From Scenedesmus sp. PABB004 (taxonomy: Eukaryota): a stretch of DNA of 64,000 nt. The first letter of the stretch is position 1, and each line of letters begins with the position of its first letter. A program made the position numbers and the translations under genes. Where the stretch lies: contig JABVCE010000027.1 in assembly GCA_014905635.1 (NCBI GenBank), positions 186,001 through 250,000 on the forward strand, given 5' to 3'. Under the pieces are notes generated by a model that was not told the origin of the DNA, searched no databases, and was given only the letters and a program-made list of their open reading frames with translations. Positions 1 to 64,000 of this stretch are shown here, in pieces.

Positions 1-43
1 GCCGCCACGCCGCCGCCGCTGCGCTGCGCTGCACGGCGCGCAG

Positions 44-782
44 TGCGGCAGGGCCACGTCAAGCGCGTGACCGACGAGACGCTGCAGAGCGAGGTGCTCG
101 AGCTCGCGGGCGAGAGCGTCGCCGCGGTGTTTGTCACGTGCCCCGCCGACCCCGCAAAGACGCTCGGCATCAAGCTCCCCTTCCTGGTGCTGGTCGTGAA
201 GAACCTCACAAAGTACTTTAGCTTCGAGGTCCAGGTCCTCGACGACAAGAACGTGCGGCGCCGCTTCCGCGCGAGCAACTACCAGGCGCGGCGGCGGCGG
301 CGCACGGCGGCGGCGGGGCGCGGCGGCGCGGCGGGTCGCGGCGGGGCGCGGCGGGCCGCGGCGGGCCGCGGCGGGGCGCGGCGGCGGCGGCGCGGGCGTG
401 CGAGCCGGCGTCGCGCGGCGCGCGCGCGCAGAGCTCCACGCGCGTGAAGCCCTTCATCTGCACCATGCCGCTGCGCCTCGACGAGGGCTGGAACACCGTG
501 TCCCTCAACCTCGCCGACCTCGTGCGCCGCGTGTACGGTGGGCGCGCGGCGCGCGGCGGGCGGGCGGGCGGGCGGGCGGCGGCCCCGCGCCTCGGAGAGC
601 CTGGCGGCGCCGCCCACGCCGGCCGCTCGCGGCGCGCCGCGCCGCGCGCAGGCACCAACTACGTGGAGGCGCTGCGGCTGCAGGTGCACGCCAACTGCCG
701 CGTGCGCCGCATCTACTTTGCCGACCGCCAGTACGCGGAGGAGGAGCTGCCGCCCGAGTTCAAGCTCTACGTGCCCGCCTGA
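44..782 (+). CDS. CFAP20: Cilia- and flagella-associated protein 20 (BUG22/FAP20), 5'-partial; exons ~44-285, 432-537, 652-782
   Basis: Spliced translation gives [63 protein letters not shown]...|[39 protein letters not shown], the conserved CFAP20 sequence. Intron 286-431 is GC-AG; intron 538-651 is GT-AG. Confidence 0.97.
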
Positions 783-1055
783 GGCCGTCGGGACGGGCCC
801 TCGCTGCGACACGCGAGGGGCTTGCGCCTGTGCGCAGAAGGGCAAACCGCGCCGCTGGGTTCTGGCGTGGTTCCCCGCTCCCGCCACGGGCTTTGGCCGC
901 CACACACGAGCGCGCGCGGCAGCCCCTCCCGCACACTTCCCGCACGCTGCCGTGCACGTCGACACTCCCGGGCGCCCCGCCAGGCCCGGCAGCCGCGCCG
1001 CTGGGCCGCGCCGCCAGCAACGGCAGCCCACGCTGCTGGAATTGCCCCTCTCGCC

Positions 1056-1214
1056 ATGGCTCGCTCCGCGGCCACAGCGCTGGTGCAGGCGCACTACTCG
1101 ACCCTGTGGAGCACCTGCTTCGGCCTGGTCGTGCTGCTCGCGTCGCCGCTGCTCGCGCTGCTGGCCGTGTCCCTGGGGGTGGGCAAGTCCCTTCACGATC
1201 TGCTGGCCCACTGA
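1056..1214 (+). CDS. Small (52 aa) single-pass membrane protein, unknown function
   Basis: gccATGG start context; MARSAATALVQAHYSTLWSTCFGLVVLLASPLLALLAVSLGVGKSLHDLLAH; G/C-ending codons like neighbouring genes; one hydrophobic stretch. Confidence 0.55.
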   Translation: MARSAATALVQAHYSTLWSTCFGLVVLLASPLLALLAVSLGVGKSLHDLLAH

Positions 1215-1659
1215 GCTGAGCGGCTCCGGGATGGCCGGCACGGCGGCCGGTGGGCGCCGCGGGCGTGCGCCGCTGTCGCGCGCAGCAGCGCGCAGCAGCG
1301 GCGGCGGGCGGCGCCGCGGCGCGACCCCCGCCGCGCCGCCGCGCCGCGGGTGGCGGTGGGTGTACTAACAGCGCAGCGCGGGGTTTGGCCAGCGGCGCAT
1401 GGCGGCCGCTTGATGGGCCCGCGCGCGCTGCTGAGCCTTGGCCAGCAGCGCGCGGGGCGACCGGCCGCGTGAGGCGCGCCGACGCCGCCCACCCTCCTGT
1501 GGGCCGCGGCGCGCTGATGTTTTTTGCCGATTTTTGGGGGCGGCGCACGGCGGTCTGAGCAGCGGCAGCAGCAGCGGCAGCGGAGCTCGCTCGCTGAGAA
1601 TGGGGGGCTGCAGCTCACACAGCTGCGCGCGGTGGTGGGGGACGGCGGCGGGCTGCCAG

Positions 1660-1664
1660 TGTAA
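1660..1664 (+). terminator. TGTAA chlorophyte polyadenylation signal (candidate)
   Basis: First TGTAA downstream of CFAP20 and the small ORF; UGUAA is the established Chlorophyceae poly(A) signal. Confidence 0.45.
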
Positions 1665-1759
1665 ACTGGCTGCACCGGCATGGCGCGCACAACTCCAGCG
1701 CTCGCCCACAACTCCAGCAGCGCGCGGCCTCGCGCACGGGGCCCCGGCCGCGCGCGGCT

Positions 1760-3468
1760 CTACTCGCCGCCGCCGCTCGCGGCCGCCGCACCGCCGCCGC
1801 CGTCGCTCGCGGCCGCGGCCGCGCGCGCCCGCTCAGCGCGCGCCGCGGCCGCCGCGAGCTCGCCGCGGCGCAGCGCGCCAAACGCGGCGCGCAGCACGTC
1901 GAGCCGCCCCACGGCGACGTAGGCGTCGTACGCGACCTCGGCGCGCGGCGTCACGGCCGCCGTGATGAGCGGGGCCAGATAGGACGTTAGGTAGGGCCGC
2001 GCCGCCGCGCCGGCGGGGTCGACGTCGGGCCCCACGCGGTACGCGACCAACTCGGTCGACGCGGGGGCGTAGATGCCCACGCCGTGCCCGCTCGCGTCCA
2101 AGTACGCCGCCCAGCGCTCGGTCGGCGTCAGGTGCTCGCCCACGGGGCCCGGCTCCAGCACCAGCAGCCCCCCGCCGGCCCAGCGCGGCGGCGGCGCGGC
2201 GTCCGGCGCGGCGTCCGGCGCGGCGTCCGGCGGCGGCGGCGCGGCGCCCTCGCCGTCAGCCTCCAGCTCGCCGGCGTAGTAGCTGTCCGCCGCGTCGCCC
2301 TGGTCGCCGCCGGCCTCGCCGCCGGCCTCGCCGCCGGCCTCGCCGCCGCCGGCCTCGCCCGCGTAGTCACTGCCGCCAGCCTCGCCGCCGCCGCCGGCCT
2401 CGTCGCCGCCGCCGGCCTCGCCGTCGCCGCCGCCGGCCAGGCCGCCGGCACGGCGTGGCGCCCAGGGCGCGGGGCCGGTGTAGGTCACCAGCAGGCCGAG
2501 GGCGCGCGTGAGGAACAGCGCGGGCACCTCCTGGTGGCAGGGCGGGTGGCTCGCGTTGCCCGAGTAGCGCATGGAGAACCGCACCTGCGGCGGCGCGGGA
2601 GGGCGCCCGCGTGCGTGAGCGCGGCTGCGGCGGCGCGCCGCCCCGTGGCGGCTCGGCCCATGTGGCAGCGCGCGGCGCTGCGGCTGCAGCTGCCGGCTGG
2701 CCGCCGGCCCCGCGCGGCGCGCGGCGCGCGCGCCTTGGCCACCGTCCCGCCTGGCGTCGCCGTCAGCAGCTGCACGGTGGTGGTCATGGTGACGTCGCGC
2801 AGCAGCTGCTGACCGCCCCAGTTGCGTGGGTGTGCCGAGACTCGCACGACGCCGCGGCGCTCGGTCGCGCTCAGCAGCCGCGGGCGGCGGCCCTGCCAGC
2901 TGCCGCCCTGGACCTGCGCGGCGCGGGGCGAGGGCGCGCGATCAGAGTGCGCGCCGCCGGGAGTGCGGGCGGCCGCAGGGCGGGCGCAGGGCGGACTCGC
3001 CGGGTTCCAGACCCGGGGCATGCCGCGCCAGCAGCTCCCGTCGCGGCAGCCGTAGAAGGACTGCTGCATGAGCCTGCCGTTGTCCCAGGTGTTTATGAGA
3101 TTCACGCCGGCGAGCCCCGGCGGCAGCACGGTGCTGGAGAGGTGCGTCACCGCGCCGCCGAGGGCCGGGCTGACGCCCAGCGTGAGCGTGCCGTCGGTGA
3201 GCAGGAGCGTGCCGTCCGGCAGCCGCCGCGCCGCGGCGGCGCTGGCGTTGGCGGCGCGCACGTCCGCCAGGCGCCGCGCCGCGGCGGCGCTGGCGTTGGC
3301 GGCGGCGCGCAGGAGGTGGCGCCCCGGCGGCGCGGCGGGCGCGCCGAGGGCGCCGCCGCAGACCGGCGGCGCCGCGCGGCAGGTGGCAGCGCCGCGCGCC
3401 GCCGGCGCCGCCGCCACCGCGGCGAGCGCCAGCAGCAGCGGCACCACCGCGCGCAGGCGAGACGGCAT
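1760..3468 (-). CDS. Secreted conserved hypothetical protein resembling uncharacterised bacterial beta-sandwich proteins; exons 3468-3001, 2913-2734, 2584-1760
   Basis: Signal peptide MPSRLRAVVPLLLALAAVAAA; globular segments NLINTWDNGRLMQQSFYG...WNP|VQGG, HQEVPALFL...TYTGPAPW, TERWAAYLDASGHGVGIYAP, TSYLAPL join in frame across two GC-AG introns. Confidence 0.75.
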
Positions 3469-3846
3469 CGGGCGCGTGGCAGCGCTGCCGCGGGGCGCCT
3501 CCGGCGGGCAGCGGCGCCGACCTTGGCACGCCGCTGCCCGCGCGCCAGCCTCCCCCGCGGCGGTCGCGGGCGCGCTCGAGTATCACAGAGAAGCGCGAAC
3601 GGCGCGGTGGCGGCTGGCGGGCGCGCCCCGGGCGGGCAGCAGCGCCGGGCGCTGCTGGGCGGCGGCGCAGCACGCGTGCGCGGTGCGCGGTCTGGGGGGC
3701 GTCACACGCGCGCGCACGCCGTAAATTTGCCGCTCCAGGGGCCGCGGGAGGGCCGGGGACGCGCGCGGGAAGCCGGTCGGCCAAACCGCACCCTCGGACC
3801 GCGCCCCGCTGCGCGCTCAGCCGCGCGCAGCTCCCCCATCGCGACC

Positions 3847-4912
3847 TCAGCCGGGGCCGTGCGGTCGTGCCCAGGGCTGCAACTGCGGCCCCCATGCCCA
3901 GCGAGGCTGGCCCCACGCCGTCCCCTGCGGCGGGCGCCGGTCCGGCGCCGGCGGGCCGGCCACACCGCCCGTCGCGGTCGCCGCCGTTGCACCGGCGGCA
4001 GCGCCGGCGCCGACCGCGGGCCCTGGCGGCGGCGGCTCGGCCGGCAGCGGCGGCGGCGGCGGCGGCGGCCCTGGTTGGCGCCCCACAGCCGCCGCTGCCG
4101 CTGCGGCAGCTGCTGCCTGGCACTCGGCGCGATAGCACGCCCACGCCGTCTGCTGCAGCTGCCAGAGCTGCTGCGTCTGCTGGTGCTGCTGCTGGCACTG
4201 GTAGTGCTGGTGGTGCTGCTGCTGGTGCTGCTGCTGCGCCCACGGCGCCGGCTGCGCCCACGGGGGCGCGCCGCCCCGCAGGTGCTGCGCCGACGCGCCG
4301 CCGCCCGGCTGGCCGCTGCCCCGGGCAGCCGCGGCGGCGCTTGCAGCAGTCGACTGCTGCGCAAGGACCGCCTGCAGCGCAGTCGCCGTCGTCTGCACCG
4401 CCTCTGCGCTCAGCGCGTGGCCGCTGACGGTCGCCGCCGCGCCGACGAGCGCTGCCAGCGTCTCGCGCGGCACCGCCGCGGGCTGCACGCCCAGCTGCGT
4501 GGCCGCCTCGGCGACCGCCGCCGCCACCGCCGCCGCGAGCTTGCAGGGCTGCTGCGGCTGAACGGCGGTCGCACCCGGCGCCTGCTGCTGCGCCGGCGCC
4601 GGATGGCAGCCGGGCGCCGCGCCCGTGGCGCCGGCGCTGGCCAGGCTCAGGCTGCCACCCAGGCTGAGGCTGCCGCCCATGTCGCCTGGACTGCCGCCGG
4701 TGCCAGGGCCGAGCGGTGCACCAGCGGCGAGCGCAAGCTGCCCGCCCTGCTGCACCGACGCCAGCTGCTGTGCGGCCGCCAGTCGCTGCTGCAGGTTGAG
4801 CATGACAAGCTGCTGGCCCTGGTCGGGGCCATACGGCGGCGGCGGGCCGGCGGCGAAGAGCGGCGCGAGCGGCCCGCCAAGCGCTGCCCCGCCGCTGTAG
4901 ATCTTCTGGAGC
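3847..4912 (-). CDS. Hypothetical Gln/Ala/Pro-rich low-complexity protein (start uncertain)
   Basis: Open frame with coding-like codons (ELQKIYSGG...MLNLQQRLAAAQQ...QQTQQLWQLQQTAWACYRAECQ); no recognisable domain; 5' end not resolved. Confidence 0.45.
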
Positions 4913-5206
4913 TCTCCCCTCCTGCTAAGGTGGCCTTCGTTGGGGACGCACGGTGCGGTGGTGTGCGACCCAGCCGCCTCTAGTGATCGCCGTGCTGCAG
5001 AGCTGCTGCGCAAGCCCTGAAGCGCCGCCGCAGCGCCGCGGGCGGCGCACCGCCTGGCTTGGTCCCGGGTTGCTTGTGCTTCGCAGCACTCGCCCCTCCT
5101 GCCCCGGGGGCCAGCTCGCGCGGCCCCGCGCGCGCCGCCGCAGCGGCAGCAGCAGCGGCGGGCGCCGCGACGCAGCCGGGCGGCGCGCCGGCCCCCGCGC
5201 ACCGCC

Positions 5207-7194
5207 ATGGAGGCCCAGCGCACCAAGGTGGTGGTCCGCAACCTGCCGCCCACGCTGGCGCGGGAGGAGTTTGTCGCCACGCTCGGCGAGGCCGCCGCCG
5301 AAGGCGCGTGCGACTGGCTCGCCTACTACCCCGGCAAGATCAGGCGCGCCGCGTGACGCATGGCGTGGCACGTGCCCGCCCGGAGGGCGGCCGACCGCGC
5401 GGCGGCCGCGGCGGGCGCGGCGCCGCTGCCGCGCCCCGCCGCGCGCTGCTGCCGACCGCGCGCCGCCGACCGCGCCTCGCGCCGCGCAGCCTCAAGCGCA
5501 CCGTACCCTCGCGCGCCTTCCTGAACTTCACGTCGCCCGAGGCGGTGCTGGCGTTCCGGGCGCGCTTCGACGGCCGCGTGTTTGGCCGCAGCGGCGGGCA
5601 GCAGCACCGATGCTCCGTGGAGTACGCGCCCATCCAAAAGGTCCCCAGCGCCAACCCCAAGCGCCTCGCGATCGAGGGCACCATCGAGAAGGGTGCGCCG
5701 CGCGCCGCGGAGCGGGGCGCGCGCGGCGCACAGCAGGGCGCGCCAGCCCGCGCCGCGCGCCGCCGACGGCCGCCCGCCGACGCCCCCGCCCGCCGCCCGC
5801 CGCGGCGCGGCGCCAGACGCGGACTACGTGGCCTTTGTGCGCGCGCTGGAGGAGGGCCCGCGCGCCGCGCCGACGGCGCAGGCGCAGCTCGAGGCGGCCG
5901 AGGCCGCGGGCGGCGGCGCCGCGCCCGAGCGGGCGCCGCCGGTCGTCACGCCGCTCATGGCCTTCCTACGAGCCAAGTACGCCGCCGCACCCTTCACGGG
6001 GCGCCGCCCCGCGCGCGGCGGCGCCGCGGCGGCGCGGCGCGAGCGCGCGCGCCTGCCTGCGCTCGAGGTGCGGCGCGGCGCGCGGCGCGGCTGCCGGCGG
6101 GGCGGCGCGGCGCGGCAGTGCCCGGTGAGGGCCGCGCGCGACGCGCCGCCGGCGCCGCCGACCCGCAGGAGGCGGCCGAGAAGCCCTCTGCCAAGGGCCG
6201 GGCCAAGGCCGGCAGCAGCCGGGGCAGCAAGGCGGCCGCCGCGGACGCGGCGACCGCGACCGCGGCGGCGGCCGCCGCGGCGGGCGCGCTGCGCGGCCAG
6301 GCCAAGGCGGGCGGCCGGCCGGGCGCGGCGGTGGCGGCGCCGGCGGCTGCCACGCAGGACGGCGAGCCCGAGGCCGCCGCGCCGCGCCAGGCGGCGGCCA
6401 AGGCCAAGGGCAAGGGCAAGGCCCGTGGCGCCGCAGCGGCGGCCAGCGCGGAGCCGGGCGCAGCTGCCGCGGACGGCGAGGAGGCCCGGCCCGCCCGGGG
6501 CGGCCGCCAGGGGCGGCGCGGCAGCGACGCAGCACCCGGAGCCAGCAGCGGCGCCAGCAGCGGCGCCGCCGAGCCAGCCGCGGGCGCGGGCGCGGCCGGG
6601 CGGCGCGGGGGCAGGGCGCCGGCGGGCGGCCCGCGGGCAGAGGACGGCGGCGAGGCCGCCGCACTCTCCGCGGCGTCGGCCGCTGCGACCTCTGCGGCAG
6701 CGCCGCGCAAGCCGCGCGCCGCCCCCGGCGCCGGTAGCCGCCTCTTTGCTGCGGCAATGCCCAAGCAGCCTGGCGCAGCGGCGGCGGCCAAGGCCCGCGG
6801 CGCCGGCGGCGGCGGCGAGGCGGGCGGCAGCGGCAGCAGCGGCGCGGCCGCGGCGGGGCCGGCAGCGGCCGACGCGGACGCGGGGCCGGCGCCGGAGCGC
6901 GGCGCCAGGCCCGGCAGGGGCGGCAAGGGCGGCGGGCGGCGCGGCGGCAAGGCTGCGCCCGCCACGGCCGGCGGCGGCGAGGCTGGCGACGCTGGCGCGG
7001 CGGCGGCGGCCGCGCTGTCGCAGCTGCGCCTGAGCGACGGCGCTGCCGGCGGCAGCCGCGCCGCCGCAGGCGAGGCAGCGGCGGGCGGCGGCGGCAAGGC
7101 CGCGAGCAGGGGCGGCCGCGGCGGCGGCAGGGGCGGCCGCGGCGGGCGCGGGCAGCAGCAGCAGCCACCGCAGCAGCAGCAGCAGCCGGGGTGA
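5207..7194 (+). CDS. UPF3: Nonsense-mediated decay factor UPF3 (Smg-4/UPF3 RRM-like domain plus long disordered tail)
   Basis: MEAQRTKVVVRNLPPTL...YYPGKIS|LKRTVPSRAFLNF...FRARFDGRVF...CSVEYAPIQKVP...EGTIEK|DADYVAFVRALE...VVTPLMAFLR matches the UPF3 family. First intron 5344-5489 is GC-AG; TGTAA at 7418. Confidence 0.9.
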
Positions 7195-7417
7195 AGCGGC
7201 CGCCTGCACGAGCGAGAGCCACCACCCCACCCCTGCCGCGCGCCTGCTGCTCCCTGCGGCGGCGGGTGCGGCACGCCCCCTGGGCCCGCGCGCGCGCCGG
7301 CCCTCTCCCTCTCCGCGCAGCGCCCCCGCGGCGCGTCGGCGGCCGGCCGGCCGCGCACCACCACCAGCGGCTCGGCGAGCGCGCACGCCGAGCGAGCGAG
7401 CGCGAGCGCGCGCCCAC

Positions 7418-7456
7418 TGTAACCGGCGGCCGAGGGCGAGTGCCGAGGCGGTTACA
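7418..7456. terminator. Back-to-back TGTAA poly(A) signals for convergent genes (+7418-7422; -7452-7456)
   Basis: TGTAA on + downstream of UPF3 and TTACA (TGTAA on -) downstream of the minus-strand hypothetical gene. Confidence 0.6.
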
Positions 7457-7972
7457 CACGCCTCGGGGCAGCAACTGAGTGATGCAGCAGCAGCAGTGAT
7501 GGCCCGCCGCGGGCCGCCCCGCCCCGGGCGGCTCCCTGAGGGCGCGCACGCCCCCGCCGGCCGCGAAGGAATGGCCCGCGCGCCCCGCGGCGCCCGCGCC
7601 ATGCGTGGGGTCGTCGGGTCGGGCGCGCCGCCGCGCGTTGCGCGCGGATGATGGTACGTCGTGGGGGTCATATGATGATGGGAGGGTGTGGAGTCAAAGA
7701 GCGCGGGGGTGGCGCGCCGCCGCGCCACGCCCGTCTCTGCGGGACAGCAGCCCCTCCCCGCCGCCCGACATGCTGTACACAGTTCGCCCACCTCGCCCCG
7801 GCCCGGCGCGCGGCGCCGCCGCCGCCGCCGGCCGCGCAAGCGAGCGCGGGCGAGCGGCGGCGGCGGCGCCGCGCGCCGGCGCGGCAATTGCCCGCGCGGA
7901 GGGCCCCACAGTTTTCATTCGTCGTGACACTGCGGCGTGGGCCGGGGGTGCACGGATCACCGCGCGCCCCCC

Positions 7973-9819
7973 TCACGCCGCGCGCAGCGGCGAGCTCGGC
8001 GACAGCGGCGACGCGAGCGCAGCGGGCTGCTGCGGCTCGCCGCCCGGCGCGGCGGCCGCCGCGGCTGCCGCTGCAGCCGCCGCCAGCCCCGCCGCGACCG
8101 CCGCGCCCGCGCCGCCGCCGCCCTTGCGCGCCGCCGCCTGCGCCGCCTGGCACTCGCTCTCGGTCGAGCTCGACGGCCACGAGCACAGCGGCGCCGCGGC
8201 GTGCGTGCGCGGCGACTCCTGCTCCATGCAGGTCAGGTCGGACGACTGGCTCGTCTCGTGCCCGGGGCTGGTGTCGCCGCGCGGCGCGCCCGCGCCGCCG
8301 CGCGCGCGCACGACCGCGGGCGCCGGCTTGCCAGCGGCGCCGGCGGCCGCCGCCGCAAACGCGCCGCCGCCTTGCGAGGCGGGGCGCTGCGGCTGCGACT
8401 GCAGCTGCTCCGGCGCGCCAGCGGCCGCCGCGTCCGCCTGCTGCGGCGCGGCGGGCGACGGCTGCGCCGCGGGCGCCTGCTGCTGCTGCAGCGTCGCCGG
8501 CGCGGGCTGCTGCTGCTGCTGCGGCGCCCGCGCGCCGTCCGCGGCGCCGGCGCTCGCTGCTGCTGCAGCGGCCACGGCTGCCGCCACGGCCGCGTCCGAC
8601 GGCGTCAGCAGCCCCAGCTCCTCCAGCAGCGGCGGCCACTGCTGCCACGCCGTGCGGCGGCGCCGGCTGCCGCGCGCGCGCCGGCCCGGCACGGGCAGCG
8701 GCCACGCGAGGCCGTCCGCCTCCCACGCGGCCGCGGCGGCCGGCTGCTGCCGGTGCGCGGCCGCCCACTCGTGGCTGCTGCTGCTGCTCGCCGTGCCGCC
8801 GCCGGCGCGGTCCGCGTCGGCGCCGCGGTGCCCAGCGAGCAGCAGCAGCCGCGACGGCGTGCCGGGCGGCGGCGTGCCGTCGCTGCCCGCGCCGCCGTCG
8901 CGCAGCAGGCCGCCGCGGCGGTACGCGCCGCCCGCGAGCTTCGCGCGCTTGCCGCCCGCCTGGCCGTCGAGCGGGGGTCGTCGGGCACGTGCTTGGCCAC
9001 CGGCGCCGCGACCGCGAGCTCGGGGAAGTAGAGCCCCCGCTCGACGCTCAGCCGCACCGGCAGGCTGCCCGCCGCGCGCCAAAACTGCGCGCTGTACAGC
9101 GGCGGCGTCGCGCCGGCGCCGCCCGCGCCGCGCAGAGCGGGCGGCGGCGCGGGCGGCGCGCCGCCGCCATCGCCGCCGGCGGCGATGGCGCCGCCCGCGT
9201 CGGGCTGCTGCGCCGCAGCGGGGGCCTGCGGCGGCGCCGCCGCGCCGCCCTCGCGCGGCGGCAGCGCCAGGCGCAGCTTCAGCGCCGACGAGTTGCGCCG
9301 GCCGGCGTCGGCGAGCCCGGCGCGGGCTCGGGGGGGCTCAGACGGCCTGCGCGGCGGGTCGGGCGGGCGAGGGTCGGCATCGATGGCGAGGCGAAGGCCG
9401 CGCCCGCAGGCCGACCGCGGCGTCCGAGGGCCCGGGCCCGGCCCGCCCGCGGCTCGCGGCCGGGGCGCCGGCCCGCCGGGCGCGCCCCGCACACGGGGGC
9501 GGGGCGCATGGGGAGAAGAAGCCGCGGCCGGGGCCTACCGGCGGGGCCCCGCCCCGGGCGCCGCGCCGAGGCGCGTCGGGCGGCGCCCCCGGCCAGCGGG
9601 CGGGGCCCGCCCGCGCCCGGGGGCGCCCCCGCAGCGGGGGGCCCGCGCCGCCCTCCCGCCCGCGGCGAGCAGCGCCCCTCCGCGCGCCCGGGCGGCCGCA
9701 GGGCCGCGCCCGGTCGCTGCCGCGGGGCCCGCGGGCGCTGCGCGCACCTCATTCGGGCGCCCGGCCGCCCCACACCCTCCGTTGCTGGCGCTGCGGGCCT
9801 GCGCGGCGTGCGAGGACAT
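7973..9819 (-). CDS. Hypothetical low-complexity (Ala/Pro/Gln-rich) protein; exon structure uncertain, probable frameshift near 8975
   Basis: Coding-like segments (LYSAQFWRAAGSLPVRLSVERGLYFPELAV; WQQWPPLLEELGLLTP) flanked by an upstream TATA box (10058-10064, -) and a downstream TGTAA (7452-7456, -). Confidence 0.5.
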
Positions 9820-10057
9820 TCACGAGCCACTTCACGAGGCCCAGGGCCGGCCGCGGGCCTGGGCGGGCCCGGGAGCGAGCGCGGGCGCGATGTCTGACAC
9901 GGGCGCAGCTTCTCAAACCGGGGCCTCGCGGGGTGTCGCGGCGTCGCGGCGCGGTCTGAAAACGCTGCTGCGGCCCGCGCTGCGGCGCGCGCCCAGCGCG
10001 CCAGCACTTGCCTGAGCCCCAAACCTCGGACGCCGCGTTCTGGAGCCGCCCGGTCAC

Positions 10058-10064
10058 TTTTATA
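10058..10064 (-). promoter_or_regulatory. TATA box (TATAAAA)
   Basis: Rare AT-rich TATAAAA on the minus strand about 240 bp upstream of ATG 9819 in very GC-rich DNA. Confidence 0.5.
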
Positions 10065-10254
10065 GATGAGGGGGGACTCGAGCGTGTGCCCAGGCCGCCA
10101 CCGGGCGGCCGCCGGCCCAGGAGCGCGAGCGGCGCGAGCGGTCGCCATCTGTCGGCAGGCCCCGCCTCCCTGTTGCCGCTCCGCTCGCAACAGTTCCAGG
10201 TCCACTTCCACCCCACCCCCCCAACCACACACGCCTCCTCACCGGCCGTCACAG

Positions 10255-13200
10255 CTACGGGGGCGGCCCCGGCGGTGCGCCGAGCGCCGCCCAGCGCGCG
10301 ACGCGCGACGGCGCGTGCCGGCCGCGCAGGCGGCGCTCCCAGCCGTCCAGCCCCCGCTCCAGGGCCCCGATGTTGGCCATGGCGGCCTCCATCACGCTCA
10401 CGCACGCGGCGCCCTCGCCGAGCGGCGGGGGCTCCTCGAACGGCGTGACGTGCGCGTGGCGCGCGAGCAGCGCCGCCGCCTCGCCGAGCGCGGCGGCCTC
10501 GTGCCCCGGCGCCGCGCCGCGCAGCGCCATGCCCAGCCGGCCGACGAGGCCGCTCAGGTCCTGGTACGCCTCGAGCAGCCCGCGCAGGCAGGCCACGGCG
10601 CCGTCAAAGTCGTCCTGCAGGCTGCGCCCCGCGGCCGCGCCGAGGCCCGCCGCCGCGGACGGCGCGAGCAGGGCGCGCAGCGCGCCGCTGCCGAGGTCGC
10701 CGCCGCCGCGCACGAGCGCGGACAGGCCCGCCTCAAACGCGGCCGCGCCTGCGCGCGCGCGGGCGCGTCGGCCGGCGCGGTCGGGATGAGCGGGCGCGAG
10801 CGCGCGCGCCGGCGGGCGGCGCGCGCAGCAGCCACGCCCGCGCCGCGCGCGACGCGCACCCGCGAGCTTGAACGCCGGCAGCCCGTGCGCCTTGGCGAGC
10901 GCGAGCTGCGCGTTGTCGTTCGTCACGAGCACGACCGGCAGCGCCTCCGCGCAGCCGCCGCCGCCGCCGCTCTCGTCGCCGCCGTCGCCCGCCGCGCCGC
11001 CGCCGCCGCCGTTGGCGGTCGCCTCGCCGGCCGCGGCGGCGAGGAGCTCCGCGCGGAAGAAGAGCGCGACCTCGATGATCGCCAGGTCGGCGCGCTGCCC
11101 GCTGCTGCCCGCAAAGTCGGGCGCGCGCGACCCCGCGACCGCGGCCTGCCTGCGCGCGCCGCGGCCGCGCCCGCGCCGGCCGCGTGTCGGCCGCCGCCCG
11201 CCGCCGGGCGCGGAGCGGCGCGCGGCGCCGCTCTCAAAGCGCCGCGCGCCGCGCAGCGTGCGCAGCGCCGCGCCGCACCGGTCGACGACGAGCCCCTCGC
11301 CCTCGTGCGCTGCGAGGACGGTGAGAAAGTCGAGGCCCTTGGGCCCCACCTCGTCCAGGCCGCGGTCCAGGAACCTGACGCGTGCGTCGGCGTCGTGGTC
11401 GGCGTGGTCGGCGTGGTCGGCGTGGTCGCGCGGGGCGGGCGCGGGAGCGGGGAGGGCGAGCGGCGGCGCGGGCGGCGGCGCCACCGCGCGAGGGAGGGAG
11501 GGCGACAGGCGTGCGCACGGCGCGCGGCGCGGCGCACCTGCGCACGGGCCCGCCCGACGCCGCCTCGGCGGCCTTGATGCTGTCCAGCTGCTTCACGACC
11601 GTGTCGGCGAGCACCACAAACGTCTGCTGCTCCGGCGCCAGGCCTGCGCGACGCGCGGCGCGGGCGGCGCGGCCGCGTCGCGGCGGCGCGGCGCGCGGCG
11701 CGGGCGGCGCGCTCGCCGCGGGCGCCGCCGCGCGCGCGCACCGCGCCCGAAGCGCCCGCTCGCCGCGAGGCTCTGCAGCAGCTTGAGCGTGAAGGTGGTG
11801 GGGCTGGCCACGGTGCCGGGGCAGCCGAGCATGGAGAGCAGCGCGCTCGTGTCCAGGAACAGCATCAGCGGGCCCTCGCGGTACGCCCGCGCCGCGCCCG
11901 CGTCCTCCGCCGCGTCCGCCGCCGGCGGCGCGCCGGCGGCCGCGCCGGCGGGCTCGCCCGCGGCCGGCCGCGGCGGCGGTGGCGGCGGCGGCACCGCGGC
12001 CGGCCGCGGCGGCGGCGGCGGCTGGCGCGGCGGGGGCGGCTCCACCGCCGCCGCCAGCGCGGCCACCACGCCGCCGCCCCTACCGCCGCCGCCGCCGCTG
12101 CTGCCCCGCGGCGGCGGCGGCGGCGGCGCGGCCTGGGCCGGCGCGCTGCCCGCGCCGCCGCCGCCGCCGCCGCCCCACACCGCCTTGGCGGCGCGCAGCA
12201 GCGGCGCCTCGGCGGGCGTGCTGCGCTGGCAGGAGAGCCAGGGCATCTGCACGTGCGCGGCGCGCGGCCCGAAAAAGGGCTTTGTCCAGACGAGGTTGAG
12301 CTCGCGGCCCGCGCGGTCGGCGGCGGCGGCGCGCTGCTCCACCGGCAGCTCGCGCGCGACGTCGACGTCCAGGCCCCGCGACGCGCAGTCCTGCAAGCGG
12401 CGCGCGGCGCGCGGCGTGCGTCGGCGCGAGCGCGGGGGAGGGACGGAGGGCGGGCTGGCACGGAGGCGCGAGGGCGCGAGCGCGCGGCACGCGCCGCCGC
12501 ACACGCGCCCTCACGCCGCATCGCGCACCTCGGCGATGAAGCGCATGATGGCCGCCGGCTCGACCTGGTTCCACTCCAGCCTGCGCAGCGATTCAGGGGG
12601 GCGGCGGCGGGGCGGCGCTCGGCGCGCGGGGCGGCGGCGGGCGGTGCCGCGCGCCCGCGGGCGCGGCGCCGCGCGCACCGCAGCCACAGAGGCTTTGCGC
12701 CCGCCGCGCGCGGCAGCGGCACCGCGCTGAGCAGCGCCTTGGCGCCGGCTGTGGCGATGCGGTTGTGGCTGAGGTGCACCTCCGACGTCGCGGGGCCGAG
12801 CAGGCGCGCGACCGCCGCCGCGCCGGCGTCGCCTGCGGGGCGGGGCGGGCGGGGCCCGCCGCTCGGCGCCGGCACGCCGCGCCGCGCGGAGCGAGCGCCC
12901 CGCGGCGCGGCGCGCAGCTGGGCAGCGCCGCGCCGCGCTCACCCAGGGCGTTGTCGAAAAGCCAGAGCTTGGCGACGCTCAGCCGCGGCGCGGCGGGGCT
13001 CGTCTCAAACCACGCCGAGAGCAGCTGGGCCTGCGAGGCGTGGCGCGGCGTCCGCAGCGCGGCGGCGCGAGCGCGCGCGCGCGCTGCCCGCGCAGCAGCG
13101 CCGGCGGCGAGCCCGAGCCCGAGCCCGCCGCACCTCTTTGTCGGTCAGGCTCTGGCGCTCCAGGCGCAGGCTCACGTCCAGCGCCGCCGCCGCCGCCCAG

Positions 13201-14358
13201 CGCTCGCGCTTGCGGTGGCCGCGGCGCTGGCGCGGCTCGCGCGCCTGCTGCTGCTCGCCGCCCGCCTCGCCGCCGCCCGGCGCGGCCGGGCGCTCGCGCA
13301 GGAGCTCGGCCTCCTCCGCCGCCGTCAGCGCCGCGTCCTCGGAGCCCTCCGACGCCTCCTCGTCGCTGCCGCTGCCGCCGCCTGGCGCCGCCGCCGCCAG
13401 CGGGGCCCCGCCGCCGCCTCGGCCGCCGCCTCCTCCGCCGCCAGCGCCTGGCCGTCGGCGGCGGCCGCGGCCGCGGCGGCGCGGCCGCGGCCGCTGCTGT
13501 CGGTCTCCCAGCTGCCGCTGTCACTGCCGCCCCCGAGCAAGCCGCCCGCGGCCGGGCTGCCGGCGGCGGCGGCGGCGCCGCCGCGCCGCCGCGCCGCGCC
13601 GCCGACCGAGCTGCCCGCCGTCGCGGCGGTGCTCGCGGCGTCGCCGTCGGCGCCGCCGCCCGGCGCCGGCGGCGGGCCGCCGTCGCTGAGGCTCACGCGC
13701 GCCAGGTAGCTGGCCATGTCATACACGTCCCCCTCGCTCGCGCCGCTGCCGGCGCCGTCGCCGCCGCCGTCCGAGGCGAGCGAGGCGCTGCCATCATCGT
13801 AGTCGTCGTCGCTCACGCTGCCCGGCTCGCCGGGGACCGGCGGCGCGGCGCCTGCCCCCGCGCCGGCGCCGGCGGCCATGCCGTCCACCCAGCGCTCCAC
13901 CGCGGCCAGCCACTCCGCGCCGAAGCGCTGCCCCGGGTGGACGCGCAGCTGCGGGCGGCGGCGCGGGCGGGCAGGCGGGGCCGTCGGCGGGGCGCGCCCG
14001 GGCGGCGCGCGCGGGGGCAGCAGCGCGCCGCGGCCGCGGCGCACCTCGAAAACGTGCGCGGCCTTGGCGTCACGGCCCACGAGCAGCAGCTGCCGGTCGC
14101 ACGCCGCCACGGCCGCGGCGCCGCGCGCGGCAGACACGGGCGGCGGCGCCGGCGGCGAGGCCTGGCGCGCCGCGCCGGCGCCCCGGCCGCCGCCGGCGTC
14201 GCCGCGCCCGCCGCGGCCGCCGCTCCAGGGGCTGCGCGCCCGCCCGCGCCCGCGCCCGGCACCGTGGCCGGGCGGCGGCGGGGGCGGCGGCGGGGTGAAG
14301 GGCGGCGCGCCGCCGCCGCTGCCCCACTGGGGTGCGCCGCCGTAGGCCGCAGGCGCCG

Positions 14359-14393
<35 letters not shown>

Positions 14394-14401
14394 ACGCCAA
14401 A

Positions 14402-14433
<32 letters not shown>

Positions 14434-14695
14434 CGCCGTACGGCATCGGCGGCGGCATGCCGTAGGGCGCGTGCGGCAGTGGCATTCCGTAGCCCGGCGG
14501 CGGCGGCGGCGCGCCAAAGGGGGCTGGCGGGGGCGGCGGCGGCGGCGGCGGCACGCCGTACGGCGGCGCGCCGTACGCCGGCGGCGGCGCGCCGAAGCGC
14601 CCCGCCATGGGCGGGCCGTGCCGCCCGCCGCCGTTGGCCGCCCAGGGCGGCGGCGGCGCGCCGCGCGCCCGCCCGCGCCCGCGCTCTCCGGACAT
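10255..14695 (-). CDS. Multi-exon protein: Pro/Tyr/Gly-rich N-terminus, ~4 RI-like leucine-rich repeats, C-terminal PIN (SMG6/SWT1-like) domain
   Basis: LRRs: LRLERQSLTDKE, KLWLFDNALGDAGA, EVHLSHNRIATAGA, LRLEWNQV. PIN motifs: LFLDTSALL, VVLADTVVKQLDSIK, ADLAIIEVA, VVLVTNDNAQLALAKAHGLP. Apparent 1-bp frameshift near 13405. Confidence 0.75.
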
Positions 14696-15492
14696 GCGGC
14701 CTCCTCCCGCGCGCGCTGCTGCGCTGCCGCTGCCGCGCGCGCCGCGCCTCCGGCGGCGGGCGCCGCAGCCGGCCGGGCCGGTGCTGGGTGCGGGCAGGAC
14801 CCCGCTGCGGGGCGCCCGCGGATCGCCGGGGCTGCGATCGCTGCGGCGCGTGGTGGTTGGCGGCGCCGCGCTGCTGGGCACCTCGCGCAGGCTCGCCGCG
14901 TCACGCCGGCGTGCGCCCGGCGGTGCTGCCGAGGCGGTTTGGCGGGCAGGGGGCCGGCGGCCGCGTGCTTGCAAGCTCGCGCGCCAGGAGGTCGAATCGC
15001 TCGAACCCCGCCTGTCCACACGCGGTCGGGCGCCGCGAATGCACGGCGCGGTCGTCGCGGCTCGCGCCCACACTGCCTCCCGTGCGCTGCTCCGCCGCGC
15101 CAGTGAGCCCGGGCGCTCCAACTGCCCCCGGCTTGCAGCGCACGCGCTGCCCCGGCACCGCGACCGCGCCGCGCGACCGCGCCGCGACCGGACGAGCGTT
15201 CCGTGCGCGCGACACACGCGCGGAGCACCCGCGCCGACCTGTTCCTCCGCCCCCCGCGGCGGCGGCACCCGGCGACAGCGCCGGCGCCGACAGCGGCGCC
15301 CCGCGCGCCGCGGCCCTGCGCTGCCCCACGCGCGCCCCCCGGCGCGCATGAGCCGGCGCGACTGAGCCGGCGCGCCGCCAGGACAGCGCGGCGGCGACCG
15401 CGCGGCCACGCGGCGCGGCGCAGCAGCGGCGGTCGCGCGCCCCTCGCCCGCGCCCCTCGCCCTCGCCCCTCGCCTGTGCGCGCGAGATCGCG

Positions 15493-15663
15493 ATGTCTGG
15501 CGTGGTCCAGAAGTTCCAGAACCGCGTGAACGCGGTCAAGTTTGTGTATTCCATCCACCTCCACACGCTGCAGGTGCGCGCGGGGCGCCGCGCAGCAGCT
15601 GCGCCCGGCGCGGCGGGCGCCGCAGCGCGCTGGCTGGCTGGGTGGCGCCGCGCGCGCGCGCGG

Positions 15664-15696
<33 letters not shown>

Positions 15697-16226
15697 CCGC
15701 CGCCCACGGCGTCCCGCGTGCCGCGCGCGCGCCCGCGCAGCCATGGCCGGGCGCAGCAAGGCGATCGCGATCGGGTGGCAGCGCGGCAAGCGCCGCCGCG
15801 GCGCGACCGCGAGCGTGCTGCCGCTGCCGTCCAAGGACGGCGGCGGCACGGTGGTGCGCTTCAATGAGAAGTTCATGCTCACCTCCAGCCTCTACCGGGT
15901 GCGCGCCGCGCCGCCGCCGCCCCCCCTTCCCCGGCGACGCAGCGCGCGGCAGCGGCTGCGCACGTGCGCGCCCGCGCGTCCGCGCGCCCTCACGCGCCTC
16001 ACGCCGCGCCGCCGCCGCCGCCGCCGCCGCCGCGGCGTCCGCCGCTCCCAGGCGCCCGGCGCGGACCGCAACAGCCAGCTGGGGCCGTTCAAGAAGAAGG
16101 TGCTCATCCTGGCGGTGCTCGAGACCGACGGCCGCACGCACGCGACGTCGGCGCTCGGGCGCGTCGTGGTGGACCTGGCAGAGTTTGCCTCCATCGACGG
16201 CCAGGTGCGGCGCTGCCTGCGCGCGC

Positions 16227-16292
<66 letters not shown>

Positions 16293-19200
16293 GTGTTTTG
16301 CTGTGTGTGCTCTGATGTGTGGGCCGGCCAGCCAGCGCTCCGGGGCGCGCCCCTCGCCGCGCCCGCGGGCCGCCGCCGACGCGCCGCCCCGGCCCGCCCC
16401 GCCGCGCCCGGGCGCGCAGGAGCTGCGCACGTTTGCTGTCGCGTGCAACAAGGCCATCCACTCGGCCGTCGGCGAGCCGCAGCTCACGCTGACCGTGCGG
16501 TGAGGCGGCGGCGGCGGCGCCAGTGGCGGGGCCGGGGCTGGCGCAGCAGGCGGCGGCGGCGGTCGCGGCAGCGGAGGGCCAGCAGAGGGGCGGCGGCGCG
16601 GGCGGCGCGGGCGGCGGCGGCACGGCGCGGCGCGGCGGCGCGCGCGAGCGCTGCCGCCGCCGCCCCGCCGCGCCGCGCCAGGTGCCACTGGGCCAAGGCG
16701 GGTGTGGACATGACCGAGGATGAGGTGGCCAGCATGAGCACAGACACCACGGGTGCGCCGCGCCGGCCGCGCGCCCGCCTGGCTGCGCGCCCGCCGCCGC
16801 GCCCGCCGCCGCAGCGCGCCCCGCCGCGCGCCTCGTCAGCCCCCCCCCCCCCCCCGCTGCTGCTGCCGCGGCGCAGGCTCTGGCCTGGCGAGCGGCATCA
16901 GGGGCCTCTTCGGGCGCATGCGCGCGGGCAAGGCCAAGCGCGGCGAGGAGCAGGACCTGCACGGCTTTGCCGGCGGCGGCGGCGGTGCGCGGAGCGAGCC
17001 CCCGTGGCGCCCCCTCTGACCGTCGCTCCCTGACGGGCCCTCCCCCGCCGCGCCGCGCCGCGCCGCGCAGCAGAGGGCATGGCCACGATCGGGGAGGAGG
17101 GCGAGGACGGCGGCGCGCCGCGCCGCGGCGGCGCCGCGGGCGACGCGAGCCTCGCCGGCGGCTTTGTCGAGGCTGAGGAGGTGGACTTTGACTCCAACCG
17201 CGGCAGCCTGTGAGCGCGCCGCGCGGCGCGGCGACGCGGCGGCGCGACGGCGGCCGCGCGGCCGGCGGCGGGCCGCGGCGCGCGGGGGAGCGCGCCCACG
17301 GCGCCGCCGCCGCCGCCGCCTGCACGCGCGCGCGCGCGTACGCAGGGACGGCTCGGCCGGCTGGGGCGCGGCGGAGCTGGAGTATGACGCGGTCGGGGCG
17401 CTCAACCTGCACGACGACGACGACGAGCCGCCGCGCCAGCCGCACGCCTCGGGCGGCGGCGCGGCCGCGGCGTCGGCGGCCGCCGCGGCGGGGCGGCGCA
17501 GCGCCGGCGCCACCGCGGCCGCGCCGGCGGGGCCGGCCGACACGTCGGCGCCGGCCACGCCCAGCAGGTGCCGGGGCCGCGGGGCGGGCCCAGCGGGCGC
17601 GCGGCGGCGGCGGCGGCGGCGGCGTCTGCCTGCCTTAGTGACGGGCGCCGCGCCTGACGGCGCTCCCCGCCGCTGGCCCCATCTGTCCGCGCAGGCGCTG
17701 GCGCGGCGACGGCGCGGACGGCGCCGCCGGCAGCGCCGCGAGCAGCGAGCGGGGGGTCGTCTCGCCGGCGCCGCGCGCCGGCCGGCAGGGCCGGTCCACG
17801 TGAGCCGCGCGCCTCGCCGCTGCAGCCGCGCGGGCGGGCGCCGCGGCGCCAGCCCACGTGCCCGCGAGCGCGCAGCGCGCACCGGGGCCCCTGCACCCTC
17901 CCACCCTCGCTGGCCTCCGCTCCCTGCCGCCGCCGCCGCCGCCAGGTCGACGCAGACCGACCTGGCCGACGTGCATGACGTGGCGCCGCAGCTGGACGAC
18001 GTCACGCACCTGCAGGCGCGCCGCGCCGCTCCCGCGCGCCGCCCCCACACCCTCCCCCGCCTCCCGCGCCGCCGCCGCGCGCGCTGGGAGCGCCGCGCGG
18101 CGTGGCGCGCCGCGCGACGAGCGCCCCTCCCGCGCCGCCGCCGCCGCGCCGCCGCGCACGCGCGCAGGACGAGCTGCTGATGGCGGCGGCGGCCGAGTTT
18201 GCCATCTACAACGCCCAGCGCGCGCTGCTCCCGGGGCGCAGCGCGGCGCGCAGCGTGCACGCGCCCGCGCGCCGCATCGCGCGCACGCTCGTCTGCCTCG
18301 GCCGCCAGGTGCGCGCGCGAGCGCGCCCGCGCGCCCGCCGCCGCGCCGCCGCTCCGCGCCGCGCCCGCCGCGACCCTCCCGCGCCGCCGCCCTCAACCCC
18401 TTTCCTGCCCGCACGCGCGCGCGCGCGCGCCGCAGGACGGGCTGCCGTTTGGCCTGCTCGCGCTGCGCCAGGTCAGCGCGAGCGTCGTCGCGGGGCGCGG
18501 CGACATCGGCGGCCTCGCGTTCTGGTGGACCAACTCGGTGCACCTGCGCGGCTTCCTGCAGTCGCTCAACCTCGCCCTCGCGAGCGCCGCGGACGACGAC
18601 GACGACGCGCCGCGCCACTGGGCCGCCGCGGTGCGCGCGCGCGCGCGCGCGCGGCGCACGCGCGCCAGCGGGCGTTGGACGCCCAGGCGCCCCTGCCCTC
18701 GGCGCGTGCGGCGACGACGACGCGGCGCCCGAGCCTCGCCCGCCCGCGCCTCGTCCACCCGCGGCGCAGGAGCTCGTGCCGCGGCTGCTGCAGCAGGAGA
18801 AGTTCATCTTTGACGAGCTGGTGGGTGGCGGCGTGAAGTTCACGCACCTGGGCCCTGCGGCGCGGAGAAGCGCGCGCCCCCCGCGCGGCGCCTCGGGCCT
18901 CGGCTGCGCGACGGCAGCGCCCCGCCGCGCGCGCCTCGCACCGCACACGCGCGCTCACGCGCCCTCGCCCGCGTGCGCAGGTGTCCTACGTGTGGACGCA
19001 CACCTTTGTGCCGGCGGTCGCCGCGTCGCGCGCGCGGCCCGCGAGCATGGCGCTCGCCGCGGGCGTGGTCAAGCGCGCGGGGCAGGAGGCAGCGATGCGC
19101 AAGTGGATCGCCGCGCTGGAGGCGGTCGCGGCGCAGCTGCGCGGCCTCGGGCGCGAGGGCCACGTGTCGACGCTGCGCCACCAGGCGCGCCGCGCCGCGC

Positions 19201-20919
19201 AGCCGCGCGGCCGCCGTCGGGCTCGGGCTCTGCGCGCGCGCGGGAGGTCGCTAAACCCTGTCCGTGCGGCCGCAAAACCCTGCAAACCGCCCAGGTCCTG
19301 CTGGAGGTGCTGAAGCGCATGGACGTGCTCATCTTCCACTGCCTCCTCGCGCCCCCGCCCGGCAGCGACGACGGCAGCAGCAGCGGCGGCGCGCCGCTGC
19401 CGTCGCCCGGCGCGAGCGGCGGCGGCTGGGGCGCCGGCGACGGGCCGGGGCCGAGCCCGCGCCCCGGCGCCGGGGTTTTGTTCGACCCGCTGAACCCCAA
19501 CATGCCGGTGCTCGACGACAGCATGCTGTTCTTCGGCCGCGGCGCGCTGAGCTTTGGCACGGGCATGCACCTCAAGATGGCCGCGACGCGGTGCGGCGCG
19601 CACCCCTCGAGCCCTAAACCCTGGACCCTCAGCCCTGCCCGCTCGCCTGCGCGCGCGCCCACCGCCGTCCCCGCCGCGCTTGCCGTCTGCCGGCGCAGGT
19701 TCCAGCAGTGGGCGTTTGGCGAGGGCGGCATGCGTGAGATCTGGGCCAACCTGCCGGCGCAGGTGTGACGGCCGGGCGGGCGGCGGCGCCCGGGCGCCCG
19801 GGCGCCGCAGCTCGGGCCGCCCTTGCGCCCGCCGCGCCTCGCCCTCTCTCCCTCTCTCCTTCCCTCTCTCTCTCTCTCACCCTCTACCCCTCCCTCCCTC
19901 ACACGCGCGCGCACACACGCACACCACGCGCACTCACCCACACGCGCGCCTCCCACACCCGCCACCCGCAGGGCCAAAGCCTCTTCCCGCTGCTGCGCGC
20001 GACGTCCGACCTGCTGATGATGCCCAAGGACCTCCTGCTCGAGCCGGGCATCCGCGAGGACATGTGCGACAACGTGAGTGCGTTATGTTACCTGCCCCGT
20101 CACTTGCAATGTTCTGGGCCGCCGGCGGCGGCGCGTCGGCGTTGAGCGCGCGCGCTCCCGCGTCGGCCCTCTGCATCACAGCCCGCCGCCGCCGCGGCAA
20201 CCCTGCCGCCCCCGCCGCGCAGCTCCCTCTCGGCACGCTCGTGTACATGCTCACCCGCTTTGCCCCCGACGACTTCAGCCGCGAGGGCATTCCCTTCGAG
20301 GTGCTGGCCGCGCTGCGGGCCGAGGCCGCCGACGCCGCGCCGCGCGGCGGCGACCCGGCCGCGCTCGCGGCCGCGCTCGGCACGGGCCCGCCGCGACTCG
20401 TGGTGGAGGCCGAGTGCACGTACTACTCGCCCACGGACGACATGGCGATGGAGAAGGCGAGCGGGCGGGCGGCGGGCGTTTTTTTTTTAACGCCCCCGAC
20501 AGCTGCCGCGCGGCGCGCGGGGCTTGCAAGCAGAGGGGGAGCGAGCAGCGCCGCCGCCGCGCCGCGCGCGCTCGCGCGCTCACGCGCACGCCGCGCGCAG
20601 GTGGAGGTCGGCGAGGAGCCGGGGCTGGAGTACGACGCGGACAGCGAGGACGAGCTCGACGCGCTCGGCGGCCTCTGCGCGGGTGCGGGGCGGACGGTCG
20701 CCCGCGCGCGCGCGCGCGTCCTGCGAGCGCCAGCGCCACCGCGACGACTCCCCCGCCGCCGACGCCGCTGCCGCCGACGCCCCGCGCGCAGACACGACGT
20801 GCGGCACGGGGCCGCCGCTGCGCTTCAAGCTGCTGCACAACCTCTGGAGCGCGGGCGTGCCGCGCTCGCGGCGCATCACCATGCTGCGCGCCGACAGCGC
20901 CGACCCGTCGGGGCAGTGA
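15493..20919 (+). CDS. NT-C2 (EEIG1/EHBP1 N-terminal C2) plus Dilute-like domain protein (plant-type family)
   Basis: N-terminal IAIGWQRGK...VRFNEKF...LGRVVVDLAEFAS; C-terminal VHAPARRIAR, LAFWWTNSVHLR, LSFGTGMHLKMA, FPLLRATSDLLMMPKDLL, RFAPDDF. About 17-18 introns; apparent frameshift near 15750. Confidence 0.85.
16229..16296. repeat. (GT)n microsatellite, intronic
   Basis: About 30 GT units directly visible. Confidence 0.97.
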
Positions 20920-21230
20920 GGCGCGGAGCCAACGCACGCGGCGGGGTTGGGTTGGGGCAGCGGCCGCAGCTCGGCCGGCGGGATGATTGGGCGCCAGCGA
21001 GGTTGGCAGGACGTGCGCGGCGCGGCGCGCCCTTGAAACGCGGCGGCGCACGCCCCCTCGCCGGCGCCCTTCACGTGGCCGTGCCGCCGCCCCAGCAGAC
21101 CCGCGCGCCCTCGGTCCTCCGCGCCAGCCGCGCCCTCTCTTTCGCCCGCCGCTCGCGCTGCTGCTGCCGCCGCCGCCAGGCCGCCAGCGCCCAGGACTGC
21201 CCACGGCCGCCGCCCGCGCCCCCGAGCGCC

Positions 21231-22026
21231 ATGGCCCTCGCTCTCCGTGGCAGCCTGGCATCGGCCGGCGCCTGGGCGCCCGCGAGCAGGTGCCGGCGGT
21301 GCCGGCGGCGCACAGCGACCGCGCCAGCGCCCGCCTGTCCCGCTCGGGACAGGCGGGACGCACAACGCAGCTAGCATAGCTCTGGGGGACAGCCGCGGGA
21401 GCGGAGGCGCTGGGAAAACGGGACGCGCGCGCGCCGCCGCGCTCACCGCTGCTCCCGCGCGCGCCCGCTGCCGCAGGCGCGCGCCAGCGCCGGCCCCTGC
21501 GCTGCTGGTGCAGCGCCCCGCGGCCTGCCGCCTGGCGGCGCTGCCCGTCGCGCCGCGCCGCGCGCTCGCCGCGCCAGTGCTGCGCGGCCTGCTGCTGCTC
21601 GCAGCGGCGGCGGGCGAGGGCGGCGAGGAGGCGGCGGGCGAGGAGGGCGCGCCCGCGCCCGCGCCGGCGCCGATGGCGGAGGAGAGCATGTCGTCGTGCT
21701 CCGACAGCAGCGAGTCGGACTCCTCCGACTCCGACTCTGACTCCGACAGCAGCAGCAGCGATGACTCAGACTCCGAGTGCGGCGGCGGCGAGGAGCGCGT
21801 GCTGGACGCCGCCGCGCGCGCGGCGGCCAAGGAGGAGCGCAAGGCAGCGAAGGCCGCCGACAAGGCCGAGCGCGCGGCGGCCAAGGAGGAGCGCAAGGCG
21901 GCCGACAAGATGGCCAAGGAGGAGCGCAAGGCCGCGAAGGCCGCCGACAAGGCCGAGCGCAAGGTGGCCAAGGAGGAGCGCAGGCTGGAGCGCGAGGCGC
22001 AGCGCGCGCGCGTGATCCAGGCGTGA
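21231..22026 (+). CDS. Putative plastid-targeted protein with Ser/Asp tract and KEERKAAKAADKAER repeats; exons 21231-21289, 21477-22026
   Basis: gccATGG start; MALALRGSLASAGAWAPASR|RAPAPAPALLVQRPAACRL is transit-peptide-like; the GT-AG intron joins in frame; SDSSESDSSDSDSDSDS followed by charged helical repeats. Confidence 0.7.
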
Positions 22027-22447
22027 CGCGCCGGCCGCGCGCCGGGCGGCGGCGGCCGCGGGCTGCGCACCCTCGCGCAGCGCCCGCGGCCCGGCGGGGC
22101 CTGCCTCGCGCCGGCGCTGCGCAGCGTGGCGCCGGGCTGTACGATAGGGGCGGGATCGGCAGCGAGCGGCGTAGAACCCATCCCGGGGCTGCACTGAATG
22201 CACTGCACGCGGCGCGGTGGTGGCTGCAGCGCCAGCAGGGGGAGCGGGGGAGGGGCAGGGGCGTCGTTGCCAATCCCCATGCTTGGGGGTCACATGACCC
22301 GCGTGCGGCGACTCGGCTCAATCACACCGCGTAACCGACGGCCGCGCGCGCCTCGCGCACGCGCCGCGCCGCGCCCGCGCCCGCCGCCAGCTCCGCCGCG
22401 CCCGGCGCCCGGGCGCCGCCGCCGCGGCGCGCCGCGCCCGGCCCGCC

Positions 22448-24604
22448 TCACCGGCGGCGCGGCGGCTCCTCCTCGTCCTCAAACTCGCCGTCCTCCCCAA
22501 ACTCGCCGTCCTCGTCAAACTCGTCGTACAGCGGCGGCGCCGCCTCGCCCGTGAACCACTCGACCGCGCGCGGCACGAGCGACTCCCTGCACGGCGCGCG
22601 CGCGCGCGCGCGCACGCACGCGGGGCGGCGGTGAGGCCGGCACGCGCAGCCAGGCGGCGGGCGCGGGCCCTGCGCTGCAGCGCAGCAACGCGGCGTCAGC
22701 GCCCCCGCCGCCGCCGCGCCTGAACGCGGTCGCGATCTCATAGTCCTCGTCCATCTGCTGCTGCAGCGCCTCCAGCTCCTCCTCGCCGAGGTCGTCCGGG
22801 TTCTCGGGGATGACCGGCGTCCTGACCGGCGCCGGCGGCGCCCGTGTGAGCGGTGCCCGTGTGAGCGGCGGCGGCGCTGGCCGCGCGCGCACAAACGCAC
22901 ACACCGCAACACGCCAAGCTCGCGCACGCAGCTGTTGTATTAACTAACTGAGCTTCATAACACACAATAGAACACACAAAAACACACACAAGAGGGCTCA
23001 CTTGAAGAAGTTGAAGAACGAGTCGCAGGGCTTGGTCGAGCTCACGGTCAGGCCGCCGCCCTTGCCGCCGCGGCCGCCCTTCTTGTCGGCGACGCGCTTC
23101 TTGACCGTCGTCACGGTCGTGTCGGCGCCGGGGGAGGCCCAGTCGATGGTGCAGCCGATGAACTTGTCCGGCACGATCTCGTCAGGGTTCTCCATGTAAA
23201 ACGTCTTCTCCAGCACCTGCCGAGGGGGAGGGGAGGGGGCAACAACGCCGCGCGCGGTTCAGGGGCGGCGGCGCGGGGTCCGCGGGCAGCCGCGAGGGGC
23301 GACGGTGCGGGGCTCGGCGGGGCCCAGCGCCCGCCCGCGCGCCGCCGCGCCGCTCCGCCCTCCCGCCGCACCGCGCCGCACCCCGCTCCCCGCACCTTGT
23401 TGGTGAAGTGCGGGTTTTGGCTGAACTCAAACTCCAGCCGGAAGCTGCCCGCGTGCTCGCCCGTGAGCGTCGCGACGCGCACGTCGGCCAGGTGGCGCAG
23501 CACCTCGGCGTCGCGCTCCGTCACATACTCGCCGAGCATGTCGTGGTTGGTGATGGCGGTCAGCCAAAAGTCGGGGATGCCCTCGTCTGGAGCGCGGGCG
23601 GGCGGGCGGGCGGGCGGTGCGATACACCAGGCAGCGGCGATCGCGGGCGGCCGGCGGCGGCGGCGGCGGCGCGGCCGCGGGGCGTGCGCTGCGGGCGCGC
23701 GCGCTCGCTGCGTGCTGTCTTGCGCTGCTGCCGGCCGCCGCGCGCGCAGCAGCGGCCGCGCGGCCCGCGGCAGCAGCGCTCGCAGCGCCGCCATCGTGCC
23801 CGCGCCCGCGCCCGCACGCACCCGCCTCGTCGCTGTCGGGCACGTCGTACGCGCCAACCGCCTCCTGCCCCGCCACAATCGCCTGGCGTTTGGACAGCAG
23901 CGGCGCTGCGCCGGCGGCGCAGCGCGGCGGTCGTTGGGGCGCCGGCGCGGCACTCGCTCGCGCACGCCTGCTCGCGGCGCCGCCGCCGCGCCGCGCAGAG
24001 CGCAACAACAACAGCTCCACCTCCTCGCCCCATCCCTCTCTCACCGGCCTGCTTCTCGTACTTGGCCTGCAGCTCCGCGCGCTCGCGCACAAACGCCTGC
24101 AGCAGCGTGTCGTAGTCTCCCTGCACCTCGCGCAGCGCCGCGACGCGGCGGCGCACGGGCCCCGGCATGTCCTCGGTCCAGTCGATGTCGTCGGCGAGGT
24201 CGGCCGCCGCGGCGGACGCCGGCTCCGCGCGCGCCGGCGCGAGCTGCGGCGGCGGTGGCGGCGGCGGCGGCGGCGGCGCGGGTGAGGCGCGGCGGGGTCG
24301 GCGCCCGCCGCCGCCTGCCGCGCGCCGGGCGGCCGGGCGGCCGGCGGCCACCAGCCGCCGCGCCCGCTGCGCCGCCTCACCATGTGCCGGGTGCTGGCCA
24401 GGCCGCGCCCCAGCCTGACGCGCAGCGGGCGCAGCGCGGGTGAGGGGCGGCCAGCGGCGCCGCGCGGCCGCGCGGGCCGCGGCGGGCCGCGCCGCCGCTG
24501 CCGCCGGGCGCCGCGCGCGCGCACCTGAGCGGCGCGGCGCCGCCGGCCGCACGGGACCAGCGGTTGATCACCCCCGCCACGCTGCGCCCGGCAGCGAGCG
24601 CCAT
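22448..24604 (-). CDS. NAP1: Nucleosome assembly protein 1 family (N-terminal exons uncertain)
   Basis: VRRRVAALREVQ, GIPDFWLTAI, FRLEFEFSQNPHFTNK|VLEKTFYM, GCTIDW, CDSFFNFF, DEDYEIA...LVPRAVEWFTGEA plus acidic tail. Confidence 0.93.
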
Positions 24605-24911
24605 GGCGAGAGCGCGGGGCGAGGGTCGGGGGCCGAGACGGCGGTGCTGCTGCTGGCCTGCCTGCGAGCGCGTGCTTGGAGGCGGAGCGCGAGTTCGATC
24701 GGCTGGATGGGGGAGTGCGCCGGGGGGCCGCGCGCGGGCGGCGGTGCTGCAGACTCGCGTGGGTTCGCACGCAAAATACCGCTCGCGAGCTGCCGGCGGC
24801 AGCCTGCCGCGCGCCTGCCGCTCCGCCCTGCTCCCACGCCGCAACAGGACGCACCAGACCGATCACTCGTGCTGATCGGGAGAGCCTGGGCGCCCCCAGC
24901 GCGCCGCCGCG

Positions 24912-26513
24912 ATGGCGCCCGCGCCGCCGGCGCAAGCGGCGGGCGAGCCGCTGGCGGTGATGGCCTCCGGCTTCGCCAAGCTCATGGGTGCGCGCAGCAG
25001 CGGCTTGGACGCCGATCAGGGTGGGCCCGCACGCGCACCGGCCGCCGGTCGCGCGCAACCGCCGCTGCTGCGCGCGGCGCCGCTGCGCCAGTGTCGCAGG
25101 TGGCCACGCGGCTGGTCACGTTCTCCATGAACCTCCTCGTCGCGCGCCAGCTGACGCCCGAGGCCTACGGGGTGCGGCGGCCCCACCGGCGCCGCGCGGC
25201 GAGCAGCGCGCCGCGCTCGGCCACGCTCCCCGCCGCCGCACCACCTCTGCGCCGCGCCCGTCCGCCGCAGCTGTCGGCGGTGCAGTTTCACCTCATCATC
25301 ACCACCATCCTGTTCCTCTCGCGCGAGGGCTTCCGCCGCGGCGGGCTGCGCGTCCGGGACGAGGCCGGCGGCGGCAAGGCGCGGCGCCACGCCGGGACCG
25401 CAGCTCCGGAGAGCAGCGCGGGCACCGCGCAGGGCACGTGAACGCGGCCGGCGGGGCGGCTTGCGCCCGCGACCGCCGCGCCCGCCCGCCCGCAGGCCGG
25501 CGGCGGGAGCGCGAGCGTGGCGGAGCGGGTGCTGCGCACGACGTGGCTCGTGCTGCCGATCGGCGCCGCCGTGTCGGCCGCGGTGTGCGGCTTCGTGCTG
25601 TGGCGCTCGCAGGACGCCGAGCCAGAGTACCGCCAGGCGGTGCTCGTGCACGGTGCAGGGCCGCGCAGGCGCCGCGCGCGCCGACCGCAACGTGGCGCGG
25701 CGCGCGTGCGCGATGCCCGCCGCGCGGGCCGAGCGGCGCGCCGTCGACCGCCCCCCCCCCCGCCCGCGCCGCCCGCGCAGGCGTCGCGGCGCTGCTGGAG
25801 CTGTGCGTCGAGCCGCTGTACATCATCAGCGCGACGCGGCTCGAGTTTGGGCGCCGCGCCGCGATCGAGACCGCCGCGCTGCTGGCCAAATGCGGGCTCA
25901 CGCTCGTGCTCGTGTCGCGCACCGCGCTGCACCCCGCGCGCGTGTTTGCGGCGGCGCAGCTCGCCTACGCGGGCGTCGTCGCGGCCAGCTACGCGGCGTA
26001 CGGCCTGACCCTGGCGGCGGCGGTGCGCGCGCCGCGCCCGCGGGCAGCGCTGCCGCGGCGCGGCGCGCCGGCGCCGAGCGCGCGGCGCCGCTGAGCCCGC
26101 GACGCACCACGCCAGGGCGAGCTGCGCGTGCGGAGCTGGCGCTGGGACGCCGCGGACCGGGCGACGCTGCGCATCACGCGCCTGTTCGGCATCCAGGCGG
26201 TGCGTGCGCCGCCGCGCGGCGCGCGGCGCGGGCCCGACAGCCCCCGACGGACGCCGCGCCGCGCCCGCGGCGCAGGCCGAGAAGCTGCTGCTGGCCGAGG
26301 GCAGCAAGCTGGCGCTGGTGGCGCTGGAGAGCAGCTACAACCAGGGCGTGTACGGGCTGGTGGCCAACCTGGGCAGCCTCGCGGTGCGCCTGCTCTTCAC
26401 GCCGGTGGAGGAGGCGGCCTTCACCGCGTTCAGCAGGTGCGCCCGCCCGCCTGTGTGTGTGTGTCTGTGTGTCTGTGTGTCTGTGTGTCTGTGTGTCTGT
26501 GTGTCTGTGTGTC

Positions 26514-26602
<89 letters not shown>

Positions 26603-27927
26603 CGGCGGGGGATGCTCGAGCCCGGCGGCGCGCGGCGCCGCCGCCGCCCGGCACACTCGCTGCGCCCCGGCGCCGCGCGCCGCGCAGGGCGGGCCTCGGC
26701 GCGGCGGGCGCGCCCGGCGCGGCCGGGCGCGCGGCGCTCGCGTCGACGCTCGGCATCGCGGTCAGGGGCGTGTCGCTGCTGGGGCTGCTCGCGGTGTCGT
26801 TTGGGCCGTGGTACAGCTGGCTCGCGCTGCGCCTCGTGTACGGCCCCGCCTGGGCCGCGACCGAGGCGCCCTTCGTGCTGGCATGCTACACCTGCTATCT
26901 GCTCGCCCTCGCGGTCAACGGTGCGCCCCGGCCGGCCTTGGCGCGCCGCAAACGCGCGCCCGGCGCTGGCGCCTCCGCCGAGCCGGCGCGCCCCGCGACG
27001 CGCGCTCGGCGTGTTATGCGTCGCCGGAGCCGGCGCGCCGCCCGCCGCGAAGCGAAGGCCCCACCCGCGCCGCGCCGCGCCGCGCCGCGCCGGCAGGCAT
27101 CACCGAGGCGTTTGTGCACGGCGTGCTCGACCCCGCCGCGCTCGCCGCGGCCAACGCGGCGCTCGTGGGCTTCAGCGCCGCGCATGTCGCCGCGAGCCTC
27201 GCGCTCGTGCGCGCCGGCGGCGCGGCGGGGCTCGTCGCGGCGGACACGCTCAACATGGCGCTGCGCATCGCCTACTCCCTGTGGTGAGGCCGGCGGGGCG
27301 GGGCGGGAAGGGCGCGGCGGCGGCGCGGGGCGGGGCGGGGCGGGGCGGGGCGGGGCGGGGCGGGGCGGGGCGGGGCGGGGCGGGGCGGGTGGAGGAGCTC
27401 GTGCGCTCGCCGCGAACGCTCCGGCGCGTGGAGAGTTTGTGCGGCGCCCGCCCACGCGCCCAGCTGCCGCCGCCGCCGGCCGGCAGGTTCACGCGGCGCT
27501 ACTTCAGCGGCGTGCCGGGGTTCAGCGTGCGGGGCACGCTGCTGCCCAGCGCCCGCTCGCTCGCCGCGTGCGCCGCGGCGTCGGCGGTGCTCGCGGGCTC
27601 GCACGCGCTGCTGCTGCCCGGCGCGCGCGCCGCACACGGCGGCGCCGCGTTCTGGCGGCCCGTCGCCGCGCACGTCGGCGTGGGCGTCGCGGTGCTGGCG
27701 GGCCTGGCGGCGCAGCTGGCCGTGGCAGAGGTGCGCGGCGCGCGCGCGCCGCCGCGCGCGCGGCGGGGCGGGCCGCGGGCCCGACGCTGACGCCTCGGCC
27801 GCGCCGCGCGTGGCCTGCGCAGGGCGGCACCGCGCGCGCGCTGGTGGCGCTGCGGCGGCAGCGGAGCGGCAGCAGCGGGAGCGGCGCAGACGGCGGCGGC
27901 GGCGGCGCGCCAGAAAAGCAGGAGTAA
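24912..27927 (+). CDS. RFT1: RFT1 (Man5GlcNAc2-PP-dolichol translocation protein)
   Basis: QVATRLVTFSMNLLVARQL, ILFLSREGFRR, LLELCVEPLY, KLLLAEG, NQGVYGLVANLGSLAVRLLFTPVEE, LAVNGITEAFV, LNMALRI; about 10 introns. Confidence 0.94.
26452..26598. repeat. Compound microsatellite (GTGTCTGT)n/(GT)n followed by (GA)n, in RFT1 intron
   Basis: Directly visible; GA run 26531-26598. Confidence 0.96.
27326..27389 (+). repeat. (CGGGG)n pentanucleotide tandem, potential G-quadruplex, in RFT1 intron
   Basis: About 12 consecutive CGGGG units. Confidence 0.93.
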
Positions 27928-27932
27928 CACTT

Positions 27933-28083
27933 GCAGCACGTCGCCCGGGTGACTCCGCGAAAGCTGATGCGACCGGCTGGGCGGGGCAGCTGCTGCACCC
28001 GCAGTGTGAGGGTCCTCACGCTGCGGGTCCAGCAGCTGCCGCGCCCCGCCGGCCAGCTCAGCAGCGCGCGACCACGACGCTGC
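27933..28083. repeat. Long imperfect palindrome/hairpin (core 27963-28062)
   Basis: gctgatgcgaccggctgggcggggcagctgctgcacccgcagtgtgagg pairs with cctcacgctgcgggtccagcagctgccgcgccccgccggccagctcagc around a 2-4 nt loop; both strands translate to near-identical peptides in the ORF track. Confidence 0.9.
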
Positions 28084-29046
28084 GCGCCGCCGCCGCGCCC
28101 GCCCGCCGCCGCGCCGCCCGCCGCCGCGGGCTTGGCCCCCTGCGGCGGCAGCCCCGGGGCGCCCGGCGCGCTCACGCGCTCGCCCGGGCGCGGCAGCGTG
28201 CGGCCGAAGTGCAGCGCGCCAAAGAGATGAACGCCAAATAGAGCACGCCAAAGTCGAGGGCGTAAAAGTAGGCTTCGTTTGACGCGAGCGGGCCGTCAAA
28301 GCCGAAACTAAACTCCACTACGCGAAATACGTTGCGGGCATACAGCAGCGCGACCGTGCCGTGCACGCAAGCCCACACGCCGCGCCAGCGGCGCCCGCGG
28401 AAGCCGTAAGCGGCGACCGCGTGCACGCGCGCCGCGACGCCCGCAAAGGCGGTGAAGAAGGCGAGCTGCAGCGCGAGGCCGGCGAGCATGAGCTGCCGCC
28501 CGACGTCGCGCAGCGACGCGTCGCGCATTGCGAGCAGGCCGCCCGCGGCGCACTGCAGCACCAGGCAGAGCACGTCCGACGCCGTGAAGGCGCGCGCCGT
28601 CCAGCGCGCGAGCGCGCCGCCGCGCCCTGCGGCGCTGGCCTGGAGGAGGCGGCCGACGGCCACGTAGTCTGCGGCGGGCCCCGCGGCGCGGCGCGGAGCG
28701 GAGCGGGGCGTGTGGGCTGCCGCCGGGCTCAGCGCGCGCGGTGTGGTGTGGCAGTGTGGTCCTCGGGCCGGCGCCCCTTGGCACCTGTGACGTTGAGCAG
28801 GACCGGCGAGATGATCAGGCAGGCCTGCGAGAGGGCGTACGTGACGAGCTGGGGGTCGTGCATGGCCGCGACGCGCGCCGCGAAGCCAACGACCTCCAGC
28901 GCGCGGGTCGCGACGACGGTGAGCATGAACCACGCGCGGTAGCGCAGCGTGAGGGCGAGGACGGCAAGCGTGGCCACCGCGTACAGCGCGGCCGCCGCGA
29001 GCGCGGCGTCGCGGTTGGGCGTGGTGTGGAAGAAGGCGCGGACCAT
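28058..29046 (-). CDS. RTA1/Rsb1-like multi-pass lipid-translocating exporter family protein; exons 29046-28785 and 28668-~28058 (3' frameshifts)
   Basis: LEVVGFAAR, LIISPVLL, YVAVGRL, FTASDVLCLVLQCAAGGLL, LAGLALQL, RNVFRVVEF...NEAYFYALD are RTA1-family motifs; a 1-bp shift near 28226 restores ...LHFG; true stop uncertain. Confidence 0.85.
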
Positions 29047-29743
29047 GGCAGCTCTGAGCTGCTCCGCCGAGGGGCGTCAGCGCCGCCGCCGCCGTGGCCA
29101 TGGCTGTCGGCAGCGAGCTGCGGCGCGCGCGGCGCGGGCGGGCGCGGAGGTCCGTGTGCGCGGCGGCGCTGGCCGCGCGCTGTCACCCAGCCCAAGCGCG
29201 GCAGCTCGGGGGCGGCCGCGCGCGGCGCTGGCCGCGCGCAGCCAGCCCTGGCGGCGCAGCTTGGCGGCGCGCGGCGCGGGCCACAGGCGCGCGCGAGACG
29301 TGTGTGACACCCACCCGGAGCTCCTGGCGAGGCGGAGCGGCTGCGCGCGCGGCCGGGGCGGTGCGCGGCGCTCGTGGCGCGCGCTGCTTTGGCGGTGGCG
29401 GCGGGGAGCGGCTGGGCGGCGCGCTGCCGTGGACGGTGGCGTGTGGTTGTAAAAGAGGCGGGGGGCGACAGCTGGGCGGCGCAGGTCGTCTGGCCGCGGG
29501 GCGGCGGCGGGCGCGGGCGTCGGTGCCGCCGCCGCGGCGCAGCCAACGTTGAAACCGGCGGCGGCGGCGACGCGCCCCCACTCGCCTGTCACGCCTGGGG
29601 CGCTCCGCCGCTCCGCCACCCCGCCACCCCGCCCGGCACCGCGCCAGCGCGCTAGCTCCCGCAGCTGCGTGCCCAGTGCGCCCCTGCTCACCGCGCACAT
29701 GCGCGTGCTCTAGGGGGCTGGCGGACCGGGCCACCCGGCCGGC

Positions 29744-32438
29744 ATGTCGCTTGATCCAGACATGTGGCTGGAGGGCCTGGGGCTGCCATCGCTGGGCGAC
29801 GGAGCAGGCCTCGACGCGCCGCCTGGCCCCGGCGCGCCGCGCGCGGGCTGGCCCGGTGGCGCCGGCGTCGGAGGTGCCGGGGGCGGCGCGGCCGGCAGCA
29901 GCGGGCACCCAGGGAGCGGCAGCGGGGGCCTGCTGCTGCTGCCCAAGCAGGAGCCCGGCCCCTACGCCTGGCAGGCGCAGCAGCCGCAGCCGCAGTCGGT
30001 GCAGTCGTTGCAGACCCAGGCGCAGGCACAGGCGCACGCGCAGGCGCAGCAGGCGCAGCAGGCGCAGCAGGCGCAGCAGGCGCAGCTCGCGGCGCTGCAC
30101 GAAGCGCAGTACCAGGCGCTCCTCGCGCAGCAGCAGCAGGCGGCACTGCTGGCGGCCCAGGCGCAGGCACAGCAGGCGCAGCAGGCGCAGCAGGCGCATG
30201 CGGGCGGGCTGCGCGGCATGGCGCCGACGCCGGCGAGCGCAGCAGCGGCGGGCGTGGCCATGACGCCCGCCGCGCTGGCGGCCACGCTGCACGGGCCCAC
30301 GCTCAGCCAGGCGGGCGGCGGCGGCGGGCCGGGCGGCCAGCAGGCGGCGGCGCAGCAGCGCTGGGCGCTCGACCCGGCGGCCGCCGCGGCGCAGGCGCAG
30401 CTGCAGCAGCTGCAGCAGCTGCAGCAGGCGCAGCAGATGCAGCAGATGCAGCAGATTTACGCGAGCATGCAGGCCGACGGCGACGGCGGCGGCGCCCGCG
30501 GCAGCGACGACGGCGGCGGCGGCCGCGCGCCGCCGCGGCGGCGCAGCAGCGCCGCACGCCGAGCCTCAGCGCCAGCAGCGCCGCCGCGGCGCCGGCGGCG
30601 GCGGCGGCGGCGCGCAGCTTCACGGGCGGCGCCGCCGCCGCGGCCGCGCCTGCGGACGCGGCGCCGGGCGACGACGAGCCCGACCTGAGCCACCTGACGG
30701 TCATGCAGCGCTACCACGCGCGGCGCAAGCTCGCGGTGCAGCGCATGGAGCGCGCGGTCGAGGAGAAGCTCGCGCAGCTCGCGCTGCTGGAGCGCGAGAA
30801 CCGGCAGCTCAAGTGGCGCGCGCACATCATCGAGAACATGCTGCTGGACATCGACAAGCAGCTCGAGGTCATGGCCGCCATGGACACGCCCGACGCGGCG
30901 CAGTGGCTGCGCCTGCTCGGCATGGGCCGCGCCGGCGGCGCCGGCGGCGGCGGCGGCAGCCCCGGCGGCGGCGGCGCCGGCGGCGGCGGCGCCGGCGTCG
31001 CGCGCACGGTGCACCGCATGCTCGAGGGCGCCGGCGGCGTCGACGTGTCGGGCTGGACCGCGGCGGACTGCCGCGCGCGCTGGCGGGCCTACCTCGACGC
31101 GCTGGGGCCGCTCGTCGGCGCGGCGCGCGCGGCGCAGGCGGAGCACCGCGCGGCGCAGCCCGCGCCGATGCAGGAGGCAAGCTCCGCGCTCGCCGGCGGC
31201 AAGCGCCCGCGCCGCGCGGCGGCCGCCGCGGCGGCGGCCGTCATCCAGCAGGAGGCGGCCGACCTGCTCGGCGTCGCGCCGCCGGTGCCGCACAGCAACA
31301 TCCCCGACCCACCCGCGCCGGGGGCCGCGCCGCGGCCGTCGCCGCCCACGGGCGGCGCGCCCGCGGCCGGCGCCGGCGCCGGCGCCGCCGCCGGCGGCCT
31401 CGCCGCGAGCGACGGCGCCGCGGCGAGCAGCGACGCGGCGCCGGCGGCGCACGTGTCGAGCGTCGAGGGCGTGCCGCCGGAGCTGCTGGCGCGCATCGAG
31501 GAGCTCGTGCTGACCAACTTTTACTGGCTCCTCGCCGTTATGACGAGCAATCCAGTGCTGACATACGAGTTCATCTCGATGGACGTCCAGGCCGGCGACG
31601 CGCCGCTGCCGCCGCAGGAGGCGCCGCTCTGGGCGGGCGCGATCGACGTCGTCGAGCCGACGCTGGAGCAGCTGCAGGAGTGCAGCACCTGCATCCAGGC
31701 GCGCGCGCGCGGGCGGGCGCGGCCCCGCGCGCGCCGCCGCGCCCCTCTGGCCGTGCGCCGCGCCGCGCCTCACGCTCGCCGCGCCGCGCGCGCCAGGTCT
31801 CGCGGCGCTGCATGGAGGCGGTGCTCGCGGAGCGCGTGGAGGTGCAGGCAGCGCTGCGCGCGGGCGACCAGGGCGGCGGCGAGATGACCAGCCACACGAG
31901 CGAGGACGTGCTGCGCCTCAACTCGCGCGACGCCGCGGTCGAGCGCATGCGCGCCAACGTGCGCAAGGAGAGCGTGGTGCGTGGCACGGCACGCGGCGGC
32001 GCGGCGCGGCACGGCGGCGCGGCGCGGCGCGGCGCCGCCCTGCCTGCTTCGCTCTGCCCCACCCGCAGCGCTCACGCGCGCTTCGCTCAAACGCTCACAC
32101 ACTTCCGCCCAAACGCCCAATCACACCCCAATCACACCCCCAATCACGCGGGGCGTGATTATCCCTATCACAATCAACACAACCAGGTGCGCAACATGGT
32201 CGGCTTCTACTGCATCAACGTCTTTTCCCTCTACCAGCTCGCCAAGGTCAGCCTCGCCTGCGCGCCCTGGTTCTGCATGGCCTGGCGCGTCGTCGGCGCG
32301 ATGGACGAGCGCCTGCAGCAGCAGCAGCGCGGCGGCGGCGGCGGCGGCAGCGCGGGCGGCGGCGGCGCGAGCGGCGGCGCCGGCGCGCGCGGCGGGCACA
32401 ACACGCGCGCGAGCGCGCGCGCCGCCGCGCAGCGCTGA
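29744..32438 (+). CDS. Gln-rich bZIP-like transcription factor; 3 exons, apparent frameshift near 30540
   Basis: Poly-Q/A N-terminus, then MQRYHARRKLAVQRMERAVEEKLAQLALLERENRQLKWRAHIIE (basic region plus heptad repeat); introns at 31699 (GC) and ~31977 (GT). Confidence 0.7.
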
Positions 32439-33726
32439 TGGGTGGGAGGGGGATCAGCGGGGGCGGCGGGGTGTGGGGACGGCGGGGAGGGCGCCCCGTG
32501 GCGGTCGGGCGCAGCCGGCGGGGCTTCGCCAAGCACGGGGCGCGTCCTTTGTCCCGCGCGGGGAGAGGCGCGTGGCGCGCGCACACAGTGTGGCCGAGGG
32601 CAGTCGCGCCGGCGGGGCGGGCTGGCGCGTGCGCCCCTGGGACCACTCCGCGCTGCCGCATGGCCCTGGCGGCCGGGGGCCGCCGCCGGCGCGCGCGCCT
32701 GGGCGGAGCCGCGCCTGCAGCGGCAGCGCCTCCCCTTGCCTTTCTTTGCTTTGACCAGGGACACTTGCACACGCACATGCAAACCAACACAGCAGCCCGC
32801 GAGGGCTGATCGTGCGCAGCCTGAGGCCCCCGGCGGCACTGCGCGTGGGCGTTGGTTGATTGACGGCTGTCGCCCTGTTTGGTGGTGGTCGGGACTCTGG
32901 CGGCAGCGCGACCTCTGCGCGCGCGCTCATCTGTTTGCCTTGCCGGCCTTGCCAAACCTGCAACGGTGCGGATGCCGCTGATCTTAACGTCATTGGCACC
33001 AGCAGGCCAGCCAGCGCCCGGGGCGTGCTGCAGTCCGCAGCGCGGCGCGGCGGGTCGGGCGGCCCGAGCCTGCGCTCGTGGGCCCCCTGCTGAGCCACAG
33101 AACCCAACGCCATGCGAGATTGGGCCCTCGCGGCTCCGACGATCGGTCGGGAGTAACCTCGGTCTCGAGCGCTGGCGTGCTGGGAGGCGCCGGCGTGCTG
33201 GGAGCACCGCCGGGCTGCCGCGCGAGTCAGAGTTCCGGCGGTATCGAAGGGCCGCCGCGCCCTGCCCAGCCGCACGACCGGCGCACGGCGCCCGCCGCCG
33301 GCGCGGCGGCCGCTGCGCCGCCTGCCGCCGGCGCGCGGCGGCCCCCTGCGGCAGCGGCAGCGGCGGCGGGCGGCGAGCGGCGGCGCTTTGTGCGGTTGCG
33401 GTCCGGGCCGCGGAGCGGGGGGTGCCGGCAGGGCTGTGGCAGTGTCGGGGCGCTCGGCAGCGCGTTTTATGTCGCTGCCCGCGCGCACAGCGCTCCCCCG
33501 GCCCCCGCGCGCCCACTCCGGTCGTCCCTGCGTCCGTCCCGTGCGCGTCCTGGCGGCTCGGCGCACGCGCGCGGCGCCCGCCCCTCGCCGACACAGCAGC
33601 GCCCCGCCCGCCCGCTCCCGTCCGCGGCCTGATGAAGCGCTGGCGATCCTGATCCAGGCTGCTTGCGCACGTCGCTCCCGAGCGCGCGGCGGTCCCGCAT
33701 AGCCCCGCGGCGCGGGGGAGGCGGCG

Positions 33727-35860
33727 ATGGGGGCCTACCTCTCCACCCCGGTCACAGACAAGGAGGTCTTCGAGGGCGCCGGCGCGTCCATCTCGTATGG
33801 CGGCGGCTCCATGCAGGGCTGGCGGCGCACCATGGAGGACGCGCACATCGCCGAGGTGGGGCTCTCGGGGGACCCCGCCTGCGCCATCTTTGGCGTCTTT
33901 GACGGCCACGGCGGCGCCGAGGTGGCCAAGTTCTGCCAAAAGTACATGGCCCAGGAGATGCAGAAGCACGAGCAGTTCGGGGAGGGCGCGATCGAGGCGT
34001 CCCTCGTGCACGTCTTCCACCGCATGGACGACATGCTGCGCGACCACGCGTACGCGGAGGAGCTGGAGCAGCTGAAGACCAAGGACGAGCTGGACGACGA
34101 GGAGCCCCGGGAGGGCGCCGAGGGCGAGGGCGCCATGTCCATGGACGCGCTGGAGATGATCAAGCGCGTCTTCCAAATCAAGCGCTGGCAGGGCGACGGC
34201 GCGCCCGGCGAGCCCGGCGGCGGCCCGCCCGGCGACGACGGCATGATCGTCGAGCCGCCCGCGCCCGCAGCGGCGGGGCCCGGCGGCGCGCCGCCGGGCG
34301 GCGGCGACGGCGCCGGCGGCGGCGCGCCCGGCGGCGGCGCGCCGTCGCGGCCCGCGGCGATCGAGCCGGCCGACATGCGCGTGCAGGCGGGCTGCACCGC
34401 CGTCGTCGCGGTCAAGTACGGCAGCGAGCTCTTCGTCGCCAACGCCGGCGACTCGCGCGGCGTGCTCTGCCGTGGGGGCCAGGCCGTCGCGCTGAGCGAG
34501 GACCACAAGCCCGCGCAGGAGAGCGAGCGCACGCGCATCCTCAACGCGGGTGAGCCGCGCGGGGGCGCGGCTGCGGCGGCAGCGGCAGCAGCGGCCGCGG
34601 CAACAGCGGCGGCAGCAGCATCAGCAGCCGCAGCAGCAGCAGCATCACCGGCGGCCGGCAGCAGCAGCAGCGGCCGCGGCAGCAGCGGCTGCGGCAGCAG
34701 TGCGGGCTCACCCCCGCCGCCGCCGCGGCGCTGCTGCGCAGGTGGCTTCCTGAGCGAGATCGGCGGCGTGTGCCGCGTCAACGGCAACCTCAACCTCTCG
34801 CGCGCGATCGGGTGCGCGCCCGCGCCCGCGCACGCCGGCCGGCGTGCCGCCGGCCGGCGGGCCGCTCCCCTGGGCCCCTCCCGACCAGACGCGCCCCCTC
34901 CCGGCTGCGCGCCGCCGCCCTGACGCCGCCGCCGCCGCCGCCGCGTCCGCCGCTGCTGCCGCGTGCGTTGCTGCTGCCGCGTGCGTTGCTGCGGCGCGCA
35001 GGGATCTCAAGTACAAGGGCAACCAGGGGCTGCCCGCGGCGGACCAGATCATCACGGCGCAGCCCGACGTGCGCCGCGTGGCGCTGGTGCCGGAGGACAG
35101 CTTCTTCGTCCTCGCCTGCGACGGCGTGTGGGACGTGATGACCAACCAGGTGGGGACCCGGGCGCGCGAGGGACCTCAGAAAAACCCCTAAACCCCGCCG
35201 CCGCCCGTGCCACCGCTGCCGCTGCTGCCGCCGCCGCTGCTGCTGGCTCCTGGCGCCGCTGGCGCGAGCCGCTCACGCGCCGCCCCGCGCCCTCCCCGGC
35301 GCCCTTCCGTCTGCCGCCCCGCCGCGCAGGAGTGCGTCGACTTTATCGCCCAGAAGCTCGAGGCGGGGCTCAAGCCCGCCGACGCGGCGTGCGCGCTGCT
35401 CGACGCGTGCCTCGCGGGCGACCCCAAGTCGGCGCGCGGCGTGGGGTGCGACAACATGACCGCCATCGTCGTCACGCTCGGCGCCCGCGGCCGCGGCCGC
35501 GGCCGCGGCCGCGCCCGGCGGCGGCGCCGCGCCGCCGGCCTGAGGCGCGCGGCGGCGCGGGGCGGAGCGGGGCGGGGCGGGGTGTGCGAGGGGGGGGGGG
35601 GGCTTGCGTGCAGTCGTGCGGCGGGGGGTCGCCCCAGCACCCTGCGCGAGGGCGCCGCGCCGCACGGCACGGGGCGCCCGCCGCGCCGCGCCGCGCGGCG
35701 GCCGGCCCGGGCGCGGGCAGCGGCTGCGCCCGCCCTGGCTGCCGCGCGGCCGGGCCGCGGGCCGCGCGCCGTGCGGCGCCGGCGCCAGGCCCGCGGCGCG
35801 CTGGCTGTGTCGCGTTGGCCCGTCGTCGTCGTGGTTTCATTCGCCCTGCTCAGTGCGTGA
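33727..35860 (+). CDS. Protein phosphatase 2C (PPM1G-like, N-myristoylation motif); true stop may be 35543 if there is a frameshift near 35486
   Basis: [91 protein letters not shown]. Confidence 0.96.
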
Positions 35861-36538
35861 TTCGTGCGCGGTGAGCACGCGCCACGCTCGCCAGCGCCTA
35901 GCGGCCGGGCGGGCGCGCCGGCTGTGCACATCGACCGACCAGGGTGTCCTGCGCGCGTGCGTGCGCGCCAAGCCAGGCGCGGCCGCTGGAGCGCCAGCGG
36001 CCGCGCCGCGGCGGGCGGGCTGTGTCGTTCTGTTCTGTTAGAGAGGGGCGGCGCCGCAGCGGGGCGCGGCGGGCCGCGGGGCGCGCGGGGCGGCGGGCGG
36101 ACGGGCGGGGCCGGGCAGGGCGGCGCCGCGCGCCGCCGGCTCCCACGTTCTATCCACCGCGCCGCGCCTCACCCCTGGGCGCCGCTGCTTCTCCAATCAA
36201 CGCCACGGCCTCCATATCTTCTCTGCGGACCGCGGGAGCCGCTGCCCGCGGGCGCGCACGTGTCCTGGTCGTCGTCGTCGTATATTGCAACGTACTGCAC
36301 ACACACCGGGGGCCGCTCTCTCGGCGCGTCGTAACCGACTGTCGGCGGTTCGGGGCTGTTCGCGAGGCCGGCGGCGCGGCGCGCAGACGGTGCACAGCCG
36401 CCGCCGATCGCTGCCAGAGGCGCCGACCGGGCTCTCCGGTGGGCTCTCTCCACCCGAACCACCCGACCAGCACCGCCCCTGCGCCGACCGCGGCAGGCCT
36501 GCGCGGCGGCGGAGCGGCAGCAGCAGCGGCGAGCGCCG

Positions 36539-38496
36539 ATGGCGGCGGTCGCGGCGCCGCCCTCCCCAGGCTCTGCGCGCGCGGAGGCGGAGCCACAGAC
36601 CATCACCAGTCGCGTGCACGCGCGCGTGGGGCTGCTGGGCAACCCCAGCGACGGCTTTTTTGGAATGACCATCTCGTTCTCGCTCGCAAACTTCTGGGCC
36701 GAGGTGCGCCGCCCGGGCCCTGCGCGCCCGCCCAGGCCCGCAGCGTGCCTGGCGCTGGCCGCAGTCACCGCCGCAACACTTGCCGCCGCAACCGCCGGCC
36801 GCTGCTCGCGCGGCGCGCGGCGCGCGGCGCGCAGGTCACGCTCGCGCCGGCGACGGGCGTGCACTTCCGGCCGCACCCCGAGCACGACGCCTGTGAGTTC
36901 GCCTCGCTCGGCGCGCTGGCGGCACGTGTGGAGGCGCAGGGCTACTACGGCGGCGTCCGGCTGCTCATGGTGCGGCGAGCCTGGCGCGCGGCGTGCGCGC
37001 GGCGCCGGCGCAGCGCCGCTGCTGCCCGCAGCCGCGCCTGGCGCGTGCAGCGCAGCCCACCAGCCAGCCCTCGCCCGCCCGGCGCCGCGGCCGAGCCCCC
37101 GCCCGCTGTGCGCCGCCCACGCCGCGCCCGCCGCGGCGCGCAGGCCATCTGCAAGCGGTTCCACGAGCACTGCGCGGCGCGGGGGCACGCGCTGCCGGAC
37201 CGCGGCTGCGCGCTCAGCTACGACACCAACATCCCGCGCCAGGCGGGGCTCTCGGGCTCGTCCGCCATCATCACCGCGGGTGCGGCGCGCCGCCGGCGCC
37301 ACGCCGCTCGCGCGCTGCGCTTTGCGTCGGCGTCCCGCCCGCGCTCACGCCCAGCCGCGCGCATGCGCGCGCGCGGCGCAGGCCTGAACTGCCTGCTGGC
37401 GCACTATCGCGTGCCGGACCACGTCCTGCCGGTCAGCGAGCGCCCGTCGCTCGTGCTGTCGGCCGAGGCCGAGCTCGGCATCACCGCGGGCTTGCAGGAC
37501 AGGGTCATACAGGCGCGGTGTCCCGCGCGCTGCGCGCCGCGGCGGCGGCGCCAGCTGCGCGCCGGCGCGCGCGGGCGCCCGGCGCGCGGCGCGGCGGGCG
37601 CGTCCGCGGCGCGCTGGCCGACCCACGGGCGGCCCGCGGCGCGTGCGCCCCCCGCGCGGCGGCGCAGGTGTACGGCGGCTGCGTGTACATGGATTTTGAG
37701 CGCGGCCACATGGAGGCGGCCGGGCGGGGGCAGTACGAGTCGCTGGACCCGGGCCTGCTGCCGCGGCTGTGGCTCGTGTGGTGCGACAACCCGAGCGACA
37801 GCGGGCGCGTGCACAGCACGGTGAAGCAGCGCTGGCTCGCGGGCGAGCCGGGCGTGCGCGCGGGCATGGAGGACGTCGCGGCGTGCGCGGCGGCGGGCAG
37901 GTGCGGGCGGCGCACACGCGGGGCTGGGCCAGCCGCCCGCCGCCGCCCCGGGCGGCGGCCCACGCGCGCCCGCACACACTGGTCGCGCGCAGGGCCGCGC
38001 TGCTGGCGGGCGACACCGCCGAGCTGGCGCGGCTGATGGACCGGAACTTTGACCTGCGCAGGTGCAGCCTGCGGCGCCGCGCGGGCGCGGGCGTGGCGGC
38101 GCCGCCGCCGCCGCGCCCGCGCCCCTTCTCACGCGCCCGCGCACGCGCGCCCGCGCCGCGCGCGCAGGCAGATGTTTGGCGACGCCGCGCTGGGCGCGAC
38201 AAACCTGGCCATGATCGAAACGGCGCGCCGCGTGGGCGCGGCGGCCAAGTTCACGGGCAGCGGCGGCGCGGTCGTGGCGCTGTGCCCGGGCGGGGAGGCG
38301 CAGGAGCGCGCGCTGCAAGGTGCGCAGGGGGTCGCCGGCGGGGCAGCGGCGCGGAGCCGCCGCGCGGCCGCCCGGCGCGCCGCCGACTGACGGCCCGCCC
38401 GCCCGCGTCCCGCGCGCAGACGCGTGCGCAGCTGCCGGCTTCCAGTGCGTCGTCGCACGCGTCGCGCCGCCGCTGCACACCGCTGCGCCCGGCTGA
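36539..38496 (+). CDS. GlcAK: Glucuronokinase (GHMP kinase family); 8 exons
   Basis: HARVGLLGNPSDGF, GYYGGVRLL, YDTNIPRQAGLSGSSAI, ELGITAGLQDRVIQ|VYGG, PSDSGRVHSTVKQRW, AAKFTGSGGAVV. Confidence 0.95.
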
Positions 38497-38734
38497 GCCA
38501 GGGCTTAGGCACGCTTGTGGCGCAGCGTGGGAGCGGGCCGCGCCAATAACCGCGTGCCCCCCAGCGTGCCCCTAGTGCACTCGCCTCCTGCTCAGCGCCC
38601 GCCACCGACGCTCAGCGGCCGGCGACGACTGCGCCAGCCGCCGCGCCGCCGCCGCACTCGCAGCGCCGCGCTGCGGCTCCGCGGCAGCGCGTTGTCAGGC
38701 CGCTCGCACCGCCGCGCAGCCAGCGCGCGCCGCC

Positions 38735-39288
38735 ATGGGCTCAGACAGCGGCGACGAGCCCGGCGGCGAGCAGCCGGGCGCGCCACCCAAGCGCAAGCTG
38801 CACCAGCTCAAGCCGCGGATGCGGAAGAAGCTGAAGTCCACTACCGCTGTCACGAGCCCGGCTGAGTTGCCGGCCGACGAGCGGGCGCGGCGGCAGGAGC
38901 AGAAGCGGCGGCGGGTGCGGCGCCCGGCGCCGCCGCAGCGGCTGCGGGGCCCCGGCGCGCCATCGTGACCGGCGCGTCGAAACGCTGGGGACGCGCTGAG
39001 TTTCGTGGCCGGCGCTCGGAGACGGCAGGCCGCGCCTGCACGCCGTGCCGCCGGGCGCCGCTGCTGCGACGCGCCGCCGCCCGCCCGCTGCGCAGGAGCT
39101 CGCGCTCAAGCTGCGCGCCGAGGGGCGCGACTACGACCCCAAGGTCTTCAAGGCCAAGAAAAAGCAGGGCGGCGGCGCCGGCGCCGGCGGCGGCGACGCC
39201 AAGGGCGGCAAGGCGGCCAAGGCCAAGGTCAAGATCAAGTCCGGCCAGCGCGGCAGGGCGCCCTACCAGGTGCGCGCTGGGGCGGCCG

Positions 39289-39319
<31 letters not shown>

Positions 39320-40525
39320 CAGGAGTAGCAGCGGCGCCTTGGCGCCGCGGTGCCGCGCGGTGCTGGCCCGCGGCCGCGACGCGGCCACCGCCGCGCCGCG
39401 CCGCGCCGCAGGTGATCGTGCTGCCGATCGCGTGGCACCAGCGCAAGGAGGAGTCGGCGCGCGTGCTCGCGGCGGCGGAGAAGGCGGCCGGCCTGCTCGC
39501 GGCGGCGGGGCTCACCGCGCGCATCGACGACGGCGACAAGTTCACGCCCGGGCAGAAGATGAAGTACTGGTGAGCGCCGGCGTGAGAATTCAAATCACGC
39601 GGCGTCCGGGAGCCCACGGGCGTTTGAGCGCAGCTCAATCCGCCGCCACCGCCGCCGCCGCCACCGCGCGCGCGTTGATTGCTGCCGCCGCAGGGAGCTG
39701 CGCGGCGTGCGCGTGCGGCTGGAGATCGGGCCCAAGGAGAGCCTCGCCGGCAACGCGGTGCTCGCGGTCGCGTCCGGCGCGGCGGGGGAGGTCGCGCGCA
39801 AGAGCAGCGTCAAGGTCATGGAGCCGCAGCTCAGCGCGCGCGTCAAGGCGGCGCTGCGCGAGCTCGGCGCGCTGCCGGCCGACGGCGACGGCGGCGGCGG
39901 CGCGCCGGCCGCGCCAGCCGCGGCGGCGGCGGACGAGGGCGGCGCGCAGCAGCAGCAGCAGCAGCCCAAGAAGCAGAAGAAGCGCAAGGCGGCGCCCAGC
40001 GGCGAGCAGGGGGCGGAGGAGGCACAGCCGGAGGCGGCGCCGGCGGGGCCACAGGGCGAGCAGCCGCGCAAGAAGAAAAAGGTGCAGGAGCGGGCCGCCG
40101 CCGCCAGCGGCGCCGGCGAGGAGGAGGACGCCGCGGCCAAGGCTGAGCGGCGGCGGGCGCGGAAGGAGGCGCTCAAGGCGCAGCTGGCGGGGCTGGCGGA
40201 CGAGGCGGCCGTCGCGGACGCCGTCGTCGCCGGCCATGGCGCCGGCGGCGGCGGCGGCGGCGGCGCGGCCGCCGCGCCTGCGGCTAGGCCGGCGAAGCAG
40301 GCCGCCAAGCCCGCCGCGCCGCTCGCGTCCGGCGACGCGCTGGAGGACGACTTTGTTTTTGCGCCAGCGGCCGACGCGCGCGGCGGCGGCGGCAAGAAAA
40401 AGGGCGGCAAGCCCGCGCGCGGCGCGGCCAGCGCAGACGGCGGCGACGGCGTGCTCAGCGTGGCGGCCGCCGCGGCGCCGGGGGCGAAGAACAAGCGCAA
40501 GGCTCCCAAGGTCGTCAAGTTCTGA
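38735..40525 (+). CDS. Lys-rich protein with an isolated class IIa (ProRS-type) anticodon-binding domain; 4 exons
   Basis: APYQ|VIVLPI...[37 protein letters not shown] mirrors the ProRS anticodon-binding domain; no catalytic domain; basic termini ending [12 protein letters not shown]. Confidence 0.8.
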
Positions 40526-40767
40526 TTGAGCGGCAGCACCGGGGCTTTGTGAGGCGCGAGGTGGGGCTTGGAGCAGCGGAACCGCGAGCACGCTGGTGTG
40601 ACGCAGCGGGCTGCCACCGCGACGCCACTCCCCAGCTCGACCGCGTCCGCTCTGGGCTGAGACAGCGCCGCCACCAGCGAGCCCGCCGCACCAACAGCAC
40701 ACGCCGGCAGCGGCAGCGGCAGCGGCGCAGCAGCGGCGGCGCCGCTGCTGCGCGCCCCGCGCGCATC

Positions 40768-49448
<8,681 letters not shown>

Positions 49449-49583
49449 GGGGGCGGCGGCGGGCTGGGGCCCATTGATTCCTTCCGCAGGGCTGCCGGCT
49501 GCCAGCTGAGAGTGCTGTGCTGCTCTCCTGTGGCTGTGTGATTTCGTGCGCAGCAGCACGTGCGCTGGGGCCGCTGGCTGGGT

Positions 49584-49702
49584 GCGCCGCTGGGGGCACG
49601 CGCGCCGCCGGCGGCGGCGAGGCTGCCAGCCTCGGCTGGTGGTGCAGCGCGGGGAGGGCGAGCGCGGGCACAGAACAGGCTGCCGTGCGTGGTGCTGGGG
49701 CC
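49584..49702 (+). repeat. Left copy of ~120-bp inverted repeat flanking fibrillarin
   Basis: 49653-49702 matches the reverse complement of 51763-51815 (1 mismatch, one 3-nt indel); 49584-49617 matches the reverse complement of 51845-51878 (4 mismatches). Confidence 0.88.
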
Positions 49703-49967
49703 AGCCACAGCTCACCAGGACCGGCGCGGCAGCAGCGGAGCGCCCGCGCCGGCCGTGCGCGGACCCGTGTCAGTGACAGCGGGGGCGGCGGCTGCTGCCG
49801 CCGCGGCCTGGCCCCAGGCGCGGCCTGGCCCGCAGCGCCAGATCAGGGCCCTCCGCTCCACCTCCTGCCAGTCGCGCCAACTGCTGGGCCCGCACAGCGC
49901 GCGTGCACGCCGCAGCAGCCCGCGACAGCAGCCGGCGGCCTCGCGCCGGGGGCGCCAGCGCTCCGCC

Positions 49968-51409
49968 ATGGGCTTCGGCGACAGAGGCGGCGGCCGGGGC
50001 GGTCGCGGCGGCGGCCGTGGCGGCTTTGGCGGCCGCGGGGCGGCCGCGGCGGTGGCTTCGGCGGTGGCCGGGGCGGGGGCCGCGGTGGCTTCGGTGGCGG
50101 CCGCGGTGGCGACCGCGGGCGCGGCCGTGGGCGCGGGGGCGGCCGCGGCGGCGTGATGAAGCGGGGCGGCATGAAGGGCGGCGCCAAGGTGCTGGTGGAA
50201 GCGCATCGCCACGAGGGCGTCTTCATCGCGCGCGGCAAGGAGGACTCGCTCGTCACGCGCAACCTGGTGCCCGGCGTCAGCGTGTACGGCGAGAAGCGCA
50301 TCAGCACGGAGGTCGCGGAGAACGAGAAGGTCGAGTATCGCGTGTGGAATCCCTTCCGCAGCAAGCTGGCAGCGGCCATCCTGGCGGGCCTGGACAACAT
50401 CTACATCAAGCCCGGTGAGCGCCCCCCGACCCCCCGCACCCCTCGCGCCCGGCGCAGGGCCGCCGCGCGGCGCGGCGCGCCCGGCGCGGCGCCCGGCGGC
50501 TGGGCAGCAGCGGCGCCGCCGCGCCGCCCGACGCCGCCATCCCCGCCGCGCGCCGCCCCAGGCTCCAAGCTCCTCTACCTCGGCGGCGCGAGCGGCACGT
50601 CGGTGAGCCACTGCAGCGACCTGGTCGGCCCGGAGGGCGCGGTGTATGCGGTCGAGTTCAGCCACCGCAGCGGGCGCGACCTCGTCAACATGGCCAAGCA
50701 GCGGCCCAACGTCATCCCCATTATTGAGGACGCGCGGCACCCCCAGAAGTACCGCATGCTCGTGCCCATGGTCGACGTGGTCTTTGCCGACGTCGCGCAG
50801 CCCGACCAGGCGCGCATCGTGGGCCTCAACGCGCAGGTGCGGCGGCGGCGGCGGCGTGTAGCGCCGGCCGGCGGCGCGCGCGCGCGCCGGCGGCGCGCGC
50901 GGCGCCGGCGGCGCCCGCTGCTGCGCGGCGCGGCTGGGCGCGGGGCAGCGCCGGCGCCCCCGCGCCGCGCGCTCGCTCCTGCCGCTGCCGAGGCCCCGCG
51001 CGCCGCTCACCGGTCCCGCACCCGCGCCGCCGCGCCGCATGCCGATGATGACCTGCCTGCAGTACTTCCTGAAGAACGGCGGTCACTACGTGATCTCGAT
51101 CAAGGCCTCCTGCATCGACTCGACCGCGCAGCCGGAGGCCGTGTTTGCGCGCGAGGTGAAGAAGCTGCAGGAGATGCAGCTCAAGCCCCGCGAGCAGGTG
51201 GGCGGGATCGGGGCCCGGCGACGGCGACGACGGCGACGCGCACGCGGCGGCTGCGCGGGCGCTGCGTGAGAGCTGCGCAGCGGCGCTGCGCGCCGCCCTC
51301 ACTCGCACGCGCGCCCGCGCGTGTGGCGCGCCAGGTGACGCTGGAGCCGTACGAGCGCGACCACGCGATGGTGGTCGGCACCTACCGCCCGCCGCCCAAG
51401 AAGGCGTGA
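49968..51409 (+). CDS. FBL: Fibrillarin / NOP1 rRNA 2'-O-methyltransferase; 4 exons, apparent frameshift near 50040 in the GAR domain
   Basis: RGG-rich N-terminus; [82 protein letters not shown]. Confidence 0.98.
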
Positions 51410-51762
51410 GGAGGCTGCTGGTCGGCGTCGGAGTCGGGGGGCGGGGTGGGAGCAGGGCGTCGGGAGGTCTTGGCTGGCGGCGGCGCCGGCCAGCCGCGAC
51501 GCGCGCGCGGCAATGCATGTGCGGGGACGGGCGCTGCGCTCTGTGTGGGGCGCGTGGAACGATGGGGGGCGCGGCCCGGCCGCGCCCAGGATGCCGCGCC
51601 GCGCCGCGCCGGGGGTCGGGCGGCGGCGGGGTGCTGCGTGGCCCCGCGCCCTTGGACGGCGAGCTAGCGATTGTACACCAACAGCCGTGCGGCGGGGGGC
51701 GGTGCTCGGGCTGCCCGCGCGGCGCGTGTGACACGGCGACGGAGCTGCGGAGGGCTGCAAAC

Positions 51763-51878
51763 GGCCCCAGCAGCACCACGCACGGCAGCCTGTTCTGTTC
51801 CCGCGCTCGCCCTCCTGCCACGCCGTCGAGCCGTCGAGTCAGTCCCGCAGCCGGCGCCGCACGTCCCCCCAGCGGCGC
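51763..51878 (-). repeat. Right copy of ~120-bp inverted repeat flanking fibrillarin
   Basis: Reverse complement of 49584-49702; both copies give the peptide STTHGSLFC(A/S)RARPP in the ORF track. Confidence 0.88.
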
Positions 51879-52472
51879 CGCGCCACCCTCAGCCCCTCAG
51901 CCACCAACAATAAGGATTGCGAGTGCGCGCCGGGTGCCCCACGTCCGGTCGGGCTCGGACGCGCAAGCGCATGCGCTGCCGCCACAAATCACAAGCCAGA
52001 GCAGCGCTGCACACGCCACTCCTGGGAGAGCTGGCAGCCAGCGGCGGCGCCCGGCAGGCGGGGCAGCTCCGAGCGCGCGCCCGCCCGGCGCGCGGCCGGG
52101 GGGAGCGGCCCGCGCAGCGCGGTGGCGGCGCGTGCCCGCGTCGTGTGGGCAGGCCCAGTGCCGCCCACGATCGCGGCGCCGGCGAGGGCGTGTGGCTGCA
52201 GCGCCCTCGTCGTCGGCGCGTCCGGCTGCCCCGCAGCAGCAACAGCAGTGCCCGCGGCGCGCAGCCCCTGCCGCGAGCCCAGCCTGCCAAGCAATGAGAC
52301 CGCCGCCTCACCCCCTCCCCTCCCCTCCCCCGGCGCCCGCCCGCCGCCCTTGCATGCCCGCAAGGTGCGCGTCACGCCGCCGCCCGGGTGTGCGTCAGGA
52401 GTCTGTCTGTCAGTTCCCCGCCGCCCGCGCGCGCGGGCACGCGCGCGCGCCGCCGGCGCCGGCGCCGCCGCC

Positions 52473-53594
52473 TCACAGCGGCGGGCCGAGCCACTCGGGC
52501 GGGCGCTCCCACTGCGTGGTGTTGGTGTTGTGGTTGTGGTAGTACGTCTCGCCCGTGTCCTGCGTGCGGTACGCGACCCAGCCGTTCGGCCCCGTGACCG
52601 GGTAGCCCTGCCGCGCGTACGGGTTGTCCCCGGGGCCGCGCGCCGCCGCCGGCGCGGCGCCGCCGCCGCCGTAGCCGCCGCCGCCGCCGTAGGGGTCCGG
52701 CCCGCCGCCGCCGCCGTAGCCGGCGCCGGGGGCGCCGCCGTAGCCGGCGGGCTCGCCGTAGCCGCCGCCGCCACCGTAGCCGTAGTCGTCGTAGCCCTGC
52801 GCGCGGCGGGGCGGCGGCGCGCGGCGGCGCTGGGCGCGGGCGGCGCGCGCGGCGCGGCGGGCGCGGCTGCTGCTGCGCCCCCCGCGCCGGCCGGGGCCAG
52901 GGCGGGCGGGGCGCCCGCGCGCATGCATGCGCGGCGCCCCCGCTGGCCGCGCAGCGTGGCGCGCGCAGCCCCCGTTGCGCGGCTGCTCGCGGGCGCCGGC
53001 GGCGGCGGTCGCGCGCGGCCGCGCCGGCCGGCCGCCGCCGCCGCTCCGCGGCACCGCCGCGGCCGGTCGCTGCGAGGTGCCATGTGGCACCGCGCCGGGG
53101 AGATGCACGCGGCACCGCACGGCGATCGGCCGCGGCGGCGGCGCCGCTGCGGCTGCGGCGGCGCGGCGCGCGCAGCGGCGGCGCACCCGGCCGCGGCCGC
53201 CGTAGCCGCCCATGCCGCGCCCGGGGAAGCCGCCGCGCCCGCCCGCCGGCGCGCCGAAGCCGCCGCCGCCGCGGCCGCCGTAGCTGTCGCGGGGCGGCAG
53301 GGAGCGCAGCTCCTGCTCGCCGTGGGCAAAGTTGCAGCGATCCCCGAACCGGCAGTCCCCGCTCATCCAGCGCGTGCACAGCTTCGTCTGCGGGCGGAGG
53401 AACGCGGTCTCGGCGCCGTGTGCCCGGTCCGGGGGGGCCCGCGGCCCCCCGACCGCCCGGGGCGCGGTGGTTGGCCGACAACGCACCTTGGCGTTCTCCG
53501 CCGTGCCCCTGAAGCCCCGCCCCGGCCCGGGCGGCCGCCCCCGGCCGCCGTTGTCGAAGGACGCGCCCCGCTCGCTAGGAAAGGCCCCGTCCAT
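52473..53594 (-). CDS. CCCH zinc-finger plus Gly/Tyr-rich region plus WW-domain protein; 3 exons
   Basis: AK|TKLCTRWMSGDCRFGDRCNFAHGEQELR (C-x7-C-x5-C-x3-H); RGG and YGGG repeats; GWVAYRTQDTGETYYHNHNTNTTQWERP (WW domain). Confidence 0.9.
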   Translation of the reverse strand: MDGAFPSERGASFDNGGRGRPPGPGRGFRGTAENAKVRCRPTTAPRAVGGPRAPPDRAHGAETAFLRPQTKLCTRWMSGDCRFGDRCNFAHGEQELRSLPPRDSYGGRGGGGFGAPAGGRGGFPGRGMGGYGGRGRVRRRCARRAAAAAAAPPPRPIAVRCRVHLPGAVPHGTSQRPAAAVPRSGGGGRPARPRATAAAGAREQPRNGGCARHAARPAGAPRMHARGRPARPGPGRRGGRSSSRARRAARAARAQRRRAPPPRRAQGYDDYGYGGGGGYGEPAGYGGAPGAGYGGGGGPDPYGGGGGYGGGGAAPAAARGPGDNPYARQGYPVTGPNGWVAYRTQDTGETYYHNHNTNTTQWERPPEWLGPPL

Positions 53595-54135
53595 GGCGCC
53601 GCGGGCGCGGGGGGCGCCGCGATGCGCGCGCTACTGCTCCCGCCTGCGCCGCCGCAGCGACCGACCTGCCGGCCCGCCGGTGCGCCGACGGATCCCGATC
53701 GACCCCCTCGTCGCCCCGCGCCGCGCCGGCCGGGCGGCCCTAGGCGCCGCACAGCGGCGCCGCGTCCCGGCGCGATCCTCGAGGGAGCGGTGTCTAAGAG
53801 CGGCTCGGGCGACCCGGAGGCGCTGCTAGGATCTATGCCGGCCCGGGGCGCGCCGCGCGACCGTGGGGGCGGCGCGCCGGCGCCGGGAGAGCCCGAGGGC
53901 TCCGCGCCAGCAAGCCCCGGCGTCTCGGGCACACAGCCAGCCGAGCGCCCGCGCAGAGCGCCGCCAGCTCCGACCCGGGCGACCGGCGCACCAGCCGGCG
54001 GCCAGGGACCGGGCGTCCGGCGCTGCGGCGGCGGGGCCCGCGCACGCGCGCCTGCGAGAGCCGCCGCGGCGCGCGCCGCTGTCGCCGCGCGGCCGCCCTC
54101 TCGCCCCCGCACGGCGCCAGCCCCGCGGTCCCGCC

Positions 54136-57100
54136 ATGGCGGCGGTGCTGGACGACCTGTCCAGCCGGCTGCGCTCCTTCACGGAGGCGGTGGAGGGCGG
54201 CGTCGCGCGGTCGGTCAACGCGCTCGACCGCTTCACCATCCTGCCGCCGCCGCCGCGGCCGCGCGCCGACGCGGGCGCCGCGGCGGCGGCGGCCCAGGAC
54301 GCCGCCGCCGCCAAGCGCGCGCGCGCGGACCGGGAGGCCGTGGGCGACGCGCTGCTCGCGGCGCTGCCGGGTCGCTACTTTGAGCCCGGCGCCGACGCGC
54401 TGCGCCACGAGCTCGCGGCACTCGGCGACGACGCGGCGCGCGACGACATCGACGCCGTGGTGGAGCGCCTCGAGGGCGCGGTGGAGGTGCGCGGCGCGGC
54501 GCGCGCGCGGCGCGGAGCGCCGCCGCGCGCAGCGAGCGCCGCCAGACACGGGCGCCGCCGCCGGCGCCCGCCGCCCGCCGCGCACGCAGGCCGTGAGCGT
54601 GCGGCTGGCCAAGCGCGTCATCAAGAACCAGGACACGCTCATCGCCGGCATCACCAACGTCACGCAGGTCGAGGACGACCTGCGGGTGTGCGCGAGGCCG
54701 CCAGGCTGGCCGCGACCTGCTGCCGCCGCTCGGGCGCGCGCGGTGCAGCGCGCGGCAGGCGCGCGGCGGGCGCGCGCGCCGCGCCGCGCCTCACGGCCCG
54801 CCATCCGCAGGCGGCGCACGTCATCTGCTGCGGCACGCGCGCCGCGCTGCGCGCGGCGGGGGAGGACGTGGCGACGCAGCTCCGCGTCATCACCTGCACG
54901 CGGCGCAAGCAGGCGGCGATGGGCGCGCTGCAGGCGGCCAGCCGCATCAAGCAGGTCAAGGACCTGCAGCAGGCGCTCAGGTGCGAGCCGCTAGCAGCGG
55001 CGCGCGCGCCCGGCGCTGCGGGCGCCGCCGCGGCCCCAACGACCCTGTCCTGCAAGCCCAGCGCGAGCCGCCGCGGTGCCGCCGCGTGTCGCGGACCGCC
55101 CCGCCGCGCCCCGCCGCGCAGGCGCGTGCATGCCGAGGGCGACCACGCGGAGGCCATCCTGATGTGCGCCGATGCGTTCGGCGCGGTCGAGGCGCTGCGC
55201 GCGGCCGGCCTCAAGGCGCGGCGCGGCGCCGCGCCGCGCCGCGGGCGGCCTGCTCCGGCGCGGCCGGGCGCGGCTGCCGCCGACCGCGCCGATGCTGGCG
55301 GCTGCTGCGCAGGTGGCCCCAGAGCTGGCGCTCACGGTGCAGCGGCAGCACTTTGACGCGCTGCAGCAGCTCGACGCCGCGCTCGCGCGCGAGTGCGGCG
55401 CCTTCAGCGGCGCGGGCTACAGCAAGGTGGGTGGAGGGGGGCAGCAGCAGCCGCCGCCGCCGCCCGCCGCTGCTGCGTCGAGCAGCACCGGCGCAGCGGC
55501 CAGGCCCGGCGCGCCGACGCCGCGCCCGCTCGGCGACCGCCGCGCCGCCGCGCGCTGCCGCAGCTGCTGGAGGCGTACCTGCTGGCCGGCCAGCCGGGCC
55601 CGGCGCTGGCGGGCAAGGTGCTCTCGTCGTTCAAGGACGCCATCAACGACGCGGCCGCGCGCCTCGTGCGCGCGCGGGTGCTCGCGCGCGCGGCCGCCGC
55701 GCCGGCCGGCGGCGCCGGCGCCGCGGGGCTGGGGGACGCCACCTCGGACGAGCTCTGCCGGCGCCTGGCGCCCGGCGACGTGCAGCCCTGCCTCGCGGGC
55801 CTGCTGGACGCCGCGGTGCAGCTGCTGACCAGCTTTCACGCGATGGCGGCCTGGCACGCGGCGGGGCTGGCGCAGGCGCGCGCGGCTGCGGCCGCGGCGA
55901 TCAGCAGCGCCGCCGACGCGGCGGGCGGCGCCGCCGCGCCCAGCGCCGCGCAGCTGGAGCAGGCCCACGATGCGACGCGCGTGCTGCTCGAGGCGGTGGC
56001 GGCGGGGCTGGAGGACAGCCGCGCCGCGCTGCTCGACGTGGCAGGCGCGCGCGTGCGGGAGCTGCTCGCCGTCGCGGGCGGCTGCCCAGGCGACGCGTTT
56101 GCTCAGGTGCGGCCCGCGGCGGCGTGCGGGTGACGTGGGCCCAGCCCGCACGCGCACGCCATGCGGGCGAGCCGTCCGCCGGCGCCACCTCCCGCCCGCG
56201 TGCAGGTGGTGGAGGGCGCCCTGGCGTTCGTGGCGGCGGGCGAGGCCTTTGCCGGCGGCAGCACGCCGCTGCGCGGCGCGGTGCTGGGCCAGCTCGGGAG
56301 CTGCGTGGAGCCCTTTGCACGCTCAACCATGGACGCGCTGAAGCTCTCGCTGGCGCTCGAGGACTGGCAGCCGCTCAGCGGTGGCGGTGGCGGCTGCGCC
56401 GTCCTGGCGGCCGGCACCGCCTGCCTGCGCCAGGCGCTGACCGCGTCGCCGTTTGCGCTGCCCGCGCGCGGCGCGCACGCCAGCTTCGACGAGTGGCTGG
56501 CGGCCGGTGGCCACCTGACCTGCGGCCCCGGCGCGGCCGCCGGCGCCCGGGCGCCCGGCGGTGAGGGGCTCTGCGCGCGAGGCGGCCAGGCGGGGGCGGC
56601 CCGCGCCCCGCGCGCCGGCGCGCGCGAGCCCGTCAGATCCCGCCCGACTCCACCCTCTGCTCTGCACGCGCCGCACAGGGCGCGCGGTGCTGCCCGCCGC
56701 GTCCGGCGCGCCCGCGGCGGCGGGTGCGGCGCCCGCCGACGGCGGCGCGCCGCCCCCGCCGGCCTTGCCGCCGCCGCGCGTCGCGACCAAGAGCAGCGCG
56801 CTCGTGCTGCGGCGCATGGCCACCTACGCGTCGCTGATGCCGCTGCTCGGCCCCGCGCGCTGGCCCGCGCTGTGGGGCGGCGTGGCGGAGCTGTTTGACA
56901 ACCTGCTGCTCGCCTGCTTTGTGCTCTTCGGCGGCGTCTCGCTCGAGGCCCTGGTCTGGACCGACGACGCGCTCCCGCACCGCCTGCGCAGCGCGCTGCT
57001 CCGCGTCGCGGCCGCGCCGGGCTGCAAGTACCGCGCGCAGGCGAGCGTGTGGGTTCGTGTGCGCGCGCGTGCGGTGGCGCCCGCCGCCGCGCCGTGTCAC

Positions 57101-57218
57101 CCCGTGCGCCGCCCGGCGCCGCGCGTGGCGCCCAGGTGGAGGAGCTGCAGCGTACGCGGCCGCCCGCGCCGCAGCTCGCCGCGCCCGGCGGCTCCCTGCT
57201 CGACCTGACCTTCCTCAC

Positions 57219-57249
<31 letters not shown>

Positions 57250-59071
57250 GGCAGCGGGGGCGCGGGCGAGCCCCACCGCGGCGGCCTGAGCCCCGCGCCC
57301 GGCGAGCGCGGCGGCGCGAGCCCTGTGCCCGGCGATGCAGCCGGCGGCGGCGGCGCGAGCAAGCTGGACGCGTTCACGCGCCGGCTGAAGGACACCGTGG
57401 TGGAGCTCATCAACGCCGACCTCGCGGCGCCGCTGCCGCCCAGCGGCGGGCCGAGCCCGCGCGACGGCGGCGGCCCCCCGGGCGGCAGCAGGCCCCCGCA
57501 GCAGCAGCAGCCGCAGCGGGCGGGCCCACAGCCGGCGGCGCAGCCGCCGCAGCCTCAGCAGGAGCAGCAGCAGGAGGGCTCGCAGCCGGAGGCGGCGCCG
57601 GGGACGGCGGGGCAGGCGCAGCCGCCCGTGCAGCAGCGGCCAGCGGCGACAGCGGCAGGCGCGGCCACCGCGCCGGAGGCTGCGAAGCCGGTGGGCGGGG
57701 TTCAGGGGCGTGGCGGCGGCAGCATGCTGCACGAGGGCATGGTCTTTGCCTTGCCAGGTGAGCCTGGCGGAGCTGCCACTGCAGCTGGGCTGGGCTGGGC
57801 CGGGGCCCGGCCCACGACGTGCACGCGCGCCGCCCCGACCCCGCAGGCCCCGGCGGGCGCGCCCTGGGGCTGAAGGAGCGCGTCGTGGCGGCCGAGTGCC
57901 TCACGGCGGTCGCCGACACGCTGCGCGCGGCGCGGCCGTCGCTGCTGGCGCTGCTGGGCGGCGCCGGCGCGGGCGCGGGCGGCCAGGCGCTCGCGCGCGA
58001 GGTGGAGGCCTACATGGCCCGCACCGTCGACGCAGCGGCCGACCTGCGCGATGCGATCTACCGCGGCGGCGCCAAGCAGCTGCTGGCGGTGCGCCGGCGC
58101 GGCGCGGCCACAGCGCGGCCGCCGCGCCGCCGCCTTCCGCCGCCGACGCCGCGCGCACCCTCGCGCCCCCGCGCCCCCGCGCCCCCGCAGCGCGTGGTCG
58201 ACCCCGAGCGCGGCACCGCCGCCCAGATCGCGGCGTGCAGCTACGCGGCGCGCGAGCCGGCCACGCGCTACCAGGCGTGGGCGGAGGGCCTCGTGGTCGA
58301 GTACCGCGCGTTTGGGCAGCACCTGGGTGGCGCGGGGCTGCCGCCCGACGTGCAGGGCAAGGTGCGCCGCGCGCGGCGCGGTCCGCGGCGGGGGCACGCT
58401 GCGGAGCGCGGCGGCGAGCCCGCGGCCGACACGCGCGGCGGCGCGCCGCGCGGCGCAGATGTGGGAGGCGGCGGTGGCGCTGGGCGCGGACGCGATGCTC
58501 GACGGCCTCGCGCGCGTGGGGCGCTGCAGCATCGAGGGCCGCGCCGCGATGAGCCTCGACCTCTCCGCCGTGGAGAAGGGCCTGCGCCCGCTCGCGCCGG
58601 CGGCGGCGCTGTCCAGCCTGCGTGCGGTGCGGCGTTCGGCGAGCGGCGCGGCACACGGCGCTGCGCGCGCGTGTGCGCGCGGCTGACCTGCCCCGCCCCG
58701 CCCCGCCCGGCGGCGGCGGTGTGCTCTGCGTGGCGGGTGCAGGTGGACGCGTACATCAAGGCATTCTACATCCCCTGGGACGACCTGGGCCGCTGGGCGC
58801 AGGTGCGGGGGTGCTGTGCCCGCCCGTGCGCCGTGGTGGCCGCGGCGCAGGGCGGACGGCGCGCGCGTGCTGCGCGCTGGGCTCCGCCGTGCTGCCGGCG
58901 GTCGGCCGCACCGCCCGGCCGCCGCCCCGGCCGCAGGTGCATCTCGCCGAGTACGGGCGGCCCAAGCTCGCCGCGCTCGTGGAGGCGATGGCCGACGCGT
59001 ACGGCGTCAAGCGCGGGCACAAGGCGGCGCTGCTCGAGCGCCTGTCCGCGCAGCTCGCCGAGTTTTCGTGA
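54136..59071 (+). CDS. VPS50: VPS50/syndetin (EARP complex subunit); about 14 exons
   Basis: N-terminal RYFEPGADALRHEL...AVSVRLAKRVIKN; C-terminal GLKERVVAAE, DGLARVGRCSIEGRAAMSLD, VDAYIKAFY match the syndetin C-terminal domain. Confidence 0.85.
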
Positions 59072-59616
59072 GCGCCGGCGGCGCGGCGGCGGCGCGGCGA
59101 CGGGTGAGAGAGCGGTCGGCGAGGCAACCACGCGCGCTGCAGCGGCGCGCGCCAAAGCCCTGGCCGCGCGGCCGGCGGCGGTCAGCGGCAGCCCTCGACG
59201 CGTCAGCGCCGGAGCCCGAGGAGCGCGGTCAGCTGGCTCAGGAGCTCGCCCAGCTGCTGCCAGTCGCGCCCAGCCCTCCCGCGAGCTCACCAGCAAGGCC
59301 GCGTCTGGCGGCCCGAGCGCGCGCGTGGAGCTTCTGGCGCTTCGTGAAAGACCGGGCCGGAGCGGACCCAGCTGCGCTGGCCCCGCCTGCGGCGGGGGCA
59401 GCAGCAGATTGGCGAGCGCCCCGCACCGCGCCAGCGACGGCGCCAGCAGCGGCTTGAGCCGGCCAGGCGTGAAGCAGTCAGTCGGGAGTACGCCGGGCCG
59501 GGGCGGAGCGCAGCGGCGGCGACCGCGGCGGCCGCGCGAGCGGCTGCGCAGCGGCGCGCCACCGCGGGCCGGGCGCGGGTCGGGCCGGCCGCGGCGGCGC
59601 AGCCCGGCTTCATGCC

Positions 59617-62600
59617 ATGGGCTGCGCCCACTCTTCTGCCTGCGCGCCCGATGACGCGCCGGCGAGCGCGTCCAGCCACAGCGCCCGCAGCGCCCCGAGC
59701 AGCCGGCGCAGCGTCCCGAGCGTGCGCGTGATGCCGGCCGACCCCGGCAAGGCCGCCGCGGCGGCGGCCATCAGGGCCGAGGCCGTGGCGGCGGCGGAGG
59801 CGATGTTCGCGGCCAACGCGGGCGCCAGCTTCCGCGACACGTACGTCCGCGCGACGCTCGTCTCGTACGGCGGCTCCGCCAAGGTGCGCCCTGCCGGCGC
59901 GGGCGTGCGCGCGGCGCCGCGGCGCACGCGGGCCGCGCACGCGGGTCGCTCACGCGCCTGCGGCGCCGCGCAGGTGTTCACCGCGGTCAACAAGCACACG
60001 CAGCAGGCGGTCGCGATCAAGGCAATCGCAAAGGTGGTGCCTCGCAGGAGCAGCCCGGGCAGCTTGGGCCGGCCGGCCGCCGCTGGTGCCGGCGGCGAGC
60101 CCGGGCAGCTCACACGCCGGCTGGCCGCCGCGCCGCGCCGTCGCAGAGCACCAAGAGCCCCGAGGCGCAGCGCGCGCGCGTGCTGCAGGAGGTCGGTGCG
60201 ATGCTGCGCGTGCAGCACCACCCGCACGCGGTGCGGCTGCTGGACGCGTTTGAGGACGCCCGGGGCTTCCAGCTGGTCATGCAGCTGCTCAAGGGTGCGG
60301 CGGCGGTTCAGGGCTAGGGCTCGGGGCGCTGGACGGCGCGGGGCGCCCCCGACCTGGCCGCGCCGCGCCCGCGCCGCCGAGCCCGCGCCCGCGTCCGCGG
60401 CCCCACGCCCCACGCCCCACGCCGCCACGCCCGCGCCGCCGTCCCGCACGCCGCGCGCAGGCGGCGAGCTGTTTGAGCACATCACCTCGCGCGCGCCGCT
60501 GACCGAGGCGGGCGCCGCGGCGCTCGCGCGGTCGCTGCTGCAGTACGTCGCGCACGCGCACGGCCTCGGCGTGGCGCACATGGACATCAAGCCCGAAAAC
60601 GTCATGTTTGACAGCGAGGGCGCCGGCGGCGTGCTCAAGGCGCGGCGCGCGCACACGGCGCGCGCGACGCGGCACGTGTGGCGCTCGCCGCCGTGGCGGC
60701 TGCGGGTCCGGCCGGCCCCCGCCGGAGCGCGGCGCGACACGCGTCACGCGCCGCCGCCACCGCGTTGCACACCCGGGCTGCGCAGGTCATCGACCTCGGG
60801 TCGGCCGAGTTTGTGTGCGAGGGCGAGGAGGTGCCGCACGCGTTTGGCACGGTGCGCTACTCGAGCCCCGAGATGGCGGCGCACTCGGCGGGCCCCGCGA
60901 GCGACGTGTGGAGCGTCGGCGTCCTGCTCTGCCAGGCGCGGCGGCGCGGCGCGGCTCTGCGCTCGCGACTCTGGCCCCCCTCGCGGCCGCCGCTGCGGCG
61001 CTCGCGAGCGCCACCCACGCGCGCCCACGCACACGTGGCGCACAGGTGCTGAGCGGGTGCGCTCCGTTTGTCAAGAGCAGCGACTGTGAGACTCTCTCGT
61101 ACATTGCGCGCGGCCCACAGGTGCGCGCGCCCGCCGGCGCCGCAGCGCTGCGCCGTCGGCCGCGCACCGCTCGACCGCGGCGGCGCCAAACCCGCCCGCC
61201 CGCGCGTGCGCCCAGGTCAAGTTCAGCGGCAGCCGCTGGCGCAGCATCAGCGCGGCGGCCAAGGACTGCGTGCGCGCGATGCTCGCGCCCGACCCCGCCG
61301 CGCGGCCGTCGGCGGCGGCGCTGCTGCGCCACCCCTGGCTCGCCGCGGCGGCGCCGGGCACGCCGATCGCGGCGCCGATCGTGGCGCAGCTGCAGCTCTT
61401 CGCGGGCCTCTCCCGCGCGCGCCGGGTCGTGCTGGGGCTCGCGGCCAACTGCCTCAGCGGCGCCGAGGCGAGCGCGGTGCTGGCGAGCTTCCTCGCCGCA
61501 GACTCGGACTTCAACGGCACCCTCGACTACGCGGAGCTCGCGAGCGCCGCAAAGCAGGCGCGTTGGCGCGCCGGCTGTGCCTGTGACTGCGCGCGCCGCG
61601 CCCCGCGGCCCCCCCCCCTCCGCGTCAGCGGCACGGGGACGCGCCGAGCCCACGCCGCGCGGCCGCCGCCGCCGCCGCAGGCCGCGCCGGACCTGGGCGA
61701 GGGCGAGCTGCGCCGCGTGTTCGAGGCGCTGGACGTGGACAACACCGGCACCGTGGACGCGCAGGAGTTCATCGCGGGCGTCCTGCAGGCGCGGGGTCCT
61801 GGGGGCAGCAAGCGGGGCGGGCAGCAAGGGCCCCCGGCGCGCGACGCCGCGCGCGGGCGCGGCTGGCGCGTCGTGAAGACGCCGCCGCCGCCGCCACCGC
61901 CGCCACCGCCGCCGCCGCCGCGCGCCCCGCCAGGTCGCGCTCGCGCCGGCCAAGGCGAGCTCGCTGCTGGAGTCGTCCTTTCACGCCCTCGACAGGTGGC
62001 CGGCGCGCGCGCCCCTGGGGCGCGGCTGCTGCTGCGCCGCCCCGCCCGCGCCGCCGCTGCCGCCGCCCGCGCCCGCGCGCCGTGCCGCGCACGCCCCGTC
62101 ACCGCCGCCCTCTCTGCGCACGCACGCGCAGGGAGCACAAGGGCCACCTCACGCGCGCCGACCTGGTCGAGGGCCTGCGCGTCGCGACGCCGTCCGCGTT
62201 TGCCGCGCTGCACTCGAGCGGCAGCCTCGAGAGCGAGCTCGACGAGGAGTTTGCCGCGCTGGACGCCAACGGCGACGGCGTGGTCACGCTCGAAGAGTTC
62301 CGCGCCGCGCTCTCGCTCGGGCCGGACGGCCTGCCGCAGCTCCTGGGGGGCGCGCCGCCGGCGGCGGCGCCCGCCGCGGCGGCAGCGGCGCGCCGGCGCG
62401 CTCGCCGCTCGGGCCGCGCGGCGCGGCGCCGCCGGGCACGGACCAGGCGGGGCCGCCGAGCCGCGGCGCCGCCGCAGTGCACGCGTCGGCGCACTGAACG
62501 CTCCCACGCCGAGAGGGCGGCGCGCACGCACGCGCGGCCTGCGGGGGGGGGGGGCGAAAGGGACCAGCGCGCATGCGCTGCGAACGCAACGAGATTTTGG

Positions 62601-62708
62601 CACCGCAAACCCGCACCGCCACCCTTCGCCGACCTTGTTGCTCGCGAACGCCCACCCCCCTGTGTGCGACCTGCTGCGTGCCATTCACGCACGCCCGAGG
62701 GCGCTTGA
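59617..62708 (+). CDS. Calcium-dependent protein kinase-like (kinase plus EF-hands); true stop may be 62497 if frameshifted near 62390
   Basis: MGC acylation motif; VAIKAI, GGELFEHI, HMDIKPENVMF, IDLGSA, GTVRYSSPE, DVWSVGV; EF-hands DSDFNGTLDYAE, DVDNTGTVDAQE, DREHKGHLTRAD (degenerate), DANGDGVVTLEE. Confidence 0.92.
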
Positions 62709-63302
62709 TTTCTCCCCCCTGAAAAACGCATTTCCGCCGCACTGCGGCCTGCGCGCGTGCCGAGCGGCGGCGTGCTGTTCGCGCAGCTGGTGACGCACGC
62801 CCGGCGCGCGTGCAAAGTGTCCCGTTCGATCGCTCTCGTCGCCAGCTTTGCATCGGCCGGCCGAGCGGCGGCTGGGCGGCGCTTACGGACCGCCCCGCGG
62901 CGGCGCCGCTTGGGCTTGGGCCTGCGCGCTGTCGCGCGCTGTCGCGCGGAGGCAGGTCACGGCAGGTCGCCGCCGCGCCTCTCACAGCCCCTCCCGACCC
63001 GCCCCGTCGTAATCAAGCGCACCGTGATCACGACCGCGGCCACAGAGACGCACGCAAGCACCTTCGCGTCTCGCTCGCCTCGCCGACCCGACCCTCCGCC
63101 GCGCGTGTCGTCCCCCAGCGGCCTAGAAGCAGAGCCGGCCTCGCCTGCGTGCGCGCCGAGCCGAAGCGCGCGCCGGGTCGCCAACTCACTCGGCGGAGCA
63201 GCAGCAGCAGCCCCCCCCCGCCGCGCAGAGCGCGCGCGAGGGGCGCCACTCCGTCGCTAGCTGCCTCCCGGAACCTCGCTTGTCGCCCGAGACCGGCGCC
63301 GC

Positions 63303-63977
63303 ATGAAGGCCAGCGGCGGCGGCGACGGACTCGGCCCGCAGCGCTGCTGCGAGCGCCGCCCGCCTCTGCGGTGGGCGCTCGGCGCAGCCGCGCTCGTGGC
63401 GTGCGTGGTGGGCGTGGCAGTGCTCATCGCCTACGCCGTGCGCCAGTCGCGCGCGGCGCCCGCGCTCGCCACCGGCGCCGGCAGCACCGCCGCCACCGCT
63501 GGCGCAGAGGCGGCCAGCCTCGGCGCGAGCCTCGGCGCCGGCCGTGGCGCCGCCAGCGGCGGCCGCTGGGCCGCGCTGCCGCCCCCCGACAGCGCCGCGG
63601 CGGACGCGCTGCTCGCCGACCCGGCGTCGCCCGAGTGGCTGCGGCAGCTCTACACGTACCAGCGGGACGCCCTGGTCATAACGCCCGCGCTGACCGAGGC
63701 CTTCCTGCAGCTGCTCGCCGAGCAGCTGCCCGCCGCGGCGCCCGCCGCGCCCGCAGCGCCCACAGCGGCGCCGGCGCGGCGCCCGCTCGCGGCGCGGCCG
63801 GGCGCGGCGGCGGCGGCGCCGCCGGCCCTCGACCTCGCGCCCTTTGTGCGCGTCGCTGCCGACGTGCTGGCCTACCTCCGCAGCGCGCGCAGCACGGCGC
63901 TGCTGCCGCTGCTGCGCGAGTTTGCCGCGAGCGGCGTGCTCGCCCTCGACGGCACCGACCCGGACGCCCTGCAGCAG
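63303..63977 (+). CDS. Type II membrane protein, first exon only (3'-partial), unknown function
   Basis: MKASGGG...WALGAAALVACVVGVAVLIAYAVR (transmembrane helix), then a helical domain PEWLRQLYTYQRDALVITPALTEAFLQLL; probable GC donor at 63978. Confidence 0.6.
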
Positions 63978-64000
63978 GCGCGCGGCGCGCCCGCGCGCCG

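Follow-up and report, generated by a model that had tools for sequence, protein, structure and literature searches.

GC-AG introns in the window

The window is a 64,000-nt stretch of contig JABVCE010000027.1 of Scenedesmus sp. PABB004. Its largest set of introns beginning with GC lies in a 5-oxoprolinase (OXP1) gene, listed below with the evidence for each site. "Free donor" denotes homolog alignment with any donor dinucleotide permitted, and the ban cost is the loss in bits when GC is forbidden at that site.

40768..49448, forward strand: OXP1 gene, 29 exons and 28 introns, 10 of them GC-AG
40828..40956, forward: GC-AG intron (free donor picks GC; ban cost 7.3 bits)
40989..41118, forward: GC-AG intron (free donor picks GC; ban cost 7.9 bits)
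41679..41842, forward: GC-AG intron in a variable loop (alignment with GT and GC allowed, ab initio; ban cost 5.3 bits)
41940..42122, forward: GC-AG intron (free donor; ban cost 55.9 bits)
43113..43293, forward: GC-AG intron in a variable loop (ab initio only)
43396..43528, forward: GC-AG intron, TIQ/APQ junction (free donor; ban cost 16.6 bits)
43870..44031, forward: GC-AG intron (free donor; ban cost 66.2 bits)
44193..44306, forward: GC-AG intron (free donor; ban cost 24.4 bits)
48045..48252, forward: GC-AG intron (free donor; ban cost 53.0 bits)
48382..48543, forward: GC-AG intron (free donor; ban cost 42.2 bits)

The OXP1 product is 78% identical to the Tetradesmus obliquus protein P0026. 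A preliminary description of the window had counted about 28 introns in the gene, ten of them with GC donors fixed by conserved protein sequence. Homolog alignment gives exactly 28 introns and fixes eight of the ten, picking GC there even when free to take any donor. The other two are not fixed by homology: at 41679 the free-donor alignment does not pick GC, and at 43113 homology puts the donor elsewhere within the variable loop. Forbidding GC costs between 5.3 and 66 bits per site (below 8 bits at 40828, 40989, 41679 and 43113), and a GT-only alignment of the whole gene loses 283 bits and acquires a frameshift. At 41940 there is no GT from −30 to +60, and at 43396 all eight of eight residues are identical on either side of the junction. 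A metagenome scan with P0026 yielded only uninterrupted or partial reading frames among the best 80 of 196 confirmed OXP1 loci; the 12 neighbours scanned look bacterial, and no intron-bearing algal locus was among them.

The other GC-AG introns listed for the window are spread over nine genes and one further candidate locus.

286..431, forward: CFAP20 (PF05018 positions run on across the intron; ab initio)
2585..2733, reverse: signal-peptide gene (ab initio only)
2914..3000, reverse: signal-peptide gene, without exonic AG (ab initio only)
5344..5489, forward: UPF3 (PF03467 roughly continuous, a loose support; ab initio)
18016..18167, forward: NT-C2 gene (homologs, free donor; in deposited model P0391)
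19185..19294, forward: NT-C2 gene (homologs, free donor; in deposited model P0391)
20457..20600, forward: NT-C2 gene (homologs, free donor; in deposited model P0391)
22587..22719, reverse: extra candidate, absent from the preliminary description (ab initio only)
25379..25495, forward: RFT1 (ab initio only, weak at 2.0 bits)
31699..31796, forward: putative bZIP gene (ab initio only)
37513..37667, forward: putative GlcAK gene (ab initio only)
55216..55312, forward: putative VPS50 gene (ab initio only)
57041..57135, forward: putative VPS50 gene (ab initio only, weak at 3.2 bits)
60640..60785, forward: CDPK (PF00069 passes from position 136 to 139 across the intron)
60936..61045, forward: CDPK (PF00069 match ends exactly at the GC)
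61558..61680, forward: CDPK (sequence reads GC; ab initio)
61789..61933, forward: CDPK (ab initio only, weak at 2.8 bits)

All 26 sites given in the preliminary description do read GC, except that one position, 61557, was off by one (the GC is at 61558). An exonic AG precedes 25 of the 26, as had been said of nearly all; the exception, at 3000, follows CG and has the best intron-side match to U1. The claim that conserved protein sequence fixes the exon ends was too broad: it holds by homology for 14 of the 26 and loosely for one more, and 11 rest on ab initio prediction. For the NT-C2 donors at 18016, 19185 and 20457, alignment with four homologs settles the position. In the CDPK gene, the PF00069 match at 60936 ends at the GC although the query extended 20 codons beyond it. 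A Pfam search of flanking exons left 12 of 22 queries without a match, and the two exons flanking the 37513 intron of the putative GlcAK gene had none. The ab initio model recovers 25 of the 26 sites; it misses 60640, where it took a GT at 60706 instead, adding 22 residues.

GC-donor frequency in the genome

A gene finder was self-trained and run on 580 kb of the genome; AG acceptors were imposed by the models in all tallies. In the genome sample, 194 of 958 predicted introns start with GC (20.3%, CI 17.7–22.9), and those with an exonic AG before the GC alone make up 154 of 958 (16.1%). The GC/GT tally, proposed genome-wide in the preliminary description, came out at 20–25% predicted GC donors on the 580 kb, and at 19–20% (38 of 201 introns) on 100 kb held out from training. 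That description had put the share at about a quarter of introns; the high share stands, but a quarter sits at its upper end and roughly a fifth is nearer the mark. In the window 36 of 131 predicted introns have GC donors, and at least two of the extra calls (15578 and 18872) are false. Predicted introns number about five per gene and have a median length of 125 nt. The GC content of the window is 79.6%, and that of 17 genome blocks ranges from 72.5 to 80.6%.

The PRP8 gene, on another contig, has 11 GC donors among its 32 introns, and a GT-only model of it loses 273 bits. GT-only gene prediction does, as had been warned, damage models such as those of OXP1 and PRP8, but the one deposited model inspected, P0391, already has all three of its GC introns.

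Could the GC donors be an artefact of assembly errors, of freedom in the gene models, or of nearby GT donors that are truly used? The assembly probably does contain single-base indels, around positions 15750 and 50040, an alignment of one region's two copies over 3062 columns shows 5 gaps and 3 mismatches, junctions here are predicted from genome sequence, and GC calls without a preceding AG, such as 15578 and 18872, are often false. However, errors at a rate of about 0.1% are far too rare to have altered a fifth of all donors, and would not do so only after AG. All 11 PRP8 GC junctions keep the register of the homologs, some of which derive from transcripts. Decoy donors GG and GA stay at 0–2% in the gene-finder runs, and with the prior for GC donors fixed at 1% there were still 237 GC donors among 1247. 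When GC donors were planted artificially, 243 of 271 were recovered, alongside 17 unspiked GC calls. (Rewriting the predicted GC donors to GT left no GC calls; this test is circular and we give it no weight as support.) We consider artefact highly improbable as the general explanation; it can lower the figure towards 16%, not abolish it. These predictions and alignments confirm a high GC-donor share that extends beyond the window.

Donor context and intron class

GC donors are strongly associated with an exonic AG, which precedes 154 of 194 GC donors and 280 of 764 GT donors (odds ratio 6.7, p 3e-27). Exon-side compensation, suggested from the window, is thereby borne out. The preference is not a detection bias, as 153 of 174 artificial GC donors without AG were recovered. 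Intron-side compensation is nearly absent: mean U1 matches at +3 to +6 are 1.17 for GC and 1.28 for GT donors, with a slight excess of +3A (6/154 AG|GC vs 2/280 AG|GT), and GC donors have C at +4 in 88% and at +6 in 64%. G+3 and G+5 are near-invariant (95–97%), above U+2 (about 80%). G at +5 is found in 151 of 154 AG|GC, 262 of 280 AG|GT and 476 of 484 non-AG GT donors, a pattern that fits the two-class U5/U6 compensation of donors (PMC11732430).

Pairing of GC donors with U1 is poor, at a mean of 4.6 matches of 9 and a predicted duplex energy of −3.8 vs −6.0 kcal/mol for GT donors. GC-AG introns of plants and mammals typically need a near-perfect intron-side match to U1, unlike the usual GC donor here, which mismatches U1 at +2, +4 and +6. 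Human GC donors also pair with U1 better than these do. This weaker pairing hints at some real relaxation of donor recognition.

In other respects GC and GT introns are alike, in length, in acceptor (CGCAG in 119/194 GC and 493/764 GT introns) and in the frequency of a branch-like motif (18/194 and 100/764). Removal of the GC introns restores the conserved reading frame in the OXP1, PRP8 and NT-C2 genes. The donor consensus GCGCG differs from the U12 motif, and U6atac had no match in a search whose control also matched nowhere.

Another reading makes the GC introns a separate cohort, inserted by an introner, a transposon with GC at its end. Introner-born GC donors occur in pelagophytes, and the AG|G contexts preferred by the GC donors here resemble a short duplication. 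But a long similar partner was found for 10 of 194 GC and 45 of 764 GT introns, and the 12 listed intron matches, 70–75% identical, mix the two classes. Repeats in the flanks do not differ in length (4.2 vs 4.1). The Q|V intron, at a position shared by LHC paralogs, alternates between the two donors, with GT in L166, L168, L169, L172 and L173 and GC in L184 and L181. We give the introner origin scant credence.

Spliceosomal RNAs and proteins

The preliminary description had ascribed the GC donors to relaxed recognition of the 5' splice site, through variant U1 or U6 snRNA or variant U1C or PRP8. For the snRNAs this did not hold up. The motifs that matter in U1, U4, U5 and U6 are all canonical, including the 5' ends of two near-identical U1 genes, the ACAGAGA box of U6 and loop 1 of U5. 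No second U1 type was found by covariance model (best 41 of 245 candidates scored), DNA similarity or a degenerate 5'-end pattern, whose 11 one-mismatch loci included no U1. A strongly diverged U1 could escape such a search, but a U1 or U6 complementary to GC donors is very unlikely.

Canonical snRNAs would also be accounted for if C-to-U editing of the pre-mRNA restored GU at +2 before splicing. We know of no such nuclear editing in chlorophytes, and a weak donor would be expected to depend on an exonic AG, as these donors do. Editing seems to us the most far-fetched of the readings.

METTL16, SNRNP27, LUC7 and U1C are all present. Lineage-specific changes in U1C, LUC7, PRP8 or associated factors could lower the penalty on C at +2 (and +4), so that donor choice would lean on U5, U6 and intron definition, and GC pressure would fill the space thus opened. 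GC donors without intron-side compensation and with weak predicted U1 duplexes favour such a change. So do three U1C residues, Ala11, Ser22 and Tyr28 in place of human Thr11, Lys22 and Arg28, which are positioned on or close to the backbone of the 5' splice site; the zinc-finger exons of U1C are 17 and 14 residues long. So, too, do five PRP8 substitutions (G1366, S1436, R1448, Y1704 and G1811, in our model's numbering) absent from the Chlamydomonadales homologs that cover them. On the other side, 9 of the 14 flagged PRP8 substitutions are common to Chlamydomonas sp. and Tetrabaena, and the residues matching C. elegans T524, R540 and D1549 and SNRP-27 M141 are intact. In yeast, single Ala changes at these U1C residues had no effect on growth (PMC4383343). 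Composition alone, moreover, can reach the observed GC-donor level. The PRP8 part of the earlier proposal is not shown, three known fidelity residues being intact and most substitutions being shared with Chlamydomonadales, and in U1C the three differences from human are candidate changes at most. Protein-level relaxation is a possible but rather unlikely explanation. Its stronger form, in which donor recognition has moved off U1 pairing and GYGCG is read through U1C, LUC7 or PRP8 changes with snRNAs canonical, we regard as doubtful.

Base composition and GC donors

We favour, as the probable explanation, GC-ward substitution pressure that turns GT into GC at AG-anchored donors tolerated by an ordinary major spliceosome. 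The introns would then be ordinary short major-spliceosome introns, of which roughly one in five has C in place of T at +2. Genome-wide pressure, whether from mutation bias, gene conversion or selection, which we do not tell apart, would keep supplying T-to-C changes at +2, and selection would purge the majority, sparing those behind an exon that ends in AG. In that setting the exon end would be held by U1 pairing at −3 to +1 and by U5 loop 1, and G+5 by U6, and a largely standard spliceosome may make the right cut even though U1 is mismatched at +2. Base composition did not figure in the interpretation offered in the preliminary description.

Intron interiors have C at 0.45 and T at 0.07, with a GCG/GTG ratio of 8.8. 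Against this expectation the GC-donor odds of 0.25 amount to a depletion of some 35-fold; as ln ratios, 3.55 for all donors, 2.78 for those after AG and 4.67 for the rest. With intron C/T in Arabidopsis taken as about 0.35, the same arithmetic there (1235 vs 112437 donors) gives an ln ratio of about 3.5. By this hand calculation, similar selection would yield 1% GC donors in Arabidopsis and 20% here. The roughly 60% of Emiliania, however, is out of reach of any one selection value that also fits these two.

Tests of the composition idea inside this genome give weak results. Low T in an intron's own sequence goes with GC donors (65/154 vs 43/154, p 0.003), but T in the gene's other introns does not track them (p 0.17; gene permutation 0.27); the local-composition test is not robust. 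With LHC-like codon use as a proxy for expression, genes showed no GC-donor depletion; AG donors showed an opposite trend, probably reflecting poor models at low scores. In LHC genes themselves depletion was only suggestive (7/34 vs 154/434 AG donors, p 0.09).

Comparison with known systems

Emiliania huxleyi has 56–65% GC donors and 4% GA, validated by RNA, a share that its authors credit to genome GC (PMC4028052). Scenedesmus is likewise a GC-rich alga with canonical AG acceptors (imposed by the models here) and GC donors far above 1%; it differs from that haptophyte in having about 20%, with no credible GA class, as estimated from genome sequence alone. A pelagophyte study (bioRxiv 10.1101/2024.10.30.620910) gives 14–17% GC-AG for Aureococcus and 14% for Pelagomonas, ascribed to high GC, and 0.32% for their low-GC relative Aureoumbra. 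The share in Scenedesmus is of the same order as in the first two, but these are intron-poor stramenopiles with less than one intron per gene, and Scenedesmus is a chlorophyte with about five per predicted gene.

GC-AG introns amount to 1.2% in plants (PMC6310983). Supplement 8 of the same paper lists non-GT donors at 173/2044 in Ostreococcus tauri, 8057/114347 in Micractinium, 7090/124435 in Chlorella sorokiniana and 19/67746 in Monoraphidium neglectum, the last possibly low from GT-only annotation. Non-GT donors are thus raised in some green algae, and the Scenedesmus estimate is 2–3 times the highest green-plant value in that 121-genome table, 8.5%, an annotation-dependent figure that pools GC-AG and AT-AC. 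In mammals, GC-AG introns arise by GT-to-GC conversion, according to PMC3488318; the Scenedesmus introns share with the U2-type GC-AG introns known from plants and mammals their borders, a probable GT-to-GC origin and a reliance on a strong exon end. A literature search, mostly confined to papers outside subscription, found no report of GC-AG frequency for a Sphaeropleales alga, nor was there anything on it in the accessible parts of PMC5556983, PMC6061784, PMC10487979, PMC2694837 and PMC12571836.

Base composition, the published explanation for other algae, is on this analysis the likely driver. The genome is a strong new example of a shift known from GC-rich algae, not a new mechanism, and with it an intron-rich green alga joins the short list of genomes in which GC donors are common. 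For GC-rich chlorophytes, GC donors must be permitted both in gene prediction and in read alignment. Most Sphaeropleales are near 56% GC (PMC12571836), and the order offers a natural comparison between composition alone reshaping the most conserved splice signal and a need for spliceosome change. If the reading by protein change were true, Scenedesmus sp. PABB004 would be a green alga, open to culture, in which GU recognition has been relaxed, with its relatives of about 56% GC as controls.

Homology-fixed GC donors

The window is 79.6% GC (assembly: 39.97 Mb in 80 contigs). Its oxoprolinase, OXP1, is nearest among 120 homologs to that of Tetradesmus obliquus (P0026, 78%), placing the window with Scenedesmaceae-type chlorophytes. 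Protein profiles were matched to DNA by a spliced aligner for which all allowed donors cost the same and acceptors were forced to AG; the OXP1 profile used 39 of the 120 homologs, picked for long or full length. The OXP1 alignment had 28 introns and scored 3224 bits with any donor and 3221 with GT plus GC, versus 2939, with a frameshift, for GT only. Banning GC locally cost 5.3–66 bits per site, less than 8 at four sites. Eight of the ten GC donors listed for OXP1 in the preliminary description were picked by the any-donor alignment; the other two, 41679 and 43113, fall within variable loops. Introns of OXP1 and the NT-C2 gene contain long (CA)n and (GT)n microsatellites (47540–47860, 16230–16290), and several introns also have short telomere-like CCCTAAA runs (e.g. 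44260–44290, 45835–45850).

Donors 18016, 19185 and 20457 of the NT-C2 gene were fixed by four algal homologs (14.7–37.9 bits). The deposited model (P0391; 1060/1060 residues map to the window) has the same three, so that existing annotation already contains GC introns in this one gene inspected. P0391 starts at 15743, leaves out exon 1 and overruns the gene on its 3' side, taking in sequence of the following gene as far as 22023. Within 15493–15760, homologs read on as LQ|PWP after a GT donor at 15575, and a one-base frame shift near 15750 is a probable assembly indel. Another single-base indel probably explains a frame change near 50040, in what we take to be a fibrillarin-like gene (49968–51409, Gly/Arg-rich N-terminus). 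Pfam searches with exons (12 of 22 queries without match) backed CFAP20 286 and CDPK 60640 and 60936 and, more loosely, UPF3 5344.

PRP8, an independent gene on contig C19, aligned at 3399 bits with GT plus GC versus 3126 with GT only. Its full model (2340 residues, 32 introns) has 11 GC donors, all preceded by AG, and every GC junction agrees in register with one or more homologs, transcript-derived P0282 and P0316 among them. PRP8 read-through ORFs from other genomes (P0173, P0174, P0285, P0332) show Ala following Gln or Lys at places where Val is usual, a hint that GC donors may occur in other eukaryotes.

Frequency of GC donors

We seeded a semi-Markov gene finder on PRP8 and let it train itself on 580 kb drawn from 13 contigs; only GT introns informed its donor-flank model, and GG and GA donors served as decoys. 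It converged on 232/1053 GC donors from a 0.1% start and 240/1064 from a flat start, with 15 and 32 decoy donors, respectively. Separate flank models gave 269/1069, and a prior fixed at 1% still gave 237/1247. The three models have 958 introns in common, of which 194 begin with GC (20.3%, CI 17.7–22.9), and GC donors were present in 16 of 17 sampled blocks. An untrained 100 kb yielded 38/201, 40/200 and 40/200; in a spike-in, 243 of 271 planted donors were recovered, with 17 GC calls at unspiked places. The window, kept out of training, had 36 GC donors among 131 predicted introns, and 25 of the 26 sites first noticed there were recovered ab initio. The finder overlooked 60640 and made false calls at 15578 and 18872, neither of which follows AG. 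Because it errs both ways, and AG|GC alone makes up 154/958 (16.1%), we give the share as 16–25%, most likely near 20%.

Donor anatomy

GT and GC donors share the pattern G-Y-G-C-G, with +3G in 97% and 95%, +5G in 97% and 96%, and +4C in 69% and 88%, respectively. The suggested reliance on exonic AG is supported: AG precedes 154/194 GC donors versus 280/764 GT donors (p 3e-27), the baseline before coding GC dinucleotides being 4.0%, and 107 of 262 donors following CAG are GC. Since +5G is kept in 151/154 AG|GC donors, both anchors are in use. GT donors carry +4A in 19/280 cases following AG and 129/484 elsewhere, matching the U5-versus-U6 trade-off described in PMC11732430. GC and GT introns are alike in median length (124.5 vs 125) and GC content (0.865 vs 0.861), and acceptor and branch-like motifs of predicted introns did not differ. 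Intron-side compensation in GC donors was absent besides a small +3A excess (6/154 vs 2/280, p 0.03). In LHC genes (L184, L185, L194, L195), +3A occurs in 4/7 AG|GC donors vs 6/154 in the genome sample and improves their U1 match, possibly reflecting extra compensation in highly expressed genes; these cases are non-independent, because three LHCA-like paralogs share a GC donor at one AQ| position.

Splicing machinery and origin of GC donors

Variant U1 or U6 snRNA had been proposed as a cause. Both U1 genes found have canonical 5' ends and the U6 ACAGAGA box is canonical, which does not support that proposal and makes a variant snRNA very unlikely. No further U1 gene was found by DNA or pattern search, or among the best 41 of 245 candidates scored by covariance search. 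The two U1 genes (C46:321585-321743 and 327202-327360) are identical across the gene and stand in inverted orientation at a distance of 5.5 kb. U4 and U5, the latter with a canonical loop 1, lie <1 kb from each other on C46; a 5S rRNA gene is on C12 (L220:49-167). METTL16 (with NPPF motif), SNRNP27 (with the Met equivalent to M141), U1C and LUC7 are present.

Changed PRP8 or U1C had also been proposed. PRP8 retains the equivalents, placed by motif on our model, of C. elegans T524, R540 and D1549 (PMC9723624), leaving those fidelity residues intact. It departs from the broad consensus at 14 positions, nine common to Chlamydomonas sp. and Tetrabaena and five not. U1C has Ala11, Ser22 and Tyr28 for human Thr11, Lys22 and Arg28, residues at which single Ala changes leave yeast growth unaffected according to PMC4383343. 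These five PRP8 and three U1C differences are leads, read from sequence, for changed donor recognition. Predicted U1 duplexes average -3.8 kcal/mol for GC donors and -6.0 for GT donors, poor pairing that leaves room for protein-level relaxation of donor recognition, which we consider unlikely but the foremost alternative. The U1C region occurs on C1 and C61 (L024:3809-6870, L011:1-3057; 99.7% identity, 5 gaps, 3 mismatches), probably a redundant contig; both copies carry a GC donor in the adjoining gene.

Of the paralogous loci that share the LHC Q|V intron, five have a GT donor and two a GC donor, evidence that donors switch inside existing introns, presumably from GT to GC. This mixture, and no sign of an introner family among sampled introns, make an introner origin very doubtful. 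Artefact is equally doubtful, since assembly errors are mostly indels and cannot account for an AG-dependent +2 change. Editing seems the least credible of all.

We think it probable that base composition, with a standard spliceosome, explains the GC donors: composition would supply them and the spliceosome would still accept them. GCG/GTG odds inside introns are 8.8, which, set against the donor share, indicates that strong selection still acts against GC donors (ln ratio 3.55 overall, 2.78 following AG, 4.67 elsewhere). The same arithmetic, with an approximate intron composition, gives about 3.5 for Arabidopsis, close enough that composition could in principle suffice. Within-genome tests of the compositional explanation were weak or null. 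CpG observed/expected is 1.20 in predicted introns (680 kb sample plus window); with no depletion, methylation-driven decay is not eroding the C of GCG donors.

Base composition is also the explanation published for Emiliania (GC-AG share 56–65%; PMC4028052) and pelagophytes (Aureococcus 14–17%, Pelagomonas 14%; bioRxiv 10.1101/2024.10.30.620910). GC-AG excess in GC-rich algae is already known, and ~20% fits that kind. In the literature searched, which covered few subscription papers, we found no report of GC-AG frequency for Sphaeropleales. The top shares in a 121-genome plant table (8.5%, 7.0% and 5.7%; PMC6310983), all from green algae, depend on annotation and compare with ~20% here. The frequent predicted GC-AG introns of this alga are well supported as another case of a known kind, at a level that would be unusual for the green lineage.
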